From IMG/VR virus record IMGVR_UViG_3300028844_006632: a DNA stretch of 64,000 bases; one strand, 5' to 3'. Shown one piece after another: positions 1 through 64,000 of this stretch (within the stretch, counting starts at the first letter, position 1; the number at the start of each line of letters is the position of its first letter). The notes beneath the pieces were generated by a model. It did not search any database, was not told where the DNA came from, and worked only from the letters and a program-made list of their open reading frames with translations. The DNA is from an uncultured virus (IMG/VR IMGVR_UViG_3300028844_006632) (taxonomy: Duplodnaviria; Heunggongvirae; Uroviricota; Caudoviricetes). The position numbers were made by a program, and so were the translations under genes.

Positions 1-639
1 ACCATATTTGTTTTTAAATAATTCAACATACTGGGTTTGATCTGTTGCAAGAAAAATGTGTACATCTTTTTGTGTATCAAGAATCTCAAAATATTTTTCA
101 ACTGATGTTGCAGTTGCATAAGCAAAGTCAGTTCCTCGGACGTGACATCCTATAATATTCTTGTTGTTAAAATTTTCACTAACGAAATTGTCCACGACTT
201 TCTGAATATGTGGTTTTACAACAACATATTTCTTCATAAGTTGACGTGCAGTCTTGCGTTTACTCTCCAACCAAGTTTTTGGATCACCTTTGTGTTCGTC
301 TCCACCAATTTTTCTGTCATTTTTCCAAAACGTATCCACTCGGTCAGGATTTGGATGTGAGTTTTGATTACGGAATTGTCTAGCTTTTAAGGTACACTTT
401 GGTAGATTGTTTTCAATCACATCTGCATATGATACTTTCGCAACAGGTTCAAAATAATACTCCCAAGTATTTTCTCCGTAAGATTCTTCATAAAAAAAAT
501 TGCGGATGGAGTTATCAAAGTTTACCACCGGAATCAAGTCGTGTTGCTCTGCATGAAGAATGCCATTTAAAGCAAACTTTATATATGCGGTGAAACCTGC
601 GTTTTCATCACCAGATTTGATTATGAAGTGTTTATTCAT
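1..639 (-). CDS. NodZ/GT23-like fucosyltransferase (runs off left edge; not in ORF track)
   Basis: Manual translation from ATG at 639 (ATGA overlap with stop of next gene) is open to base 1: MNKHFIIKSGDENAGF...NTWEYYFEPV...IIGCHVRGTD...IFLATD. HxRxTD and FLATD are GDP-fucose-binding motifs; paralogue of 6146-7147. Confidence 0.85.
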   Translation of the reverse strand, partial: MNKHFIIKSGDENAGFTAYIKFALNGILHAEQHDLIPVVNFDNSIRNFFYEESYGENTWEYYFEPVAKVSYADVIENNLPKCTLKARQFRNQNSHPNPDRVDTFWKNDRKIGGDEHKGDPKTWLESKRKTARQLMKKYVVVKPHIQKVVDNFVSENFNNKNIIGCHVRGTDFAYATATSVEKYFEILDTQKDVHIFLATDQTQYVELFKNKYG

Positions 640-1451
640 TTATAAAAAATGTCCTTTTCATATTCCGTTGAAAACTCTAACATTTCTTCACGTGGAAGTA
701 ATTTTATTTTTTCTATTTTTTTGCTAATCTTGTCTTTAAATTCAAGTTTTGTATCTGATGTACATCCTCCGTGGTCTTCTAAATACATTTTTTCAGATGC
801 TGAAACAAACGGCTCAGGTTGTCTTGGTTTTCCATAATATGTGTCTTTATATAAATAATAAAATCCAAAATCTGCATTTGGATATGCAGTTTCAATATCA
901 CTCACAAATTTATTACAATGGCTTAGTTGATTGTTTGGAAAAATTTGTTTACATTGAGATGCATCTATCCTTAGAAAAAGTATTTTATTTTCACTTTTTA
1001 ATAGTGAAACTAATCTCTGCTGTCTATGATGCATTGTGGTTTTAAATCTCTCCCAAGCTTGATTGTGATTCCAAGCATCTTCACTTGGCAACCACTTATT
1101 AAAATTTCTCCAGTCGTTTCTTTTAAGACCGTGAAACCACGATCTGTATATATGCGGGAAGTATATTTGCGAAAAGTCTAAATTATCTTTTTTGATATTA
1201 CAACGAACACTTCTATTTGCCGTTTTTCCACCAACACTTTTCAGTGGCCAGTTTTCAACCGAGTCCATATATCCTTTAAATTCTCTTGCAATTAAATCAG
1301 AACACTCTAAAAGGGCAGTTGATGTTTCTATATTATCAAAAGGACTTGAAAAATACCTCATACCTTTACTTTTGACTATAGACGCATTAGTACAATTTGT
1401 TCCTATTGTAACAATTGTATTCCATTCTTTTTCAAAAAAATTATCATTCAT
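636..1451 (-). CDS. DUF1796 family protein (putative papain-like Cys-His enzyme)
   Basis: TIGTNC...MRYFSSPFD, YFPH, RQQRL...ILFLR match the DUF1796 pattern GxxC...RxxSxPFD...H...RRxxR...LFxR. Confidence 0.75.
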   Translation of the reverse strand: MNDNFFEKEWNTIVTIGTNCTNASIVKSKGMRYFSSPFDNIETSTALLECSDLIAREFKGYMDSVENWPLKSVGGKTANRSVRCNIKKDNLDFSQIYFPHIYRSWFHGLKRNDWRNFNKWLPSEDAWNHNQAWERFKTTMHHRQQRLVSLLKSENKILFLRIDASQCKQIFPNNQLSHCNKFVSDIETAYPNADFGFYYLYKDTYYGKPRQPEPFVSASEKMYLEDHGGCTSDTKLEFKDKISKKIEKIKLLPREEMLEFSTEYEKDIFYK

Positions 1452-1455
1452 AATT

Positions 1456-1572
1456 TTACTCTATTATTGATGATGTATGATCTTTATTTGAACTCGTTAC
1501 ATCACTAAATCCATCTCGTTGAAAAGCAAACATTTTTTTATCAAAATAATCAAATGGATTTTTATCATTCAT
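1456..1572 (-). pseudogene. Internally deleted GT25 remnant (38-aa in-frame mini-ORF)
   Basis: Translates MNDKNPFDYFDKKMFAFQRDGFSDVTSSNKDHTSSIIE*: the N-terminus (NPFNYFDK) joined directly to the C-terminus (FAFQRDGFSDVANLNKEHTSVITE) of the GT25 type seen at 4678-5379. Confidence 0.85.
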
Positions 1573-1576
1573 CGTC

Positions 1577-1584
1577 TATAAATA
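1577..1584 (-). promoter_or_regulatory. TATTTATA upstream motif (putative late promoter)
   Basis: Exact motif 4 nt upstream of ATG 1572; recurs in most intergenic gaps. Confidence 0.55.
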
Positions 1585-1598
1585 TTGTGTCAGATATA

Positions 1599-2354
1599 TT
1601 ATTTATGGATGTAATTCTTGGCAGAATACCATAAAAAATGGAATTTTCGTCTATTTTTTCTTCTCTTGAAATTTTCGGAATATTTCCAAGGTTTGTGTCT
1701 ATCTGTAAAGTGGAATATAAAATTATTATTATATTTTGCAAGTTTACTAAGTCTTGCATTTAACATATATTGCAAAACATTATATTTACTTGGCAAGATT
1801 TCATATTTTTTATTTAAATATTTGTTTATAATACGACCATCGCAATCTGGTTTCTTATTATTTTGTTCAATGCAAAATTTAGTAAATTTGTTTTCACGAA
1901 GTTTTTTAATATCCAACACCATTACTCCAGTATTTCCACTATCCCCCGCACCATCTGTTACCATTGCAATTCCTGTTTCACCTGTGTTTGTTTGGTATAA
2001 TTCTTTTATATCAATATTAACAACCAAATCCACATCGAGATACAATATCCGTTCTTCGTTGATTAATTCAGGAATTAAAATACGAAGCATAGACGCAGAT
2101 GATGGTATATGATACATTCCTTTGTATTCATACGACCACTCTGATTTGTATTCTGTCAATTTTAAATTTGAAAACTTTTTAATATACTCTACTAAATCAT
2201 CGTAATCTTCGTGTTGCTCAAAGTCACGAATTATATGAAAATTAAAGTCGTATGAAGGATTTGATCTTTGAATTGACTTAATTACAACTTTTATATAACG
2301 AATTAAATTTTTATCAGAACAAAAACAAATATTTATTGAATCCAAATTTGACAT
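1599..2354 (-). CDS. Glycosyltransferase family 8
   Basis: ICFCSDKN, MLRILIPEL, ILYLDVDLVV (DxD), NTGVMVLD, HFTDRHKPW; start placed at 2354 by TAATG overlap. Confidence 0.9.
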   Translation of the reverse strand: MSNLDSINICFCSDKNLIRYIKVVIKSIQRSNPSYDFNFHIIRDFEQHEDYDDLVEYIKKFSNLKLTEYKSEWSYEYKGMYHIPSSASMLRILIPELINEERILYLDVDLVVNIDIKELYQTNTGETGIAMVTDGAGDSGNTGVMVLDIKKLRENKFTKFCIEQNNKKPDCDGRIINKYLNKKYEILPSKYNVLQYMLNARLSKLAKYNNNFIFHFTDRHKPWKYSENFKRRKNRRKFHFLWYSAKNYIHK

Positions 2355-3199
2355 TACTTTACCTCCACACGAATCCAATCATCGCAAATTATATCTTCAT
2401 CACTAAACTTTCTTTTTTTGTGCAAAGGATGCCATTCTGTTGGAGCAATGACAACTCGTTCCTCATTATCATTTAACCACGCACCCCACCAACTGAATGT
2501 TGAGTTTGCTATTACATTGTGTTTGCACATACTCATTAAATGAATATCCATATAGTCCTTCTCATCACGAACAAAAGTAACATTTGCATCAAACTCGGAC
2601 AAATCAAGATTTTTTTCTACCCAATCAACTGCATCCGAGAATATCACAATATTTTCAATAGTCTTACCCATTTCCAAAATTTTGCGAAGTGCATTTGGAT
2701 AGTAAGTGTTTAAATCCTCAAACAAGCAATAATAAGCAGAACTGTAAGTATCGGCATTATCACGACCTTTGCGAATATGAAGTGACACACTATTTTTAAA
2801 AACATCGGCATATTTGTTTTGAAGATATTTCCTTTCGTCAGAATGTGGTTCAAACATTTTTTGAATTTCTTTTTTGTATTCCACAAAATATTTTTCACTT
2901 TGACGAAATCCACGCATTTGAACATTTTTGTTTGGATAAAATGGTATTTCCTGATAACGAAATCCCAATGACTTTGGTTCTTCCAAGAACTCTTCAATTT
3001 CAAAATCTACTTCATCATTAAATGGGATATTTGGAAACACCTTCAACAAAGACTCTCTTCCTTTGTCGTGATTTCTTGATATTTGATTGCTTTTTACAAT
3101 CGGTGTAAGATTATGTTTCCAAGCATATGCAAACAACGCAGAAACACAAAACATTTGATTTGCAAGAAGTCCTTTTAAATGTATATTTATGTAGTTCAT
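2354..3199 (-). CDS. Alpha-1,2-fucosyltransferase (GT11)
   Basis: GLLANQMF, QSEKYF, SLHIRKG, IFSD, MSMCKHNVIANSTFSWWGAWL. Confidence 0.93.
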   Translation of the reverse strand: MNYINIHLKGLLANQMFCVSALFAYAWKHNLTPIVKSNQISRNHDKGRESLLKVFPNIPFNDEVDFEIEEFLEEPKSLGFRYQEIPFYPNKNVQMRGFRQSEKYFVEYKKEIQKMFEPHSDERKYLQNKYADVFKNSVSLHIRKGRDNADTYSSAYYCLFEDLNTYYPNALRKILEMGKTIENIVIFSDAVDWVEKNLDLSEFDANVTFVRDEKDYMDIHLMSMCKHNVIANSTFSWWGAWLNDNEERVVIAPTEWHPLHKKRKFSDEDIICDDWIRVEVK

Positions 3200-3954
3200 T
3201 CTTCTATTTCTAAAAATTTATTATCCTTTCCTCGGTCTCGTTTCCTAAATACAGTGGTTTGAAATATCTCACAATTTACATCAACCTGTATTTTTGGGTA
3301 ATATTTTTCGTATATTTGTTGAAATTGACCTTGGTCTTTTGCATCACCGATATAAGGTGTTGCAATTAATTCATCTATTACCTTTTTAAGAAAATCTACC
3401 TTTGCAACAAATAATCCCGAGTTTAAAAATTTAAACTTTCTATTTTTATCCTTATATCCTGAACATTTATCTAATCGGTTATATATGCTCTTTGCAACAT
3501 CAGGAAATATATTAGTTTCACCATTCATTAGTAATTCGCATTCAAATTTTTTTTCAAATATCTCTACAACTAAATTTGGATGATTAATAAAAAAAACATC
3601 ACTTGCATCTTGGCCAATAATATATTTCTTTGTTGTTGATTCTAAATATTTTTTCAATGCAGTAAGTTTTGTTGCTTTTATATCACCGAATGTATCCGAT
3701 TCAGACAATTCTATATAATCATTTAAATTTACGATTGATAGTCCAAATTGACTTAATGAATTTTCAACCATACTTTTATTGTCATATCCATAACTTAAAA
3801 AGCATAAATCTAAATCCGGACGGATGTTTACAAATTTGTGACTCAATTTCTTACTCAAACGATGTATTCTTTGACCAAGACGATTCCACTTAGAAAGACC
3901 ACTCATATGAAATGCGATGGGATATGTATTCGTTATTTTATTTCTTATTTTCAC
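3196..3954 (-). CDS. PLOD/lysyl-hydroxylase-type glycosyltransferase domain protein
   Basis: DASDVFF, GETNIFPD, KFLNSGLFVA, DQGQFQQIY, VDVNCEIFQT resemble the PLOD GT domain. Confidence 0.75.
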   Translation of the reverse strand: MKIRNKITNTYPIAFHMSGLSKWNRLGQRIHRLSKKLSHKFVNIRPDLDLCFLSYGYDNKSMVENSLSQFGLSIVNLNDYIELSESDTFGDIKATKLTALKKYLESTTKKYIIGQDASDVFFINHPNLVVEIFEKKFECELLMNGETNIFPDVAKSIYNRLDKCSGYKDKNRKFKFLNSGLFVAKVDFLKKVIDELIATPYIGDAKDQGQFQQIYEKYYPKIQVDVNCEIFQTTVFRKRDRGKDNKFLEIEE

Positions 3955-4691
3955 CCCACACCCTCTTCAGCAAAATCATATGGTTTCATTTCATCTCTTG
4001 GTAAAACTTTAAGTTCTTTCAATTTATCTACAACCCACTTGCTTCTGTATCCTGACTTTCCAGGTGGAATACATTCCAGATGACAATTATCATAATCACA
4101 ACTTAAATTTCTGTTTTCATCGCAATACAAATATAGAAATCCCCAATTTTTAGTTGGATATGCTTTCGTCATAGTTTCCATAAATCTGTTAAGGTGTTTT
4201 GTTTTATTTTGATTTCTAATTTTTCTGAGTTGACGATTATCAACATCAATTCTCAATAGAAGCATTTTATTTTCACTTTCTAAAATAGATGTCATTCGTT
4301 GTTGTCTTCTTGTATATGTTTCGGCAAAACCTTTCCATATTGGATTCAAATCACCCTCTTTGCTTCGTTTCCATTTATTATAGTCTTCTTCGGTTGTATA
4401 ATTTTTAACCCATTGAAACTCCATATGAGGATAATAACACCAGATATAATCTTTGTGCCTAAGTTGCCTTTGTTTACGTGTGTTCCATATCGTCCAGTCG
4501 TTTATGTCTGCCATATAATTTTCAAATCCACTTGCCATCAAATTGGCAGTTTGAGTTAATCCACGCACTGTATCCATATTATCCCAAGGACTTGAAAAAT
4601 ATCTTACTCCCGCAGTTTTAGTAACATCGAGGGCATTACATTTTACTCCTACATTATATGCAATATTCCATTCTGTATCAAATATATTCAT
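3951..4691 (-). CDS. DUF1796 family protein
   Basis: NVGVKC...VRYFSSPWD, YYPH, RRQQRM...LLLR; paralogue of 636-1451 and 20525-21304. Confidence 0.75.
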   Translation of the reverse strand: MNIFDTEWNIAYNVGVKCNALDVTKTAGVRYFSSPWDNMDTVRGLTQTANLMASGFENYMADINDWTIWNTRKQRQLRHKDYIWCYYPHMEFQWVKNYTTEEDYNKWKRSKEGDLNPIWKGFAETYTRRQQRMTSILESENKMLLLRIDVDNRQLRKIRNQNKTKHLNRFMETMTKAYPTKNWGFLYLYCDENRNLSCDYDNCHLECIPPGKSGYRSKWVVDKLKELKVLPRDEMKPYDFAEEGVG

Positions 4692-5379
4692 TTCTTATTT
4701 TTTTTTCCGTAATTACAGATGTGTGTTCTTTATTTAAATTTGCTACATCACTAAAACCATCCCGTTGAAACGCAAATATATTCTTCACACCGTATTGATA
4801 TTTTGTAGCATTCCCGAGAAAATATTCATTTCTTTTCCACCATCTTTTTCTACGGGTTTCTTGCCGAATTACTCTTTTCTCAAATTCGTTGTTAAGGTGT
4901 TCAAACATATTTCCATTGATTGCATAAGCATGAGCAAGACCAAAACCATACATTTTATTTAAGTTCTTAGAATAACTTGCTATACTATGTTGACTCCAAT
5001 CATTGTATCCAAATGAAAATAATCTCCAATCAGAAGGAAGTTCACTTATGCAAGTATTTAAGTAATCTCCATCAAAATTCTTAAAATAAAAATCATCCTC
5101 AAACACCAAATAGTTTTTTGCATTATATTGAATTGCAAGTTTTGTACATTTGTTGTGACTACTTGCACACGCAAACTGACCGAGTAAATCAGATTCATTT
5201 CTATTTTTTACCGGACGAGGATCATATGGCATTTCTTCTGTTGTGAGAGCAGATACTCTCTCAACACGATCAAGTATACCAATTTTATCAAACTCTGATT
5301 GTGCAAGTTCCCATCTATCGGGACGAGAATCAAGATTTATGCAAAATATTTTATCAAAATAATTAAATGGATTTTTCAT
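4678..5379 (-). CDS. Glycosyltransferase family 25
   Basis: CINLDSRPDRW, CASSH, LVFEDD, AHAYAIN; start at 5379 by ATGA overlap. Confidence 0.9.
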   Translation of the reverse strand: MKNPFNYFDKIFCINLDSRPDRWELAQSEFDKIGILDRVERVSALTTEEMPYDPRPVKNRNESDLLGQFACASSHNKCTKLAIQYNAKNYLVFEDDFYFKNFDGDYLNTCISELPSDWRLFSFGYNDWSQHSIASYSKNLNKMYGFGLAHAYAINGNMFEHLNNEFEKRVIRQETRRKRWWKRNEYFLGNATKYQYGVKNIFAFQRDGFSDVANLNKEHTSVITEKKIRNEYI

Positions 5380-6146
5380 CTGCAATGTTCCTCTCCAATT
5401 TTTGCATAATGACCTATTAGTTCTTGTTTTTTCATTTGTTTGAATACGGCAATCTTTTCCACCATTTCTTTCCATTGTTTTTTGTCGTTAATTCGTGCAA
5501 GTCTTCGGTGTGCCTTGGTATCGTGATCAAGATGATACATATCGTAAGGTGACCTTCCAATCTTTAGATTAAACGTGTCTACTTTGCTTCGCATTAACTC
5601 GTCTTCAGGACACCAAGAACCAATTGACGGTTCCCACCCATACACTTCATAAAAACCTTTTCTAGACATAATACAGACTCCTCCAGCACCATTGTCTGCA
5701 ACCCTCGGACGATTTCTTCCCAACCAAGATTCGTCAAGATCATCACCTGCAATTACCTTCTTTGTTCCGTCACGTGAAATATTAAGAAATTTTTGCGAAG
5801 GAATGTAGAAATCATATCCACTCACAAGTTTCTCAAAGTTCTCCAGCAAATCTTCATGCAACATAATATCATTGTCTGAGAATATAAGGTAATCTCCGTC
5901 AGTTACTTTTGCTCCTTCGTTGAATCCATACCCACGACTATAATCAAATGGTTCAGGTGTTTTTCTAAGTATATGTCTAATTGATACATCACCACCGATG
6001 TCCGACAAATCTGATTCAGTGTTTTGTTCAACGATTGTTATTTTTGCATTTGGAAGCAATTTTTGATATCGTGCAACAATAAATTTTAAATTCCTATTAC
6101 GGGAGTCGTGTGTATTTGAATGTCCTATGATTACGTCAATTTTCAT
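5376..6146 (-). CDS. GT2/GT7-like galactosyltransferase
   Basis: IVEQ, FNEGA, FSDNDIML, GGVCIMSRKGFYEVYGW...WCPEDELM, YHLDH. Confidence 0.85.
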   Translation of the reverse strand: MKIDVIIGHSNTHDSRNRNLKFIVARYQKLLPNAKITIVEQNTESDLSDIGGDVSIRHILRKTPEPFDYSRGYGFNEGAKVTDGDYLIFSDNDIMLHEDLLENFEKLVSGYDFYIPSQKFLNISRDGTKKVIAGDDLDESWLGRNRPRVADNGAGGVCIMSRKGFYEVYGWEPSIGSWCPEDELMRSKVDTFNLKIGRSPYDMYHLDHDTKAHRRLARINDKKQWKEMVEKIAVFKQMKKQELIGHYAKIGEEHCR

Positions 6147-7147
6147 TATATAATTTCTTCAAATTTATTTAATGTTTCTTTGCCTCCAGGTCGTTGACTA
6201 TCTATGTGATTCATTTCTGAATTTATTAGCAATGCAACGTGTGCAAATCCACTCGCATTGTGAAGCAAATAATCACACTTGCTTAATAAATACATTTCAG
6301 CAATTGCATCTTCTCCGTTTTGAGCTGCCGTTGCTCCGTCATCGCATAGATATGTTGGCATCATAGCATTACCCTTTGTATTATTCCCACTTTTGCCAAC
6401 ATCCTCTTGTTCCTGACGAAACGTATCATACTCAACAATAGCATCATTAAATTCGTTTTTAACGATATTAAACAATTTCGCATCATCACTTGCAACAAAC
6501 ACTTTTCCTTCATCTCCATATCTGTTTATAAATATTCGTATGCAGTTAATATAATTCTGAATATCAAATTTCTTTCTCCATCTTTCCGCATTATTTACAA
6601 GTGCATCTGTTCCACGAATATGAACACCAAGAACCTTGTTTGCGTCTGCTAAATTTTCTGCGAAAAAATTATTGATTTTATCATTAAGATACATTCTAAG
6701 TTTGAAGTATTTGTTTATGATTGCATTTGCTTTTTCACGATGACCATCTTCGTAAACTTCAGGAATCAAATGTGGTGGAACAATCATAGTATGTCCCATT
6801 TTTCGGTCTCCGTAATGACAACACATTTTGTTTCCGTCACTTAATTTGACGAAACGACTATTATTTAATTTCTTTGGTTCTGTGTTTTGATAAGCATTTT
6901 CAATTTCTGATTTATTTTTATCAGAAATCATCAATGTATCAGCAGTTTCATTTACAGGACGAAAATAATATTCCCAAACATTATCTTTGTTTTGATGACC
7001 TTCAGGATTATAGTAAACACATTGATTCTTAAAGTAAACAATTGGTGTCCCGAGTTCTTCTTTTTCACAACGATTTAACGCATTGATGACCTGAAAGAAT
7101 AAACTTGCAAGTCCAACATCACGTTCTGTTATTATGTATTGTTTCAT
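6146..7147 (-). CDS. NodZ/GT23-like fucosyltransferase
   Basis: GLASLF, NVWEYYFRPV, LGVHIRGTD, VFVASDD, EMYLLSKCDYLLHNASGF. Confidence 0.85.
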   Translation of the reverse strand: MKQYIITERDVGLASLFFQVINALNRCEKEELGTPIVYFKNQCVYYNPEGHQNKDNVWEYYFRPVNETADTLMISDKNKSEIENAYQNTEPKKLNNSRFVKLSDGNKMCCHYGDRKMGHTMIVPPHLIPEVYEDGHREKANAIINKYFKLRMYLNDKINNFFAENLADANKVLGVHIRGTDALVNNAERWRKKFDIQNYINCIRIFINRYGDEGKVFVASDDAKLFNIVKNEFNDAIVEYDTFRQEQEDVGKSGNNTKGNAMMPTYLCDDGATAAQNGEDAIAEMYLLSKCDYLLHNASGFAHVALLINSEMNHIDSQRPGGKETLNKFEEII

Positions 7148-8577
7148 TGCTTCAAATACTCCTCGTACATTCTTCCTATCATAACATCTTCAATTGAATA
7201 TGGTCGCATACCAAATGAATTCTCAATATCATGTTGATTTACAATTTTTTTACAAACTTCACTATTTGCTATAAACTTTGCAACATTATAATTTATTCTA
7301 TAACACTTTCCACAATAATACCAAAGTTCTTTGTGCATCCAATTAGGATCATCCATATCGGTTGCCAATCCTTTTTGCTTCATCCATGCATGAAAATCTT
7401 TTCTGTAAAACATTCTGCCGTTTGTTCCATAATATTGAACATTCGGTTTTTTGTATATTACCTTTTCAACACGGTCAAGTCCACATATCTTTCCACGAGT
7501 TCGTTCTCCTACCGATGTATAACTTAAAAAATTTCCATCAAGTTTTACTAAATTATAAAAGTTAAAATACTTTGCACAAAATTGAATTAATTGGTAAGTC
7601 TTTTTGTGAAGTTTATCATACACTTCATTGCCCGGAAAATAAAGTTCCCGTCCACCAAATCTTGTTTTATCACTACCACGATAGTATTCTATTACTTTAA
7701 TATCCTCATCATTTAAAATTCTATTGTAGAAATCACTATTTTTTAAAATACGTAAATGGTCACGATCAACTTCGCAACAATTTATGCAAATTAAAGTTTT
7801 ACAATCTAACGCACGTGAGATTAGTGAAATTTTTTTTGAATTGTTTGTAAAACGATGTTCATTGCGTGGACGCCTTCTTCTTCGTGGAGTGAGTTTCTTT
7901 CCTTCCCATTTGTAATTATATTTCTCAATATCAGAACGATATATGTTTTCAATTATTTCTTTTGTTTCTTTTGTATAATATTCCCAATATGGTTTTCTAT
8001 TGGTTTTTAGTTCATGGGGAAGTTTAATTTTTGGTAAATTTAATTTTTCACACACCTTATCAAAATCAGATTGCAAATTTTCAAATTTTCCAACAAAATC
8101 TATAATTTCATTTTGTTTAATATCATTGATCCACCTTTGCTGACCTTCTTGGTCGTGAAAACACTCGTTTATACAATGTGCGAATTTTGATTTTACAAAA
8201 TATTCAAATCCTTCTTTACGCAATTTAAAACTCGTTTGCTTTCTAATTTCAGATGCATCTTCATTTTTTTGAGTCCACCAATGATAAGATGAAACCATTA
8301 AATCCCAAGGATTTCTAACAAACGCAAATTTAAAATATTTTTGAAATTCATCTTTTACTAAATAAGCAGGACGATGTTTATGTGTCCAAAATTCTGTGTT
8401 GCCTCTTATTAACTCAACTTCATCATACTTTTTATCCCAACCACGAGTAGCAGTTTTTCCATTAAAATAAGAATTATACCGAGGTTTAAATGTATGTTTT
8501 CTTAAAGCACTTTCAATACTTGTTCCTGCAGTTTTAGGAATATGAATGAATATTGCTTGCTTTTCATTACTTATCAT
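7144..8577 (-). CDS. Sulfotransferase (family 2) fused to GT31-like galactosyltransferase domain
   Basis: N-terminal FIHIPKTAGTS, FVRNPWD, GKFENL; Arg-rich linker; C-terminal YDKLHKKT...LVKLD...YYCGKCY...IEDVMIG. Confidence 0.8.
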   Translation of the reverse strand: MISNEKQAIFIHIPKTAGTSIESALRKHTFKPRYNSYFNGKTATRGWDKKYDEVELIRGNTEFWTHKHRPAYLVKDEFQKYFKFAFVRNPWDLMVSSYHWWTQKNEDASEIRKQTSFKLRKEGFEYFVKSKFAHCINECFHDQEGQQRWINDIKQNEIIDFVGKFENLQSDFDKVCEKLNLPKIKLPHELKTNRKPYWEYYTKETKEIIENIYRSDIEKYNYKWEGKKLTPRRRRRPRNEHRFTNNSKKISLISRALDCKTLICINCCEVDRDHLRILKNSDFYNRILNDEDIKVIEYYRGSDKTRFGGRELYFPGNEVYDKLHKKTYQLIQFCAKYFNFYNLVKLDGNFLSYTSVGERTRGKICGLDRVEKVIYKKPNVQYYGTNGRMFYRKDFHAWMKQKGLATDMDDPNWMHKELWYYCGKCYRINYNVAKFIANSEVCKKIVNQHDIENSFGMRPYSIEDVMIGRMYEEYLKQ

Positions 8578-9289
8578 AAAACCAAAGTTTCCTTTTTTTC
8601 AGTTGAGTTTCTTTGTTTGCTTGCTTTTTAATTAAAGGATGGCATACATATGAATTTGAATTATAGTCACCTCTTAATACATCAATTTCATTTAAAACTC
8701 TTAATTTAATATTGCCACTCATCATATATCTCTCGTTACTCTCTGAAATATAAATATTGTCAGTATTCACTTTATCCGATACATAATCATTAAACTCTTG
8801 TTGATCGTCAATGTCAGTCGTTTTACTATCCAAAATTTTCAATAAAGCATTCTTTACAATATCAGTACTCTTAAGGTAAATCCAACCCATGCACATTGTA
8901 AATCCAAGTTTTTCAAATGTTTTGGGTGGCCATCCACCACGATCCATAGACACAATTATATCAGATTCATCGTCAATTAAATCGAGTGGATTTTTCAACC
9001 AAATTGCATCAAGATCAGAATGAAGAATATTGAATCCTGAATTTAATAAATTTGATATAGTTTGAAACCTCCACTTCCACCCCGTTCCTGATCTTTTTGG
9101 TAAATTTCCAGGTGAATATATTACATTTGCTTTTTTATTTGTTAATGCATCAAATGCTTCTTCATCGGTTGCTATTATTAAATAGGAATATACATTTACC
9201 TTTTGAAGACAAGTTATCCAATTTAATGCAATTCTAATATACTCGTAATTGCAAAATGTTACAATTAGAGTTTGCTTATTCATCTTCAA
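8567..9289 (-). CDS. Nucleotide-diphospho-sugar transferase (GT77-like)
   Basis: ALNW, ILHSDLDAIWLKNPL, CMGWIYL, DDQQEFN. Confidence 0.85.
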   Translation of the reverse strand: MKMNKQTLIVTFCNYEYIRIALNWITCLQKVNVYSYLIIATDEEAFDALTNKKANVIYSPGNLPKRSGTGWKWRFQTISNLLNSGFNILHSDLDAIWLKNPLDLIDDESDIIVSMDRGGWPPKTFEKLGFTMCMGWIYLKSTDIVKNALLKILDSKTTDIDDQQEFNDYVSDKVNTDNIYISESNERYMMSGNIKLRVLNEIDVLRGDYNSNSYVCHPLIKKQANKETQLKKRKLWFYDK

Positions 9290-10601
9290 TAAACCAATGA
9301 CCTTGATTTTTAATCGTTTGAATAACAGTCTGCAATTTTAATGAATGATTATCCTCTGTATTATAATTTACAATCTTTTCAAGTCCGGTATTTACATAAT
9401 CATCGGACATTACATATTCTTCATCTGATAAAATTTTTATTTTTAATTTTTCCGTAAACTTGGAATGAGAATTTAATTTGTTATTGAAAAAACTTACATC
9501 ACGTCGGTCATATTGTAATGTTTGGTTTCCTTCTCCTCTTGGGTGAAATAATGCTAATGTTAATTCAGATGGTCGTACTAAACAAAAATCAGAAGTAAGA
9601 ATAGTTTGAATGTAATTAAAATCTAACAATGACCCTCCATCCTGTTGTACTATAATATCATAATATTTTAATTCTCTAAATAAATCATCTAAACAATTTC
9701 TTAAAAAAATGACTTTCGTATCACAAAACAAAACATTTTTATTTTTTTGTAATTCATCACGTATCATTCTGAATTTACGAAATTTGTAGTCTTCTTCCAA
9801 ATTCTGAATTTTAACATATCCTGAACTTGTTGGTATTTCTATTTTTCTTAAAGACTCAATAAAATTACTTTTAATCATTCTTGATCTTTTGTCATCACCG
9901 ATAGAACTTACGACCCAAGAAATGTTCTTTTTATGCAAATCTACCACCGGATCAATAACACGTTTCCAACGATACTCTGAAACTAATTTGCGATGTGGAA
10001 GTTCGGCACGTGGCAAATCTTCATCGAGTTTTTGAACAACAAAATTTTTTGTTGATGAGAAAGCACGACATCCTATTGAATTTTTTTGGTCTTTTTTATA
10101 TACTTGATCAATTGCCTGCTTTTCTTTTCTAAGTTTTTTCAATACAACATTGAAATATTTTCCGTTAACTGCATATGCGTGTGCTTGGCACATTGTGCAA
10201 TTTATTAAATGTTCATTGTAAACTTTCATTGCATTGTGAGGTACACCCCCTAGATAAAATAATGTCCAGTCTACCTCTTTTAATGAATCAATTGATTTTT
10301 TAATTTCATTTAGATTGGTGTTTAAAAATTCAATATCACTTTCAAAAATAAATAAATTTTTTACACCCTCTTCTTTAGCCTGTCGTATCACTTCATAATG
10401 ACAAAAATCTGCTTTACTCCAAGTATCTACATTTCCAAACTTTTTTTTCAATTTGTTTACATTGACAATTTCATCGTAAAAATTCACTCTATGTGAAATG
10501 TGAATTTTTTTAAATTGAAAATTTACATTTTTTTTTCGTTGCACTTCGGATTTACTGCAAATGCAAACAATTTTATCAAAATAATCAAACGCATTGCTCA
10601 T
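9276..10601 (-). CDS. GT25 domain fused to degenerate GT77-like domain
   Basis: N-terminal FDYFDKIVCI, IFESDI, LFYLGG, AHAYAVN; C-terminal NVLFCDTKVIFLRN, DIIVQQD. Confidence 0.75.
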   Translation of the reverse strand: MSNAFDYFDKIVCICSKSEVQRKKNVNFQFKKIHISHRVNFYDEIVNVNKLKKKFGNVDTWSKADFCHYEVIRQAKEEGVKNLFIFESDIEFLNTNLNEIKKSIDSLKEVDWTLFYLGGVPHNAMKVYNEHLINCTMCQAHAYAVNGKYFNVVLKKLRKEKQAIDQVYKKDQKNSIGCRAFSSTKNFVVQKLDEDLPRAELPHRKLVSEYRWKRVIDPVVDLHKKNISWVVSSIGDDKRSRMIKSNFIESLRKIEIPTSSGYVKIQNLEEDYKFRKFRMIRDELQKNKNVLFCDTKVIFLRNCLDDLFRELKYYDIIVQQDGGSLLDFNYIQTILTSDFCLVRPSELTLALFHPRGEGNQTLQYDRRDVSFFNNKLNSHSKFTEKLKIKILSDEEYVMSDDYVNTGLEKIVNYNTEDNHSLKLQTVIQTIKNQGHWFIEDE

Positions 10602-11266
10602 TGTATATTACTACCCAACTTTTCACTCTGTGATACTATTTCAGGTTTTGCATAATATTTCATAATTTTTCTGTTTCGTGCAAAGTATTTGTCAATATGC
10701 CCCTCACGTCCACATTCAGCATGATTAAATGGGTCGATACTTTTAATTAGATAATCAAAGATATTTGCATTATACGCAAGTGCGGTTGTAAGTTGAATAC
10801 CACGATGTTTTTTTGAAACGCACCTTGATAAATTATCTCCGTGTTTAATTTCCATTTTTCCCCAAACACGATGCAAATGATATCCTAAATAAAAATTATC
10901 CCAATTATGATTTTTCAATTCATCAATTGATTTTTGTAGATTTTCTTTCCAGTTTTGGTGAACCACAAAATCATCTTCAAACACCATAACATTTTTAAGA
11001 TTTTTTTCTTTGGCAATCTTAATGATTATTTTATGACTTTCAGCACACCCAACTGCTCCTTTAAGTGGATATGCGTATTTACCCTTGCCCCACGGAACAG
11101 AACGATTCCACCGTTCATCGTGAGACGGTTTGATTGCAGAAAATCTTTTTACTCTTTCTGAAACTTCTAATATTTCAAATTGTTTACACGAATGTTCCCA
11201 TCTATCCGGTCGTTCGTCCAGATTGATACAATATATTTCATCAAAAAAATCAAATGGATTAGTCAT
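10598..11266 (-). CDS. Glycosyltransferase family 25
   Basis: CINLDERPDRW, GCAESH, MVFEDD, FYLG. Confidence 0.9.
   Translation of the reverse strand: MTNPFDFFDEIYCINLDERPDRWEHSCKQFEILEVSERVKRFSAIKPSHDERWNRSVPWGKGKYAYPLKGAVGCAESHKIIIKIAKEKNLKNVMVFEDDFVVHQNWKENLQKSIDELKNHNWDNFYLGYHLHRVWGKMEIKHGDNLSRCVSKKHRGIQLTTALAYNANIFDYLIKSIDPFNHAECGREGHIDKYFARNRKIMKYYAKPEIVSQSEKLGSNIQ
11220..11257. repeat. 38-nt exact direct repeat, copy 1 (5' end of GT25)
   Basis: agattgatacaatatatttcatcaaaaaaatcaaatgg is identical to 12570-12607. Confidence 0.9.
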
Positions 11267-11897
11267 TTTTTACATTTTCGTAAATAAATTTTGCAACATT
11301 TTCACCAAGTAGTTTTCTTCCGTGTTCTTCAAAATGACAATTGTTTTCAGAACGAGGGTGTTTGTATAAAAGTGGATAATCTTTCTGTGCTTTTACAAAC
11401 CCATATAAATCATTCAATGGTACTTCTAGTTCGTCAGTAATTTTTTTTGCAATTTCATTGAGTATCACCACATCCGCATCTTTTCTCATTCCTGCATTTT
11501 TTGGATTTGGTGTAGTGTTTGAAAATAATGGTTTAACATTATACCCTCTAATGAACTCAATTGCCTCACGCAATTCTCGTTCGTATACCACGAAATCTTC
11601 ATCGGTTGCTCGTTGGTGGTCGGGATTGTGACCCTTATTGGGAAGTTTAATACTATGCAATCCAAAATTAAAATGCACTGTATTTGCTTTTATTTTTCTA
11701 CCACCATAACGTCTTCGTTCAGTAAATGCTCTTCCTAAGAATCTAAGTTGTTTCCACTGACAAGACACCCATCTGTCGGAATCTATTCCTTCTATTTCAT
11801 ATTTTGCAAGTTCTTCCTTAGCATACGGAAAATAATGTCTTGCAATCGAGTCACCAATTACTATTACTTTTTTATCAAATTCCATTTTTATCTCCAT
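11259..11897 (-). CDS. SGNH/GDSL hydrolase (possible glycan acetyl-esterase/transferase)
   Basis: IGDSI block I, HFNFGLH block III, TTP, NCHF block V. Confidence 0.85.
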   Translation of the reverse strand: MEIKMEFDKKVIVIGDSIARHYFPYAKEELAKYEIEGIDSDRWVSCQWKQLRFLGRAFTERRRYGGRKIKANTVHFNFGLHSIKLPNKGHNPDHQRATDEDFVVYERELREAIEFIRGYNVKPLFSNTTPNPKNAGMRKDADVVILNEIAKKITDELEVPLNDLYGFVKAQKDYPLLYKHPRSENNCHFEEHGRKLLGENVAKFIYENVKND

Positions 11898-11912
11898 CTT
11901 TTGTTATTATAT

Positions 11913-11920
11913 TATAAATA
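11913..11920 (-). promoter_or_regulatory. TATTTATA upstream motif
   Basis: Exact motif in 32-nt gap upstream of 11897. Confidence 0.55.
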
Positions 11921-11929
11921 TAAAAAATA

Positions 11930-12616
11930 TTATTTATTATCACTTGGATTCAATCTTAACGCACGATTTGTACGAGTTCTTGATAAATCACTTACAGAGT
12001 TGTATTGAGTCGTAAATGTAGGAACACACGCATAAGTTTTTGGTTTTAATATATTCTGATAGTATCTATCCAAATGACTATCATGTTTTTCCACCAATAC
12101 ATCCCAAATATTATTTTCATAATCATCTACCACTCTTTGAAAAATGCTTGAATTAACAGCAAATGATTGTGCCCATCCAACTTTTCTACATTCCATTATG
12201 TAATCAAATTCAGAATTATAGTCACCACTCCATTTGTTTCTTAAATAATTATATTTTGGACGTGGTTTCATTCTTCTTTCAAGTCCACCAAGGTAAAAGA
12301 ATTCCCAATCGGTTTTATTTAGACTCTCAATTGCTTTATTTAACTTTTTATCATCGTATCTTTTAAGAAATGCAACATCATCTTCAAATATCAATACATT
12401 TTTAAGTTTTCGTTCGTATGCAAGTTTAATGACACTTAGATGACTGTCATAACAACCCTTCTTGGGATTTTCTTTGTTATCAAATGCTTTGAATCGAATT
12501 ACTTTATCAGTTATTCCAATTTTATCAAATTCCGACTTACATTGTTTCCATCTATCTACTCTTCTTTCAAGATTGATACAATATATTTCATCAAAAAAAT
12601 CAAATGGTGATTTCAT
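11930..12616 (-). CDS. Glycosyltransferase family 25
   Basis: CINLERRVDRW, GCYDSH, LIFEDD, FFYLGG. Confidence 0.9.
   Translation of the reverse strand: MKSPFDFFDEIYCINLERRVDRWKQCKSEFDKIGITDKVIRFKAFDNKENPKKGCYDSHLSVIKLAYERKLKNVLIFEDDVAFLKRYDDKKLNKAIESLNKTDWEFFYLGGLERRMKPRPKYNYLRNKWSGDYNSEFDYIMECRKVGWAQSFAVNSSIFQRVVDDYENNIWDVLVEKHDSHLDRYYQNILKPKTYACVPTFTTQYNSVSDLSRTRTNRALRLNPSDNK
12570..12607. repeat. 38-nt exact direct repeat, copy 2 (5' end of GT25)
   Basis: Identical to 11220-11257. Confidence 0.9.
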
Positions 12617-12617
12617 A

Positions 12618-13340
12618 TCAATCAGACTCCCTTTTTAGTTTAAATTGGTTAAGTGCATTCATCCAAGATGTGTACTCATCAACAATATGTGGTGTATAAT
12701 TTCCGTGTGCAACTACATTTTCAAAAAAGAGATTTTGAGAACGAGATTTTTTTATTTCAGTTCCTCTCTGAGTTACAACGAGCAAATCAGCGTCACAATA
12801 ATTATTCAATTGTTTTAATACTTCGTAAAAAACATCAAGTTTCTTAGTTCTTCTTGATATATTGCACACAAACAATATTTTCTCGTTGGATGATTTTAAC
12901 ATTTTAAATTTTTCGATCAAATAAACATACTTTGAGATTCTGTTTTCAAAAATTGATAAAAAGTAATCAGTAACACCATTTTCAAGTCTTGAATGATATG
13001 GAAATTTTGCAATTCTTTTATCAAAATGCTCAAATTTTATATCGTAAAAATGATTTGTAATGCTACAACTATTTCTTCCTTTCTTTGTAATAGAAAAATT
13101 TTCAAAACTTGAAAATCCTTCAAAATCCATTTCCAAGCACTTTAATAAAGATTCCGGTGGAGTTATTAACCAATCAAATACATTCGATCCAGGAAGATAC
13201 TTATCCGAAGTAAACAAATTTTTATCATAAAAAAGTTCGACATCTTCAGTTTTATCATTGAAATATTTGCAACGAATCATAGTTGATGTTATACATGATA
13301 TACCCACACTTATCATTCTATCATATACACACTTGGACAT
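12618..13340 (-). CDS. DUF1796 family protein
   Basis: ISVGISC...SNVFDWL, IKFEH, KY...ILFV. Confidence 0.7.
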   Translation of the reverse strand: MSKCVYDRMISVGISCITSTMIRCKYFNDKTEDVELFYDKNLFTSDKYLPGSNVFDWLITPPESLLKCLEMDFEGFSSFENFSITKKGRNSCSITNHFYDIKFEHFDKRIAKFPYHSRLENGVTDYFLSIFENRISKYVYLIEKFKMLKSSNEKILFVCNISRRTKKLDVFYEVLKQLNNYCDADLLVVTQRGTEIKKSRSQNLFFENVVAHGNYTPHIVDEYTSWMNALNQFKLKRESD

Positions 13341-14074
13341 TACCAGTTTCTCCCACCCATTATTTTCAAGTCCTCAATTGATCCAAAATCAATATCCTGG
13401 TTGACTACATATCTTTTATTATTCATATTGTCATCAGAACGACCTCTATTTGTTAAATTTGATCTTTTTGGACGATAAAAAGTAGATTCGTGTTCAATGA
13501 AATTTGCATCGTGTTTTTCAAACTTAACATCCATTAAGTTAAGATGCTTACGAATTCGTTTTGCAAAATCTCGTTCTTCCCACCCCCAACCTTGAAAGGT
13601 TTCGTCATAACCACGAACTTCCATAAAATATTTTTTCATTATTGCAATTCTTCCCCAGTTTGGTTTTCCTTCACGTTTCTTTGTGACACGTACAATATTA
13701 TTTAATATCATGTTTTCATTTTCATTAAACTTTTCATTTAGATATTCAGCATAATTTTCTGAAATAAAGTTATCTCCATCAACCCAACATACAATTTCAC
13801 CGGATGCGTTTTTTGCAGTTACGTTTTTTGTTCTTGCCATTTCAAAGTGTGGTGCTTGTTTGGTGTGAAGATATTTTACAACACCATCATTTATATACTC
13901 ACTTAAATTTTGTTGAACCCAATCATTCATTCCGTCTTGTGAATTCCAATTCAATAATACAAATTCAACATCTTCATAATCAATATTATTTTTCAAATTT
14001 GAAAGAAATGTTTCTTTTATATGATGAAGTCTTCCAGTACAAGAAGTGCAAAATGATATTTTATATTTTTTCAT
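13340..14074 (-). CDS. GT2 glycosyltransferase with GT7-C-like motif
   Basis: ISFCTSC.GRLHH, KNVTAKNASGEIVCWVDGD, GYDETFQGWGWEERDF; start 14074 by ATGA overlap. Confidence 0.88.
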   Translation of the reverse strand: MKKYKISFCTSCTGRLHHIKETFLSNLKNNIDYEDVEFVLLNWNSQDGMNDWVQQNLSEYINDGVVKYLHTKQAPHFEMARTKNVTAKNASGEIVCWVDGDNFISENYAEYLNEKFNENENMILNNIVRVTKKREGKPNWGRIAIMKKYFMEVRGYDETFQGWGWEERDFAKRIRKHLNLMDVKFEKHDANFIEHESTFYRPKRSNLTNRGRSDDNMNNKRYVVNQDIDFGSIEDLKIMGGRNW

Positions 14075-14607
14075 ATTTTGCACCCAAGTTCTTTTTTCCA
14101 ATAATCATAACACTTATTTTGTTGTATACCAGAATACCGATGTTTTAAATAAAACTTGCAAGCAGGATATACCCATTTAAGGGTATCCAACAACTCCACG
14201 GTATCATTGTCATTATCGTCCATCATCTGTCGTATAAATACTGCTGATGATGTATTTTGAATTGTTTTAGTAAAGTCTAAAGCAAGTTTTTCGTACTTTC
14301 TTTTTGCTCCAACATATATAGTGCTTAGTTTCTTTCCGATTGGTAATACATCATAAAATAATGTTCCGTTTCGTTCGTCTTTTACAATCGTATACGCAGT
14401 TCCATTTATTACATTTACCACTCCACCATATACTTTTATTTGATTTTCATTCGGAAAAAAATTATTAAAATTACTTTTTAGATTTGTTATTAATGTTTCA
14501 AAAGAATATTCACCCACATTATCAAGCAACATTGAATTTGTATTTAAGGCACACTCCTTTAATACAGACGATACAACTGGTTGTGATCCTAAACTGCAAT
14601 AAATCAC
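14071..14607 (-). CDS. Degenerate DUF1796-like protein lacking the conserved Cys/His
   Basis: CSLGSQPVVSSVLKECAL...SMLLD...FNNFF...KYEKL...AVFIR follows the DUF1796 layout; GTG start at 14607 (GTGA overlap, AGGAGAGG upstream). Confidence 0.55.
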   Translation of the reverse strand: MIYCSLGSQPVVSSVLKECALNTNSMLLDNVGEYSFETLITNLKSNFNNFFPNENQIKVYGGVVNVINGTAYTIVKDERNGTLFYDVLPIGKKLSTIYVGAKRKYEKLALDFTKTIQNTSSAVFIRQMMDDNDNDTVELLDTLKWVYPACKFYLKHRYSGIQQNKCYDYWKKELGCKI

Positions 14608-15794
14608 AATTCCTCTCCTTTGATAAATTTTATCAGACCACATTTGAAATTATGGTAGTAAAAGTAGTTATCAGGATTATACAAAATATCATCTGAGTGA
14701 ATTGTTATTTCACTATCACTCATATCAAACTGAGAGTTGCTAAATACACCCTTATATGATTTATCTACAACTAATTTAAAATCATCACTCTTCGTTTCAT
14801 TATATAATGATCTAACAAAATCTCCAACTATACAGATTTTATTTGTATTTATTTTATGGTTCAGACAAAATGTTTTCAACTCATCAAATTTCTTATTAAT
14901 TATTTTTTTACTCAAATCAACACTAATTAAAAAATCAATCGTATTTTTATTAAGTAATTGAAGTATATTAACTGCTTGGTCACTTATGTGATATAAATTT
15001 ATATCATTATCACTTTTTACATTATCACACCTCTCAACCAACTCGGTTGCTATGTTCCCACGTAAGAATACAATTTTAAAATTGGAATAATTTTCAATTG
15101 AATTTTGTGTTTCTTTGAATAATAACTTTTTAACATTATTTGCAAATGAACCACCATCGGTAGATTCAAAATTAATATCGTGTTCATATAAAATATCATC
15201 TTTGTACAACGATGATAGTTCATTCGAAATTGTGAAATTTGTTTTATTTGATTGGAATATTAAGCAACTAAAGTTCTTAAAATATTTTCTAAAAAACATT
15301 TCCATTGTAAAATTACAATAAACATCACGCATTCCAGGACCCTTTACACCGTTTCTAAAAAATTCAATATTAGCAGGATAATACCACCTTGAATGTTTTT
15401 CAATTGGTTTATTATGAAATTCCACATTAAGTGGTAATTTCAAACCGTAACACGCAGACGCACGATGCATTCCATCTGATACCCAGTGTTCTTTTTTATC
15501 ACCCAAATAAACAGGTACTGCATTTGAGTTTGTTCCGAATTCTTTTACTGAATCGATCAACCGATTAAAACTTTCAAGAAATGCAAATCTTCCTCTTTTT
15601 TGCTTTGGATTTTCCCAACCGTGATTCCAATCTTTTTCTCTTAATCTATTAAATGATCTTTTATTTGATATGTAAAGTCGTTTAAAAAAATCAGTCTTGT
15701 ATTGTCTGTCATATGCTTTTACATATTCAATCCCTATTATTATATCAATTCTGTTTTCCGATATAATAAAATTACTATCGTGATTTTCTCCCAA
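14604..15794 (-). CDS. Hypothetical protein with ParB/Srx-like N-terminal motif
   Basis: 396-aa ORF; LIDSVKEFG...VPV...DGMHRASA resembles the ParB/Srx DGxHR motif; TTG start uncertain. Confidence 0.55.
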   Translation of the reverse strand: MGENHDSNFIISENRIDIIIGIEYVKAYDRQYKTDFFKRLYISNKRSFNRLREKDWNHGWENPKQKRGRFAFLESFNRLIDSVKEFGTNSNAVPVYLGDKKEHWVSDGMHRASACYGLKLPLNVEFHNKPIEKHSRWYYPANIEFFRNGVKGPGMRDVYCNFTMEMFFRKYFKNFSCLIFQSNKTNFTISNELSSLYKDDILYEHDINFESTDGGSFANNVKKLLFKETQNSIENYSNFKIVFLRGNIATELVERCDNVKSDNDINLYHISDQAVNILQLLNKNTIDFLISVDLSKKIINKKFDELKTFCLNHKINTNKICIVGDFVRSLYNETKSDDFKLVVDKSYKGVFSNSQFDMSDSEITIHSDDILYNPDNYFYYHNFKCGLIKFIKGEEL

Positions 15795-15796
15795 AA

Positions 15797-16471
15797 TTAA
15801 TTCTCTCCATACTTGTAACCAAGAACTTCAATATCATTTTTATAGAACTTTCTCACAATTTCAATACACTCTTCATCATAAAAGTCTGTGTAGTGTGGTC
15901 GATTCTTTGCATTGTGTTTATGTGGTAAAACAATGTCTTTATCAATTCCAAGTTTTTCGCATAAAATTTCAAGGTCTTCTCGTAGGTTTTCATACCGACC
16001 AATCCAATCTACCAAAATCTTTTTTTCTTTTTCATCATAGATTTCATTGAATGCGTGTGTAAGAACAACTGCTTTATCACGATGACCAAGAACCGGCACT
16101 CCACGAATAACTTTGCGTGGGTTTTCTAACCAGTTTAACCAACCTTCCCATCTCCATTTTGTCCATTCCTTAAAATCACGTTTTGATACATCACGTTCAC
16201 CTTTAGCATATCTCCATTGATACTGAGATACCAAACGATCCCAAGGATTTCTAACAAACGAAAAAGTTAAATACTCGTTCCAAGTATCCATTCCAAACAT
16301 TTTTTGTGCTTGTTCCACCGTGAAGTGAATTTTCTTGGATTCTTTTGCATCTCGTTTTGAGTGCTCAAATCGTTCTCCTTCTTTTTTTCTTTGTGTTATT
16401 GCAGTTGCTAGACTACTTCCCGCAGTTCGTGGGATGTGAATAAATATACATTTTAAATCGTGGTCAATCAT
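15797..16471 (-). CDS. Sulfotransferase family 2
   Basis: FIHIPRTAGSS, FVRNPWDRLVS, GRYENL. Confidence 0.9.
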   Translation of the reverse strand: MIDHDLKCIFIHIPRTAGSSLATAITQRKKEGERFEHSKRDAKESKKIHFTVEQAQKMFGMDTWNEYLTFSFVRNPWDRLVSQYQWRYAKGERDVSKRDFKEWTKWRWEGWLNWLENPRKVIRGVPVLGHRDKAVVLTHAFNEIYDEKEKKILVDWIGRYENLREDLEILCEKLGIDKDIVLPHKHNAKNRPHYTDFYDEECIEIVRKFYKNDIEVLGYKYGEN

Positions 16472-16482
16472 AGTTTTTTCCT

Positions 16483-18237
16483 TTACTCAAATAAATTTTT
16501 AGATTTAAGTTTATTATAACTTGACTTATAAAAGTCAGATAAACTTGCGTCAATTTCTACTTTATCTGCCGAAGGATTTTTGTATTTTGTCAATTCACGA
16601 ATAACTGATTCTGCTATGTGAAGTGCTAATCCTAGATTATCTTCAGATTCATCAAGTGCGATAAATTTATAGTTCTCAGAATTTATATAAACGCAAAAAT
16701 TTCCCTCGGTTTCAAACGATGACATTATTTTTTCTTTTCCTGCACCGAATGGTCTAATGTCGTATTTAACTCCACGTGTATTGTGTATTTTTCTTTCTAC
16801 ACCATCTTCATCTTCTGTCAAAATTCCATTGTCTGTTTCTTTTAAATTACTTGGAATTTGGTTTGGATCTTCTTTATATTTTTCAAGCAAAGATTTTCTT
16901 AGTGATCTTATTTTTCTTCGTCTTCTTCTAACATTTTTGGTTTTATTATCTATTTCTGCTTTAATAAGATCTCCGATTATGTCTTCTGCAACTTTTACTT
17001 TTTTCATTCGTGCTTCTGCGGTTTCAACTTCGTCCGTCTTAATACCAAAGTCCACTAATAAATTAGAATCAATATCAATTTCTTCTGTAATTAGTTTTAC
17101 TACATTATTAGCAAGTGTACCAAGACGATTTTTGTCCTGACGTACATTTAATAATAAATACCCACGTAATAAATCAATGATTGTTTTATACACCAAATTG
17201 TAGAATGGTTTTGTCACAGGATGGTCTTCACGCAAAGCATGGTGCGATAAATCTTTTGCTGGCATTCCTGTGTGATCAAGAATTTCACTTAATTCATTGC
17301 ATACTATAAAACCTCTCAATTTTCTGAACAAATTTCTTACAGATTTTTGTGGAACTACATTTTTTCCAAGTTCTTCTGAAATTTCTTCATAGATTTTTTT
17401 TATGAGTTCTTCATTATTCAAAGACAGACTACAAATTTTAACGTCAGATACAATAATTACAGAATCAAGTGGACATATACCGATTTCATATTCGTTTTGC
17501 ATTAAACTTAAATTAAATTTTACGTTTCCTATTTTATTTGTATTTTCGTGTTCAAATGTAAACTCTTTATTCATTTCAGAAAACAAGTATCCAGGTAATG
17601 TATAATCAAACTCCAAAGATTCTCCATTTAATTTAACATTAAATTCATTATTTCCACTTCTAACAAGATGACCAAAGAAATCTTGAAGTTCTTGTTTTAT
17701 TTTCTTGAAATTCCATCCATTTTTTAAAATCGGTTTATCTAAGTTATGTATTGTTACGATAGTTCCATGTTCTGTGGTAATATTAGTATCGGTAATCTCT
17801 GATATACTTGGAGCATAATCATCCAAGAACTCAGTTTTACCTGGTTGATAAGTTACTAAAAAAGATTTTTGTTTACTATTTTTTGTTTCAATTGTCCATA
17901 GAGTGTTGTCCGAGTCGGATAGTTTGTCGTTTGATACTTTACCACCGATTCCCATGTGTCCGAGTGTTGGTCCTGCACCGTTGCTCATATCATAAGAGTT
18001 TCCAAATACAAAATATTTGTCAAATCCTGTCATTCCGTTAGCATCGGTCTCATGGTCAAATCCAATACCATCATCTGTGATAATAGCAGTGTCTGCGTTT
18101 AATTGAATATCTACAAATGATGCTCCACTTTGCATACTATTTTTTACTAGTTCTGTGAATGCTTGTTCGTATGTAACCGTTGATTGAAGAATATTACTAA
18201 TTCTTGCACCGGTTTTTATTTTTATTGATTCTTCCAT
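16483..18237 (-). CDS. GHKL (Hsp90/MORC-like) ATPase
   Basis: Bergerat motifs ELVKNS, DDGIG, GHMGIGGK, HGTIV; GGGAGA SD upstream. Confidence 0.88.
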   Translation of the reverse strand: MEESIKIKTGARISNILQSTVTYEQAFTELVKNSMQSGASFVDIQLNADTAIITDDGIGFDHETDANGMTGFDKYFVFGNSYDMSNGAGPTLGHMGIGGKVSNDKLSDSDNTLWTIETKNSKQKSFLVTYQPGKTEFLDDYAPSISEITDTNITTEHGTIVTIHNLDKPILKNGWNFKKIKQELQDFFGHLVRSGNNEFNVKLNGESLEFDYTLPGYLFSEMNKEFTFEHENTNKIGNVKFNLSLMQNEYEIGICPLDSVIIVSDVKICSLSLNNEELIKKIYEEISEELGKNVVPQKSVRNLFRKLRGFIVCNELSEILDHTGMPAKDLSHHALREDHPVTKPFYNLVYKTIIDLLRGYLLLNVRQDKNRLGTLANNVVKLITEEIDIDSNLLVDFGIKTDEVETAEARMKKVKVAEDIIGDLIKAEIDNKTKNVRRRRRKIRSLRKSLLEKYKEDPNQIPSNLKETDNGILTEDEDGVERKIHNTRGVKYDIRPFGAGKEKIMSSFETEGNFCVYINSENYKFIALDESEDNLGLALHIAESVIRELTKYKNPSADKVEIDASLSDFYKSSYNKLKSKNLFE

Positions 18238-18267
18238 ATATCTCCCTGTTTTTAAAAGTTTCTTTTT

Positions 18268-18275
18268 TATAAATA
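18268..18275 (-). promoter_or_regulatory. TATTTATA upstream motif
   Basis: Exact motif in gap upstream of GHKL gene. Confidence 0.55.
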
Positions 18276-18298
18276 TAATATAATATAATATTTACAAA

Positions 18299-19279
18299 TT
18301 ATTCTTTGTTTCGTGCTTCTCGTTTTTTTCTTGCTCTGCGCCCTTCACCTCTTGGTTTTCTACGACCTCGTCTTGCACGTTTTTCCGCACGATATGCCTC
18401 GGTAAGTGGACCAGGACCCATTTCTACAATTTTATCGGGTTTACTCATACCCTCGGGTATATCACCCAACCACATATCGTGACGAAGCATATTCCATACC
18501 TTGCGTTGATGATAATCAAAGTTTTGAAGATTGTTAGCGTGCATTTCATCAATGTTACTCCAACCAACCGTACAATTAAAGTGTACAATAAAAGCATCAT
18601 TTTCTGCTCTTTCACGACCACGATTCTTGATGTTTCGTTCCCAATGAACTCCTTGTGGGTATCCGTCTGCACTTAATTGCACATAACTAATATCATCAGG
18701 TTCAATTGCACGATGCAAACGAAGATTAAGAAGCATCATATCTTCTTTAAATTTACGTTGCTTGATTTCTCCGTCTTCGTTTGTTTCAATGTATCCTCGT
18801 TTAAAGTCTTCTCGGTCTATATTAAATAGATGAATTGTTTTAGGATTACTTTTGGCATAAAAGAATCCAGGACAAATACTTTCACCACCTGCAACTTGAA
18901 TTGCAGTATCATATCCACCTTCTTCACATAATTTTTCAAGGTCTTCCAACGGATTCTTCAAAAAGCAGATGTCAGTATCTGCATAAAGAACATTGTAACC
19001 TTGTGATAATAGTTGATGTGTTGCTTCCATTTTATTCCACATCAAAGCATCCCAACCTTTACTATGAAACTCTGATGTTGATTCTATATGAAACAACTCA
19101 CTATTCCATCGTTTTGCTTCTATGTCTTTTTCTTGCGACATTCTTTCGTATGAAGCATCGTCCAAGCAATACACAATAGACATAGATTGCATATTTAATT
19201 TTCTAATATATTTTAACCAATTTACAGCGAAGTCTAAATATCCTTCGTTAACATAAGATAACAACTTTGTTTCTGCCAC
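18299..19279 (-). CDS. Nucleotide-diphospho-sugar transferase (GT77-like) with Arg-rich tail
   Basis: FAVNW, NVLYADTDICFLKNPL, CPGFFY, VHFNC; GTG start with AAAGGAGA SD. Confidence 0.88.
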   Translation of the reverse strand: MAETKLLSYVNEGYLDFAVNWLKYIRKLNMQSMSIVYCLDDASYERMSQEKDIEAKRWNSELFHIESTSEFHSKGWDALMWNKMEATHQLLSQGYNVLYADTDICFLKNPLEDLEKLCEEGGYDTAIQVAGGESICPGFFYAKSNPKTIHLFNIDREDFKRGYIETNEDGEIKQRKFKEDMMLLNLRLHRAIEPDDISYVQLSADGYPQGVHWERNIKNRGRERAENDAFIVHFNCTVGWSNIDEMHANNLQNFDYHQRKVWNMLRHDMWLGDIPEGMSKPDKIVEMGPGPLTEAYRAEKRARRGRRKPRGEGRRARKKREARNKE

Positions 19280-19298
19280 ACCAATCTCCTTTTATTTA

Positions 19299-19388
19299 TC
19301 ATTTAATTAATTTAAAATACTCACCATATTTGTTGTTGTGTAATGGTAACAATGCAAACAACAAACTTATTATAATAACTATGTTTTT
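19299..19388 (-). pseudogene. Possible 3'-end remnant of a deleted gene
   Basis: Start-less frame KNIVIIISLLFALLPLHNNKYGEYFKLIK* in the largest intergenic gap of the cluster; recalled resemblance to the LxPLH C-terminus of sugar nucleotidyltransferase/phosphotransferase-like proteins. Confidence 0.3.
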
Positions 19389-19462
19389 TTATAGTTTTTT
19401 GCATATATTTTTTTATATAAAATAATAAATACACTCAAACAATTGTCTTGTTTGATTCAAAC

Positions 19463-20488
19463 TTATACACCTGCCTCTTGCGAGTAATTTAAACTAACAT
19501 CTTGTTTGCCTTCTTTGATTTCGTTGTATATCCAAGCATAAGTTTTTTCTAAACCTTCCTGCAAAGATGTACTAGGCTCCCATCCTGTAATTTCTTTGAT
19601 TAATGTATTATCTGAGTTTCTTCCACGCACACCTTGGGGTTTTGTTAAATCGTATTTTCTTTCAACTTTAATTTCAGCAATTTTTTCAATCATATCAATA
19701 AGTTGATTGATGCTAACCATTTCACTGCTTCCAAGATTAAGTGGTTTGCTATAATTGCTCTCCCACATTTTATCCATACCTGTGATACAATCATCAATGT
19801 ACATGAATGAACGAGTTTGTTCTCCATCACCCCATACTTCAATTTCGTGATTTCCACTTAATTTTGCTTCAATGATTTTACGACATAGTGCAGCTGGTGC
19901 TTTTTCACGACCACCTTGCCAAGTTCCGTATGGACCATAAACATTATGATAACGAGCAATACGAACATTCATATCATAATCTGCTTCAAAGAAGTTTGTA
20001 AGAATTTCGTTGAAGAGTTTTTCCCATCCATATCCACTCTCTGGATCAGCAGGATAAGCATCTGCTTCTGCTAATGCTTGATCAGCCGCACTTTTAATTT
20101 CGGTTTGCTTGTAAGTAGGATATGCACAAGCACTACTACTATAAAGAAAGTCTTTGATACCATGCTCTTTGGCTGCTACAAGCATATGTACGTTAATAAG
20201 AACACTGAGCATACATAGTGCGTGGTTGTTTTCAATGAAACCCATTCCACCCATATTACACGCAAGATTGTAAACCATATCCATTCCTTCGGCTGCTTTC
20301 ATGCAGTTTTCACGCAACTCAAGGTCAAGAACAAGTTGCTCTGTTCCTTCAATCGGTTGATACCATTGATTCAATGGTTTTTTATCAACCACACGTACAT
20401 TATGACCTTGCTCTTTAAGGTCTTTTGCTAAATGTCCAGCAATGAATCCACCACCACCGCATACTAAAATGTTTCTTTTGTTTTCCAT
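19463..20488 (-). CDS. GDP-mannose 3,5-epimerase (NAD-dependent epimerase)
   Basis: GGGGFIAGH, NLACNMGGMGFI, SSSACAYP, YGWEK, GGREKAPAALCRK, GVRGRNSDN: GME signature. Confidence 0.92.
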   Translation of the reverse strand: MENKRNILVCGGGGFIAGHLAKDLKEQGHNVRVVDKKPLNQWYQPIEGTEQLVLDLELRENCMKAAEGMDMVYNLACNMGGMGFIENNHALCMLSVLINVHMLVAAKEHGIKDFLYSSSACAYPTYKQTEIKSAADQALAEADAYPADPESGYGWEKLFNEILTNFFEADYDMNVRIARYHNVYGPYGTWQGGREKAPAALCRKIIEAKLSGNHEIEVWGDGEQTRSFMYIDDCITGMDKMWESNYSKPLNLGSSEMVSINQLIDMIEKIAEIKVERKYDLTKPQGVRGRNSDNTLIKEITGWEPSTSLQEGLEKTYAWIYNEIKEGKQDVSLNYSQEAGV

Positions 20489-20524
20489 TATTATATATAT
20501 CTGTTTTTGATGTTTTTTACTTAA

Positions 20525-21304
20525 TTATTCTGTATCGTTGCACTCTTTATTGAAATCCGTTTCAAGTAATTCATCACGTGATAATACCTTTAATTCTTTC
20601 AATCTTTGTATTGAATATTCATCTTCTTTAATATCATCAGGTATCAATTCTGTGTGAATATAATTATCTGAACTTAAATTTCTTTCAAATTTTGCGTTGT
20701 TGCAATAAAAGTATAACAAACCGATTTCAGTCTGAGGGTATGCTTTTTGCAGAGTATCAATGAAATATTTTAAATCCTCATCTTGATTTGTTCCGTGTGC
20801 TCGTTTTAATTGTCTTTTTTCATCTGCACGAAAAAATAGTATTTTATTTTTACTTCTTAACTGAGATGCAAGTCTTTGCTGACGATTCTCAAACACCCTT
20901 ACGAAGTCAGTCCAAATAGGATCTATTGTAAGTTCGTCACCAAGTTTCCAATTGTGTAATTCATCTTTAGTAAGAGTTTCTTTGAACCAAACATCTGCAA
21001 AGTGAGGATAATATACTTTTGGAGTTTTTTTATGATTAACAATTTTATTGCGAATCTCTGTGCTTCTTGGTGCATATTCGTTTACTATTTCCCAATCATT
21101 CTTATCTGAAAAATAATTTTCAAATCCGTCTGCCATTAAGTCTGCACACTCTCTTAGACCTTCAACCGTATCCATGTTATCAAATGGACTTGAATAATAA
21201 CGAACATTAGCACTTCTTGAAATGCCCAATGTATTGCACTTAATTCCTAAATTTACAACTAAATTCCACTCAGTTTCGTATACTTTAGATTTATCATTTC
21301 CCAT
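20525..21304 (-). CDS. DUF1796 family protein
   Basis: NLGIKC...VRYYSSPFD, YYPH, RQQRL...ILFFR; ATG at 21304 preferred over the TTG upstream. Confidence 0.75.
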   Translation of the reverse strand: MGNDKSKVYETEWNLVVNLGIKCNTLGISRSANVRYYSSPFDNMDTVEGLRECADLMADGFENYFSDKNDWEIVNEYAPRSTEIRNKIVNHKKTPKVYYPHFADVWFKETLTKDELHNWKLGDELTIDPIWTDFVRVFENRQQRLASQLRSKNKILFFRADEKRQLKRAHGTNQDEDLKYFIDTLQKAYPQTEIGLLYFYCNNAKFERNLSSDNYIHTELIPDDIKEDEYSIQRLKELKVLSRDELLETDFNKECNDTE

Positions 21305-21308
21305 GTTA

Positions 21309-21316
21309 TATAAATA
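21309..21316 (-). promoter_or_regulatory. TATTTATA upstream motif
   Basis: Exact motif 4 nt upstream of ATG 21304. Confidence 0.55.
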
Positions 21317-21338
21317 TAACAAATCTAGTTTTTATAAT

Positions 21339-23045
21339 TTAATAAAAGTTTATTTCTGCAATAAAGTCTTTACTCAATTCCATTTCAAATGATTTACAAT
21401 CATGTTTTCCAAAATATACTTTTATATCATCATTTACTTTTAGCAATGAACAACAAAAGTGAAACTTATCGGGTATGTTTATTCGTCTCATGTTTGTTGA
21501 CTTTATTATTCTGTTATTTTCAATTTTAAACTTAGCAATATAGAATTTATAGTAAGGATAATTAATTTTGAGTTTAGTATGCAAAATAATTAAATACTCG
21601 GTTTCATTGATTTGCAATGGATTGCATGAAATGCTTAATCCAAATAATTCGTATTTTTTGTTTATTTTTTTGGGAAATTTTTTAAATTTGATTTCATCGT
21701 GTGTATTTGCAAAATCATACACCAATGGTTCATAACTATAAATTGCTCCAAATTTATTATCGTGTTTAAACATTCCCCAATTTTTTTCTATTATATTTTG
21801 ATAGTCTTCGTGAATATAATTCAAAAAGTTTATACTCTTACTATCAAAATTAACTTCACAAACTGCTACTTTTACATCAATATCATCGTCTATAACATCA
21901 TCTGTAATCTTTGAACCTAAAAGATATTTTCTACACAATACAACCGATGCAAGATAACAAGTTTCATTATATTCATTTTGATACTCTGTATCGTGAATAA
22001 ATCTAATATCCTCAAATGTGTATTTTTCTTTATTAGAATGCTTTCTAACTATTTCCGAATATTCATACCTACCCGTATTTAGTATAAATTCAAAAGTTTC
22101 TCCTATGATATTTCTATTAGAATCAAATTTACTACCTATATACGAAGCAGAACTATCTTTCCAATTATGTCCCTCTTCACCAATTAAACTTTCACTTCTT
22201 GCAATTCCATACAAATCTCCATTCTTTAAAAATATAAACGATGGATTGAAAGCACTTGTTTTTTTGAAGTTTATATTAGTTTTAGCAAATGAGTTTCGGT
22301 TTCTATAATAAAATAATTTATTATCAAACAAAATATCAATATCAAAGTCATTGGTAGTTTTACAAATTATATCAAAACACATATAATACTTTGCATCTAT
22401 TTCTTTTGTATGAACCTCATATAGATTATTATCAAGTTCATAATAAGAATCTATTCTAAGCATCTCATTTAAATAAATTAAATATAGATAGTTAGCATTT
22501 ACTCCAAGCATTGACATATTTCCTGTATTTTTATTGAACAATGATACTACCTCAGTTGAGATATTTGTAATATAGTAAAAAATTCTATCCACATATAAAT
22601 CAAACGAATAATAATCATTAATGTAACCAAACATTGTTTTACCACTTCTAGTTATATCTATGACATCATCCGATTCTCTATAATTTTTTAACTTTAAAGG
22701 TAATTTTTTATTAAGATTAATTTTTTGAACTATATCATCTAATTTTAACACGCAATAGTATTTTGTGTTGATATATTTTGATATTTTAAGTGATATTACC
22801 CTAAAAAATTCTTCATTAAAATTTGACGTCTTTTCTATCATAGAAAATGAAATAAAACTAAGTTTTAAATCAAAAATTTCTGAAAAAATACTATTCAGTG
22901 TACTTTTACTCAATCTAGTTGAATCATATACAAATAAAACATTCTCAATATGTTTTGATTCTTCACATATACTGAGTAAATTTAAAAAAGAAGTTAATCT
23001 TGTTAAATCATTTACATAAATTACAAATGTATAATCATGAAGCAT
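21339..23045 (-). CDS. Hypothetical protein with C-terminal GH130/GH43-like beta-propeller
   Basis: AFNPSF, FEDIRF, EKNWGMF, VYFGKHD resemble five-bladed propeller glycosidase/phosphorylase motifs. Confidence 0.6.
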   Translation of the reverse strand: MLHDYTFVIYVNDLTRLTSFLNLLSICEESKHIENVLFVYDSTRLSKSTLNSIFSEIFDLKLSFISFSMIEKTSNFNEEFFRVISLKISKYINTKYYCVLKLDDIVQKINLNKKLPLKLKNYRESDDVIDITRSGKTMFGYINDYYSFDLYVDRIFYYITNISTEVVSLFNKNTGNMSMLGVNANYLYLIYLNEMLRIDSYYELDNNLYEVHTKEIDAKYYMCFDIICKTTNDFDIDILFDNKLFYYRNRNSFAKTNINFKKTSAFNPSFIFLKNGDLYGIARSESLIGEEGHNWKDSSASYIGSKFDSNRNIIGETFEFILNTGRYEYSEIVRKHSNKEKYTFEDIRFIHDTEYQNEYNETCYLASVVLCRKYLLGSKITDDVIDDDIDVKVAVCEVNFDSKSINFLNYIHEDYQNIIEKNWGMFKHDNKFGAIYSYEPLVYDFANTHDEIKFKKFPKKINKKYELFGLSISCNPLQINETEYLIILHTKLKINYPYYKFYIAKFKIENNRIIKSTNMRRINIPDKFHFCCSLLKVNDDIKVYFGKHDCKSFEMELSKDFIAEINFY

Positions 23046-23047
23046 AC

Positions 23048-23689
23048 TTATGCTCCAAATTCGTACCCAAAATACTCAATGTCTTTTGCGTATTTTTCTG
23101 CGACAATTTCACGAGTATAATCACTATCATAATATTTAGTATAATGCCCAAACTCACTTTTATTTTCATTTGGTAATTCTTTTATGTTTATACGAAGTCT
23201 GTTGCATACTTCTTTAAAGTCGGATTTCATGTTTTCTATTTTTCCTATGAAACTTACTTCATCTACAACATCATCCGATAACCACCAATCATCTCTACAC
23301 CCTGCTTCTAAATATTGAATATTTTTATCTTCTGTTTCTTTACTTTTTTTCACCATATCACTAAAAGAATATTTGTTTATTTCATCTATATTCGGCCAGT
23401 GTGCAGGTAATTTAATGTTTGCCTTTGCCATTTCATTTGCTACCCGTTTTCTTAAAAAATAAAGTGAAACACATCTATCAAATGGATTTCTTACAAAACA
23501 AAACTTAAAATATGATTTATAATAAACAGGAAATTTTTCTTTAAATTGTGAAAATGTTTTATGCTCACCTGACTTATCATACATTCTAATTAATTTTGTT
23601 TTATCTTTGTTAAGAAAAAAACTATTTATGCTTGTACCTGCACATCGTGGAATGTGAGAGAAAATAAATTTGTATCGTTCACTTATCAT
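23048..23689 (-). CDS. Sulfotransferase family 2
   Basis: FSHIPRCAGTS, FVRNPFDRCVS, GKIENM. Confidence 0.9.
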   Translation of the reverse strand: MISERYKFIFSHIPRCAGTSINSFFLNKDKTKLIRMYDKSGEHKTFSQFKEKFPVYYKSYFKFCFVRNPFDRCVSLYFLRKRVANEMAKANIKLPAHWPNIDEINKYSFSDMVKKSKETEDKNIQYLEAGCRDDWWLSDDVVDEVSFIGKIENMKSDFKEVCNRLRINIKELPNENKSEFGHYTKYYDSDYTREIVAEKYAKDIEYFGYEFGA

Positions 23690-24536
23690 ATAGTTGTTTC
23701 CTATGAATTATTATTGTTTCTGGAAATTCTTTAAGTACACACTCGACTGATATTAACTCATTACCAACCGAACTTACATTTGTAAAATACTTCGTATTGA
23801 CTAATTTATGTCCCAAGAAATTTGCTTCTGCAAATAAATAAATTGCAACATCGTAGTTCATAAATTCTTTATGCGTTTTGTTTTCATGTTTTGAATTAGT
23901 TTTTGTATCTTTCTGAAGTTCATTCATAATATAATGTTTAGAATTATATAATAAATCTGATGTTTCTTTATTATTCTTATATACACCAACACCATTTAAA
24001 TGATGACCATAATATTGACTAAATACCCATTCTCTGTTTACTCCTTTGTACTTACTTCCAAATATACAAAAGTCGGTTTTGTCAATCTCTGACACTAAAA
24101 TATCAAACCAGTTTTTATTTAATGGTTTTGTATCTGTTTCAAGCAATAGAAAATTTTCGTAATCCGTTTCAAACATCTTACACATTGATGTATAAAAATG
24201 ATAATTTATTCCGTGTGTTCTTCCCAGTGGAAATTTATTTAAATCAAAGAATCCTTGTTTATTTGAAATGTAAATATTTTGTTTGTCTTCAATTTGATTA
24301 TTTATTAATATTACCTTATTTACATTTGAGCATTCTTCATATTTTTTCAATGATCTTTTAAATCTACGAATTCTGCGTGTTTTAAAACTATCAAAAAAAA
24401 TAAAAATATCAAATTTATATTTAGTTTCTAAGTTGTTTAAATAATAGTCGATAGTCAAATTCAATTGACCACTTTTAAATTCACGAATTGTTGTTAGAAA
24501 TAAAACACTTAATTTTTGAGTATATTCCTCGTTCAT
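23679..24536 (-). CDS. Putative GT-A-fold glycosyltransferase, unassigned family (paralogue A)
   Basis: GRTHGIN, LLETDTKP, GSKYKG, HLNGVGVY, NYDVAIY shared with 24571-25446. Confidence 0.55.
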   Translation of the reverse strand: MNEEYTQKLSVLFLTTIREFKSGQLNLTIDYYLNNLETKYKFDIFIFFDSFKTRRIRRFKRSLKKYEECSNVNKVILINNQIEDKQNIYISNKQGFFDLNKFPLGRTHGINYHFYTSMCKMFETDYENFLLLETDTKPLNKNWFDILVSEIDKTDFCIFGSKYKGVNREWVFSQYYGHHLNGVGVYKNNKETSDLLYNSKHYIMNELQKDTKTNSKHENKTHKEFMNYDVAIYLFAEANFLGHKLVNTKYFTNVSSVGNELISVECVLKEFPETIIIHRKQLYDK

Positions 24537-24570
24537 GTCAATCTAACTGATTTAATATTACACTATAATA

Positions 24571-25446
24571 TTAAAACTCCCCAGAATCGTACATTTTCTT
24601 TTTATGTAAAATCGCAGTTTCCGGAAATTCATTTAATATAACATCCAAACTTAAATCTCCATCATCTTTTGTACTACAATTGGTAAATATAGTTGTATCT
24701 TTATACAAACTAGCATATTCTTTTTTAAAATATGGACCCTTGTTCGCAAGTAAATACATGGCAACATCATAGTTCATAAATGCCCAATACATTTTAAATC
24801 TACTGTTATAGTCATTGCGTAGCAATTCTATAAGATACTCCTGAGATTGCTTTATGAAAGTTTTTGCTTTTTCTGATTTTTTATATAATCCAACACCGTT
24901 CAAATGACCACCATAATATTTTTTTGATACCTTTTCACGTTCTTTTCCTTTGTATATACTTCCAGCAACAAGATACTCAGTATTGTCAGCATAACTTAAG
25001 CATAAATCAAACCAACCACCCGTCATGGGTTTTGTATCACTTTCAAGAAGCATATAGTTTTCATAACCATCAAGGTCCTGAAGATAATATAAAGTATCAT
25101 AAAAGTGACGATTAATGCCGTGAGATCTTCCCATAGGCCGTTTTCTTAAATCAAATGGAAGTGAATGAGTCTTTTTAATCCACGGTTGTGTATAGATATT
25201 ATACTCATCGGGTATATTATTACAATGAAATATAATGTCGTTAATATTTTCGTGCTTTTTTACACTAGTCAATTCATCATAAACCTTTTTTTCTACTTTT
25301 TGATCAAAGCATAAAAATAAATCAAATGAATATTTGCTCTGAATATTATATAAATAATAATTAATGGCACGAAGTAATTCACCCTTTTCTGCTTCCTTTT
25401 TAGTTGTAAGAAAAAATACTGCTAATTTCTGTGTATAGTCTTTCAT
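24571..25446 (-). CDS. Putative GT-A-fold glycosyltransferase, unassigned family (paralogue B)
   Basis: GRSHGIN, LLESDTKP, GSIYKG, HLNGVGLY, NYDVAMY. Confidence 0.55.
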   Translation of the reverse strand: MKDYTQKLAVFFLTTKKEAEKGELLRAINYYLYNIQSKYSFDLFLCFDQKVEKKVYDELTSVKKHENINDIIFHCNNIPDEYNIYTQPWIKKTHSLPFDLRKRPMGRSHGINRHFYDTLYYLQDLDGYENYMLLESDTKPMTGGWFDLCLSYADNTEYLVAGSIYKGKEREKVSKKYYGGHLNGVGLYKKSEKAKTFIKQSQEYLIELLRNDYNSRFKMYWAFMNYDVAMYLLANKGPYFKKEYASLYKDTTIFTNCSTKDDGDLSLDVILNEFPETAILHKKKMYDSGEF

Positions 25447-25450
25447 ATTT

Positions 25451-26410
25451 TTATTTTTTTATATTTTCTATATTATTTAAAAACCAATTATATGTTTTTT
25501 GTAGTCCCTCAGGAAGCATAGTTTCTGCTTTTAATCCAAGTGAATTTGCAAATGAAACATCCATGAGTTTTTTCATTGTTCCATCTGGTTTATCATAGTC
25601 GTTTTCAATTTCACCTTCAAATCCTACAACATCACGGATTAAATTTGCAAGTTCACCAATTTCAATATCCACTCCTGCTCCAAAATTTAAACAAGATTTA
25701 TTTTTTTCGTAAATATCTTTTGCATTTATATTACGAATACAATTCTCTATTGCATTTGCAAGATCATCCACAAATAAAAACTCTCGTCTTGGTTTTCCTG
25801 TTCCCCACATTATCACTTCGTCTTTATTCTCAAGTTTTGCTTCGTGAAACTTACGAATAAGTGCAGGTAAAACATGACTTGAATTTAAATTAAAGTTGTC
25901 AAAATAACCATATAAATTACAAGGCATTAGTGAATAAAAATTACTTCCATATTGTTTATAGAAACTTTCACACATTTTCAATCCTGCAATTTTTGCGATT
26001 GCGTAGGGTTCATTTGTATATTCAAGTTCTGAAGTAAGAAGATGTTCCTCCATAATAGGTTGAGGTGCTTTTTTAGGATAAATGCAAGATGAACCCAAGA
26101 AAATCAACTTCTTTACACCATGTACTTTTGCACTTTGAATTAGATTAGTTTGAATTTGAAGATTATCGTAAATAAAGTCTCCACGAAAATCATTATTTGC
26201 AAGAATTCCACCTACCTTTGCGGCCGCAATAACAACTACATCAAATTTTTCTCTTTTAAAAAAATTATCGACTTTACGTTGATTTCTTAAATCAAGATTT
26301 TTACTTTTTGTTGTAGACACATTTTTATATCCAAGTTTTCTTAGAGTTCTAATAACCGCAGAACCCACCATACCCGAACCACCTGCTACATAAATCTTTG
26401 AGTTTTTCAT
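25451..26410 (-). CDS. fcl: GDP-L-fucose synthase
   Basis: GGSGMVGSA, AAAKVGGILAN, FLGSSCIYPK, NEPYAIAKIAG, SHVLPAL; start at MKNSK (26410). Confidence 0.96.
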   Translation of the reverse strand: MKNSKIYVAGGSGMVGSAVIRTLRKLGYKNVSTTKSKNLDLRNQRKVDNFFKREKFDVVVIAAAKVGGILANNDFRGDFIYDNLQIQTNLIQSAKVHGVKKLIFLGSSCIYPKKAPQPIMEEHLLTSELEYTNEPYAIAKIAGLKMCESFYKQYGSNFYSLMPCNLYGYFDNFNLNSSHVLPALIRKFHEAKLENKDEVIMWGTGKPRREFLFVDDLANAIENCIRNINAKDIYEKNKSCLNFGAGVDIEIGELANLIRDVVGFEGEIENDYDKPDGTMKKLMDVSFANSLGLKAETMLPEGLQKTYNWFLNNIENIKK

Positions 26411-26414
26411 TTTT

Positions 26415-27569
26415 TTACTTAAGTAAATCGTAATCGTTGTTATACATTTTCTTTGCAAGTGATTTAAAATCATAGATTCGTGTCCAACCAAGTTCTTTTT
26501 CAGCAAGACTGCAATCACCACGTAATTTATGAACTTCCGCAGGACGATAAAATTGAGGATCTATTTCAACTAAAAGTTTATCATCTTCGGTTAGCACTTT
26601 TTCATATTCCTCCTCACCAACAATCTTGTATTTAATATTTGCATTTTTAAGTGTTTCTTCTAAGAATTCACGAACAGTATGCATTTTTCCACTTGCAAGA
26701 ACATAATTCTTAGGAGCATCTTGATTCATCATTAACCACACACCCGACATAAAGTCTTCTGCATCTGTCCAATCTCGTTGTGCATCCATATTACCAAGAC
26801 GAAGTACAGGAATCTCTTCATTTTTTTCTATTGCGTGTTTTATCATTGCAACTCCGTGTGAAATTTTACGTGTTACAAATTCTTTACCACGTCGTGAACC
26901 TTCATGATTAAACAACCAACCTTGAACTGCATATAAATCATACGATTCACGATATACACGCACAATATGTCTTGCCGCTGCTTTAGCTGCTCCATATGGA
27001 CTTTGCGGACGAAGTGGATGTTCTTCACTTTGTGGGTCTGTAATTACATCCCCAAACTCTTCACTTGATCCTGCATTATAGAATCTACAATTTGGTGTAA
27101 ACTTACGAATTGCTTCAAGCATATACAATACAGAATTTGCATCGGTTTCCCAAGTTTGAATCGGATAGTCCCAAGAACCATCAACGAAACTTTGTGCAGC
27201 GAAGTTAATAAAGTAATCAGGTTTTAAATCAACTATAACATCACGAATACTAAAACTATCTGTTAAATCCATATTAACAAGTTGAAATCTTGGTTCTTTT
27301 TTAAGATGTTCAATATTTTCGTGGTTTGTAACACTTAGTCTACGAATTGTTCCGTATACCATGCAATTGGTATTTTTTAGTAAATACTCAACCATGTGAC
27401 TTCCGTCTTGACCCGTTACACCTGTAACAACAACTTTCTTGATTGATGAAGAATGTAACATTGATGTATCTTTAATGTCGCAACTTGATGTTGATTCACG
27501 TTCAACCAACTGAGAATTTAATCTAAGTGGTGTAGGTGTTGGTGTGTTTTGTATATTATCGTTTTCCAT
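26415..27569 (-). CDS. gmd: GDP-mannose 4,6-dehydratase
   Basis: TGVTGQDGS, AAQSFV, SSEEFG, PQSPYGAAK, FNHE, FVTRKI, RPAEV; AGGAGA SD. Confidence 0.96.
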   Translation of the reverse strand: MENDNIQNTPTPTPLRLNSQLVERESTSSCDIKDTSMLHSSSIKKVVVTGVTGQDGSHMVEYLLKNTNCMVYGTIRRLSVTNHENIEHLKKEPRFQLVNMDLTDSFSIRDVIVDLKPDYFINFAAQSFVDGSWDYPIQTWETDANSVLYMLEAIRKFTPNCRFYNAGSSEEFGDVITDPQSEEHPLRPQSPYGAAKAAARHIVRVYRESYDLYAVQGWLFNHEGSRRGKEFVTRKISHGVAMIKHAIEKNEEIPVLRLGNMDAQRDWTDAEDFMSGVWLMMNQDAPKNYVLASGKMHTVREFLEETLKNANIKYKIVGEEEYEKVLTEDDKLLVEIDPQFYRPAEVHKLRGDCSLAEKELGWTRIYDFKSLAKKMYNNDYDLLK

Positions 27570-27596
27570 ATTCTCCTATTGTTGTGTAATACTTTT

Positions 27597-27604
27597 TATA
27601 AATA
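27597..27604 (-). promoter_or_regulatory. TATTTATA upstream motif
   Basis: Exact motif in gap upstream of gmd. Confidence 0.55.
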
Positions 27605-27661
27605 TTTGGTTACAAGTTTTTTTAAATTATTCTTACTACTTTTTATATTAATTTTTGCATC

Positions 27662-28357
27662 TTATAAAAATGTATATCCAAGTGCCTCCTCAACTGAGTG
27701 TTTATAATCTACATGAGATGTAATCTGAGTTTCTGAATATGTAGTATATTTTATTTTTTTATATATTTTTTTTGTGTTTTTGTATGTTTTATTATTTAAT
27801 ACAAATTGCTGAGTTGTTGGTATTTTAAACTTATTTTTAATATTTAAAATTTCACTGTTTAAATTAAAAACTATATCTTCATATTTTAGAAAATAGTAAT
27901 TTTTAACTCTATTTTGCATTTCCGACATTAAATATTCTAGTTTAGTATATCTACATTCTAATACATTTTTATATTTTCTCTTGGTTATAAAATTAAAATC
28001 TGCTTCCATTTCCCAACCTTCTAAAGTTTTTTCACGTGTTTTCGGGTTTAAACACAAATATGGTTTACCTATTACACGTGAATAAAATATATTATTTAAA
28101 AAAGATTCAGGATTTTTAGCAGTTTCATAAGAAACGTGCCAAGGATTGTTGTAAAATGAATTTAACCAATTTACGGGATTTCTTACTATTCCTATAAATA
28201 AACAATCATCTGAATTTTTATACTCGTTATAGAATATTTCAAAGTGCTTGAATCCATATTCGTCTGTATATTTTAATCCGAAGTTTTTCTCGACTAATCG
28301 CATTAAATAGTTTGTTCCACTACATCTCTCACCGAGTATGGCAAATTTTTTGATCAT
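27662..28357 (-). CDS. Sulfotransferase-like protein
   Basis: GERCSGTNYL (5'-PSB loop), VRNPVNWLNS (3'-PB), KYED. Confidence 0.78.
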   Translation of the reverse strand: MIKKFAILGERCSGTNYLMRLVEKNFGLKYTDEYGFKHFEIFYNEYKNSDDCLFIGIVRNPVNWLNSFYNNPWHVSYETAKNPESFLNNIFYSRVIGKPYLCLNPKTREKTLEGWEMEADFNFITKRKYKNVLECRYTKLEYLMSEMQNRVKNYYFLKYEDIVFNLNSEILNIKNKFKIPTTQQFVLNNKTYKNTKKIYKKIKYTTYSETQITSHVDYKHSVEEALGYTFL

Positions 28358-29028
28358 AAAGAATATCTATCTAAATATTTCGTGTGCAATTCTGTATATT
28401 CAGTTTTAAACCATTCTTCTAATTGTTGTTTCATTTCATCTGTTAGATCTTGTTGATGAAAAGTAAAATCTGCTTTTCCCTTAGTAAGTGAAGGTGCTCC
28501 ACGTGTTTGTGTTCCTACACTATCAACTCCACCCTTTTCATATAATTCAACAGAAATATCACGATGTTTTTTTACATCTATATCTGTCCAATCATTTTTA
28601 ACTCCAAGAAAATCTAAAAATTCTTTCATGTAAATTTCAGGACTTTTTACAAAGTCTTCATAATACATGATCATTTTATTTCCTTTAAATTTATCATACA
28701 TCTCAATATTATCTGTAAAGTCAGTCATACGACCAACTCTTTTTTCAAATGTTCTACCACGACAATGACGAACAAAACATTCACGATAATCACGAAGAAC
28801 TAAAACTAAATTTTCAATTGCACGACCATTCATATCCTCGTCAGTTAATTTATGTCGTTTATATAAAGTAGCATTTGTTTTTTCTGTGCGAATATCTCCC
28901 CAATGATTTTTTTCTACAAGAACATTACGTTCACTTGTATTTTCATTTGAAAAATATTCAAACCAATAACGAATCCAATTAGAACCCGTACGTGGCAACG
29001 ATAATAAGCAGTGCTTAAACTTCTTCAT
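28354..29028 (-). CDS. Sulfotransferase domain protein
   Basis: SLPRTGSNWIR, LRDYRE, YEDFVKSP. Confidence 0.8.
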   Translation of the reverse strand: MKKFKHCLLSLPRTGSNWIRYWFEYFSNENTSERNVLVEKNHWGDIRTEKTNATLYKRHKLTDEDMNGRAIENLVLVLRDYRECFVRHCRGRTFEKRVGRMTDFTDNIEMYDKFKGNKMIMYYEDFVKSPEIYMKEFLDFLGVKNDWTDIDVKKHRDISVELYEKGGVDSVGTQTRGAPSLTKGKADFTFHQQDLTDEMKQQLEEWFKTEYTELHTKYLDRYSL

Positions 29029-29866
29029 TTGGCATAGTCTCCTTTAAATCAGGTATTATAAATTTCTTTTTTCCATACCACGCACCGAGTCGTCCAAAAC
29101 TACTTCCGTGGCATCCGTAAACTCTCAAAGTTGAACCCAATAACAACATATCTGCAAGACCCTGTGATGTGGGTGAGTGTCGTTTTCTATCTCCACCTGG
29201 ATATCTTTCACCAAATTCACTTTCATCATATTCACAAGTTGTTGTAAACATATGATCAGGATATTTCATCATAAATTTTTCTTCTGTCCATTTATTATCA
29301 GTTGCTAAAAAGAATCTAGCATTTGGATTTTCATTTATTTCTTTTTGAATTTCACGATCAAACCACCAATCAGGAGTCTTTTCTTGTTCTTTTAAATCTG
29401 TTCTGCGAATGTGAAGTCCGATGCTATTCTCAAAGTCGTATTTATTAAGATATTTGTCGATTCTTTCCTGTATAAATGGAAGGGGTTTGATATGTCGTTT
29501 TTGATTATCTACAATTTTTTGGAATTCTTTTTGCGATAAATCGTAGTTTCCTTCGATATATCTAGAGTGAAAATTGTTATTTGGATAATTCTTTTTTATC
29601 CAAAGTGTATTCGAATCTGGTTGATATCGTCTTCCAGTTTCGTATTGCATATTCTCAGGTATTTCAAATATATCTTCAAATGGAGTTTGACCACACGCAT
29701 CGTCTAGTCTCCATTTCATAATATAAGGAACATTCAAATACTCTGCGAATGCCGACGTTGTTACCCATGCCCGTATTCTGTTTCCTAGACCACTCATAAA
29801 CGAATGATAGAATACCGACTCTACCTTTTTTGGTAGTACATTTTCTTGAACTATATCACCTGCCAT
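29015..29866 (-). CDS. Fucosyltransferase (GT23/O-FucT-like)
   Basis: GLGNRI, GLHIRRTD, FLATDN, DMLLL, GSSFG. Confidence 0.85.
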   Translation of the reverse strand: MAGDIVQENVLPKKVESVFYHSFMSGLGNRIRAWVTTSAFAEYLNVPYIMKWRLDDACGQTPFEDIFEIPENMQYETGRRYQPDSNTLWIKKNYPNNNFHSRYIEGNYDLSQKEFQKIVDNQKRHIKPLPFIQERIDKYLNKYDFENSIGLHIRRTDLKEQEKTPDWWFDREIQKEINENPNARFFLATDNKWTEEKFMMKYPDHMFTTTCEYDESEFGERYPGGDRKRHSPTSQGLADMLLLGSTLRVYGCHGSSFGRLGAWYGKKKFIIPDLKETMPNEEV

Positions 29867-29891
29867 TTTAAATTATTTGCTCAATAATAAG

Positions 29892-29899
29892 TATAAATA
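29892..29899 (-). promoter_or_regulatory. TATTTATA upstream motif
   Basis: Exact motif at head of glycosylation cluster. Confidence 0.55.
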
Positions 29900-29915
29900 A
29901 ACATAGTTTTTATAA

Positions 29916-31630
29916 TTAAAGATTTTCAATTCCAGCATAAGTTTCTTCAAACGAATAGCACTTCGCACCAATGTCCATATAAACTTCAAACGGAAGTTTA
30001 CAAGCAATGGGTGTACCTGGTTTACTGTTTGCATTAAACCAAAGTAATGCTTCGTAATCCGATTGTTTACCTTTAAAGTTAGGTTTTCCCATTCTCAACC
30101 ACTCTTTCATAATTAAATAGTCACGATAATCCACACGATAGATTCCTGTACTATGCAATGATTTCTCGGTTCTACCATCCCGAATATTACAATCCCTTAA
30201 AACCTCTCTGAATCCTGGTCCTCTGTATGGATTTTCTACCCAATTATTAGACAATATAAATCTCAATGAATTTACATCTGGAAACGATTCAACTCCCAAC
30301 AACCATGCCATATAATATTCAACATCTTTATTTTGTATTAAATCGTCTCCTGGAATATGAACATCTCCATAATAATAAGATGTATCACACGCAAACTTTG
30401 CAGTTAACATATTTGGTAACTTTGCAGTTTCAGGACAATCTCCTCTGTTACTATGATACTCACATATACTCGTGGGTCTTGACATTATATAACACTCAAG
30501 TATTTTTAAATCAATTTCATCTACCTCACCATCTTCATTAAAATCACTACTTACTTCATCAATGCCCGTTGATATTATCTGCACACCTGTATCAACTCCG
30601 ATTCCTAACGCAGAAATTAGTCCTTCTGTATCTTCACCTTCCTCACCACGTTCATGTATAATAAGACGATTGTCCGCAAGAATATTTATATCTCCATCTT
30701 GTATAGACTGATATGGCAATCGTCTTGTATCTGGTGTTGCACTCTTACTTTTTGCAAATTTAACTACATCCGTAGGTTTTCCCTGTTGTACCCAATTCCA
30801 CGAAATATTATAGTCAGAGAAACTTATTTCTCCATCCATATCAAAATCAAAAAAGAATTTGTTATTTAGCAGTTTTTGACTTACTTTGTTTTTCGTAACA
30901 TCTTCAATTTTTATTGATCCATTCTTGGTAATAAAATTTCTTAGATCAGTTAACTCATCATCTGACGTTTCTGTGGTGTTTGTATATTGACCCTTTATTT
31001 GCTGATCTGACTTTCCAAAGTAGTTATCAACCCAAGGTTCATTTGAAATTATCACACTTGGTTGCTTGGGTTGTTCACTTATAGTTTTGCGTTTTGTTTT
31101 GAGTTTAGTTTTTATTTTTTTATTAGCATATAAACTTCTAACAGATTTACTTTTATCTATATCTGATTCATTCGTTAATGAAAATTTATTATCTTCTAAA
31201 ATATGAGAATCATTGCTTTGGATTGCTTGATACGGAATTCGTCTTATATCAGAAGTTACACCTAGATTCTTTGCAAATTCATCGATACTTGTGGGTTTTC
31301 CTTGTTGTACCCACTGCCATGCGATGTTGTAGTCAGAGAAACTTATTTCTCCATCCATATCAAAATCAAAAAAGAATTTGTTATTTAGCAGTTTTTGACT
31401 TACTTTGTTTTTCGTAACATCTTCAATTTTTATTGATCCATTCTTGGTAATAAAATTTCTTAGATCAGTTAACCTGTGGTGTTTGTATATTGACCCTTTA
31501 TTTGCTGATCTGACTTTCCAAAGTAGTTATCAACCCAAGGTTCATTTGAAATTATCACACTTGGTTGCTTGATTTCATTTGATAGTTTGGTATCATTGAT
31601 TGACCTTGATATTCTTCGTTTGGTACTCAT
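29916..31630 (-). CDS. Multi-dockerin/EF-hand-like repeat protein, frameshifted near its 5' end
   Basis: Canonical Ca-loops DFDMDGEISFSDY (x2) and DFNEDGEVDEIDLKIL; probable start 31630 (MSTKRR...) hits TAA at 31469-31471 because of a 16-nt deletion; main frame 29916-31472. Confidence 0.7.
30811..31068. repeat. Direct repeat copy 1 (258 nt)
   Basis: Identical to 31330-31571 except for extra 16 nt at 30955-30970 (tcatcatctgacgttt). Confidence 0.95.
31330..31571. repeat. Direct repeat copy 2 (242 nt, 16-nt deletion)
   Basis: See copy 1; deletion junction at 31473/31474. Confidence 0.95.
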
Positions 31631-31644
31631 TTACCAAATACCAA

Positions 31645-34600
31645 TTATATCATACTCGTGAATTCAGATATATCTTCGTGGTATAATTCAATGAAAGATA
31701 AATCATCGTCAAGTCTACCATCGGGAGTTACATCAGGTAAGTGAGTTAACCATAAGGAATCTTTTTGTGGGTCTGTGCCACTTGTTGTATAGTATGAAAG
31801 TTTCGTTTCGTATGTAAATTTTACATAGTTTTCATCGGATACTGAAAAATGACTTTTTACTGCAAATTGTGGTTTAAAATCAAGTCTGCCTTTTATTAAA
31901 GCATAAACTCCTGCTTCGTCTTGTGATACTTTAAGTATTTCGTAACGGTGGCCACCTCCACTTGCGAAATCAAATATTAGTTCATTTCCTACTGATAGTC
32001 CTTGTACATTTGTATAAATTCTAGTCGCAAAAGATGTTTCAAAAGAACCATTCAGATTCTGCATATCTTTTATTTCCATATTAATTGGTACAGAATAATC
32101 AAGTGCAAATGAATTTTCGGATGTATCTTTAACACGATATGTTCCGTTTATGGCCGCATTTCGTGTTGCTCCTGTGATTGTTATATAATCACCTATATTA
32201 AGATGTGGATTTAAATCCGCAACAATATTCAATGTTCCGTTTGCAGTCATCCAAGTTGTTAATATTGTTGCAGTTGTTGCATCTGGTGAAAAACCTGTTA
32301 CTTCACGAACTTTTTCATTAGAATTATACCCAACACTCACCCCACGATACATTAATTTGTTTGCCGAATCCCGTGCAGTTGTAAAATAACCAGGACTTGA
32401 GTATGATACATTTCCTGATTTTATCGTTTTATTAACATACACACGATACTGATTATTGTTGATTTTCTCAATTGGACAATTTTTATTGCTTATGCTTTTT
32501 GATAGCATTACCCGTGAACTACCTGCTTCTATTAATTTAATAGGAACAATTTCTTGTTCATTTATTTCTTGAAATTGATTATTTTCTGAATATCCTTCGT
32601 TTCGTTTTACAATATCACAACAATCTTCTTGTTCATCAAAGTCTCCGTAAACTCTATATGAATCTACTTCGTCAAATATTCCGAGCAAATTATATGCAGT
32701 TGGAATAATTGTATAACAAAATGATTTTTGAAGAGCATAAATTCTAAGTGTTCTGTGGTTCAAAAATTTAAGTCGTTCAAAGTCAAAAGAAACTTCACCA
32801 AAAACTGACTTCATTAAAATATCATCTAATTTTCTTACCGTATATTGACCAAGTTGTGGATTGGTGCAATTCTCAGACTTCATAAGAATTTGCTCAGGCA
32901 TTACAATAGGATTTTTTTGTATTTGTTTTATTTCTGCGATTTCTTTGTTGTAACTTTGATGAAACGCATAAACTGAAAATGATTCTTTTTCAATGACTTG
33001 TTCTTTGATTAAAAATAAATTTGAATATAAGTCATGTAGTTTTTCTTGATGTGTTCTGTGTCTTGGTGCAAGAACCTTTACATATAACAAAGAGAATAAA
33101 TCAGAGAAGTCTACATCTAGTTCACTACTCTCCATGAGTTCACGAACATAATAATCGTTGATGTATTTAAGATTGTTACTATTGCTTTGAATTTGGTCAA
33201 CAATTACTTCACAAAACTTTTCACTTTTTTCATGCTTGAAAGCAAACTCACCGAGTAAATTAAAAAATAATATTCGTGTAAGTTCTTCAAATGAAATTTC
33301 ATCTGTCCACATATAAGTGGTCATATAATCTCTTGATATTAAATCTATATCTTTTCGTATTCCAAGAAAACGATTTATTTGCTCACGACAAGTAACATAG
33401 TTTTTGTTTTGTTTTAATAGTTCAAAGAATAAGGTTGATATAATATTTGCATCAAAGTATCCAGGAATATTTCTGTATACACATTTTACATTACTTTCAA
33501 GTGCAGGTTCAAGACCACTTACTGATTCTATAACTAAATCGTTTGCATCAATATACGAATCAAGTCCTACATGAAATACACCATTTTTATATGTAGCAAC
33601 TTTCTTTAGTTCTTCGTCTTTGTGTTTTAATGATACCTTCGCACCAAAAACAAAATTGTATCCTGTAATCACACCCGATATATAGTTGGCATTTTTGACG
33701 GAAATATTACCTTTTGGTGCAGAGGGAATATTCACAAGTTCATAATATAAATAATCAGGTGTTTTATCGTTTGGTAATACAATAAGTGGATATACCCAAT
33801 CTTCTGTATTATAGAATCCATCATCCGATCCGAGTTCATTTCCCTCGGCATCGTACATTTTAAAAATTACCGCAGTTTCATCAAAGTTAAATTTATATTT
33901 GTTGTTGCGAAGTAAAATTAAATCTCTCCAAGCATATTCAATTTTGCTTTCTTTTGATTTAATAATAAGTTCACCATCAATCATAGTTACATCATATTCG
34001 CATTCAATTCCAGTTGTTTTTGGAAGTTCATCTTCAAACTCTACAACTCTTCTGAATTTTTCTTTTTCTTCTATATGCTCAAAGAAATCTAAATGAATAC
34101 GAGGATCTTGTTCAATTTCAAACTCTACACTTGTTTTATCTTCACATGGACATACAACATCACATCCACGCATAAAATCTTTTGGTTCAAGTTTTTGATA
34201 TTCAAAATGAACATCTACATCACGGTCAGGCATTTTACCTGTAAACTCAGTTATCCATTCGGTGTGACCATGAAGTCTAAGAAACTTATATTCTTGATTT
34301 GGTCCTGGTAAAAACTCAATTGTTGCACCAGGAAGCACTTGAAACGCATGAAATTCATCGACAAAGTGTTCTTTTCCATTGATACGAACAGAACTTGCAA
34401 GGTCTTTTATGTTTGTGTAAACTCTAAGTTCTTTTTGAGGTATTGGTGTAAATGTTGGTGTAGGAGTTTGTGAAACCGTAGGTGTAGGTGTAATTGTAAC
34501 CGTAGGTGTAGGTGTTTCTGGTAATATACTATCATTGATATTATCAGGTTCAAAGTTACAATGATATTTTACAAAATTCTTTACGATTTTAAGTGAGTCG

Positions 34601-35322
34601 ATTTCACCAAGAAGATACGAGTATTCTTGATTAGTTCCTTTACCTCTACCGATTTCTATGCTTGTTGGTTTTTGGTAATTTATATCACTCTCAAGAGCAT
34701 CCTGAGTTTGCCGTCCGTTTACATAGAAACTAAGTTTGCTTCCTTTTCTTACAATCGCAAGGTGAGTCCAACGACCTCGTGGAATCACTACCTCTGATTT
34801 GTATATTGTATCGAGTGTATCTGCTTCAATGAAAACTACTTCATTGGTATTAGAATCATAGTAAATAGAAAAAGCATTTTTAAATGTTGCAATTGGAAAT
34901 AATCCTTCGTCAAGATTATCTGTTGTTCCTCCTTTTGAACAATCTCCAATTGGATTTAATATATTATCAAATCCTGTGCTTTTTGTTAATTTACCACGAT
35001 ATGCTTGTCCTGTTGGTGAAACATATACAACTTCTTCGTTTGAAAATTTTCCGACTGCTTTTATTTTACCGTATATAGTACGATTATTGATTCTAATTGT
35101 TACACCAAACGGATTGCTTATACCATCTAAAATTAAATCGTGAAAGCATAACCTACCACCAGGTTCAAAGAACTGAACACTTATACCATTTTTTGCACCA
35201 CGATCAATAGCATCTCCGTATGTTTCGATACTATTACTGAATCCATCACAACATAAGAATTTATCTTGTATATTTGATGGAATTTCTATTTCGTTGGATT
35301 GAATCGGATTATCGTTACTCAT
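31645..35322 (-). CDS. Large modular putative structural protein (CC module, LamG-like, Pro/Thr linker)
   Basis: LamG motifs WTHLAIVRKG...FYVNG...GEIDSLKI; TPTPTVTITPTPT linker; no signal peptide. Confidence 0.8.
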   Translation of the reverse strand: MSNDNPIQSNEIEIPSNIQDKFLCCDGFSNSIETYGDAIDRGAKNGISVQFFEPGGRLCFHDLILDGISNPFGVTIRINNRTIYGKIKAVGKFSNEEVVYVSPTGQAYRGKLTKSTGFDNILNPIGDCSKGGTTDNLDEGLFPIATFKNAFSIYYDSNTNEVVFIEADTLDTIYKSEVVIPRGRWTHLAIVRKGSKLSFYVNGRQTQDALESDINYQKPTSIEIGRGKGTNQEYSYLLGEIDSLKIVKNFVKYHCNFEPDNINDSILPETPTPTVTITPTPTVSQTPTPTFTPIPQKELRVYTNIKDLASSVRINGKEHFVDEFHAFQVLPGATIEFLPGPNQEYKFLRLHGHTEWITEFTGKMPDRDVDVHFEYQKLEPKDFMRGCDVVCPCEDKTSVEFEIEQDPRIHLDFFEHIEEKEKFRRVVEFEDELPKTTGIECEYDVTMIDGELIIKSKESKIEYAWRDLILLRNNKYKFNFDETAVIFKMYDAEGNELGSDDGFYNTEDWVYPLIVLPNDKTPDYLYYELVNIPSAPKGNISVKNANYISGVITGYNFVFGAKVSLKHKDEELKKVATYKNGVFHVGLDSYIDANDLVIESVSGLEPALESNVKCVYRNIPGYFDANIISTLFFELLKQNKNYVTCREQINRFLGIRKDIDLISRDYMTTYMWTDEISFEELTRILFFNLLGEFAFKHEKSEKFCEVIVDQIQSNSNNLKYINDYYVRELMESSELDVDFSDLFSLLYVKVLAPRHRTHQEKLHDLYSNLFLIKEQVIEKESFSVYAFHQSYNKEIAEIKQIQKNPIVMPEQILMKSENCTNPQLGQYTVRKLDDILMKSVFGEVSFDFERLKFLNHRTLRIYALQKSFCYTIIPTAYNLLGIFDEVDSYRVYGDFDEQEDCCDIVKRNEGYSENNQFQEINEQEIVPIKLIEAGSSRVMLSKSISNKNCPIEKINNNQYRVYVNKTIKSGNVSYSSPGYFTTARDSANKLMYRGVSVGYNSNEKVREVTGFSPDATTATILTTWMTANGTLNIVADLNPHLNIGDYITITGATRNAAINGTYRVKDTSENSFALDYSVPINMEIKDMQNLNGSFETSFATRIYTNVQGLSVGNELIFDFASGGGHRYEILKVSQDEAGVYALIKGRLDFKPQFAVKSHFSVSDENYVKFTYETKLSYYTTSGTDPQKDSLWLTHLPDVTPDGRLDDDLSFIELYHEDISEFTSMI

Positions 35323-35343
35323 AACATCATATTATGTATAATG

Positions 35344-35351
35344 TATAAATA
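35344..35351 (-). promoter_or_regulatory. TATTTATA upstream motif
   Basis: Exact motif in intergenic gap. Confidence 0.55.
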
Positions 35352-35376
35352 TATAACTTTTTTTATTTACCGAAAA

Positions 35377-38300
35377 TTATATTACATTATCATTTTCACT
35401 GTGAAAATCAATAAACTTTATTCCTGATTGTGAATATATAACTCTTTTTACATTAGTGTATGATTTGCCATCGTTAGTAGAATTAAAATTATTTGAAATA
35501 TGTAAACTATTAATTCTAATGCCTGATGTGCTCTGTAAATTTGCGTTTTCAAGATAATTTAATTTTTGCTTATCACCTGACGTGGTAAATATACCAATTT
35601 CATACTTATTTTCAGTATCTTTTGTTAAAATACATACATTTGTTCTGTCTTCACTTATGTTTATGTCTTCGATATTTTTGTCTGTATAAGTAAAAGACCA
35701 AAGTTCTGTATGTGAATCTGTGCTACCATCTACTTGATATATTTTCATAATCTTTGATTTATATTCTTTATCTTGAACTACAACCAAGATTATACTTTCG
35801 GATAATGCAAACACATGATTAGAATCGTATTTTCCATACAAATCTGTATCTATTTGGGTTATTCCCACTACTTGATAGGTTTGTGTGTTGGGAATATATT
35901 TTGCACTTATTAAACTTTTTGCGTCATATGAAATTGCATTTATGTGTATAGTATTATCTTTGGTAAAACTGCTATATTTTTGTAAAAAGTTTGGAAACGC
36001 ATTTTGACTTGCATTCTCAGGACTGTATATAACATTTTTCTTTTTTACCCATTTACCACCCACTAGATGATAAAAACACAAACCATACGCATTATTAAAT
36101 GGATTCTGTGCATACGAAGAACTATGATTCCTTATTCTCACATGACCTGGATTACCATTTGCGTTTTTATAACTCCCATTACATTCTCTCCATTGAAAAC
36201 CACTTGCTTTGTAAAATACATCTGTGTTTTTATATTCATTTGTTAATGAACTTGGAATATAAGGATATTTCTTAGTTCCACTTTTGGAGGCAGGTGCATG
36301 ATATTTTTGATTGTCTGTATTTACAAATTCCGTGCAAATTAGTACATTATGTTCCGAGGAAAATGTACTAGATTCTTTCCAAGTCTTTGTTGGAAATGAT
36401 GTTTTCCAATTAGTCTCTTTAGAAAGTGTATCTCCGTTACTTTTTAATATTCTATATCCAGAATAATTTACATTTGCTTGAAAGTAATATAGATCAAACA
36501 ATGAATATTCTACCGTTCTACCAAATTGGGTATATCTTAAAGTTTTTGTGTTAGAACATTTTGTTCCTGTACCGTATTGTCCTTCACCAGGCCAACGAGC
36601 AATTGTACAATAGTAGGAGGGTCCTATTGAATTATCTGAGGCTTGTTCTACATATACCAATGTATCTTTAATAAACATTGGAAAGTAACTTGTACGTAAT
36701 CTCTTACTCTTTGCCTTTCCATAATCAGTTGTGTTATATACATTTTGTTCTGTGGTTGATGTATCAAGTGGAACTTCTTGTTTATGTTCAAAACTTGATG
36801 TAGCAGAATTCCATGTGTAATAATTTCCATTGATACCAATTCCGTGTGTAATTATTTCGTTAAAGTTACTTGATACCTCGATACTATTCCTATCGTTTGC
36901 TATTTCATATTCTGTGTTTATTATTGGACCATCGGCATTTTTAATAACATCAAATTGACCATACTCACTTTTGTTTCCTGCTTTGTCAATTGAGCAGACA
37001 TAAATTTTATATGTTATTCCTACTTCTATATTTGCACTCGGTGTAAATGATTTTTCGGTTGTTACGGTTTCTGTTAAATCTTCAAAATTTGTTACTGCCT
37101 TGCCAAATCTTACTCCAAATTTATATGTTTCTCCTGTGTTTCCCACAAAATCTGACCATGTAAAGGTTGGGGTTAAAGTATCCGTTGGACTTGTGGTTGT
37201 TGGATTTGGAGTTTCATCGTAGGTTGTATCAATTGTAAATGTGTAAGAATATTCCTCACTTATATTTCCTGATTCATCGGTAGCAGTTACAGTTATTGTA
37301 TATGTTCCGTCAGGTAAATCACTTGATACTATGTAATATTTATCGTTTACATTCTTTGGATATCCCTCTAAAGATTGATCATTTTGTGTTAAATTTACTG
37401 TATAATATTCTATTTCTTCAGTATAATCAGTCCATGTAAATTTTGGTTGAGTATCTTGTGTATTTGGAGCAGTTCCTGTGGTAAATTCCGGTTTAATTTC
37501 TACTTTACTTGGAGGAGTAACATCTATTGTTATAGATTTTATTGTAGAACTACTTTTATTTCCCGCATTATCTTCTGCGTTTACAAATAATTTATAGGTT
37601 GTATCTGAGATAACCGTTGCAATTGACGTGAACGAGTTATTTTCCCGTGAACTATATGTTCCATCGTCTCCTAATTTTACATTATACTTGTCACCTGTAC
37701 CTGACCAACTCCATGTAATTTTGTATTTGCCATTGGTAGTTTTTTCAGATTCTACACTCACACTATCAATTGTAGGTAATGTAGTATCAATAGTAAATGT
37801 TGATGTCAAACTTTGATCTGAAATATTTCCACGAGAATCAACTGATTCAACCGTAAGTGTATAATCTCCATCAGCAAGATTATTCGGTAATGTATATTCT
37901 GTTAATTCTGAATTTTTACTATGCGTAATCTTGGTTTCATCGTTCTTTTTCGTAAGATAGAAATTAAACTTAACGTCATCTTCACCGTGCTTCCATCCCC
38001 ATCGTGAAGTAGAGTATGTTTCTTTATTTACATATAATCCAGGTGTATCAATCCACTCTGCTCCATATAAATTTGGCAATTCGTAGGGACTCATATTAAA
38101 ACGATATGTTTTATCTTCAAAGTCACAATGATAAAAAGGATTTCCTTGCTTTACCTCAATGTCCTGGATATAGTATTCTGATTTTTTATCGTAAATTTCT
38201 TTATATTGCAAATACACCGATGTTGCATCTACCGATGGTTCATATTCTGTTATATCTAATGCAATACAATTTAAGGTTGTAACTGCATTTCCTTCTGTGC

Positions 38301-39123
38301 TTATAGTAAACAAACCATCATTTTGCTCTTTTGCAGTTGCAAGTATTAAATATTTTCTTAAATTATAGTCTACACGAACACACAAAAATTCGGGAATTTT
38401 ATTTTTAATATATAATCCTGATTTATTTTCTTCATCGTTTATTGATGGTAAATTTAATTTTTTTGGTGGTTTGTTTGTCCAATCTCTTAAATTAATTACA
38501 GAGTTTACTTCACTTACATTATCTGCTAATACTCTAAATATACCATCTGACATATATGTAGCATTTATCTGAGTGGTTTCGTCTTGGTCTATTGGTGCAA
38601 AGTCTAGTGTTTCTACTGGTCCTTTTGGTCCTCCAACACACTCAGTTGTTGGTAAGTGTTTAATATCTGTGGTTGTTTGTGAAATCTTTTTTAATTCTTG
38701 TTGACCAAGTAACCACGATTTAAAACTCTCAAATTCTCCCAATTCTTCATTTAAATCGGGTCTCTCCATATCAACCCAAGATTGATACGCAGTATAATAT
38801 ATTATATCATCTATTTTTAACTTACCTTCACTTTCTGTGAAAGATGCACAATTTAATCCTGGTGTAAAATCTTCAAATGCAGGTAAACGAATAATCTCGG
38901 TTGTTAGTTGTGTAAATTTCTTTGCATTTACTTGAGATTGATAATACTCTTTAAATTTAAGTAATCTTGCTTCACCCTCTAGTGCTTTAATTTCATCGTA
39001 CTCATCTGTGGTATCTAACCAATATTGAAATCCTGTGTAAACCGACAAATCATCAATAGTAATTTTTGCTTCAGAGACTTCGTCTGTAAATGTATATTTA
39101 TCTGAACAACAATCTTCCATCAT
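35377..39123 (-). CDS. Large modular protein: paired dockerin-like repeats, four Ig-like (Big) repeats, probable beta-propeller
   Basis: Ig repeats LADGDYTLTVESVDSRGNIS, AEDNAGNKS, DGTYTITVTATDESGNIS, IDKAGNKS; N-terminal ITIDD...FQYW / LKIDD...YQSW pair. Confidence 0.8.
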   Translation of the reverse strand: MMEDCCSDKYTFTDEVSEAKITIDDLSVYTGFQYWLDTTDEYDEIKALEGEARLLKFKEYYQSQVNAKKFTQLTTEIIRLPAFEDFTPGLNCASFTESEGKLKIDDIIYYTAYQSWVDMERPDLNEELGEFESFKSWLLGQQELKKISQTTTDIKHLPTTECVGGPKGPVETLDFAPIDQDETTQINATYMSDGIFRVLADNVSEVNSVINLRDWTNKPPKKLNLPSINDEENKSGLYIKNKIPEFLCVRVDYNLRKYLILATAKEQNDGLFTISTEGNAVTTLNCIALDITEYEPSVDATSVYLQYKEIYDKKSEYYIQDIEVKQGNPFYHCDFEDKTYRFNMSPYELPNLYGAEWIDTPGLYVNKETYSTSRWGWKHGEDDVKFNFYLTKKNDETKITHSKNSELTEYTLPNNLADGDYTLTVESVDSRGNISDQSLTSTFTIDTTLPTIDSVSVESEKTTNGKYKITWSWSGTGDKYNVKLGDDGTYSSRENNSFTSIATVISDTTYKLFVNAEDNAGNKSSSTIKSITIDVTPPSKVEIKPEFTTGTAPNTQDTQPKFTWTDYTEEIEYYTVNLTQNDQSLEGYPKNVNDKYYIVSSDLPDGTYTITVTATDESGNISEEYSYTFTIDTTYDETPNPTTTSPTDTLTPTFTWSDFVGNTGETYKFGVRFGKAVTNFEDLTETVTTEKSFTPSANIEVGITYKIYVCSIDKAGNKSEYGQFDVIKNADGPIINTEYEIANDRNSIEVSSNFNEIITHGIGINGNYYTWNSATSSFEHKQEVPLDTSTTEQNVYNTTDYGKAKSKRLRTSYFPMFIKDTLVYVEQASDNSIGPSYYCTIARWPGEGQYGTGTKCSNTKTLRYTQFGRTVEYSLFDLYYFQANVNYSGYRILKSNGDTLSKETNWKTSFPTKTWKESSTFSSEHNVLICTEFVNTDNQKYHAPASKSGTKKYPYIPSSLTNEYKNTDVFYKASGFQWRECNGSYKNANGNPGHVRIRNHSSSYAQNPFNNAYGLCFYHLVGGKWVKKKNVIYSPENASQNAFPNFLQKYSSFTKDNTIHINAISYDAKSLISAKYIPNTQTYQVVGITQIDTDLYGKYDSNHVFALSESIILVVVQDKEYKSKIMKIYQVDGSTDSHTELWSFTYTDKNIEDINISEDRTNVCILTKDTENKYEIGIFTTSGDKQKLNYLENANLQSTSGIRINSLHISNNFNSTNDGKSYTNVKRVIYSQSGIKFIDFHSENDNVI

Positions 39124-39127
39124 CTAT

Positions 39128-39135
39128 TATAAATA
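39128..39135 (-). promoter_or_regulatory. TATTTATA upstream motif
   Basis: Exact motif 4 nt upstream of ATG 39123. Confidence 0.55.
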
Positions 39136-39167
39136 TGAATGGAGTTGTTTATTTTCTTATAAAAAAA

Positions 39168-40445
39168 TCAGCAGATACTTCCTACAGGATTACCTTCACT
39201 TAATTTAAGTTTGTCACCATTTAATTTCTTAAAATAAAACTCGTTTAATAAAGGTTTATCGGTATCTGTGTTGCTCATTCCACTATTGCTATAATATACC
39301 ATATTAGCACCTACCCACTTCTTTTTGTCCATATCTATACCGTCATCACGAATATATTTTAGATTTGAACCAACAGGTTCATAAGAGTGAGACTTTCCAC
39401 TTTCTAATAAAAACTCAAGTTGATATGCATTTTCTCCGTTTTGATAATCCCATACTCCATCACACACTAAATCAAGTTTACCAGGAAAGTTAAATGCTTT
39501 GTTTAGTAAATCCTTAAAGTTATCTGCTTCGTAACTCGGTTTTATTAATGAATCAAGCATTATCACTTCCGTTACTAAATTTACATTGCTTGATAAATAC
39601 TCATTTAGTTTCGTTTCATAATCAGGTTCACATATTTCGAATCGTGTATAAGATAGTGGTTTCTTATAGTATATAACGAGTTCACCTGCCTCGGCATAAA
39701 TATATTTCCCATTTAACTCATTTGCATCTAATTCCGATGAAATATTTAACCAAGGAAACGCAATGTTATTATCAAGAGCAATGTACTGCATTGACTGACC
39801 ATCTTCTTCTCCAATTGGAGTACCTCCGAGTGTATTTGCAACAATATTAAAAGTTGCTACATTGTCAAGAACTATTCTAAATAATTTTTCTTCAGAACCA
39901 CGAACCTTGAAAAATTGTGAATGTGAATATGCAGTTTGCGATAGAAAACCAATCCAAAGATTCTCAATATACTGAATGCTATTTTCGTAAAAAGTTCCAG
40001 TTGTGGTCGTTGGGGTTGGGGTTTGAGTAGCACTCGGTGTAAATGTCGGAGTTGATGTTGGTGTTAAACTAGGTGTGGATGTTGGTGTTGGTGTTGGTGT
40101 ATCTTCAGGAAGTCTTACACACGAGTCTGCAAGCATTCCTTTCTTTTCTTGATTGGCATAGGTTGCTACAAATCCGGGTATCTCAAGAAATGAAGTTCCT
40201 GGTTTTAAAACTATCATATATCCAAATCCACACTTTAACTTTGTAAAGTCATTATTCTCAATAGATAAACTCGGTTCATATGAAAATCCTTTATTCTGAT
40301 CATCATATATAAAAACCTTATATAAAACATCTTTATTTAATCCTGTTAAATCAAAGTCAACGCATTCTGTGTCATCGTCTTCACATTTACCATACCATCC
40401 ATGAATAAATTTGTATTCGTTTTGTCTTTGATTTAGTGTTGCCAT
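39168..40445 (-). CDS. Modular protein: GWYG module, Pro/Thr linker, LWIGF module
   Basis: Internal paralogy with 49730-52234 and 56134-57852. Confidence 0.75.
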   Translation of the reverse strand: MATLNQRQNEYKFIHGWYGKCEDDDTECVDFDLTGLNKDVLYKVFIYDDQNKGFSYEPSLSIENNDFTKLKCGFGYMIVLKPGTSFLEIPGFVATYANQEKKGMLADSCVRLPEDTPTPTPTSTPSLTPTSTPTFTPSATQTPTPTTTTGTFYENSIQYIENLWIGFLSQTAYSHSQFFKVRGSEEKLFRIVLDNVATFNIVANTLGGTPIGEEDGQSMQYIALDNNIAFPWLNISSELDANELNGKYIYAEAGELVIYYKKPLSYTRFEICEPDYETKLNEYLSSNVNLVTEVIMLDSLIKPSYEADNFKDLLNKAFNFPGKLDLVCDGVWDYQNGENAYQLEFLLESGKSHSYEPVGSNLKYIRDDGIDMDKKKWVGANMVYYSNSGMSNTDTDKPLLNEFYFKKLNGDKLKLSEGNPVGSIC

Positions 40446-40473
40446 TTTAAATTCCTAAATTTTATCTACATAC

Positions 40474-40481
40474 TATAAATA
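40474..40481 (-). promoter_or_regulatory. TATTTATA upstream motif
   Basis: Exact motif in intergenic gap. Confidence 0.55.
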
Positions 40482-40497
40482 TATACTTTTTCAAAAA

Positions 40498-43308
40498 CTA
40501 ATCAGTGTTTTCTTCGGTTTGACGATAATAGTTACCTGTTGTTGGAGTCGGTGTTTGACGATAATAGTTACCTGTTGTTGGAGTAGGAGTTTGACGATAA
40601 TAGTTACCTGTTGTTGGAGTAGGAGTTTGACGATAATAGTTACCTGTTGTTGGAGTAGGAGTTTGACGATAATAGTTACCTGTCGTTGGAGTGGGAGTTG
40701 GGGATGCAGGTGGTTTATCTATAAATCCAGTTTTCTTGAACACATTCACCCCGCCTCCAAATGGATATTTAAGTTCAGTTTCATAACATACACCATTTTC
40801 TTTTACAAATATAAAACTTGTATCTATAATATCACCACTTGTAATAATTTTTACAAATTCATCGGAAGTGCCATCTTCAAATACGCACTTATACGACTCA
40901 GGCATTTTAAATTTACCCAGTGAATTCCAACAAAGTCTTCCTTTTACATTTCCTGATAGTGTTAAGTTATTTACCGATGCTCCACCTGTATAAGCAGTAT
41001 GTTCATAATCATTACAACAACTTGGATCACTTTCGCAAACTTTTCTTAAAATATTCACACCTTGACCGAGTGGATGTACTAATTCTACATCATAACAAAT
41101 TCCGTCTGAGTCAATATAAGTGAATATATTATTATTTTTTATGTTTGCACTTACAATGATTTTAATGAATCCGTCGTCTATACTTGCAGACTCAAATACG
41201 CATCCATATGATTCAGGTGTTTGAAATCCATTTAATGTATTCCAACAAAATCTACCACGAACATTACCGGAAATAGTAACATTGTTAACAGATGGACCAC
41301 CAATTACGGTTGATTCCCGAAGACCTTCACAACAATTATCGCAGTATTCACGTGTTGGTGTAGGAGTTGCAGTTGGAGTTGGTGTTGGTGTTTCTACAAA
41401 ACCGCACTCTCTTACAAATTCAAATACATTATCAAACGAGTTTTTACTTGTAAGTTTACCTTGGTATAAATTATTTTGTGGGCAGATATACGAAACTAAG
41501 TTGTCTTCAAACTGACCAATTGCGATTATTCTACCATATACATTACCAGTATCTTTTTTGATTGTTACTCCAAACGAGTTCACCTTACCATCAATTAATA
41601 TACTGCTATGACATATTAACCCTCCATATTCAAATCCTTTTACAGATACTCCGTTTTTAATTGGACGTGTTTCTGTGTCTCCGTATGTTACAATAGAGTG
41701 AGAGAACTCACTACAACAACTTGAATCCACTGTAAATGATGGTGTAGGTGATGGTGACGGTGTGGGTGATGGAAATGCAGTAGGTGTCGGTGTTTCTTCC
41801 AACTCAGCAAGACGAATCCATGCTTCTATTGTAAAATTGCTACGACCTAAAGTTAGTGCATCAAAGTTTTTTGTATCATCTGAATATAAATAATCATTTG
41901 TTCCGTCAAATTTTATAGATACATCTCCGTATAATGCTTTATCACTATCAACATAAGAAACACCATTTACATGATGTAATCTAATATTATTACGTGATTC
42001 ATCTTTTATCAAATTCCATTTATCTTTATTCTCACTTTGAATATGAAATGCAACATTGTTATAGTATTCTTTTCTGAAACACTCGTCTGTGTCTATTATT
42101 TCAGTTGGTGTAGGTGTTGCAACATCTGGTGGAATTATGCAGAATGATTGTATTCGTGCAAGATAGTTTGGTTTATTATTACAACCCCCGAGCATATTCC
42201 CAATCATTAAAAATTTTATTTCATCAAATTCTTTTTCGGTACTCGTGAATCCTATTTTATGCTCACCAAGATACGAATAAAAAGGACAACATACACAATC
42301 TGACCATACATTAGATTTGGGTTGAAGAAAAGTAATTAGTTGCTCAGAAGAACCATATAATCTAACTTTATTTGTTTTAGGATTTTTACTTCCGTTTACT
42401 CCTGTAAAATCTACACCCACAGGTGCAAAATTGCAATGCAACTTAGAATCTTTAAGAATTTTAATAGGATTTTTAAGTGCAACTACAAACTGATAATCAA
42501 AACCTCCTGTTCCTTCCTCGGCAAAAACCGAAGGATAATCTGCTAAATCAACTTCTTCATCATAAACAAAATCATAATTCTCTGTATATGGATTCTTTTT
42601 TAAATATCCATTTTTTTCAGGATCAACAATCGTTGCCATTCTGTCGTATACAACTGATGCTATTTTTTTTCTTTGATTATATAATCCTGATAATTCAAAA
42701 TCAATATTATCAATGGATATAAAAGTATCTGGACCTAATTCTTTTAAAAGTGTCGGTGTTGGGGAACTTTCTTCCTCGGGTGGATTTTCTTCATCATTTT
42801 CTATTAAGGTCAATGTTTTAGTTGGAGTGGGTGTATTTTCATTGGATATTTTCGTAAAAGTTGGAGTTGGTGAAGGTGTTGCATTATCATCATTTATTGG
42901 TTGTTGATTGTTTTGTTCACACTCACCTTGATATGCCAATGTATTTTCAAATCCAACCGTACTTTCAAGTTTGCCTTTATACACACCACCACTCGGTGAA
43001 ATATAAGTAACTTCGTTAGAAGAAAACATACCCGTTGCTTTTATTTTTCCAAGTATAGTTTCACCATTTACATAAATTGTAACTCCATATGGATAACTCA
43101 ATCCATCGATATTTACATTGTGAAAACACAATTTTCCACCAAATTCAAAGAATTGTACACTTACACCTGCAACCGATGGATATGTTTCTCCGTTTCCGTA
43201 TGTTGGAAGTGAATTAGGGTACTCTGAGCAACAATCATTTGTATTACTCGCACGAATGCTTTGTTGCAATCCTATGTTTCCTATTGAACCTATTAAAAAA
43301 TTATCCAT
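40498..43308 (-). CDS. Modular protein: four CC modules, partial LamG, Pro/Thr linkers, C-terminal tandem repeat
   Basis: Four CC...GGxxC units; SIKFDGTNDYL...NFTIEAWIR LamG start. Confidence 0.78.
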   Translation of the reverse strand: MDNFLIGSIGNIGLQQSIRASNTNDCCSEYPNSLPTYGNGETYPSVAGVSVQFFEFGGKLCFHNVNIDGLSYPYGVTIYVNGETILGKIKATGMFSSNEVTYISPSGGVYKGKLESTVGFENTLAYQGECEQNNQQPINDDNATPSPTPTFTKISNENTPTPTKTLTLIENDEENPPEEESSPTPTLLKELGPDTFISIDNIDFELSGLYNQRKKIASVVYDRMATIVDPEKNGYLKKNPYTENYDFVYDEEVDLADYPSVFAEEGTGGFDYQFVVALKNPIKILKDSKLHCNFAPVGVDFTGVNGSKNPKTNKVRLYGSSEQLITFLQPKSNVWSDCVCCPFYSYLGEHKIGFTSTEKEFDEIKFLMIGNMLGGCNNKPNYLARIQSFCIIPPDVATPTPTEIIDTDECFRKEYYNNVAFHIQSENKDKWNLIKDESRNNIRLHHVNGVSYVDSDKALYGDVSIKFDGTNDYLYSDDTKNFDALTLGRSNFTIEAWIRLAELEETPTPTAFPSPTPSPSPTPSFTVDSSCCSEFSHSIVTYGDTETRPIKNGVSVKGFEYGGLICHSSILIDGKVNSFGVTIKKDTGNVYGRIIAIGQFEDNLVSYICPQNNLYQGKLTSKNSFDNVFEFVRECGFVETPTPTPTATPTPTREYCDNCCEGLRESTVIGGPSVNNVTISGNVRGRFCWNTLNGFQTPESYGCVFESASIDDGFIKIIVSANIKNNNIFTYIDSDGICYDVELVHPLGQGVNILRKVCESDPSCCNDYEHTAYTGGASVNNLTLSGNVKGRLCWNSLGKFKMPESYKCVFEDGTSDEFVKIITSGDIIDTSFIFVKENGVCYETELKYPFGGGVNVFKKTGFIDKPPASPTPTPTTGNYYRQTPTPTTGNYYRQTPTPTTGNYYRQTPTPTTGNYYRQTPTPTTGNYYRQTEENTD
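40517..40696. repeat. Coding tandem repeat, 5 x 36 nt (TPTPTTGNYYRQ)
   Basis: Units start at 40517, 40553, 40589, 40625 and 40661; no spacers. Confidence 0.95.
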
Positions 43309-43328
43309 TGCAAATTATTTACCATTAT

Positions 43329-43336
43329 TATAAATA
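43329..43336 (-). promoter_or_regulatory. TATTTATA upstream motif
   Basis: Exact motif in 28-nt gap. Confidence 0.55.
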
Positions 43337-46300
43337 TCAAACAGAATTCTCTAAACATTCATCTCCCCACTTAGGAAGTTTAGATTCTGTCTGACCAAAT
43401 GGTGAATTATTCGCAAATCCAGTTGGGTATTCTTTTACACTTTCCACACACCACGATGATAAATTTATATCACTTAATTTTGCACAATTCGCAAATGCGT
43501 AAACCATAAATTTTACCAACGATACATCGAAATTATATCCAATAATCTCGGTCAAATTCTTACATCCAGCAAACATATAAGAAATTGATAGCAACTGTTC
43601 GGTGTTAATATCTCTTAAATCAATTCTTCCTAAATTATCACAATGTCTGAACAAAGATTTGAAAGTTGTAACATTGCTTGTATCCAACCCACTCATGTCA
43701 ATCGCAGTTAGTGATGTACACCCTTCAAACATTCCTTCAAAACTATTTACATTAAATGTATTAAATGCACCGAAATCTGTTACAGAAAGTTTGTTACAAC
43801 CTTTAAACATATTCTTAAGTGAAACTAAAGCATTTCTATCATATTCATTATTTGAATTTGTTTCGGTGAATACACCCTCAATAGTAACTGAATTTACATT
43901 GCTTGGGAATGTAAATGGTTTGATGCTACCTTCCATTACAACCACCGGACTAGCAACTGTATCATACTTATGTTTGATTGTTTCTGCATCAGTTGGTAAT
44001 ATCGTCTGAGAAGGTTCGTTTTCTCCCCATAATATTTCAAATCCACTTGAATGACCAGTATTTGGAATATCTAGTTCCATGATATTTTCAAAATACATTG
44101 CAATTTTAATACTAGGTGTACAAGTACCCCAAACAGGAATATTTGATTCCTTGGTAGCAAACGGAGCATTTACTGCAAATGAATCTGGTTTTTCATCTGC
44201 TATACTTTCGGTACACCAACCTCTTAAATTAAGATTTGTTAATTTAGTACAATTTGCAAACATTGAATTAAAATATTTTACCGATTTGGTATTAAAATTA
44301 ATACCAAGTATTTGTTGAAGATTTATACAACGAGAGAACATATAAGACATATTAATTACATTTTCTGTATTCCACTCGTTTAATCTTATTGTTGCGAGAT
44401 TCTTACAACGAATAAACATTCCTTTTAATATTTTTACATTTTGTAAATTTAAATTAGAAAGATCAAGTTCAACCAACGAATCACAATCAGCAAACATACG
44501 TTCCATTGTAATGACATTCTTCGCACTAAAATTACTTAGGTCTACTTGGTTTAGTTTTGAACACCCACTAAACATTCCCAATGTTGATTCAAGTGAAGAA
44601 CCTTCTACTTTCGCAGAAACAAGTGAAGGATTGGTCAATTTCAAATATTTAATATCTCCTTCAATTATTATTTTTCTATTTTGTCTAAGATTATCATTAA
44701 ATACATTTTCTACAAGTGTATTTGACGAATTGTCGTAAGATACATCCTCAGAATCATCGTTCCATTTCCATTTACGTGTGATATTATCGGTTTCACTCTT
44801 CGTTGGTTTATAGTAAACATACCCAAGTGAATCACCCCAATCTACTGCAAACTCTTTTTGCGAATCAACCGAGAAAGATATTTCGGAAACATCGTCATAT
44901 TCCAAAATAAATCGTGTAAACGAGTCACTTGTGTTATCGTTTCCTTCGTCTGAAATAAATAAACTTGGAGTTCTTTTGAATATTCTTAAATCATTTACTG
45001 CACCATAAACAAGGTCATTTTCATAAATTGATATGTCCCCACCTGCAACTGGATCTAGTTTACCAAGTACCTGTGTTTCATCAAGTATCCACTCATTTTC
45101 ACTATTAACAGACTTCTTATACTTTTTAATTACTCCTCCTGAATAATTAGATAGTGCATATACATCATAATTTGTATCGATGCCCACTCCCGTTCCGAGT
45201 CCTGTTGGTGAGTAGCATAGTTCAAATGCGTGTTTTACTCGATTTGAAGCAAAGTCTTCGGAATATCTTATTCCATGAGTTATTCTTATATCATCAAAAA
45301 AGCAGTTCGCACCACTTATTGTATTTCCAGTTTCAAGTTTAATACTACCAAATGCAAGATTTATTTGCTCATCTTTGTCTTCTATGAAAGTTTCAATATC
45401 AACTTCACTGAAATATGGATTTTCAATAGTCTGAGATCCGTCAACATAAAGTTTTATATAACGTTGTCTGTTCAGTCCACTCTGGCCAGGTGATGCGGAA
45501 TTTTCTTTTCCATAAACAATCACGATATGATGCCAACCATCGGTTATATCATATTTTGTTTCTTCACCAAAAACCTGATTCCCATTTACAACATAGTCAA
45601 ACTCTAAACGACTATTCGAATCGTTCCATTTTAAATTCCAATAATCAAGTGTACTATTTTCTTTATGTTGCGTACCAACTATGATTTGAGCAGACTCACT
45701 AAGTGGGTTTCCATCGTATCTCCACATAAACTCGATTGTAATACTATCATTCAGCAAATAGTGCTTATTATAGTCAATTAACAACTGACCATAGTCTCCG
45801 TCTACACCAAACTTAATTGAATTTTTTGCATTCGGACTTGGATGTGGTGAATTTGTAGTATCTCTTTCTATTTCTATATTACTAACTTCAAATGGAGATA
45901 CTTTGTTGAGTGGCCAGAATAAAGGTGAACCACGATTAATTAAATCAGTTTGTGTGGGTGATTCTGCTTGAAAGTGAATAGAAACTGAATCACAATCCAT
46001 TTGGTTTCCAGGATATGGTTGATAAAAACTACTTTCGGCATCATCCGCAGGTGTTAAATTTCCAAGGCCTTGTATTTCTGGTTTATCATCTCCAATTATT
46101 ACTTGATTTTCCAAGTGAAATCCTTTTACATTTTCATTGTTATCATAGTTCCAAGATACACCATATATATAAACCGCACCTGTTCTATTAAGTTCGTCTA
46201 TTTTTGTATTTTTATCTATATCTTCAAAATAATTAGGAGCTCCTACAATTAAATTTGCTTTCTTTGTACTGAAACGATTCGGATATTCTTCTTCGGCAGT

Positions 46301-48232
46301 TAACCCACGATAGTCAATAGATTCTCCGAATCTCATTTTTGTGGCAAAGTAAGTTTCCACAATTTTATATACTATATCGTTAAGAGGTGGCCAGTCACCT
46401 GGATCCTCAGGACCTGGAGGTCCTTTTGGTCCTTCTTTAGGATCACTTATTAATGATTTCCATGCAATGTTAACAACATAAGCATTTAAATCTTCATTCC
46501 AAGAACCCCATTCATCTTCAAGATGCTCAAGATTCCATTTTGCAAACCATTCATCAGTCGGAACTAATACAGGATACTGATTAAAATCACTATTAGGCCA
46601 AACTATATAAAACATACCATCCATTGAATCTAGTAGTAACTGAGAGTGACCTGCATCTTCATACGGAAACCAAACTTGAAATTCATTCGCATAATCGTTT
46701 ATAGGAAATATATCCTCAAGACGATAATAAACATGACTATCCGCAGAATTAAACCAAGATGTTTGTGATACTCCACCTGACATTGCCATAATGCTATCTT
46801 GCATATTTGACATTGCATTTATTTTTTCAAGTTCAGAAGATTTTACACTAAATGTAGTTAGACCACTACGTTCTTTTTGTATCTCTAACCATTCTTCAAC
46901 ACCTTGAATATTATATTCTTTAGTTACAATTTGTCCAGGACTTGTAAGGTTGATGTTTCCATATTCATCAGGTTGCGTAAAATAAGAACGAAATACCGCA
47001 GATATTGTATCTGTGTATTGTTTCCAAGGATCGTTGTCAATTGCCCACCAAGGCATCGTTGTATTACTTGGATATATGGTTTGAGCAAAGTTTACGAAAT
47101 TAGATTCGTATTTTAAATTATCTTCAAGTAAAACAAAGTGATCTACTCGCCCACACGCAATTGCAAGTCCTTCTGTTTCTTTAATTGCATTTGGAGCACC
47201 TACAAATAAATTAACTCCATCACGACACTTTATACTACGACCCCACTCTGAGTTATAGTGGGCATCGTTCATTGGAAATACTAGATCATTTCCACGTATA
47301 GTTGTTAATGGCTCAGGTGCGGAGTAATTCTCAATATTTTCCAATTGATTTAATGAATATACTTTTACAAAATTACTTACATAATCACTTGCAAATAAAA
47401 AATCTCCTGAGATTTCAAGAACAGGTTCCACCAAGAAATCTGCATCTTCAATTACATTATAAAATTCGTATCCAGGATCTACATTTAATTGACGATTAAA
47501 TGATTTCTTTTTATATATAAACACCTTTGCAGTTTTGGGTATTTCACCCGACGATTGACGTTGCCTACGACCATAGTAAGCAGATACTGCAATAAATTTA
47601 TCATCCATTACCACAGATTCTTCACCGAAGTTAATATCATCTGAAATAGAGTCGGCATTACGATCATTAAAAACCGGTGGAAGCAATACATCATAATCAG
47701 AATAATCTACTTCATCCGCAAGAGAGTAAATCTTCGCATATCCAATATTTTTTTCTACAAGTTGCTTTGTATCGTTTGCTTTATGAAAAAAGTTTTTTAC
47801 TTTTGCACTTGGAAACGAAGCAATTATTTTACCAGGTCCTGTTGCTACTGCTTTTCCTTTTCTACCAAAGTGAACTACATCTCCATCTTCAATCATTGAC
47901 AATGAAAACTGAAAATCGTCCTGAGCATTTGTGTTACTTATACTACTTGCGATTAAGTCATCGAGTCCACCATCTATTTCGTCACTTGTTAATATTCCGT
48001 CTTCTCCTCCGAGTTTTCTAAGTTCTTCAAGACGCAGAACCTCAAAGAAACTCGGTCCTTGGTATGGATTTTTTTTGGTAATGTTTGAAATATCAAAGGC
48101 TGTATTTGCTTGATCTAAAAATAAACCATTTTTCATTCCCTCAAGGAAATACTGAATATCATGTTGACTGAGTTGTCCATCAACACCTTGTCCAGATACT
48201 TTTGTAAAATCTCCTATTTTAAAATCGACCAT
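43337..48232 (-). CDS. Large adhesin-like protein: dockerin-like N-terminus, FG-GAP-like propeller, LamG, two BspA-type leucine-rich repeat blocks
   Basis: LFVGAPN/LIVGAPN...TGAVYIY; WHHIVIVY...LYVDG...FDDIRIT; MFxxCxxLxxLDLS repeats each capped by WCxESxxxxPxxFAxNxPF...PxWG. Confidence 0.85.
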   Translation of the reverse strand: MVDFKIGDFTKVSGQGVDGQLSQHDIQYFLEGMKNGLFLDQANTAFDISNITKKNPYQGPSFFEVLRLEELRKLGGEDGILTSDEIDGGLDDLIASSISNTNAQDDFQFSLSMIEDGDVVHFGRKGKAVATGPGKIIASFPSAKVKNFFHKANDTKQLVEKNIGYAKIYSLADEVDYSDYDVLLPPVFNDRNADSISDDINFGEESVVMDDKFIAVSAYYGRRQRQSSGEIPKTAKVFIYKKKSFNRQLNVDPGYEFYNVIEDADFLVEPVLEISGDFLFASDYVSNFVKVYSLNQLENIENYSAPEPLTTIRGNDLVFPMNDAHYNSEWGRSIKCRDGVNLFVGAPNAIKETEGLAIACGRVDHFVLLEDNLKYESNFVNFAQTIYPSNTTMPWWAIDNDPWKQYTDTISAVFRSYFTQPDEYGNINLTSPGQIVTKEYNIQGVEEWLEIQKERSGLTTFSVKSSELEKINAMSNMQDSIMAMSGGVSQTSWFNSADSHVYYRLEDIFPINDYANEFQVWFPYEDAGHSQLLLDSMDGMFYIVWPNSDFNQYPVLVPTDEWFAKWNLEHLEDEWGSWNEDLNAYVVNIAWKSLISDPKEGPKGPPGPEDPGDWPPLNDIVYKIVETYFATKMRFGESIDYRGLTAEEEYPNRFSTKKANLIVGAPNYFEDIDKNTKIDELNRTGAVYIYGVSWNYDNNENVKGFHLENQVIIGDDKPEIQGLGNLTPADDAESSFYQPYPGNQMDCDSVSIHFQAESPTQTDLINRGSPLFWPLNKVSPFEVSNIEIERDTTNSPHPSPNAKNSIKFGVDGDYGQLLIDYNKHYLLNDSITIEFMWRYDGNPLSESAQIIVGTQHKENSTLDYWNLKWNDSNSRLEFDYVVNGNQVFGEETKYDITDGWHHIVIVYGKENSASPGQSGLNRQRYIKLYVDGSQTIENPYFSEVDIETFIEDKDEQINLAFGSIKLETGNTISGANCFFDDIRITHGIRYSEDFASNRVKHAFELCYSPTGLGTGVGIDTNYDVYALSNYSGGVIKKYKKSVNSENEWILDETQVLGKLDPVAGGDISIYENDLVYGAVNDLRIFKRTPSLFISDEGNDNTSDSFTRFILEYDDVSEISFSVDSQKEFAVDWGDSLGYVYYKPTKSETDNITRKWKWNDDSEDVSYDNSSNTLVENVFNDNLRQNRKIIIEGDIKYLKLTNPSLVSAKVEGSSLESTLGMFSGCSKLNQVDLSNFSAKNVITMERMFADCDSLVELDLSNLNLQNVKILKGMFIRCKNLATIRLNEWNTENVINMSYMFSRCINLQQILGINFNTKSVKYFNSMFANCTKLTNLNLRGWCTESIADEKPDSFAVNAPFATKESNIPVWGTCTPSIKIAMYFENIMELDIPNTGHSSGFEILWGENEPSQTILPTDAETIKHKYDTVASPVVVMEGSIKPFTFPSNVNSVTIEGVFTETNSNNEYDRNALVSLKNMFKGCNKLSVTDFGAFNTFNVNSFEGMFEGCTSLTAIDMSGLDTSNVTTFKSLFRHCDNLGRIDLRDINTEQLLSISYMFAGCKNLTEIIGYNFDVSLVKFMVYAFANCAKLSDINLSSWCVESVKEYPTGFANNSPFGQTESKLPKWGDECLENSV

Positions 48233-48237
48233 CTGAA

Positions 48238-49290
48238 TTATCCTTCTACTTCCTCAGTGCTACAAGTAACAATGTGGTATCGTTCTACTTTTTCCGTTTC
48301 ATCGTATACACGAATATCTGCAACTTCTATATCGTTGCTTATTTCTTGAATTTTTTTCCAACGGTCTGCTTTCACACGAAAAACAATAATGCCAAGTTTA
48401 CTTTTTTCTTCTCCGTCTCCACCCTCGGTTGTATCTATAAAACCAATCACAGAACGATTTTTTCTTGGTTCAGAACCATTTGTTCTAATTGAGTAATCAT
48501 AGTAATAGTTTAATGTAGGTTTGCCGAGTGTATCTTTAAATTCTTCATTTATCAAATTTTGTTTGTCAACCGTAAGACCTGTATTTCCGTTTTCGTCTGT
48601 TGAAAATTCAATGTTATCAAATACCAACTCAACTGCTTTAATACGTTGCGTATCATAATTTGCATCAGGATGTACCGTGGCAGTTGCATCAAATGTTACT
48701 ACCAGGTCACCCTGTGTAGCAGGTTCAAGGTCAACTGATGTTTCTAGTCCATCACCACCCTTTGCAATGTTTCCTGTTCTATGCTTTATATACCACTCAC
48801 TTTCAAGTGAAGGAAGGTGCATCAATTTGCTTGTAGTTTGTGGTATACGATTTAATGATTGCTCAAACTCAAACCAAAATAAAAATCTACCGAATTCACC
48901 GTCACCTTCATAAATTTTACCATCAGCACGATCAGGTTTTTCTAAATCGTTCCATCTTTGAAATGCCATATAATAAGTTAAATCATCAATGTTAATTTCA
49001 GTCAAAGAATTACCAAGTGAAGTTTCGGTATAATTAGCACAATCGTAACCTGAGTTGCTTTCTGTTTTTGGTAGATATTTTAGTTCAGAAACAAGAGGTG
49101 GAAGTTTTTTTAATTCAACTTCCCGTTGTCTCCAATCTTTAAAATTTTCCAACTCAGAATTATTTTCATCGTAATTTGGTCCCGCAGGAGTACCTGTATC
49201 TAACCATGATTGATATGATACTAAAATAGAAATATCATCAATCGTAAAAGAACCGGTTTTGGTAAAATCGTCGTGGCAACAAAAATTCAT
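48238..49290 (-). CDS. Paired dockerin-like repeats plus cohesin-like domain (adaptor-like)
   Basis: DFTKTGSFTIDDISIL and NYTET...INIDDLTYY; C-terminal beta-rich domain IKAVELVFD...IGFIDT...IIVFRVK...IEVADIRVYD. Confidence 0.6.
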   Translation of the reverse strand: MNFCCHDDFTKTGSFTIDDISILVSYQSWLDTGTPAGPNYDENNSELENFKDWRQREVELKKLPPLVSELKYLPKTESNSGYDCANYTETSLGNSLTEINIDDLTYYMAFQRWNDLEKPDRADGKIYEGDGEFGRFLFWFEFEQSLNRIPQTTSKLMHLPSLESEWYIKHRTGNIAKGGDGLETSVDLEPATQGDLVVTFDATATVHPDANYDTQRIKAVELVFDNIEFSTDENGNTGLTVDKQNLINEEFKDTLGKPTLNYYYDYSIRTNGSEPRKNRSVIGFIDTTEGGDGEEKSKLGIIVFRVKADRWKKIQEISNDIEVADIRVYDETEKVERYHIVTCSTEEVEG

Positions 49291-49295
49291 AACAT

Positions 49296-49646
49296 TTATC
49301 CTATTTGATTACATTCACTAGGTGAGTAAAAAAAGTCACTTGCATCGTGGTCTCCGTTTACTGCATGAGGTATATCCTGAGATAATACTCCATCTTCGTT
49401 TGTTCTTAATTTAATATAGTAAGCATTTCCACATAATAATTTACTAAAATCATTTTCTGAATTTTCATAGTTCCAATGTGTTTGATTTCCAATTGAATCT
49501 GTTAACCAAACTTGCTCTATATTATTACCTAAGTTTAAGTCGAATGGTAAACACTCACCGATTGGTTCATTGTTGGTAGTTTCTGTGGTTTCACAGATTC
49601 CATACCAAATAAAATTATGCAATTTAGTTAGTGTAGCCATATTCAT
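49296..49646 (-). CDS. Stand-alone GWYG module protein
   Basis: IWYGIC...CLPFDL...DFSKLLCGNAYYIKL. Confidence 0.75.
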   Translation of the reverse strand: MNMATLTKLHNFIWYGICETTETTNNEPIGECLPFDLNLGNNIEQVWLTDSIGNQTHWNYENSENDFSKLLCGNAYYIKLRTNEDGVLSQDIPHAVNGDHDASDFFYSPSECNQIG

Positions 49647-49685
49647 TTAGTCAACTTAATATACATAAATATATAACTAAATGAA
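49642..49685 (-). promoter_or_regulatory. 10-bp inverted repeat enclosing TATTTATG motif and covering start codon
   Basis: ttcatttagt (49642-49651) / actaaatgaa (49676-49685); motif variant at 49664-49671. Confidence 0.5.
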
Positions 49686-49729
49686 AATACATTGATAATA
49701 ATAGAATTCTGCTAAATTTTAAGTTTTAT

Positions 49730-52234
49730 TTAAGAACAATAACCACCCGATGGATTTTCTGCGTTATCAGAGAACTTGATGTTACTAATGCCACCACCAG
49801 TATTTTTAACAAAATAGAATTTTTGTATAGTTGCTATATCGTTTTTATTAGGCACGGTGCTAAGTCCTACGTTAGTATAATAGTGAAGTAAGGAATTTTT
49901 CCATGGACCAGATCCACGAACAGGAGGTGATGATTCAACATTAACCGGAACTGCATATGTTAAGGATGCAGTTCCTTGTTCCGTTGGAACTACAAACACC
50001 AGTGCAGATGATGTTGACGTAGGTGGATCACCGGGTTGTATTTTACCCTCAACATCTTCTCCGCAATTTAACTTAATTCCATTGTCAAAACGAAATGATT
50101 TAGCCATTAATTCATCAAGTTGTGTTTGACTCATATTATTTGGATCTTCTTTACTATGCAATAATATTACCTGAGTTGCCATGTTGAATAGATTTCCACC
50201 ACCTTCTTGTTGAGCACTTTTGTATGCTTCAATTTCTGTCGCAAAATTTGGATCTATAATTTCAAACTCAGTTACATCAAGTGAGGTGGTCATTTGTCCA
50301 TAGGTTTTTCCATCTTTTTCAATCACAGGCCATGGTAACGGATCTCCGTTTTCGTCTGTTGCAAGTGGTGGCAACGATTCAAATCCCACTGCCTTTAGGT
50401 CATCAGGACCATACGGTTGCATAAGTGGACATGGAGTATATCCCGATTTTGTTGTTACTGCGACACAACTAAGTGCACCAGCAACATTATTATATGAAGT
50501 CAAATTACTAAACTCAACATCATATGTTTTTCCTTCGTATCCAAGAACCTTCCAATATTTGGAGAAGTGAGATTGTTGTTGGGCTAAAAATCCAATCCAC
50601 AAATCAGGATATGTTTTTGCACCCGCAGCCGGAGTTATTGTTCCTCTAAGTTCTAAGTTCATTTTAAAATCGTTGTTTGTTTTATCTTTGTGTGTAAATG
50701 CTGGTGTTGCAGTGAAATCAATTGAGCAATTATATTCACCTTCTGCTTGATCTGCTTTTAATCTAAATTTTACAGATGCGTTGTTGGATGAATCTGCTAT
50801 ATCAAATAACTTAACTGGTCCTTTTGATGGTGTATTTACATCAAGTCCAAATCCTTTTAAATCTTCCCACTCTCCGTTGTAATTGATTTCCCATGCAGAT
50901 GCGTTATCGGTTTCGTTTACTTGTGTAATTGCATAACTTCCAATCCACTTACGAGTAAATCCAATGGTTTTTGCATCACTTGGTCCACCTGTTCCGTCTT
51001 GGGTTAATTGATATTCACGTGTAATATAACGATTACTTCCACTACCATTCGTTGATGTAAGTGAAAAACTTGGAACTAAATTTAAAGTTTCAGATGCATT
51101 TATTTTATCGGTAATTTGACCAAGTTTTGCATAATCGTTTCCGTCTAATTTTTTATAGTTTGTAGTTGGATTAGTTTCATGTATACCATGCGACTCTACA
51201 CCCAATTCAACTGGATAAACCCAGTTACTTGCAGGTGCTTCATTACAATCCAATTCAAGTGATATATCCTTAGTTTCATTGAATGTTACATTTTCTAAAT
51301 CAAAAACAACGGGTGAACCACCTTTGTTAACTGCATTGAAATTCATTGCATCAACATCTTTATATGTCCACTTTGAATTAGAAAGTTTAGTATATGTATG
51401 CACCAAATCCACAGGTACTTTTACTGTATTTTTTTGATCATTTAATACAACACTTGATTTATTGTATTTTAAAATTCTATCAAAAACTTTTCCTTTGAAT
51501 ACCTTAGATTTACTAGCATTTGCATATAAAGGTGTTTCTCCATCGGTGTCTTTACTGCTTGCTTGTCCTGATAATTTTATTGTTATATCATATAATTTGT
51601 GAACATTATTTCCTGCTTGCAATCCATCTTTGAAATAAAAAGTAATTTTAATTGGACTTGGTGTTATATCCAAATTAGTATCACCTGCATTAAGTTGCAG
51701 TTTTGCTCCGTCTCCAATTGTATATTCCCAAGCAGTTGCGGGTCCTGATATGTTCATTGTAAGTAAATCTATGTTTTTATGAACAATTGTTAATTCAGTT
51801 TCTAATCCTGTGACACCCACTTCATACTCACGATATTGTTTGTCAAATTCTCCACCAAGACTTAATTCAGGTGCTGGTCCTTCTTCAAAACACATATCAA
51901 TTAATCTTTTCGATTCAGTTGTATTTGAATCAGTAAACTCAAAACTAGGAATATTTAATTTAGCATTTCCTTTTTTCAATACAACATAATAAGCACGTCC
52001 ACATTTGAGTGTAGTTAAAGATTGGGTGATTGTATCACCATGAACGTGGTCTGCGTATGTAGAATAAAAAATTGGACGACTTGTATCTGATCCGTTTATC
52101 TCATAGATATGGTCTATTTTACCTACCTCTACTTTATTATCATCTGATGTTAGATCATAGTCGTCACACTCACAACGACCATACCAACCCAACGCAATTC
52201 GTTTACTATTTGGCAATTGACTTAATTCTTCCAT
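49730..52234 (-). CDS. Modular protein: GWYG module, beta-rich middle region, LWIGF module
   Basis: GWYGRC...LKCGRAYYVVLKKG...IPSF; DLWIGF...FYFVK...NPSGGYC. Confidence 0.75.
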   Translation of the reverse strand: MEELSQLPNSKRIALGWYGRCECDDYDLTSDDNKVEVGKIDHIYEINGSDTSRPIFYSTYADHVHGDTITQSLTTLKCGRAYYVVLKKGNAKLNIPSFEFTDSNTTESKRLIDMCFEEGPAPELSLGGEFDKQYREYEVGVTGLETELTIVHKNIDLLTMNISGPATAWEYTIGDGAKLQLNAGDTNLDITPSPIKITFYFKDGLQAGNNVHKLYDITIKLSGQASSKDTDGETPLYANASKSKVFKGKVFDRILKYNKSSVVLNDQKNTVKVPVDLVHTYTKLSNSKWTYKDVDAMNFNAVNKGGSPVVFDLENVTFNETKDISLELDCNEAPASNWVYPVELGVESHGIHETNPTTNYKKLDGNDYAKLGQITDKINASETLNLVPSFSLTSTNGSGSNRYITREYQLTQDGTGGPSDAKTIGFTRKWIGSYAITQVNETDNASAWEINYNGEWEDLKGFGLDVNTPSKGPVKLFDIADSSNNASVKFRLKADQAEGEYNCSIDFTATPAFTHKDKTNNDFKMNLELRGTITPAAGAKTYPDLWIGFLAQQQSHFSKYWKVLGYEGKTYDVEFSNLTSYNNVAGALSCVAVTTKSGYTPCPLMQPYGPDDLKAVGFESLPPLATDENGDPLPWPVIEKDGKTYGQMTTSLDVTEFEIIDPNFATEIEAYKSAQQEGGGNLFNMATQVILLHSKEDPNNMSQTQLDELMAKSFRFDNGIKLNCGEDVEGKIQPGDPPTSTSSALVFVVPTEQGTASLTYAVPVNVESSPPVRGSGPWKNSLLHYYTNVGLSTVPNKNDIATIQKFYFVKNTGGGISNIKFSDNAENPSGGYCS

Positions 52235-52251
52235 AATATTTTATTCCATTG

Positions 52252-53007
52252 TTACGCATCTAATACGCATATTCCTTGTAAATTAATTATTCCTGTTAAA
52301 CACGTTCCTTTTAGAAAACCGTATTTTTCTATATCATTGTATTTTACATCATCTATTGTAAATTTAACTTCTGTGTTTTCTTTTAATTTGCCAAACATAG
52401 CAACTGAACCTAAGTAAATCTTTTCATTATTATGATTTAAATAGAATTTTGTGCTACTTGGAAATCCTGTTAGTATCTCACCAAAGCATAATTCTCCTGA
52501 AAATTTAAAAGGCATCGTTGTAACATTATCTTCAAATTTGCGAGTAAAATACGATACTGCATAAATATTTGAAGCATCTGCACAACATTCATAAATCGGA
52601 GATGATACCTTTGGAAATATTTTATTTTCATCATAACCAGATGGTTCACCACCACAATTCTCTGTAAGTCTGTGTGGATTATCTGTTCCGTGACTAGAAA
52701 ATACGAAACCTGGAATATCAATGCTTCCGTTTCCTTTTTTTAATATAATTCTATAAATCGTACCACACTCTAATTGTTTTATTGGTAAATTTTTAATCAA
52801 CAATGACATTGTGTATGTACCTTTATATGAAACAAGACCTTGATTATTTGTACTTGTAGCATAAATTGCATATATACTATCGTATTTATACGAATATGTA
52901 GAACCTTCAATATTCAGCAAATCAAATGGTTCACATTCATTCTTGCAAGTACCATACCACCCTGAATAGTACATTAAACTTGTTTCGTTTTGATTTAGTA
53001 TTGCCAT
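52252..53007 (-). CDS. Modular protein: GWYG module plus CC module
   Basis: GWYGTC...CEPFDL...LECGTIYRIILKKG...IPGF; ECC...SGELCFG. Confidence 0.75.
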   Translation of the reverse strand: MAILNQNETSLMYYSGWYGTCKNECEPFDLLNIEGSTYSYKYDSIYAIYATSTNNQGLVSYKGTYTMSLLIKNLPIKQLECGTIYRIILKKGNGSIDIPGFVFSSHGTDNPHRLTENCGGEPSGYDENKIFPKVSSPIYECCADASNIYAVSYFTRKFEDNVTTMPFKFSGELCFGEILTGFPSSTKFYLNHNNEKIYLGSVAMFGKLKENTEVKFTIDDVKYNDIEKYGFLKGTCLTGIINLQGICVLDA

Positions 53008-53008
53008 G

Positions 53009-56000
53009 TTAATAATCCGTTGTTTTCTCCAACATAATAACCTCAGATGCTAATGAGATTATTCCAATCCAACACACTTGGTCTGAACCTTGTTTGTAAA
53101 TTATTTCGGAATTATCTATTACATTTTTAGATGTAAATGATAATATACCACCAAACGACTCATCACTTGCAACGATTCCGAAACCGTAATCAGGTGCGGA
53201 AATATTTTCATCATAATTTTGTATACACAACTTATCATTTGAAGTAAATCCAGAAATAGTAATTCCGTTTTCTGTGTATGGATTATTCCCACTTGCGATT
53301 TCTTCAGTTATTCCAAATGAAGTCAATCCATTACAACAATCATCGGATGGTTCGTCTTCAATTCGTGTGGGTGTAGGTGATTTCAAAGTTTCATCATCTG
53401 TTGGTGTGGGTGTAGGTGATTTAAATTCTTTATCAGTTTGCTCGTTATTTTGCTTTTTCAAAATTAATACATCAGTTGTTGTATTTATTTCTGCTATATA
53501 ACAAACACCACCCGAGGTAGTAAACGACAAAGTAGAACCATTTGTTACTGCTTTTGCTGAAAATGTTATTATACCAGAAAATGTTTCTAATTCATCTATA
53601 AAACTCAGTGTCAAATCAGGAGCAGATACATTTTCTTCATAATTTTGCAAGCAGACCTTACCACCGATAATAAATCCTGAAATTGTAATCCCATTTTGAG
53701 TATATGATTCGGTTGCATTCTCAATTGATTCGGTTATTTCCACAACCAAATCATCTTCACCACAACACTCTATTGGTGAATCGTCATCTAAAAATGTAGG
53801 TGTTGGTGATGTAGAATCTTCTTCCTCTGTGAATGTCGGTGTAAACGATGGTGTTTCACTGGGAGTTTCCGTTGGTGTGAAAGACGGTGTATATGTAGGA
53901 GTTAAAGTTGGTGTAGGTGATGGTGTATATGTAGGTGTTGGAGTAAATGTTGGACTTGGAGTTGGTGTTGGAGTTGGATGAAATATAAACTCAACTTCAA
54001 TATCTTCAATAATTTTCTTTTTTTCAGTTAAAGTTTCTTTTATTGAGTCTTTTGTTTCTTCAATTTTATTATCAACCAAATCTTTCTGTTCCACGATTTC
54101 TTTAACATACTCAATGGTTGATAATATGTTTTTTGCTACATTTTGTATTTCATCAACGAAGTCAACTTCTTCTTCACCTTCGGATGGTTGAATTTCAGTA
54201 TCAATAGTTTCAATAACAACTTCAGATATAGATTTTACATTACTTACAATATTACTTTCTTCGGTGATGCTTTCCACTTTATCTTCGGATACTACATTCT
54301 TTACAATATCCACAACTTTTGTGTTAATAAGTTCTTTTATATTAACATCTTCATTGGATTCTTCTTCCGCAACTTTTGTTTTTTCAAATTCAGTTACAAT
54401 AGACTCAAATATATTATCTTCTTCAACGGAAGTTTCAACTTCTGTTACGATATTTTTAAGAGTTTCTGTAATCACCGAAAGTTTTGCATTTGCTTTTAAA
54501 ACTTTCGTATTTGATTCATTGATATAATCTGTTTCTAAATCTTCCGCAGGTATTTCAAATTTCTTTGCAACAAAAGTTTTTGTTTCAACAATGATAGTAT
54601 CTACTTCGTCTAAGTCGATTTCCTCTTCTTCTGATTTTTCTTCAATAATCTTTTTGATTTTATTTTCTACCATTGCAGATTTAAGTGTTGTAACAGGACT
54701 AATGTTTATAGTCTTTGACGACAATTCAATTGTTTCTTTTTTAGTTGCTATATTTGAAAATGTTGTTTTAACTTCTTTATTAGTTAGAATGTCAGTTCCA
54801 CCCGGTAAGAATTTTATTTTGTATAAAGTTGGAAGTTCATTATCAGGAACCACAATACTCCATTTACCATAAGCATCGGTTACAAATTCTTTTATTATTT
54901 CATCGGTTTCTAAATCTATTAATTGTCCTGGTGCATTTTTTATGTAACCATCAAGTAAATATCCACCCAAATCAATATCAATTATTGTCGGAGTTGGTGT
55001 ATACGAAGGTGTTGGTGTATACGAAGGTGTTGGGGTAAAAGTAAGAGTGGGTGAATCACTCGGAGATGGTGTTATGGATGGTGAGTGTGGTGTGTCCTTA
55101 ATTGAAGGTGAATAAGACGGAGTATACGACTCTGTTGTTGTTGGTGTAAATGTTGGAGACGGTGAATCAGTCGGAGTTGGTGAATCAGTCGGAGTTGGTG
55201 AATCAGTCGGTGTTGGTGATGTAGTTTTTGTGGGTGTGGGTGTAGGTGTGGGTGTAGGTGTTGGGGTTTTTTCACGAATATAACGAGTAAAACGGTATAC
55301 ATTTATTTCGTGTTGTGTTTGTGGAATAACTTCAATCGTAGGTGATGCTATATAACAAAGATTTCCTTTTGAATATACAATTTTATCATCATCAATGAAT
55401 TTACCTGAAATTGTGATCGCACCTGCAGGTGCAGTTTCTTCTCCGAAAAACGCATAATAAGTTTTAGGCAACTCAGGATCACTATCACCGAAACACAAAG
55501 TTGCACCTATACCATCGTTTCTATACCACTCGGCACTTAGATTTGCTTCCGCAGGATTCGGAGATGCTTGTATTTCATATGTAAATGATGTTCCGTCTCC
55601 TTGCCATACTCCACAATCTACGCAACAATCCTTCAGATACAATCCTTGTGATCGTGTAACTACATAATCTTCGTGGAATAACGAAGGAAGATGCTTTGCA
55701 GAAAAAGATAATGAAGGAAGTAGTCCACGATCAACCTGTGTTTGATAATATACATCAAAATCATTTATATCAAGTATCGGAGACTTTCCACGTTGAAGAA
55801 CCCATGATTGAAATGCTGACATTATATTAACATCCGATACATTTATCGCACCTGTTTCTGTGAAATTAGAACAATCAAATCCATAGTGTGGATCTGTGGG
55901 CATATCTTTAACAGGACGAGAAAGTGGTGGAAGAGTTCCTTTATCAACCAACGATTGATAATATTCCATAAACTTTTCTTTGTTGGCAAGGTCGAGTTCT

Positions 56001-56122
56001 TGAGAACTTTCGTTTGTTACTCCAAGTGCATCTACCCAAGACTGAAATGCAGCGAGTATATTTACATCACTGATATTTATTCTACCAGTTCTTGTGTAAT
56101 TATCATGGCAACATAAACTCAT
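53009..56122 (-). CDS. Large modular protein: paired dockerin-like repeats, three CC modules, long Pro/Thr/Ser linkers, acidic helical region
   Basis: [22 protein letters not shown] / [22 protein letters not shown]; ~95-aa PT/PS tract; LLDGYI...TDAYG...GGTD...ISPVTTL domain. Confidence 0.8.
55161..55215. repeat. Coding tandem repeat, 3 x 18 nt (PTDSPT)
   Basis: ggtgaatcagtcggagtt repeated within the Pro/Thr linker. Confidence 0.85.
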
Positions 56123-56133
56123 AATTTAATCTC

Positions 56134-57852
56134 CTAGCAAGCACTTCCCCTTGGATTTCCTTGTGAGAAATCAATTTTTTGTGATTCGTCTGTTCCTCTA
56201 ATAAAGTAAAACTCTTTTATACCGATTCGGTTTTCACCACTTGAGTCATTCATTAACGATGTGGGTTGTGGTGCAGTATAAACCATATTTGCTCCTGCCC
56301 AAGGTTTACCGGGTGCTAAGTAACCATGATTCGGTCCCCAATGTCCGTATTTAGCAAGAAAGTTTCCACGTTGCGAATCAAACGCATCTATTCTCAAATT
56401 AGCAAATAAAGTTGGTTGCTCCAATTCATAGTTCCATTCATCGTTACATTTCAAACTAAGCAAACTTGAATTAAACGAACTTGCTCTTTGTTGTGAATTT
56501 AGTTTCTCTCCAGGTCTATTTTCACTCATTGTTATCATAATCCCCTGAATATTAGATACTCTTGCACGGTCTGCTTTTTTACCATTTGCCCAATTCCACA
56601 AATCGGTATCATAATCTGAATCACTAATAACAAATCTTGAGTATCCCATCGGAACGGTTACCGTAACTTCAAGGTTACCTGCTGTATTTTTCTTGATTAT
56701 CGCACCATTTAATTGGGAAATTGTTACTCCATATACCACCGAAGGATCATTTGCAAACGGTGATAATATCTCTGATATATAATTTTCATCTTGAAATACA
56801 TCTCCCTCTTTAACTTCATTCAAATTAAAGTTTTCACGGAACTTGTTGTAACCTTCAAGATTGTCAAATGGAACGGTTACCTCTTTTGTATCAATCGTAT
56901 CAACTTCATAAAATGGAGAATAATATCCTTCACCTGTAAATCCAATCCAAAGTTTTTCTTTTGGTGTATAGGTTGGAGTTGGTGTTCTTGTGGGTGTTGG
57001 AGTTGGAGTTGGATCAGCAACTGCTGGTGTACACAAAATATAATCGTATGTATTGCGTTCAATTGTTGTATCGAAAATATTTGCAGAAACAACTTCTATT
57101 TCACCATCGTTTGCAGTTTCATATGGAATTCTAAATTTAAATGATGTTTCATATTCTTCTTCAAATGAAATACCTTTTCCAAATTCACGAAGATCAGCAA
57201 ATCCAAATTTATTAAAACGATTTTTATTTCGTCCATAACTCATCATGCTTGTGGTTCTTTCCGACAATTCTTTATACAAATCAGATTTTTCAGTATCTTC
57301 TTTTCCTATCGCAGAAACGTATTTTTCATCGAAAGTAATCGCAAGTATTTTCTCGGTATTTAATACAAGATTGTGATTAAATATAATTTCAACTCCACGA
57401 ATAAATTTATTGGTTCCTGCGGGATCAAGTGAATATAAGTTGATTGTTAAATCAAAACGATCAGGACGAATATTATCAACGAAAAACGAACATTCAATTA
57501 CAGGTACACAATTCTCTGTGATTCGTTTAGGTGTAGCATCTTCATCAGTTTTAGCAAATGTTCCTACTGCTAAGTTTGGTATTTCGAGTTCTTCGTCAGG
57601 ATTTATTTTATCCGTGGATTTTAATTTAATTACATATGGAATACCACATATTAGTTCATTAAAGTCTCCGAGATTTAAATTATCAGTAGATGATGACCAA
57701 TGCATCCAACCACTATTAATATCTGACACCTGAAAAACAAAATCAATTTTATCTTTGTATTCTGTTAAATCTAAACTTATACACTCAGGATCATCACAAT
57801 CTCCGTGCCAAACTAAATTATATATTTTATTCAATAATCCCATTTTATCCAA
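56134..57852 (-). CDS. Modular protein: GWYG module, cohesin-like domain, Pro/Thr linker, LWIGF module
   Basis: Middle domain FDLTINL...IRGVEIIFN...FGFADL...FKFRIP...IEVVSANIFD parallels the C-terminus of 48238-49290. Confidence 0.7.
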   Translation of the reverse strand: MDKMGLLNKIYNLVWHGDCDDPECISLDLTEYKDKIDFVFQVSDINSGWMHWSSSTDNLNLGDFNELICGIPYVIKLKSTDKINPDEELEIPNLAVGTFAKTDEDATPKRITENCVPVIECSFFVDNIRPDRFDLTINLYSLDPAGTNKFIRGVEIIFNHNLVLNTEKILAITFDEKYVSAIGKEDTEKSDLYKELSERTTSMMSYGRNKNRFNKFGFADLREFGKGISFEEEYETSFKFRIPYETANDGEIEVVSANIFDTTIERNTYDYILCTPAVADPTPTPTPTRTPTPTYTPKEKLWIGFTGEGYYSPFYEVDTIDTKEVTVPFDNLEGYNKFRENFNLNEVKEGDVFQDENYISEILSPFANDPSVVYGVTISQLNGAIIKKNTAGNLEVTVTVPMGYSRFVISDSDYDTDLWNWANGKKADRARVSNIQGIMITMSENRPGEKLNSQQRASSFNSSLLSLKCNDEWNYELEQPTLFANLRIDAFDSQRGNFLAKYGHWGPNHGYLAPGKPWAGANMVYTAPQPTSLMNDSSGENRIGIKEFYFIRGTDESQKIDFSQGNPRGSAC

Positions 57853-60800
57853 GTTCCTTTAACATACATTTATCTCCCTCAATTTCACCTGACCAACAAG
57901 TACCTGAAAGATATGGATATCCATATTTCTCTGCAATTGTAGAGTCTTCAATCGTGAAATATATCGTTGTATGTTCATTAACATTACCCATAAATATTAT
58001 CGTACCTATGGCTTTATCCGAATCTACGTATAAACTTACCTCATTTATTAAAAGATTTTTCACATCACCCTTACCAGAATCCACACAAACTACACCTCCG
58101 TATAGTTGTTTACCGATGGTAATTTGATTTTCACCATCAACAATTGTATCAATTGTAGGACCAACTTCATACTGATTTAACCATGCACGACAACATTCAA
58201 TTTCACCACAATCTTCACCTTCTACTATAACTTGCCACGCATCACTTGCATCGTTTTCCCAAACTGCTTCTGTGATACATGAACTTGCATATGATGTAAA
58301 TGTACTATTAAGCAATGTCCATGTTCTATCGTCACGAATTTCTCTACACTCAGTTTCTACAATACTTGTTTGTGTTGGTGTCGGTGTAATTGTTGGTGTT
58401 TCTGTTGGTGTTGGTGTTGCAGGACATATTGTAGAATCATATAACTCTTCAATGTATTGTGCTGATAATTCGTCTTCGTAAAATGCAAAACTATAAATTA
58501 CACCATTCATATACGAGTCGTCATTTGAACCCACTGCGTTTGCCCTACCTAAATGCATTTTGTGAGTAGGATGATAATTTATACCACTTGACTTTTCCGT
58601 AGTTCCAATTAATACTCCATTTAAATATAAACTCATGCTTGTATCACCTATTACACAATGTGCATGATGACGATCATTCCATTCAATAGAATCATCCGAT
58701 GAACTTATTTTATATTCGATTCCACTTTGATTTTTCACTCCCAAAGTTAAGCATCCTTTTTGTCCACTTTTTTTGTCGTATGATAAATAAAATGCTTCGT
58801 AATCATCGGTGCGATTGTTTTGTTGAAATACAATATATTGTGAATCAGAATTTCCTTCACCAGTTGATACTGTATTTCCTCGTATTTCAAATACTACACC
58901 GAATGATATTATAGGCATATTTCTTTTGTATGTAGGAAATGATATAAAACTTCCATTTGCTTGTAAATTGATTCCAAGTTCACATACTCGTTCGGCAAGT
59001 GATACATCCCCAGAAATACTTGCGTTATTTAAATTATCAGTTGCATCGTTCCATATTCTTTGAATAATATTCAACGAGTTTGTTTCAAGTGAAATGCTCG
59101 GTTCAATTCTGTTAAATGAAGTTGGTGTTGGAGTTGGTGTTGGGGTTGGATCAGATTTTGGTGTGTCGTCGCATTCTCCTGCATATTCAAGCATATTTTC
59201 AAATCCACTTTGTGATTCAAGTTTTCCTTTATAGTATTTTCCACTTGGAGATACATAAACCACTTCGTTGTTGATAAACGGAGCAACGGTATTGATTATT
59301 CCAAGAATTGAATCACCACCCACTTCAATTTTAACTCCGTATTGTGATCCTTGTCCAGCAAGTGCAGATTCTGTATCAAGATTATTATAGCATAATGTTC
59401 CACCTGCTTCAAAAAACTTCACACCCAAACCATTAACAGAAGCACGAGTAGCATTGTCACCATATGTTGGAATTGTATTATCGTATGAATCACAACAAGC
59501 AAGAACTCCTGATGATAACTCAGATGCTTTTATTATTTTGGTGGATAAATTATTAAAATTATCTAAATCAAATGTAATAAGTGGCATTTTAGTTGTAATT
59601 GGTCTTCTTTTAGAGTAAATCGGTTTATTTTGACATAATCTATTCTCACCAAACTTTTGCTGATATGCAGCCTGACGATAATCAACTGCATCACGTATTG
59701 ATGAAATTACTTTCCAATCTTGTAGAGGATCTACTAGTTTATATCCTCCGTTTAAATGTGGATTCAAACGAACGGTTCTAAAACTTACACTTCGTTTTCC
59801 ACAGTTGTCACCAATATCATATTTCCAAACTATTTTATTTATTGCAGAAATATCCATTGGTTTTCTTAAAAACAATGTAAAATATCCTCCACAACTCGTA
59901 ATCGGTATACCCCAATTACTTTCATCATCTTCAAACATATACTCAGGATTACCTGTCATACCGTGTGATGCTATTTTATTATTTTGTCCTGCACAATATG
60001 CGTGTTGTGCTTCATTACCAAATGGATCAATAAGTGTAAAATCTTCTATATTAAATTTAGTATTATTTCTGTATAGTGCGAAGTATTTTGTTCCAAAATG
60101 AACCGGATTTTCACTCGAACCTTCATATGAAAATCTAATGGCATTAATATAACGATTATCATCGGTAAACGCAGGTATTCCATTCTCGGGTGTAAATTCA
60201 ATGCTACCAGTAGGTCCTAAGCAATCATCATCACCTGTATGTTCCATGTCTATTTGCCATCCTGTGGATTCTTCTACTCTGACACAAATCTCAGGAGGAT
60301 AACACAACTCAATACACCTACACATTTGAAACCAATGATGTGACTTGCCAGGTTCATCCATTGCTTCTGTTCCTTGATAATCATGTGCTTGATATAAATA
60401 ACCATTATACGAAACGATAGACTTCCACTTATATGCTCTTGGAAACCAAGGAGCATATTCATCACACCAGCATACAATATCTTCAAATGTGGGTGTAGGT
60501 GAAGGAGTTGGAGTAGGTGTAGGTGTGAATGTAGGACTTGGTGTAGGAGTAGGAGTCTCCATTCTGTACATATCCCGTTCACACGAACATAAAAATTCCC
60601 AGTGAATACTTTTACTTGGTTCATCGTCAGCATCGTTTATATCTCCATAGGCTGCCCATAAATTGCCCATATGAACCACTACATCACCATCTTTGTATAA
60701 ATTTAAATCACTGCCCACCGACAACATCTTTTCACCCGAATAATCGTCTGTGTAGTAGTTCCATATTACTCTTGTTAAATCACGATACCTTACTTTATTA

Positions 60801-61303
60801 TTTAGTATGATTTCAAATCTAGCACCATGCTTAAATGCTTTTTCATAACCGAACCTTGATTCTCCTGTTTTAAATAACTGACCAATCTCGGGTACATCTA
60901 AACTTAATTCATCATACTCTACATATTTTCCGTTTAAAAATCTTTTTGCAATAACTGCTTTTGGATCAACTGGCAAGCAAGCACCATTGTTTCCTACCAA
61001 ACAAACATATTTGTTATAGAATGTTTTTAAATCAGGTGCATTATTTTTATATGTAAAATATATTCTATTGAAAAAACTATCGTCTTCAATTTTTACTACA
61101 TTTTGAAGTATTCTGTTTCCTAACTGAGTTACATTATCATCATGATTTTCGTCGATAATTAGTGGATACTCTACTCGTTTAGTTTCACTAGAAAACCCAC
61201 CATTCCATTTATCGTATAGTGAACAATCGCATACATACTGATACTTTCCTTTGCTGGCCGCAGCCATGTATAGTTTTCTTGCGTTTTTAGTCAATAGGTT
61301 CAT
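57845..61303 (-). CDS. Large modular protein: two CBM5/12-like modules, two CC modules, LamG, Pro/Thr linkers
   Basis: YKDGDVVVHMGNLWAA...EPSKSIHW and YKWKSIVSYNGYLYQA...EPGKSHHW; LamG HHAHCV...LYLNG...LGRAN...MNGVI. Confidence 0.8.
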   Translation of the reverse strand: MNLLTKNARKLYMAAASKGKYQYVCDCSLYDKWNGGFSSETKRVEYPLIIDENHDDNVTQLGNRILQNVVKIEDDSFFNRIYFTYKNNAPDLKTFYNKYVCLVGNNGACLPVDPKAVIAKRFLNGKYVEYDELSLDVPEIGQLFKTGESRFGYEKAFKHGARFEIILNNKVRYRDLTRVIWNYYTDDYSGEKMLSVGSDLNLYKDGDVVVHMGNLWAAYGDINDADDEPSKSIHWEFLCSCERDMYRMETPTPTPSPTFTPTPTPTPSPTPTFEDIVCWCDEYAPWFPRAYKWKSIVSYNGYLYQAHDYQGTEAMDEPGKSHHWFQMCRCIELCYPPEICVRVEESTGWQIDMEHTGDDDCLGPTGSIEFTPENGIPAFTDDNRYINAIRFSYEGSSENPVHFGTKYFALYRNNTKFNIEDFTLIDPFGNEAQHAYCAGQNNKIASHGMTGNPEYMFEDDESNWGIPITSCGGYFTLFLRKPMDISAINKIVWKYDIGDNCGKRSVSFRTVRLNPHLNGGYKLVDPLQDWKVISSIRDAVDYRQAAYQQKFGENRLCQNKPIYSKRRPITTKMPLITFDLDNFNNLSTKIIKASELSSGVLACCDSYDNTIPTYGDNATRASVNGLGVKFFEAGGTLCYNNLDTESALAGQGSQYGVKIEVGGDSILGIINTVAPFINNEVVYVSPSGKYYKGKLESQSGFENMLEYAGECDDTPKSDPTPTPTPTPTSFNRIEPSISLETNSLNIIQRIWNDATDNLNNASISGDVSLAERVCELGINLQANGSFISFPTYKRNMPIISFGVVFEIRGNTVSTGEGNSDSQYIVFQQNNRTDDYEAFYLSYDKKSGQKGCLTLGVKNQSGIEYKISSSDDSIEWNDRHHAHCVIGDTSMSLYLNGVLIGTTEKSSGINYHPTHKMHLGRANAVGSNDDSYMNGVIYSFAFYEDELSAQYIEELYDSTICPATPTPTETPTITPTPTQTSIVETECREIRDDRTWTLLNSTFTSYASSCITEAVWENDASDAWQVIVEGEDCGEIECCRAWLNQYEVGPTIDTIVDGENQITIGKQLYGGVVCVDSGKGDVKNLLINEVSLYVDSDKAIGTIIFMGNVNEHTTIYFTIEDSTIAEKYGYPYLSGTCWSGEIEGDKCMLKELG

Positions 61304-61307
61304 AGCA

Positions 61308-61323
61308 CATAAATATATAAATA
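61308..61323 (-). promoter_or_regulatory. Tandem TATTTATA/TATTTATG motifs
   Basis: Exact motif 61316-61323 and variant 61308-61315, the latter 4 nt upstream of ATG 61303. Confidence 0.55.
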
Positions 61324-61383
61324 TTAGTGCTTCACTAAATTATACGACAAAAGAATAACAAACTAAAAAATCAAAGATTTTAA

Positions 61384-62301
61384 TTATTCCGAGGTAATTG
61401 ATGTACTTGCATCTTCTCCAAAAATAAAGGTTTCTCCGTCTTCATTACGAATAGAACCTTCAGGAATACCAAGAGATCTTATTTTACCTATTTGATTAAG
61501 AAAATCACCACTTCCGTTGTTTCCGGAAGAATTATTATATAACTCAGTTAAATTCTTGCTTGAGTTGGTCAACCAACGACCTTCACGTGTAAATGGTGTA
61601 TCTGCTAATACCCATTGTACTCCATCAAAGAATAAAAACCATGCTTCATCACATGATACATAAACAGGATTAGATTTGTAAAATGCAGTTTGACAATATA
61701 AACCATTTGCGTCAGCAACACCACCTGCAAGTTCAGTTACTTCTACACACTCCCAATTTATAGCAGTTTGTGTATATTCACTAAAAGATTCATTAAAATA
61801 TTCACCATATTGAGGAAGACAATTTTCATTTTCAAGATACTTTACATCTTTTGAAATTTCCGCACGAGAAGCAATCCACTTTTCAGTTTCAGACTCATAC
61901 CACACATACCAATCAACATCTCCTAGTTTTTTGTATATAGGTTTATCGTTTTTGAAAGAAGTTGTAATTACATAACGACCACCTTCTGCACCTGTTGTTG
62001 TGAAACTCTCAATAAAATTAGGAACTAATCGTCCTGCATCTTTTTGTACATGAGATAAAACCAAATCTTCAATATCAGAATCGTTGCTATTAAATAAAAT
62101 GCTACCTGTACCAGGTTCAAGATATTTCATAGCCGCATTGAAAGCACCGAACGCAGGAAACTTTGTAAATAAATTTCCTGATTTGGTTCTAACGATTACC
62201 GACTTAATAGAGTTTTTGTAATTAATTAACTCAATTCTGTCAATTTTGGAGTCGGCACTACCACCCCAAATCATACAAGTGCTTGCTTCAATTTTTGCCA
62301 T
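61384..62301 (-). CDS. Modular protein: divergent GWYG module plus two Trp-rich repeats
   Basis: IWGG...YLEPGTG; GRY...NDKPIY...WYVWY...W and GLY...SNPVY...WFLFF...W. Confidence 0.7.
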   Translation of the reverse strand: MAKIEASTCMIWGGSADSKIDRIELINYKNSIKSVIVRTKSGNLFTKFPAFGAFNAAMKYLEPGTGSILFNSNDSDIEDLVLSHVQKDAGRLVPNFIESFTTTGAEGGRYVITTSFKNDKPIYKKLGDVDWYVWYESETEKWIASRAEISKDVKYLENENCLPQYGEYFNESFSEYTQTAINWECVEVTELAGGVADANGLYCQTAFYKSNPVYVSCDEAWFLFFDGVQWVLADTPFTREGRWLTNSSKNLTELYNNSSGNNGSGDFLNQIGKIRSLGIPEGSIRNEDGETFIFGEDASTSITSE

Positions 62302-62304
62302 CTT

Positions 62305-62787
62305 TTATCCCGTAATTGTTGTGTCAATTCTTCCCATATCGACACCATCTGCACTTGGAATAAACCCTGGAATATCAACTTCCACATTGTTATTGTTAAT
62401 AATAACATACATTCTTCCACACGCAAGAATAGCATCACCATCTACATTTTTAGTAAAAACAATTGAAGACCTATTAGGAGTATTTGCTTTATCACCAAGA
62501 ATAGCAAGATTTCCCCAAAACGCATTTTCTTCTTTTTCAAGTGACCAAATTTGCGGAGCACCTGCAGCTGTATAACCAAATATAACGATTCCCTTAAGAT
62601 CATCCTCATCGTATTCGTCACGAATAGATCCACCTTTAACAAACTCTTTTACTTTCTGATCACCAGAGTCTTTCATGATATACGTTCCGATTTGCTCGGT
62701 AAGATTAAATGGATTGCATCCGTCTCCTCCAGCTTCATTGGTTGTTCCAAACCACCCGATTGAATATTTTGTTGTAATAATTGCCAT
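62305..62787 (-). CDS. Stand-alone GWYG module protein
   Basis: IGWFGT...CNPFNL...LACGRMYVII...IPGF; GAGGA SD. Confidence 0.75.
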   Translation of the reverse strand: MAIITTKYSIGWFGTTNEAGGDGCNPFNLTEQIGTYIMKDSGDQKVKEFVKGGSIRDEYDEDDLKGIVIFGYTAAGAPQIWSLEKEENAFWGNLAILGDKANTPNRSSIVFTKNVDGDAILACGRMYVIINNNNVEVDIPGFIPSADGVDMGRIDTTITG

Positions 62788-62820
62788 ATCTAAGTCCTCA
62801 TAGTATAAGTATTATAATAT

Positions 62821-64000
62821 TTATGTTTTAATCCAATCAAATTTCCAACTTTTTTTGAATTCATACATAATATCTTCGGTTGTTAATATTTTTTCATATA
62901 ATTTTACATCATCTATATAACCATAAAATGGATTTTTTGTACGACTCAATCCACCAATCGTAAATACATTATTATCAAACTCAAGTTCTATTTCTGTTAA
63001 TTTCTTTTTTTCTACTGCATTAACATAAAAAGTAAAAGTTTTGGATTCAACATCATAAGTAATTGTTAACATATTCCAAATATTTTTTTCTGTGATTAAT
63101 GCAATTTCGTTTGGTTTAGTGTTTGAACTCGTACCGATTCTTAAATCACCATTTGAAAATAACATAAATCCTTTTTCTGACACCAAATTCTCAGAATCAT
63201 ACATAGACAATAATACCGATTCTCCATCGTAAAAATCTTCTACGAGATACCACACATTTATTGTAAATGATTTATTTTCTAAATTTAATGAAACATTACA
63301 ATGTGAATCTCTGCCAAATAAATAAGTTGCATCTCCTTCGGACGGACTTAAAAATGTCGACTGAAGAGGATTTCCCACAAATTCACAATTTAAATGATTA
63401 TAGTTTCCTGAATTATCAAACACCACAAATGTTTCCGTTGCATTTTCATTTTTTCTATATGAATAAATTTCGTTAAATCTATACCATGCTACCATTTTAA
63501 AATAATCATCGTATTTTTCATGATTAAAACGATTTTCATCATAAAACTTTAACTCGGATGTGGTGACATTATTTAATATAAAAATTTCTGCAAATCTTAG
63601 TTTATCATCAACTGCTTCTGTAAACTCTGAATGTACAATTAGTGTATCACGCACAGGAATAATATTATATCCAAAATTTGTTTGATTATTGCTTTCCTTG
63701 AATAATCTGCTTACAAATACAAACTTGTTTAGTTCCTCTGAAAATTTATACCAATATACGATTCCTTGTTTTGTATTTGTTTCGTCTGTGTAAATACAAG
63801 AGATATACAAATTATTTGTTCCATCAGAAACTACTTTAGTTCCAAAGTTTCTAAGATTTAAAAACTCACTTCCAAACTCATCATAAGGTGGGGTTATTGT
63901 ATATGGTTCTCCGAGTGTAGTGTTTGATTCATCAAGTTCATATAATTTCATATACCCAATGCTTGCGTTTACACGTCCGATTGATCTAAATCTATCATCT
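62821..64000 (-). CDS. LamG-domain protein with FG-GAP-like repeats (5' end outside window)
   Basis: Frame stays open to the window edge (DDRFRSIGRVNASIGYMKLY...); AWYRFNE...DNSGN...SFTINVW...WNMLTITYD...FYGYIDDVKLYEKIL. Confidence 0.85.
   Translation of the reverse strand, partial: DDRFRSIGRVNASIGYMKLYELDESNTTLGEPYTITPPYDEFGSEFLNLRNFGTKVVSDGTNNLYISCIYTDETNTKQGIVYWYKFSEELNKFVFVSRLFKESNNQTNFGYNIIPVRDTLIVHSEFTEAVDDKLRFAEIFILNNVTTSELKFYDENRFNHEKYDDYFKMVAWYRFNEIYSYRKNENATETFVVFDNSGNYNHLNCEFVGNPLQSTFLSPSEGDATYLFGRDSHCNVSLNLENKSFTINVWYLVEDFYDGESVLLSMYDSENLVSEKGFMLFSNGDLRIGTSSNTKPNEIALITEKNIWNMLTITYDVESKTFTFYVNAVEKKKLTEIELEFDNNVFTIGGLSRTKNPFYGYIDDVKLYEKILTTEDIMYEFKKSWKFDWIKT

Follow-up and report, generated by a model that had tools for sequence, protein, structure and literature searches.

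What holds together a series of large, modular proteins encoded side by side on one strand of a putative viral genome? The question is raised by a stretch of 64,000 nucleotides of DNA from an uncultured virus record (the window), in which positions 29916-63951, on the minus strand, encode about 16 proteins (at least 15) built from a few lineage-specific modules and Pro/Thr linkers. A first-pass annotation saw here a cohesin-dockerin-like plug-and-socket system that mounts adhesins on a virion. The reading preferred here, with a probability of roughly one half, is that an uncultured marine virus, most likely a large prokaryotic one, has its structural-adhesin block here, encoding module-shuffled fibres or adhesins whose N-terminal modules would attach them to the virion.

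A locus built from few modules

A module map built by BLASTP and HMMs confirms the modular plan proposed at first pass, in which common N-terminal modules carry exchanged payloads; every sequence feature listed there was located at its given place, always on the minus strand. The N-terminal position is taken by one of two alternatives: module A, a pair of repeats of about 80 residues, in P3, P7, and P11; or module B ('GWYG'), in six proteins. Further modules are the Cys-rich C, the C-terminal D, and a beta-sandwich found in P7 and P12; LamG, Ig-like, and DUF285/BspA domains complete the set. Pro/Thr linkers between modules are seen in the translations. The features are these:

Context block, 1..29866, minus strand: about 33 soluble glycosyl-, fucosyl-, and sulfotransferases, GDP-mannose dehydratase, epimerases, and three DUF1796 genes
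P1, 29916..31630, minus strand: array of dockerin-type loop-helix-helix-'LP' units (U1a 31224-31373, U1b 30699-30854, U3 30396-30551), then two degenerate units
P2, 31645..35322, minus strand: C module at aa 24-128, LamG at 148-247, Pro/Thr linker, conserved 780-aa C-terminal region (Pfam, module HMMs)
P3, 35377-39123, minus strand: module A (38629..39123) at the N-terminus, then three Big_13 Ig-like domains (Pfam, BLASTP, HMM)
P4, 39168..40445, minus strand: module B at aa 1-113, Pro/Thr linker, module D at 162-425 (BLASTP, HMMs)
P5, 40498..43308, minus strand: four C modules with Pro/Thr linkers between; five tandem copies of a 36-nt repeat (C-terminus) at 40517-40699
P6, 43337..48232, minus strand: giant DUF285/BspA-LRR protein; its N-terminal 72 or so residues (48017-48232) are a P1-type unit, GDFT...NPYxGPxFxEVL (Pfam, BLASTP)
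P7 module A, 48775..49290, minus strand: aa 1-172; loop and two helices per repeat in the AF2 model
P7 beta-sandwich, 48253..48762, minus strand: aa 177-346 (alignment, AF2, fold searches)
P8, 49296..49646, minus strand: module B alone, 116 aa (BLASTP, HMMs)
P9, 49730..52234, minus strand: module B, a middle region part of which is D-like, module D at 544-833 (BLASTP, HMMs)
P10, 52252..53007, minus strand: module B, then module C (BLASTP, HMMs)
P11, 53009..56122, minus strand: module A (55643-56122), long Pro/Thr linkers, acidic middle region, two C modules (BLASTP, HMMs)
P12, 56134..57852, minus strand: module B at aa 4-118, beta domain at about 115-280 (57013-57510), Pro/Thr linker, module D at 300-572 (BLASTP, HMMs, hhalign, phmmer)
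P13, 57845..61303, minus strand, beyond the end of the first-pass feature: weak CBM5/12-like stretch, Pro/Thr linkers, C module, LamG, second C-like module (Pfam, HMMs)

PHROG matches to the 16 structural-type proteins are limited to generic LamG, Ig, and DUF285 hits. A hydrolase catalytic domain is absent from the Pfam matches, and none of the 49 proteins of the window has a signal-like or membrane-like segment, both as the first-pass annotation had it. (The LamG, Ig, and LRR domain types are of the extracellular kind, despite this lack of such segments.) Homologue searches with P4 and with the P2 C-terminal region gave five matches each, none informatively named; a cluster look-up returned names no better than 'hypothetical protein'; tblastn of P10 against phage records found no match; and the ESM Atlas held no usable match for P7 or the P2 C-terminal region.

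Exchange of the N-terminal modules

The module set and gene order are repeated in at least nine related loci. In one relative, at 31% identity, the order is a B..D gene, an A-beta gene, a giant LamG/DUF285 gene, and a P1-like gene. In every case the giant gene comes after the A-beta gene and has a conserved N-terminal unit. Modules A and B swap before the same partner: before the beta domain (A in P7; B in P0038, P0039, P0042, L012, and L013), before D (A in P0045, P0046, and P0068; B in P4), and before C (A in P11, P0043, and P0044; B in P10).

An alternative is that A, B, and the P1-type units serve each fibre as Ca2+-stabilised elements for folding, oligomerisation, or spacing, and that the fibre attaches by another part. 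The AF2 model of P7 module A (pLDDT 79.4, pTM 0.77) is a compact four-helix unit lacking a strong structural relative (best Z 3.5 among the entries listed). Moreover, units arrayed within single chains, as in P1 and the fusion proteins described below, can pack inside one molecule. This reading nevertheless seems improbable, given that the docking-candidate modules are strictly N-terminal in at least 10 window proteins, and that A and B exchange before identical payloads, as do the anchor domains of phage receptor-binding proteins (PMC8825819, in excerpt).

P1 carries dockerin-type units

Each P1 unit comprises a 12-residue D-x-N/D-x-D-G loop followed by an L-x-I-L-x-x-Y-I helix; with the second helix and the conserved 'LP' after each loop, the unit spans 45-80 residues and occurs in arrays of two to five. 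That P1 carries dockerin-type Ca-loop and helix units is upheld by Pfam Dockerin_1 (PF00404), which matches P1 at 30.6 bits (best stretch 30486-30551) and its homologue P0036, from the L010 relative, at 32.5 bits, both above the gathering cut-off of 22.9. The five best PDB sequence matches to P1 are all dockerins, at weak E-values of 0.06-0.62.

The layout is another matter. A canonical dockerin consists of two F-hand segments in tandem, forming one module of about 60-70 residues. The canonical loops reported at first pass are indeed present, DFDMDGEISFSD twice and DFNEDGEVDEID once, but they do not fall two to a stretch of about 70 residues: they lie about 100 residues apart (aa 171 and 272 in P1; 46 and 147 in P0036) and so form no tandem pair. 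The Dockerin_1 matches likewise span half the profile only (positions 35-56 or 2-23 of 57). P1 units thus share the loop-helix of type I dockerins (1daq_A, 2mte_A, 2vn5_B, 4fl4_A) and pass the gathering score, but differ in this spacing, in the second helix and 'LP', and in a context that is enzyme-free, without signal peptides, and probably viral.

In the window, a frameshift near 31473 breaks the P1 reading frame where the two copies of a tandem duplication (519/503 nt) meet; variants at this junction are seen in other sequencing runs.

The kinship of the P6 N-terminus to P1, also proposed earlier, is borne out by BLASTP against P1 residues 338-393 (34% identity over 58 residues, E 7e-4), and this unit is kept in six of six aligned relatives. 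Dockerin_1 gave no match to it at E up to 10.

Module A is a less clear case

The paired N-terminal repeats are common to P3, P7, and P11 (BLASTP E 8e-26, 5e-23, and 9e-14), the only three genes in the window found by the module A HMM. The first-pass proposal that they are dockerins fares less well. Dockerin_1 finds no match to module A in any of the three at E up to 10; a PDB sequence search with P7-family profiles found neither dockerin nor cohesin; and Foldseek with the module A model gave no match under E 1. Dockerin chains make up four of the 50 entries listed for the model, each covered nearly whole, but the likeness is weak: 8ajy_D at Z 3.1 (rmsd 3.8, 75 of 84 residues aligned), 2ccl_B and 9gvb_C at Z 2.7, and 5m2o_B at Z 2.6. 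Most members have Thr at the Ca-ligand positions, and some have lost the ligands, as in DFTNEGVFRQNH.

Two observations connect module A to P1. By hhalign, the P1 and module A units align in register, loop on loop (P 0.0097). In addition, six representatives (P0047, P0048, P0049, P0052, P0054, and P0057) encode a fusion in the order P2 C-terminal region, P1 unit, module A, P1 C-terminus.

Is the beta domain a cohesin?

P7 unites module A with a beta domain, as first noted, and this domain (177-346) is homologous to that of P12 (about 115-280). Direct hhalign comparison of the two is weak (E 0.016, 24% over 172 columns). Starting from the P12 domain, however, phmmer matches A-beta and B-beta relatives in round one (P0040, 42 bits) and reaches P7 in round two (73 bits, E 9e-22, in a database of 553 sequences). 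The conserved motifs of the P7 domain are KAVExVFDN, YYYDYSIRT, SVIGFIDTT, and ADxRxxD. Mean pairwise identity is 54.6% for the beta domain versus 41.1% for module A, and the beta domain is the more conserved in 78 of 91 pairs.

In a true cohesin-dockerin system, the P1 units, module A, and the P6 N-terminus would bind this beta-sandwich in a Ca2+-dependent manner, with P7 as an adaptor, for example for its neighbour P6. Besides the Dockerin_1 scores and PDB matches of P1 and the near-complete coverage of dockerin chains by module A, the fold searches lend this some encouragement. Cohesins (PF00963), the non-cellulosomal 2xdh, 2vo8, and 2jh2 among them, are beta-sandwiches of similar size, and they are the commonest family among the weak fold matches listed: 20 of 48 Foldseek rows (best E 8.7e-3), 13 of 50 entries in a first, wide VIA fold search, and 20 of 50 in a second. 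A conserved beta domain, with a giant gene and its conserved N-terminal unit as constant neighbour, also fits a socket for a conserved viral partner.

Yet the cohesin assignment itself is not supported by sequence. Pfam Cohesin matches neither beta domain at E up to 10, and the domain has strongly conserved polar motifs of its own. Cohesins score Z 5.2-6.5 against the P7 model (best 6kgf_A, Z 6.5, rmsd 3.9, 114 aligned), and other folds do as well or better: PitA pilin (Z 7.4, the top match), YcnI (6.5), ClfA, C3/alpha2-macroglobulin domains, and CBM3. Fold likeness is thus equal for pilins, macroglobulin receptor-binding domains, and YcnI (Z 5.3-7.4), and all these scores fall short of Z 7-8, which the tool gives as its noise level, with no chain reaching Z 8. 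Since the beta domain also occurs behind module B, it has no specific tie to module A. Together with the missing tandem loops of P1 and the Thr-rich ligand positions of module A, these results make cohesin-dockerin pairing unlikely here. As modelled, the beta domain is a generic beta-sandwich.

Virus or cell?

Gene organisation makes a viral origin of the locus plausible, but hallmark genes are missing from the window: Pfam and PHROG reveal no gene for a capsid, portal, terminase, tail, or baseplate protein in 64 kb. A BFVD fold search found no match at E 1e-3 or better. All 49 genes lie on one strand, and they overlap at 20 of 48 junctions, six of these by 4 nt. A Shine-Dalgarno-like core precedes 19 of 49 starts; among 1557 background ATGs it precedes 116 (p 8e-10). 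Taken with the lack of membrane or signal segments, Shine-Dalgarno use and overlapping genes favour a large prokaryotic virus.

The Shine-Dalgarno enrichment, the overlaps, and the single coding strand tell against a giant virus that infects a marine protist and bears glycosylated, Mimivirus-like fibrils. Its attractions are the Cys-rich modules linked by Pro/Thr stretches and transferase families that look eukaryotic in type (FUT8/NodZ, GT11, PF03407, carbohydrate sulfotransferases, and PLOD-type GT); these families, however, have PHROG matches in phages. We regard a giant virus as very improbable.

A cellular locus, for example in an uncultured low-GC marine bacterium or episymbiont, deserves more weight than a giant virus, although it too is doubtful. 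The adhesins would then be exported non-classically to the cell surface, with the transferases forming a surface-glycan island. Cell-surface proteins commonly contain DUF285/BspA, LamG, and Ig domains, all present here. The relatives sit on contigs of 142-374 kb (including some of 359-374 kb), compatible with a small cellular genome, and the window lacks a viral hallmark. The lineage is also missing from the viral contig collection scanned, in which pattern matches to P7 (0 of 59), module D (0 of 6), and P2 (0 of 108) were not confirmed. But neither were those to the P7 and P2 families (0 of 315 and 0 of 41) in genome_contigs, a GTDB set in which each of 185,579 species has one genome. Against a cell, too, are the 49 proteins without signal-like or membrane-like segments, and the finding of no tRNA gene in the 64 kb and no housekeeping gene among its Pfam and PHROG matches. 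Nor do the Pfam matches include a flippase, a polymerase, a priming transferase, an ABC exporter, or any part of a secretion system.

Few representatives belong to the family, 53 among 1.84 billion, and it is marine. Metagenome runs from nine further studies of marine, seawater, and estuary samples contain the stretch again, an observation of recurrence only; no RNA dataset is listed among the sequencing runs that contain it.

A model for the adhesin block

In the preferred reading, that of a virion adhesin block, each fibre or adhesin would start with one interchangeable N-terminal module: A, B, or, in P6, a single P1-type unit. Module A would consist of two EF-hand/dockerin-like loop-helix-helix units. 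These modules presumably fix the proteins to a common virion structure or hub; it is the architecture that argues for such anchoring. Flexible Pro/Thr linkers would come next, and the distal binding modules last: beta-sandwich, C, D, LamG, Ig-like, and BspA-LRR. P1, as an array of the same dockerin-type units, would together with P2 be the best candidate for the hub, because relatives fuse parts of P1 with a P2-like protein and module A.

The linkers are probably O-glycosylated, and perhaps sulfated, by products of the adjacent 30-kb or so transferase block, which are candidate modifiers. The block includes five sulfotransferases; its transferases have distant matches only among phage records, at 24-43% identity. 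Mimivirus fibrils are glycosylated by virus-encoded enzymes, and mycobacteriophage capsid and tail proteins likewise undergo virus-encoded glycosylation. The likeness lies in a soluble, virus-type glycosylation block beside Ser/Thr/Pro-rich surface proteins. The block in the window differs in its unusual size (about 33 genes) and its five sulfotransferases, and modification of the linkers is, in this case, putative.

Three further considerations weigh against the virion adhesin model. Dockerin-type modules fold only with Ca2+, a poor fit with assembly in low-Ca2+ cytoplasm. Receptor-binding tips usually vary more than other parts, so a distal beta domain more conserved than module A reverses the usual pattern. 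Finally, the abundance of Cys-rich modules (P5 has 28 Cys and P13 has 33) suggests disulfides, which are unusual in proteins that fold in bacterial cytoplasm.

A more speculative variant, to which we assign a low probability, would turn the Ca2+ requirement to use. In it, a large marine phage wears a glycan-coated coat of exchangeable adhesins, whose Ca2+-switched, dockerin-derived units (the P1 array, module A, and the P6 N-terminus) plug into the conserved beta-sandwich of P7 and P12 or into each other, P7 being the adaptor for P6. Because dockerin-type units fold only with Ca2+, the joints would close only once lysis has released them into seawater, which is rich in Ca2+.

Comparison with known phage systems

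The first-pass annotation knew of no comparable phage system. That is too strong, for plug-in N-terminal anchors are known, although without dockerin-type units. In the CBA120 phage (Ackermannviridae), the large binding proteins TSP1-4 share N-terminal anchor domains by which they mount on each other and on the baseplate (PMC8825819, in excerpt). This branched receptor-binding complex is the closest functional analogue: there, as in the three module A and six module B proteins of the window, a common N-terminal part precedes differing distal parts. Its anchors are T4 gp10-like and XD domains (same excerpt), whereas the present ones are EF-hand/dockerin-like units or the 'GWYG' module. The present system, whose association with a virion is putative, also has more proteins and Pro/Thr-rich linkers.

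A second comparison is with jumbo phages, for which the excerpted overview describes LamG domains on fibres and glycosyltransferase clusters in jumbo cyanophages (PMC7824862). The terms dockerin, cohesin, and EF-hand do not occur in that overview, and the excerpted literature on dockerins with phage virions or tail fibers (including PMC5967307) describes no natural phage dockerin system.

Implications

The transferase block beside the Pro/Thr-linker proteins points to extensive virus-directed protein glycosylation, a process that to our knowledge has barely been studied in phages. Being compact and orthogonal to known pairs, the modules would also be candidates for protein-assembly tools.

If the N-terminal modules do dock, a dozen or more adhesins could be mounted on one particle from a small connector kit, which would bear on the host-range breadth of marine phages. 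Dockerin-type connectors, associated so far with the surfaces of bacteria and archaea, would then have a place on virions as well.

A modular set of N-terminal domains

All 49 ORFs taken as genes (at least 100 aa) lie on the minus strand of the window, which has a GC content of ~31% and no tRNA gene in its 64 kb. Two blocks are distinguished:

1-29866, minus strand: soluble sugar-modifying enzymes, ~33 genes (Pfam/PHROG)
29916-63951, minus strand: large proteins without enzymatic domains (P1-P16), 16 genes (translation, Pfam)

The large proteins discussed here are P1 (29916-31630), P2 (31645-35322), P3 (35377-39123), P4 (39168-40445), P5 (40498-43308), P6 (43337-48232), P7 (module A, 48775-49290; beta domain, 48253-48762), P8 (49296-49646), P9 (49730-52234), P10 (52252-53007), P11 (53009-56122), P12 (56134-57852), and P13 (57845-61303), together with P15 and P16. 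Five modules specific to the lineage emerge from BLASTP and from HMMs built within the window:

Module A: N-terminus of P3, P7, and P11; two repeats of ~80 aa each
Module B ("GWYG" domain): N-terminus of P4, P8, P9, P10, and P12, weakly P15; ~115 aa
Module C (Cys-rich): P2 (one), P5 (four), P10 (one), P11 (two), and P13 (two); ~100 aa, begins with CC
Module D: C-terminal in P4, P9, and P12; ~270 aa
Beta domain: P7 residues 177-346 and P12 residues ~115-280

Pfam adds LamG domains in P2, P13, and P16, Big_13 in P3, and DUF285/BspA-LRR in P6; Pro/Thr linkers lie between modules. Module C opens with a vicinal Cys-Cys and has about four Cys per copy (28 Cys in P5, 33 in P13), and CC also opens module A. 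For proteins lacking an export signal, these features imply disulfides or metal sites. At 40517-40699, a 36-nt unit repeated 5.1 times at 97% identity encodes the TPTPTTGNYYRQ repeats of the P5 C-terminus.

A profile of the P7 family retrieved only 53 representatives from 1,835,955,588 proteins, and their architectures differ: B-beta (P0038, P0039, P0042); A-D (P0045, P0046, P0068); A and later C (P0043, P0044); and a one-unit A followed by beta and C (P0051). Compared by sequence, these representatives show modules shuffled among them. The sequence observations of the first-pass annotation stand as a whole, and its interpretation is partly supported.

Related loci retain both the modules and their order: a gene encoding B and later D, an A-beta gene separated by a gap of only a few nucleotides, and a giant LamG/DUF285 gene whose product ranges from 1,600 to more than 3,300 aa. 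This order is kept in the window (43337-52234) and in related loci (L002-L010), down to 31% identity; in the most distant of these (L010, 31% identity), a P1-like gene comes after the giant gene. Such conservation suggests that the small A-beta protein cooperates with the giant protein. The modular system is real, rare, and conserved, and its N-terminal modules are interchangeable.

The coding strand carries 20 copies of the motif TATTTATA. Nine of the copies precede a start by no more than 60 nt, among them those ahead of P13, P5, P4, P3, and P2 (e.g., 61323, 43336, 40481, 39135, and 35351). It looks like a promoter motif placed before genes for large structural proteins. Of the T4-type TATAAATA there are only two copies, both away from any start.

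Dockerin-type units

The first-pass annotation proposed a viral cohesin-dockerin plug-and-socket, with dockerin-like units in P1, P3, P6, P7, and P11. For P1 the dockerin half holds at the level of the single unit. P1 contains DFDMDGEISFSD twice, reflecting recent tandem duplication, and DFNEDGEVDEID once; it passes the Pfam Dockerin_1 gathering score (30.6 bits), as does its homologue in L010 (32.5 bits), and its five best matches in a PDB sequence search are dockerins, at weak E values (0.06-0.62). Each Dockerin_1 match, however, covers a single half of the profile (57 positions), and ~100 aa separate the loops. In each unit a loop and a helix are followed by a "G/R-x-P" turn, then by a second helix and a conserved "LP"; units measure 45-80 aa and form arrays. 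Judged by sequence, the P1 units are genuinely of dockerin type, in a non-canonical array of single, spaced units, and this single-unit signature of P1 is the only feature that places the locus in the cohesin-dockerin family.

The P1 gene itself varies. The copies of a tandem duplication at 30955-31474 are spaced by 519 and 503 nt; 16 nt are missing from the window at 31473/31474, and their absence interrupts the reading frame. In contigs from three other sequencing runs (X3, X7, X14) the duplication junctions carry 34-39 extra letters, and one X15 contig shows a single-copy form whose two sides are separated by 53 letters. By our count the junction is ~55 nt and in frame in those samples, so the frameshift may reflect assembly or strain variation. 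The first unit also varies in copy number.

Module A follows the same plan as the P1 units. Its consensus loop, D-(F/Y)-T-x-T-G-x-F-x-x-x-D, has the EF-hand pattern, and Thr occupies positions 3 and 5. Insertions or loss of ligand residues occur in some members, and module A has no sequence match to Pfam Dockerin_1 or to any PDB chain. An hhalign comparison sets P1-type units on module A units loop on loop and helix on helix (P 0.0097, 22 columns). A P1-type unit is directly followed by module A in eight representatives, six of which have the order P2-like C-terminal region, P1 unit, module A, P1 C-terminus. This architecture supports a relationship between the two.

AlphaFold predicts module A (pLDDT 79.4, pTM 0.77) as four long helices, with a loop ahead of each pair. 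Foldseek returned no match to this model below E 1. In a wide VIA search the best Z among the matches listed was 3.5, and four dockerin chains stood among the best 50 listed (Z 2.6-3.1, near-full-length alignment). Resemblance of the model to the dockerin fold is suggestive at most.

The beta domain

The beta domains of P7 and P12 are homologous. A weak hhalign match (E 0.016) joins the P7 family to the P12 domain; phmmer started from the latter retrieved A-beta and B-beta relatives in its first round (P0040, 42 bits) and P7 in the next (73 bits).

Their identification as cohesins gains no distinctive support. The P7 model (pLDDT 75.9) is a beta-sandwich, for which Foldseek found nothing at E <=1e-3; cohesins made up 20 of the 48 weak rows listed. 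In the wide VIA search, cohesins (Z 5.3-6.3) were 13 of the 50 matches listed, and a pilin (Z 7.4), a GH20 N-domain, YcnI, macroglobulin domains, and MSCRAMM adhesins scored as high or higher. Rescoring of the Foldseek list gave cohesins 20 of 50 entries, with the best Z (6.5) level with YcnI. All of these Z values are lower than the tool's typical background (Z 7-8), and Pfam Cohesin does not match the domain, so the label "cohesin-like" is compatible with the model without being distinctive.

Two observations bear on the role of the domain. Mean pairwise identity is 54.6% in the beta domain versus 41.1% in module A; the beta domain leads in 78 of 91 pairs and has 32 invariant columns against 13. 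The A-beta gene is always adjacent to the giant gene, and the latter has a conserved P1-type unit at its N-terminus (aa 1-72 in P6). Both features speak for a socket that binds protein rather than a tip that binds a receptor.

Virus or cell

Pfam and PHROG identified no hallmark virion gene within the 64-kb window, and the 16 large proteins match PHROGs solely through their LamG, Ig, and DUF285 domains. The genes are organised as in prokaryotes: 19 of 49 starts have a GGAG/GAGG/AGGA core 4-18 nt ahead of them, versus 116 of 1557 other ATGs (p 8e-10), and 20 of 48 gene junctions overlap, six of these by 4 nt. Many of the 49 proteins carry extracellular-type domains despite lacking an export signal: none has a hydrophobic segment (19-residue window, Kyte-Doolittle at least 1.6) or signal-like N-terminus, in agreement with the first-pass annotation, which had seen neither signal peptides nor hydrolase catalytic domains. 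Virion proteins are freed by lysis, and this combination is expected of them.

No relative of the P7 or P2 family turned up in assembled genomes (one per species, 185,579 species) or among viral contigs of the scanned collection. Relatives were found only in marine metagenome contigs (15 loci), two of which measure 359 and 374 kb; the window itself lies on a contig of 142 kb. Gene organisation, extracellular-type proteins without export signals, and this distribution favour a large prokaryotic virus as the source, with a probability of roughly two in three.

Transferases and a proposed model for attachment

The block at 1-29866 encodes glycosyltransferases (GT2, GT8, GT11, GT25, PF03407, NodZ/FUT8-like, and PLOD-GT-like families), five sulfotransferases, GDP-mannose 4,6-dehydratase and two epimerases for sugar nucleotides, and three DUF1796 proteins. 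Within it, Pfam matched no flippase, polymerase, priming enzyme, or exporter, and all of its proteins lack membrane segments. The block looks like a cytoplasmic system that glycosylates and sulfates proteins. Alternatively, it may modify the host surface, as put forward for cyanophage clusters (PMC7824862). In mid-block, 16483-18237 (minus strand) encodes a 584-aa protein with a HATPase_c_3 (GHKL ATPase) domain.

The most economical reading of the locus has three parts: the N-terminal modules would be attachment devices; P1/P2 would be a candidate hub for them; and the Pro/Thr linkers would be glycosylated by the neighbouring enzymes. The branched receptor-binding complexes of Ackermannviridae phages (PMC8825819) have N-terminal anchor domains that work like the modules proposed here.
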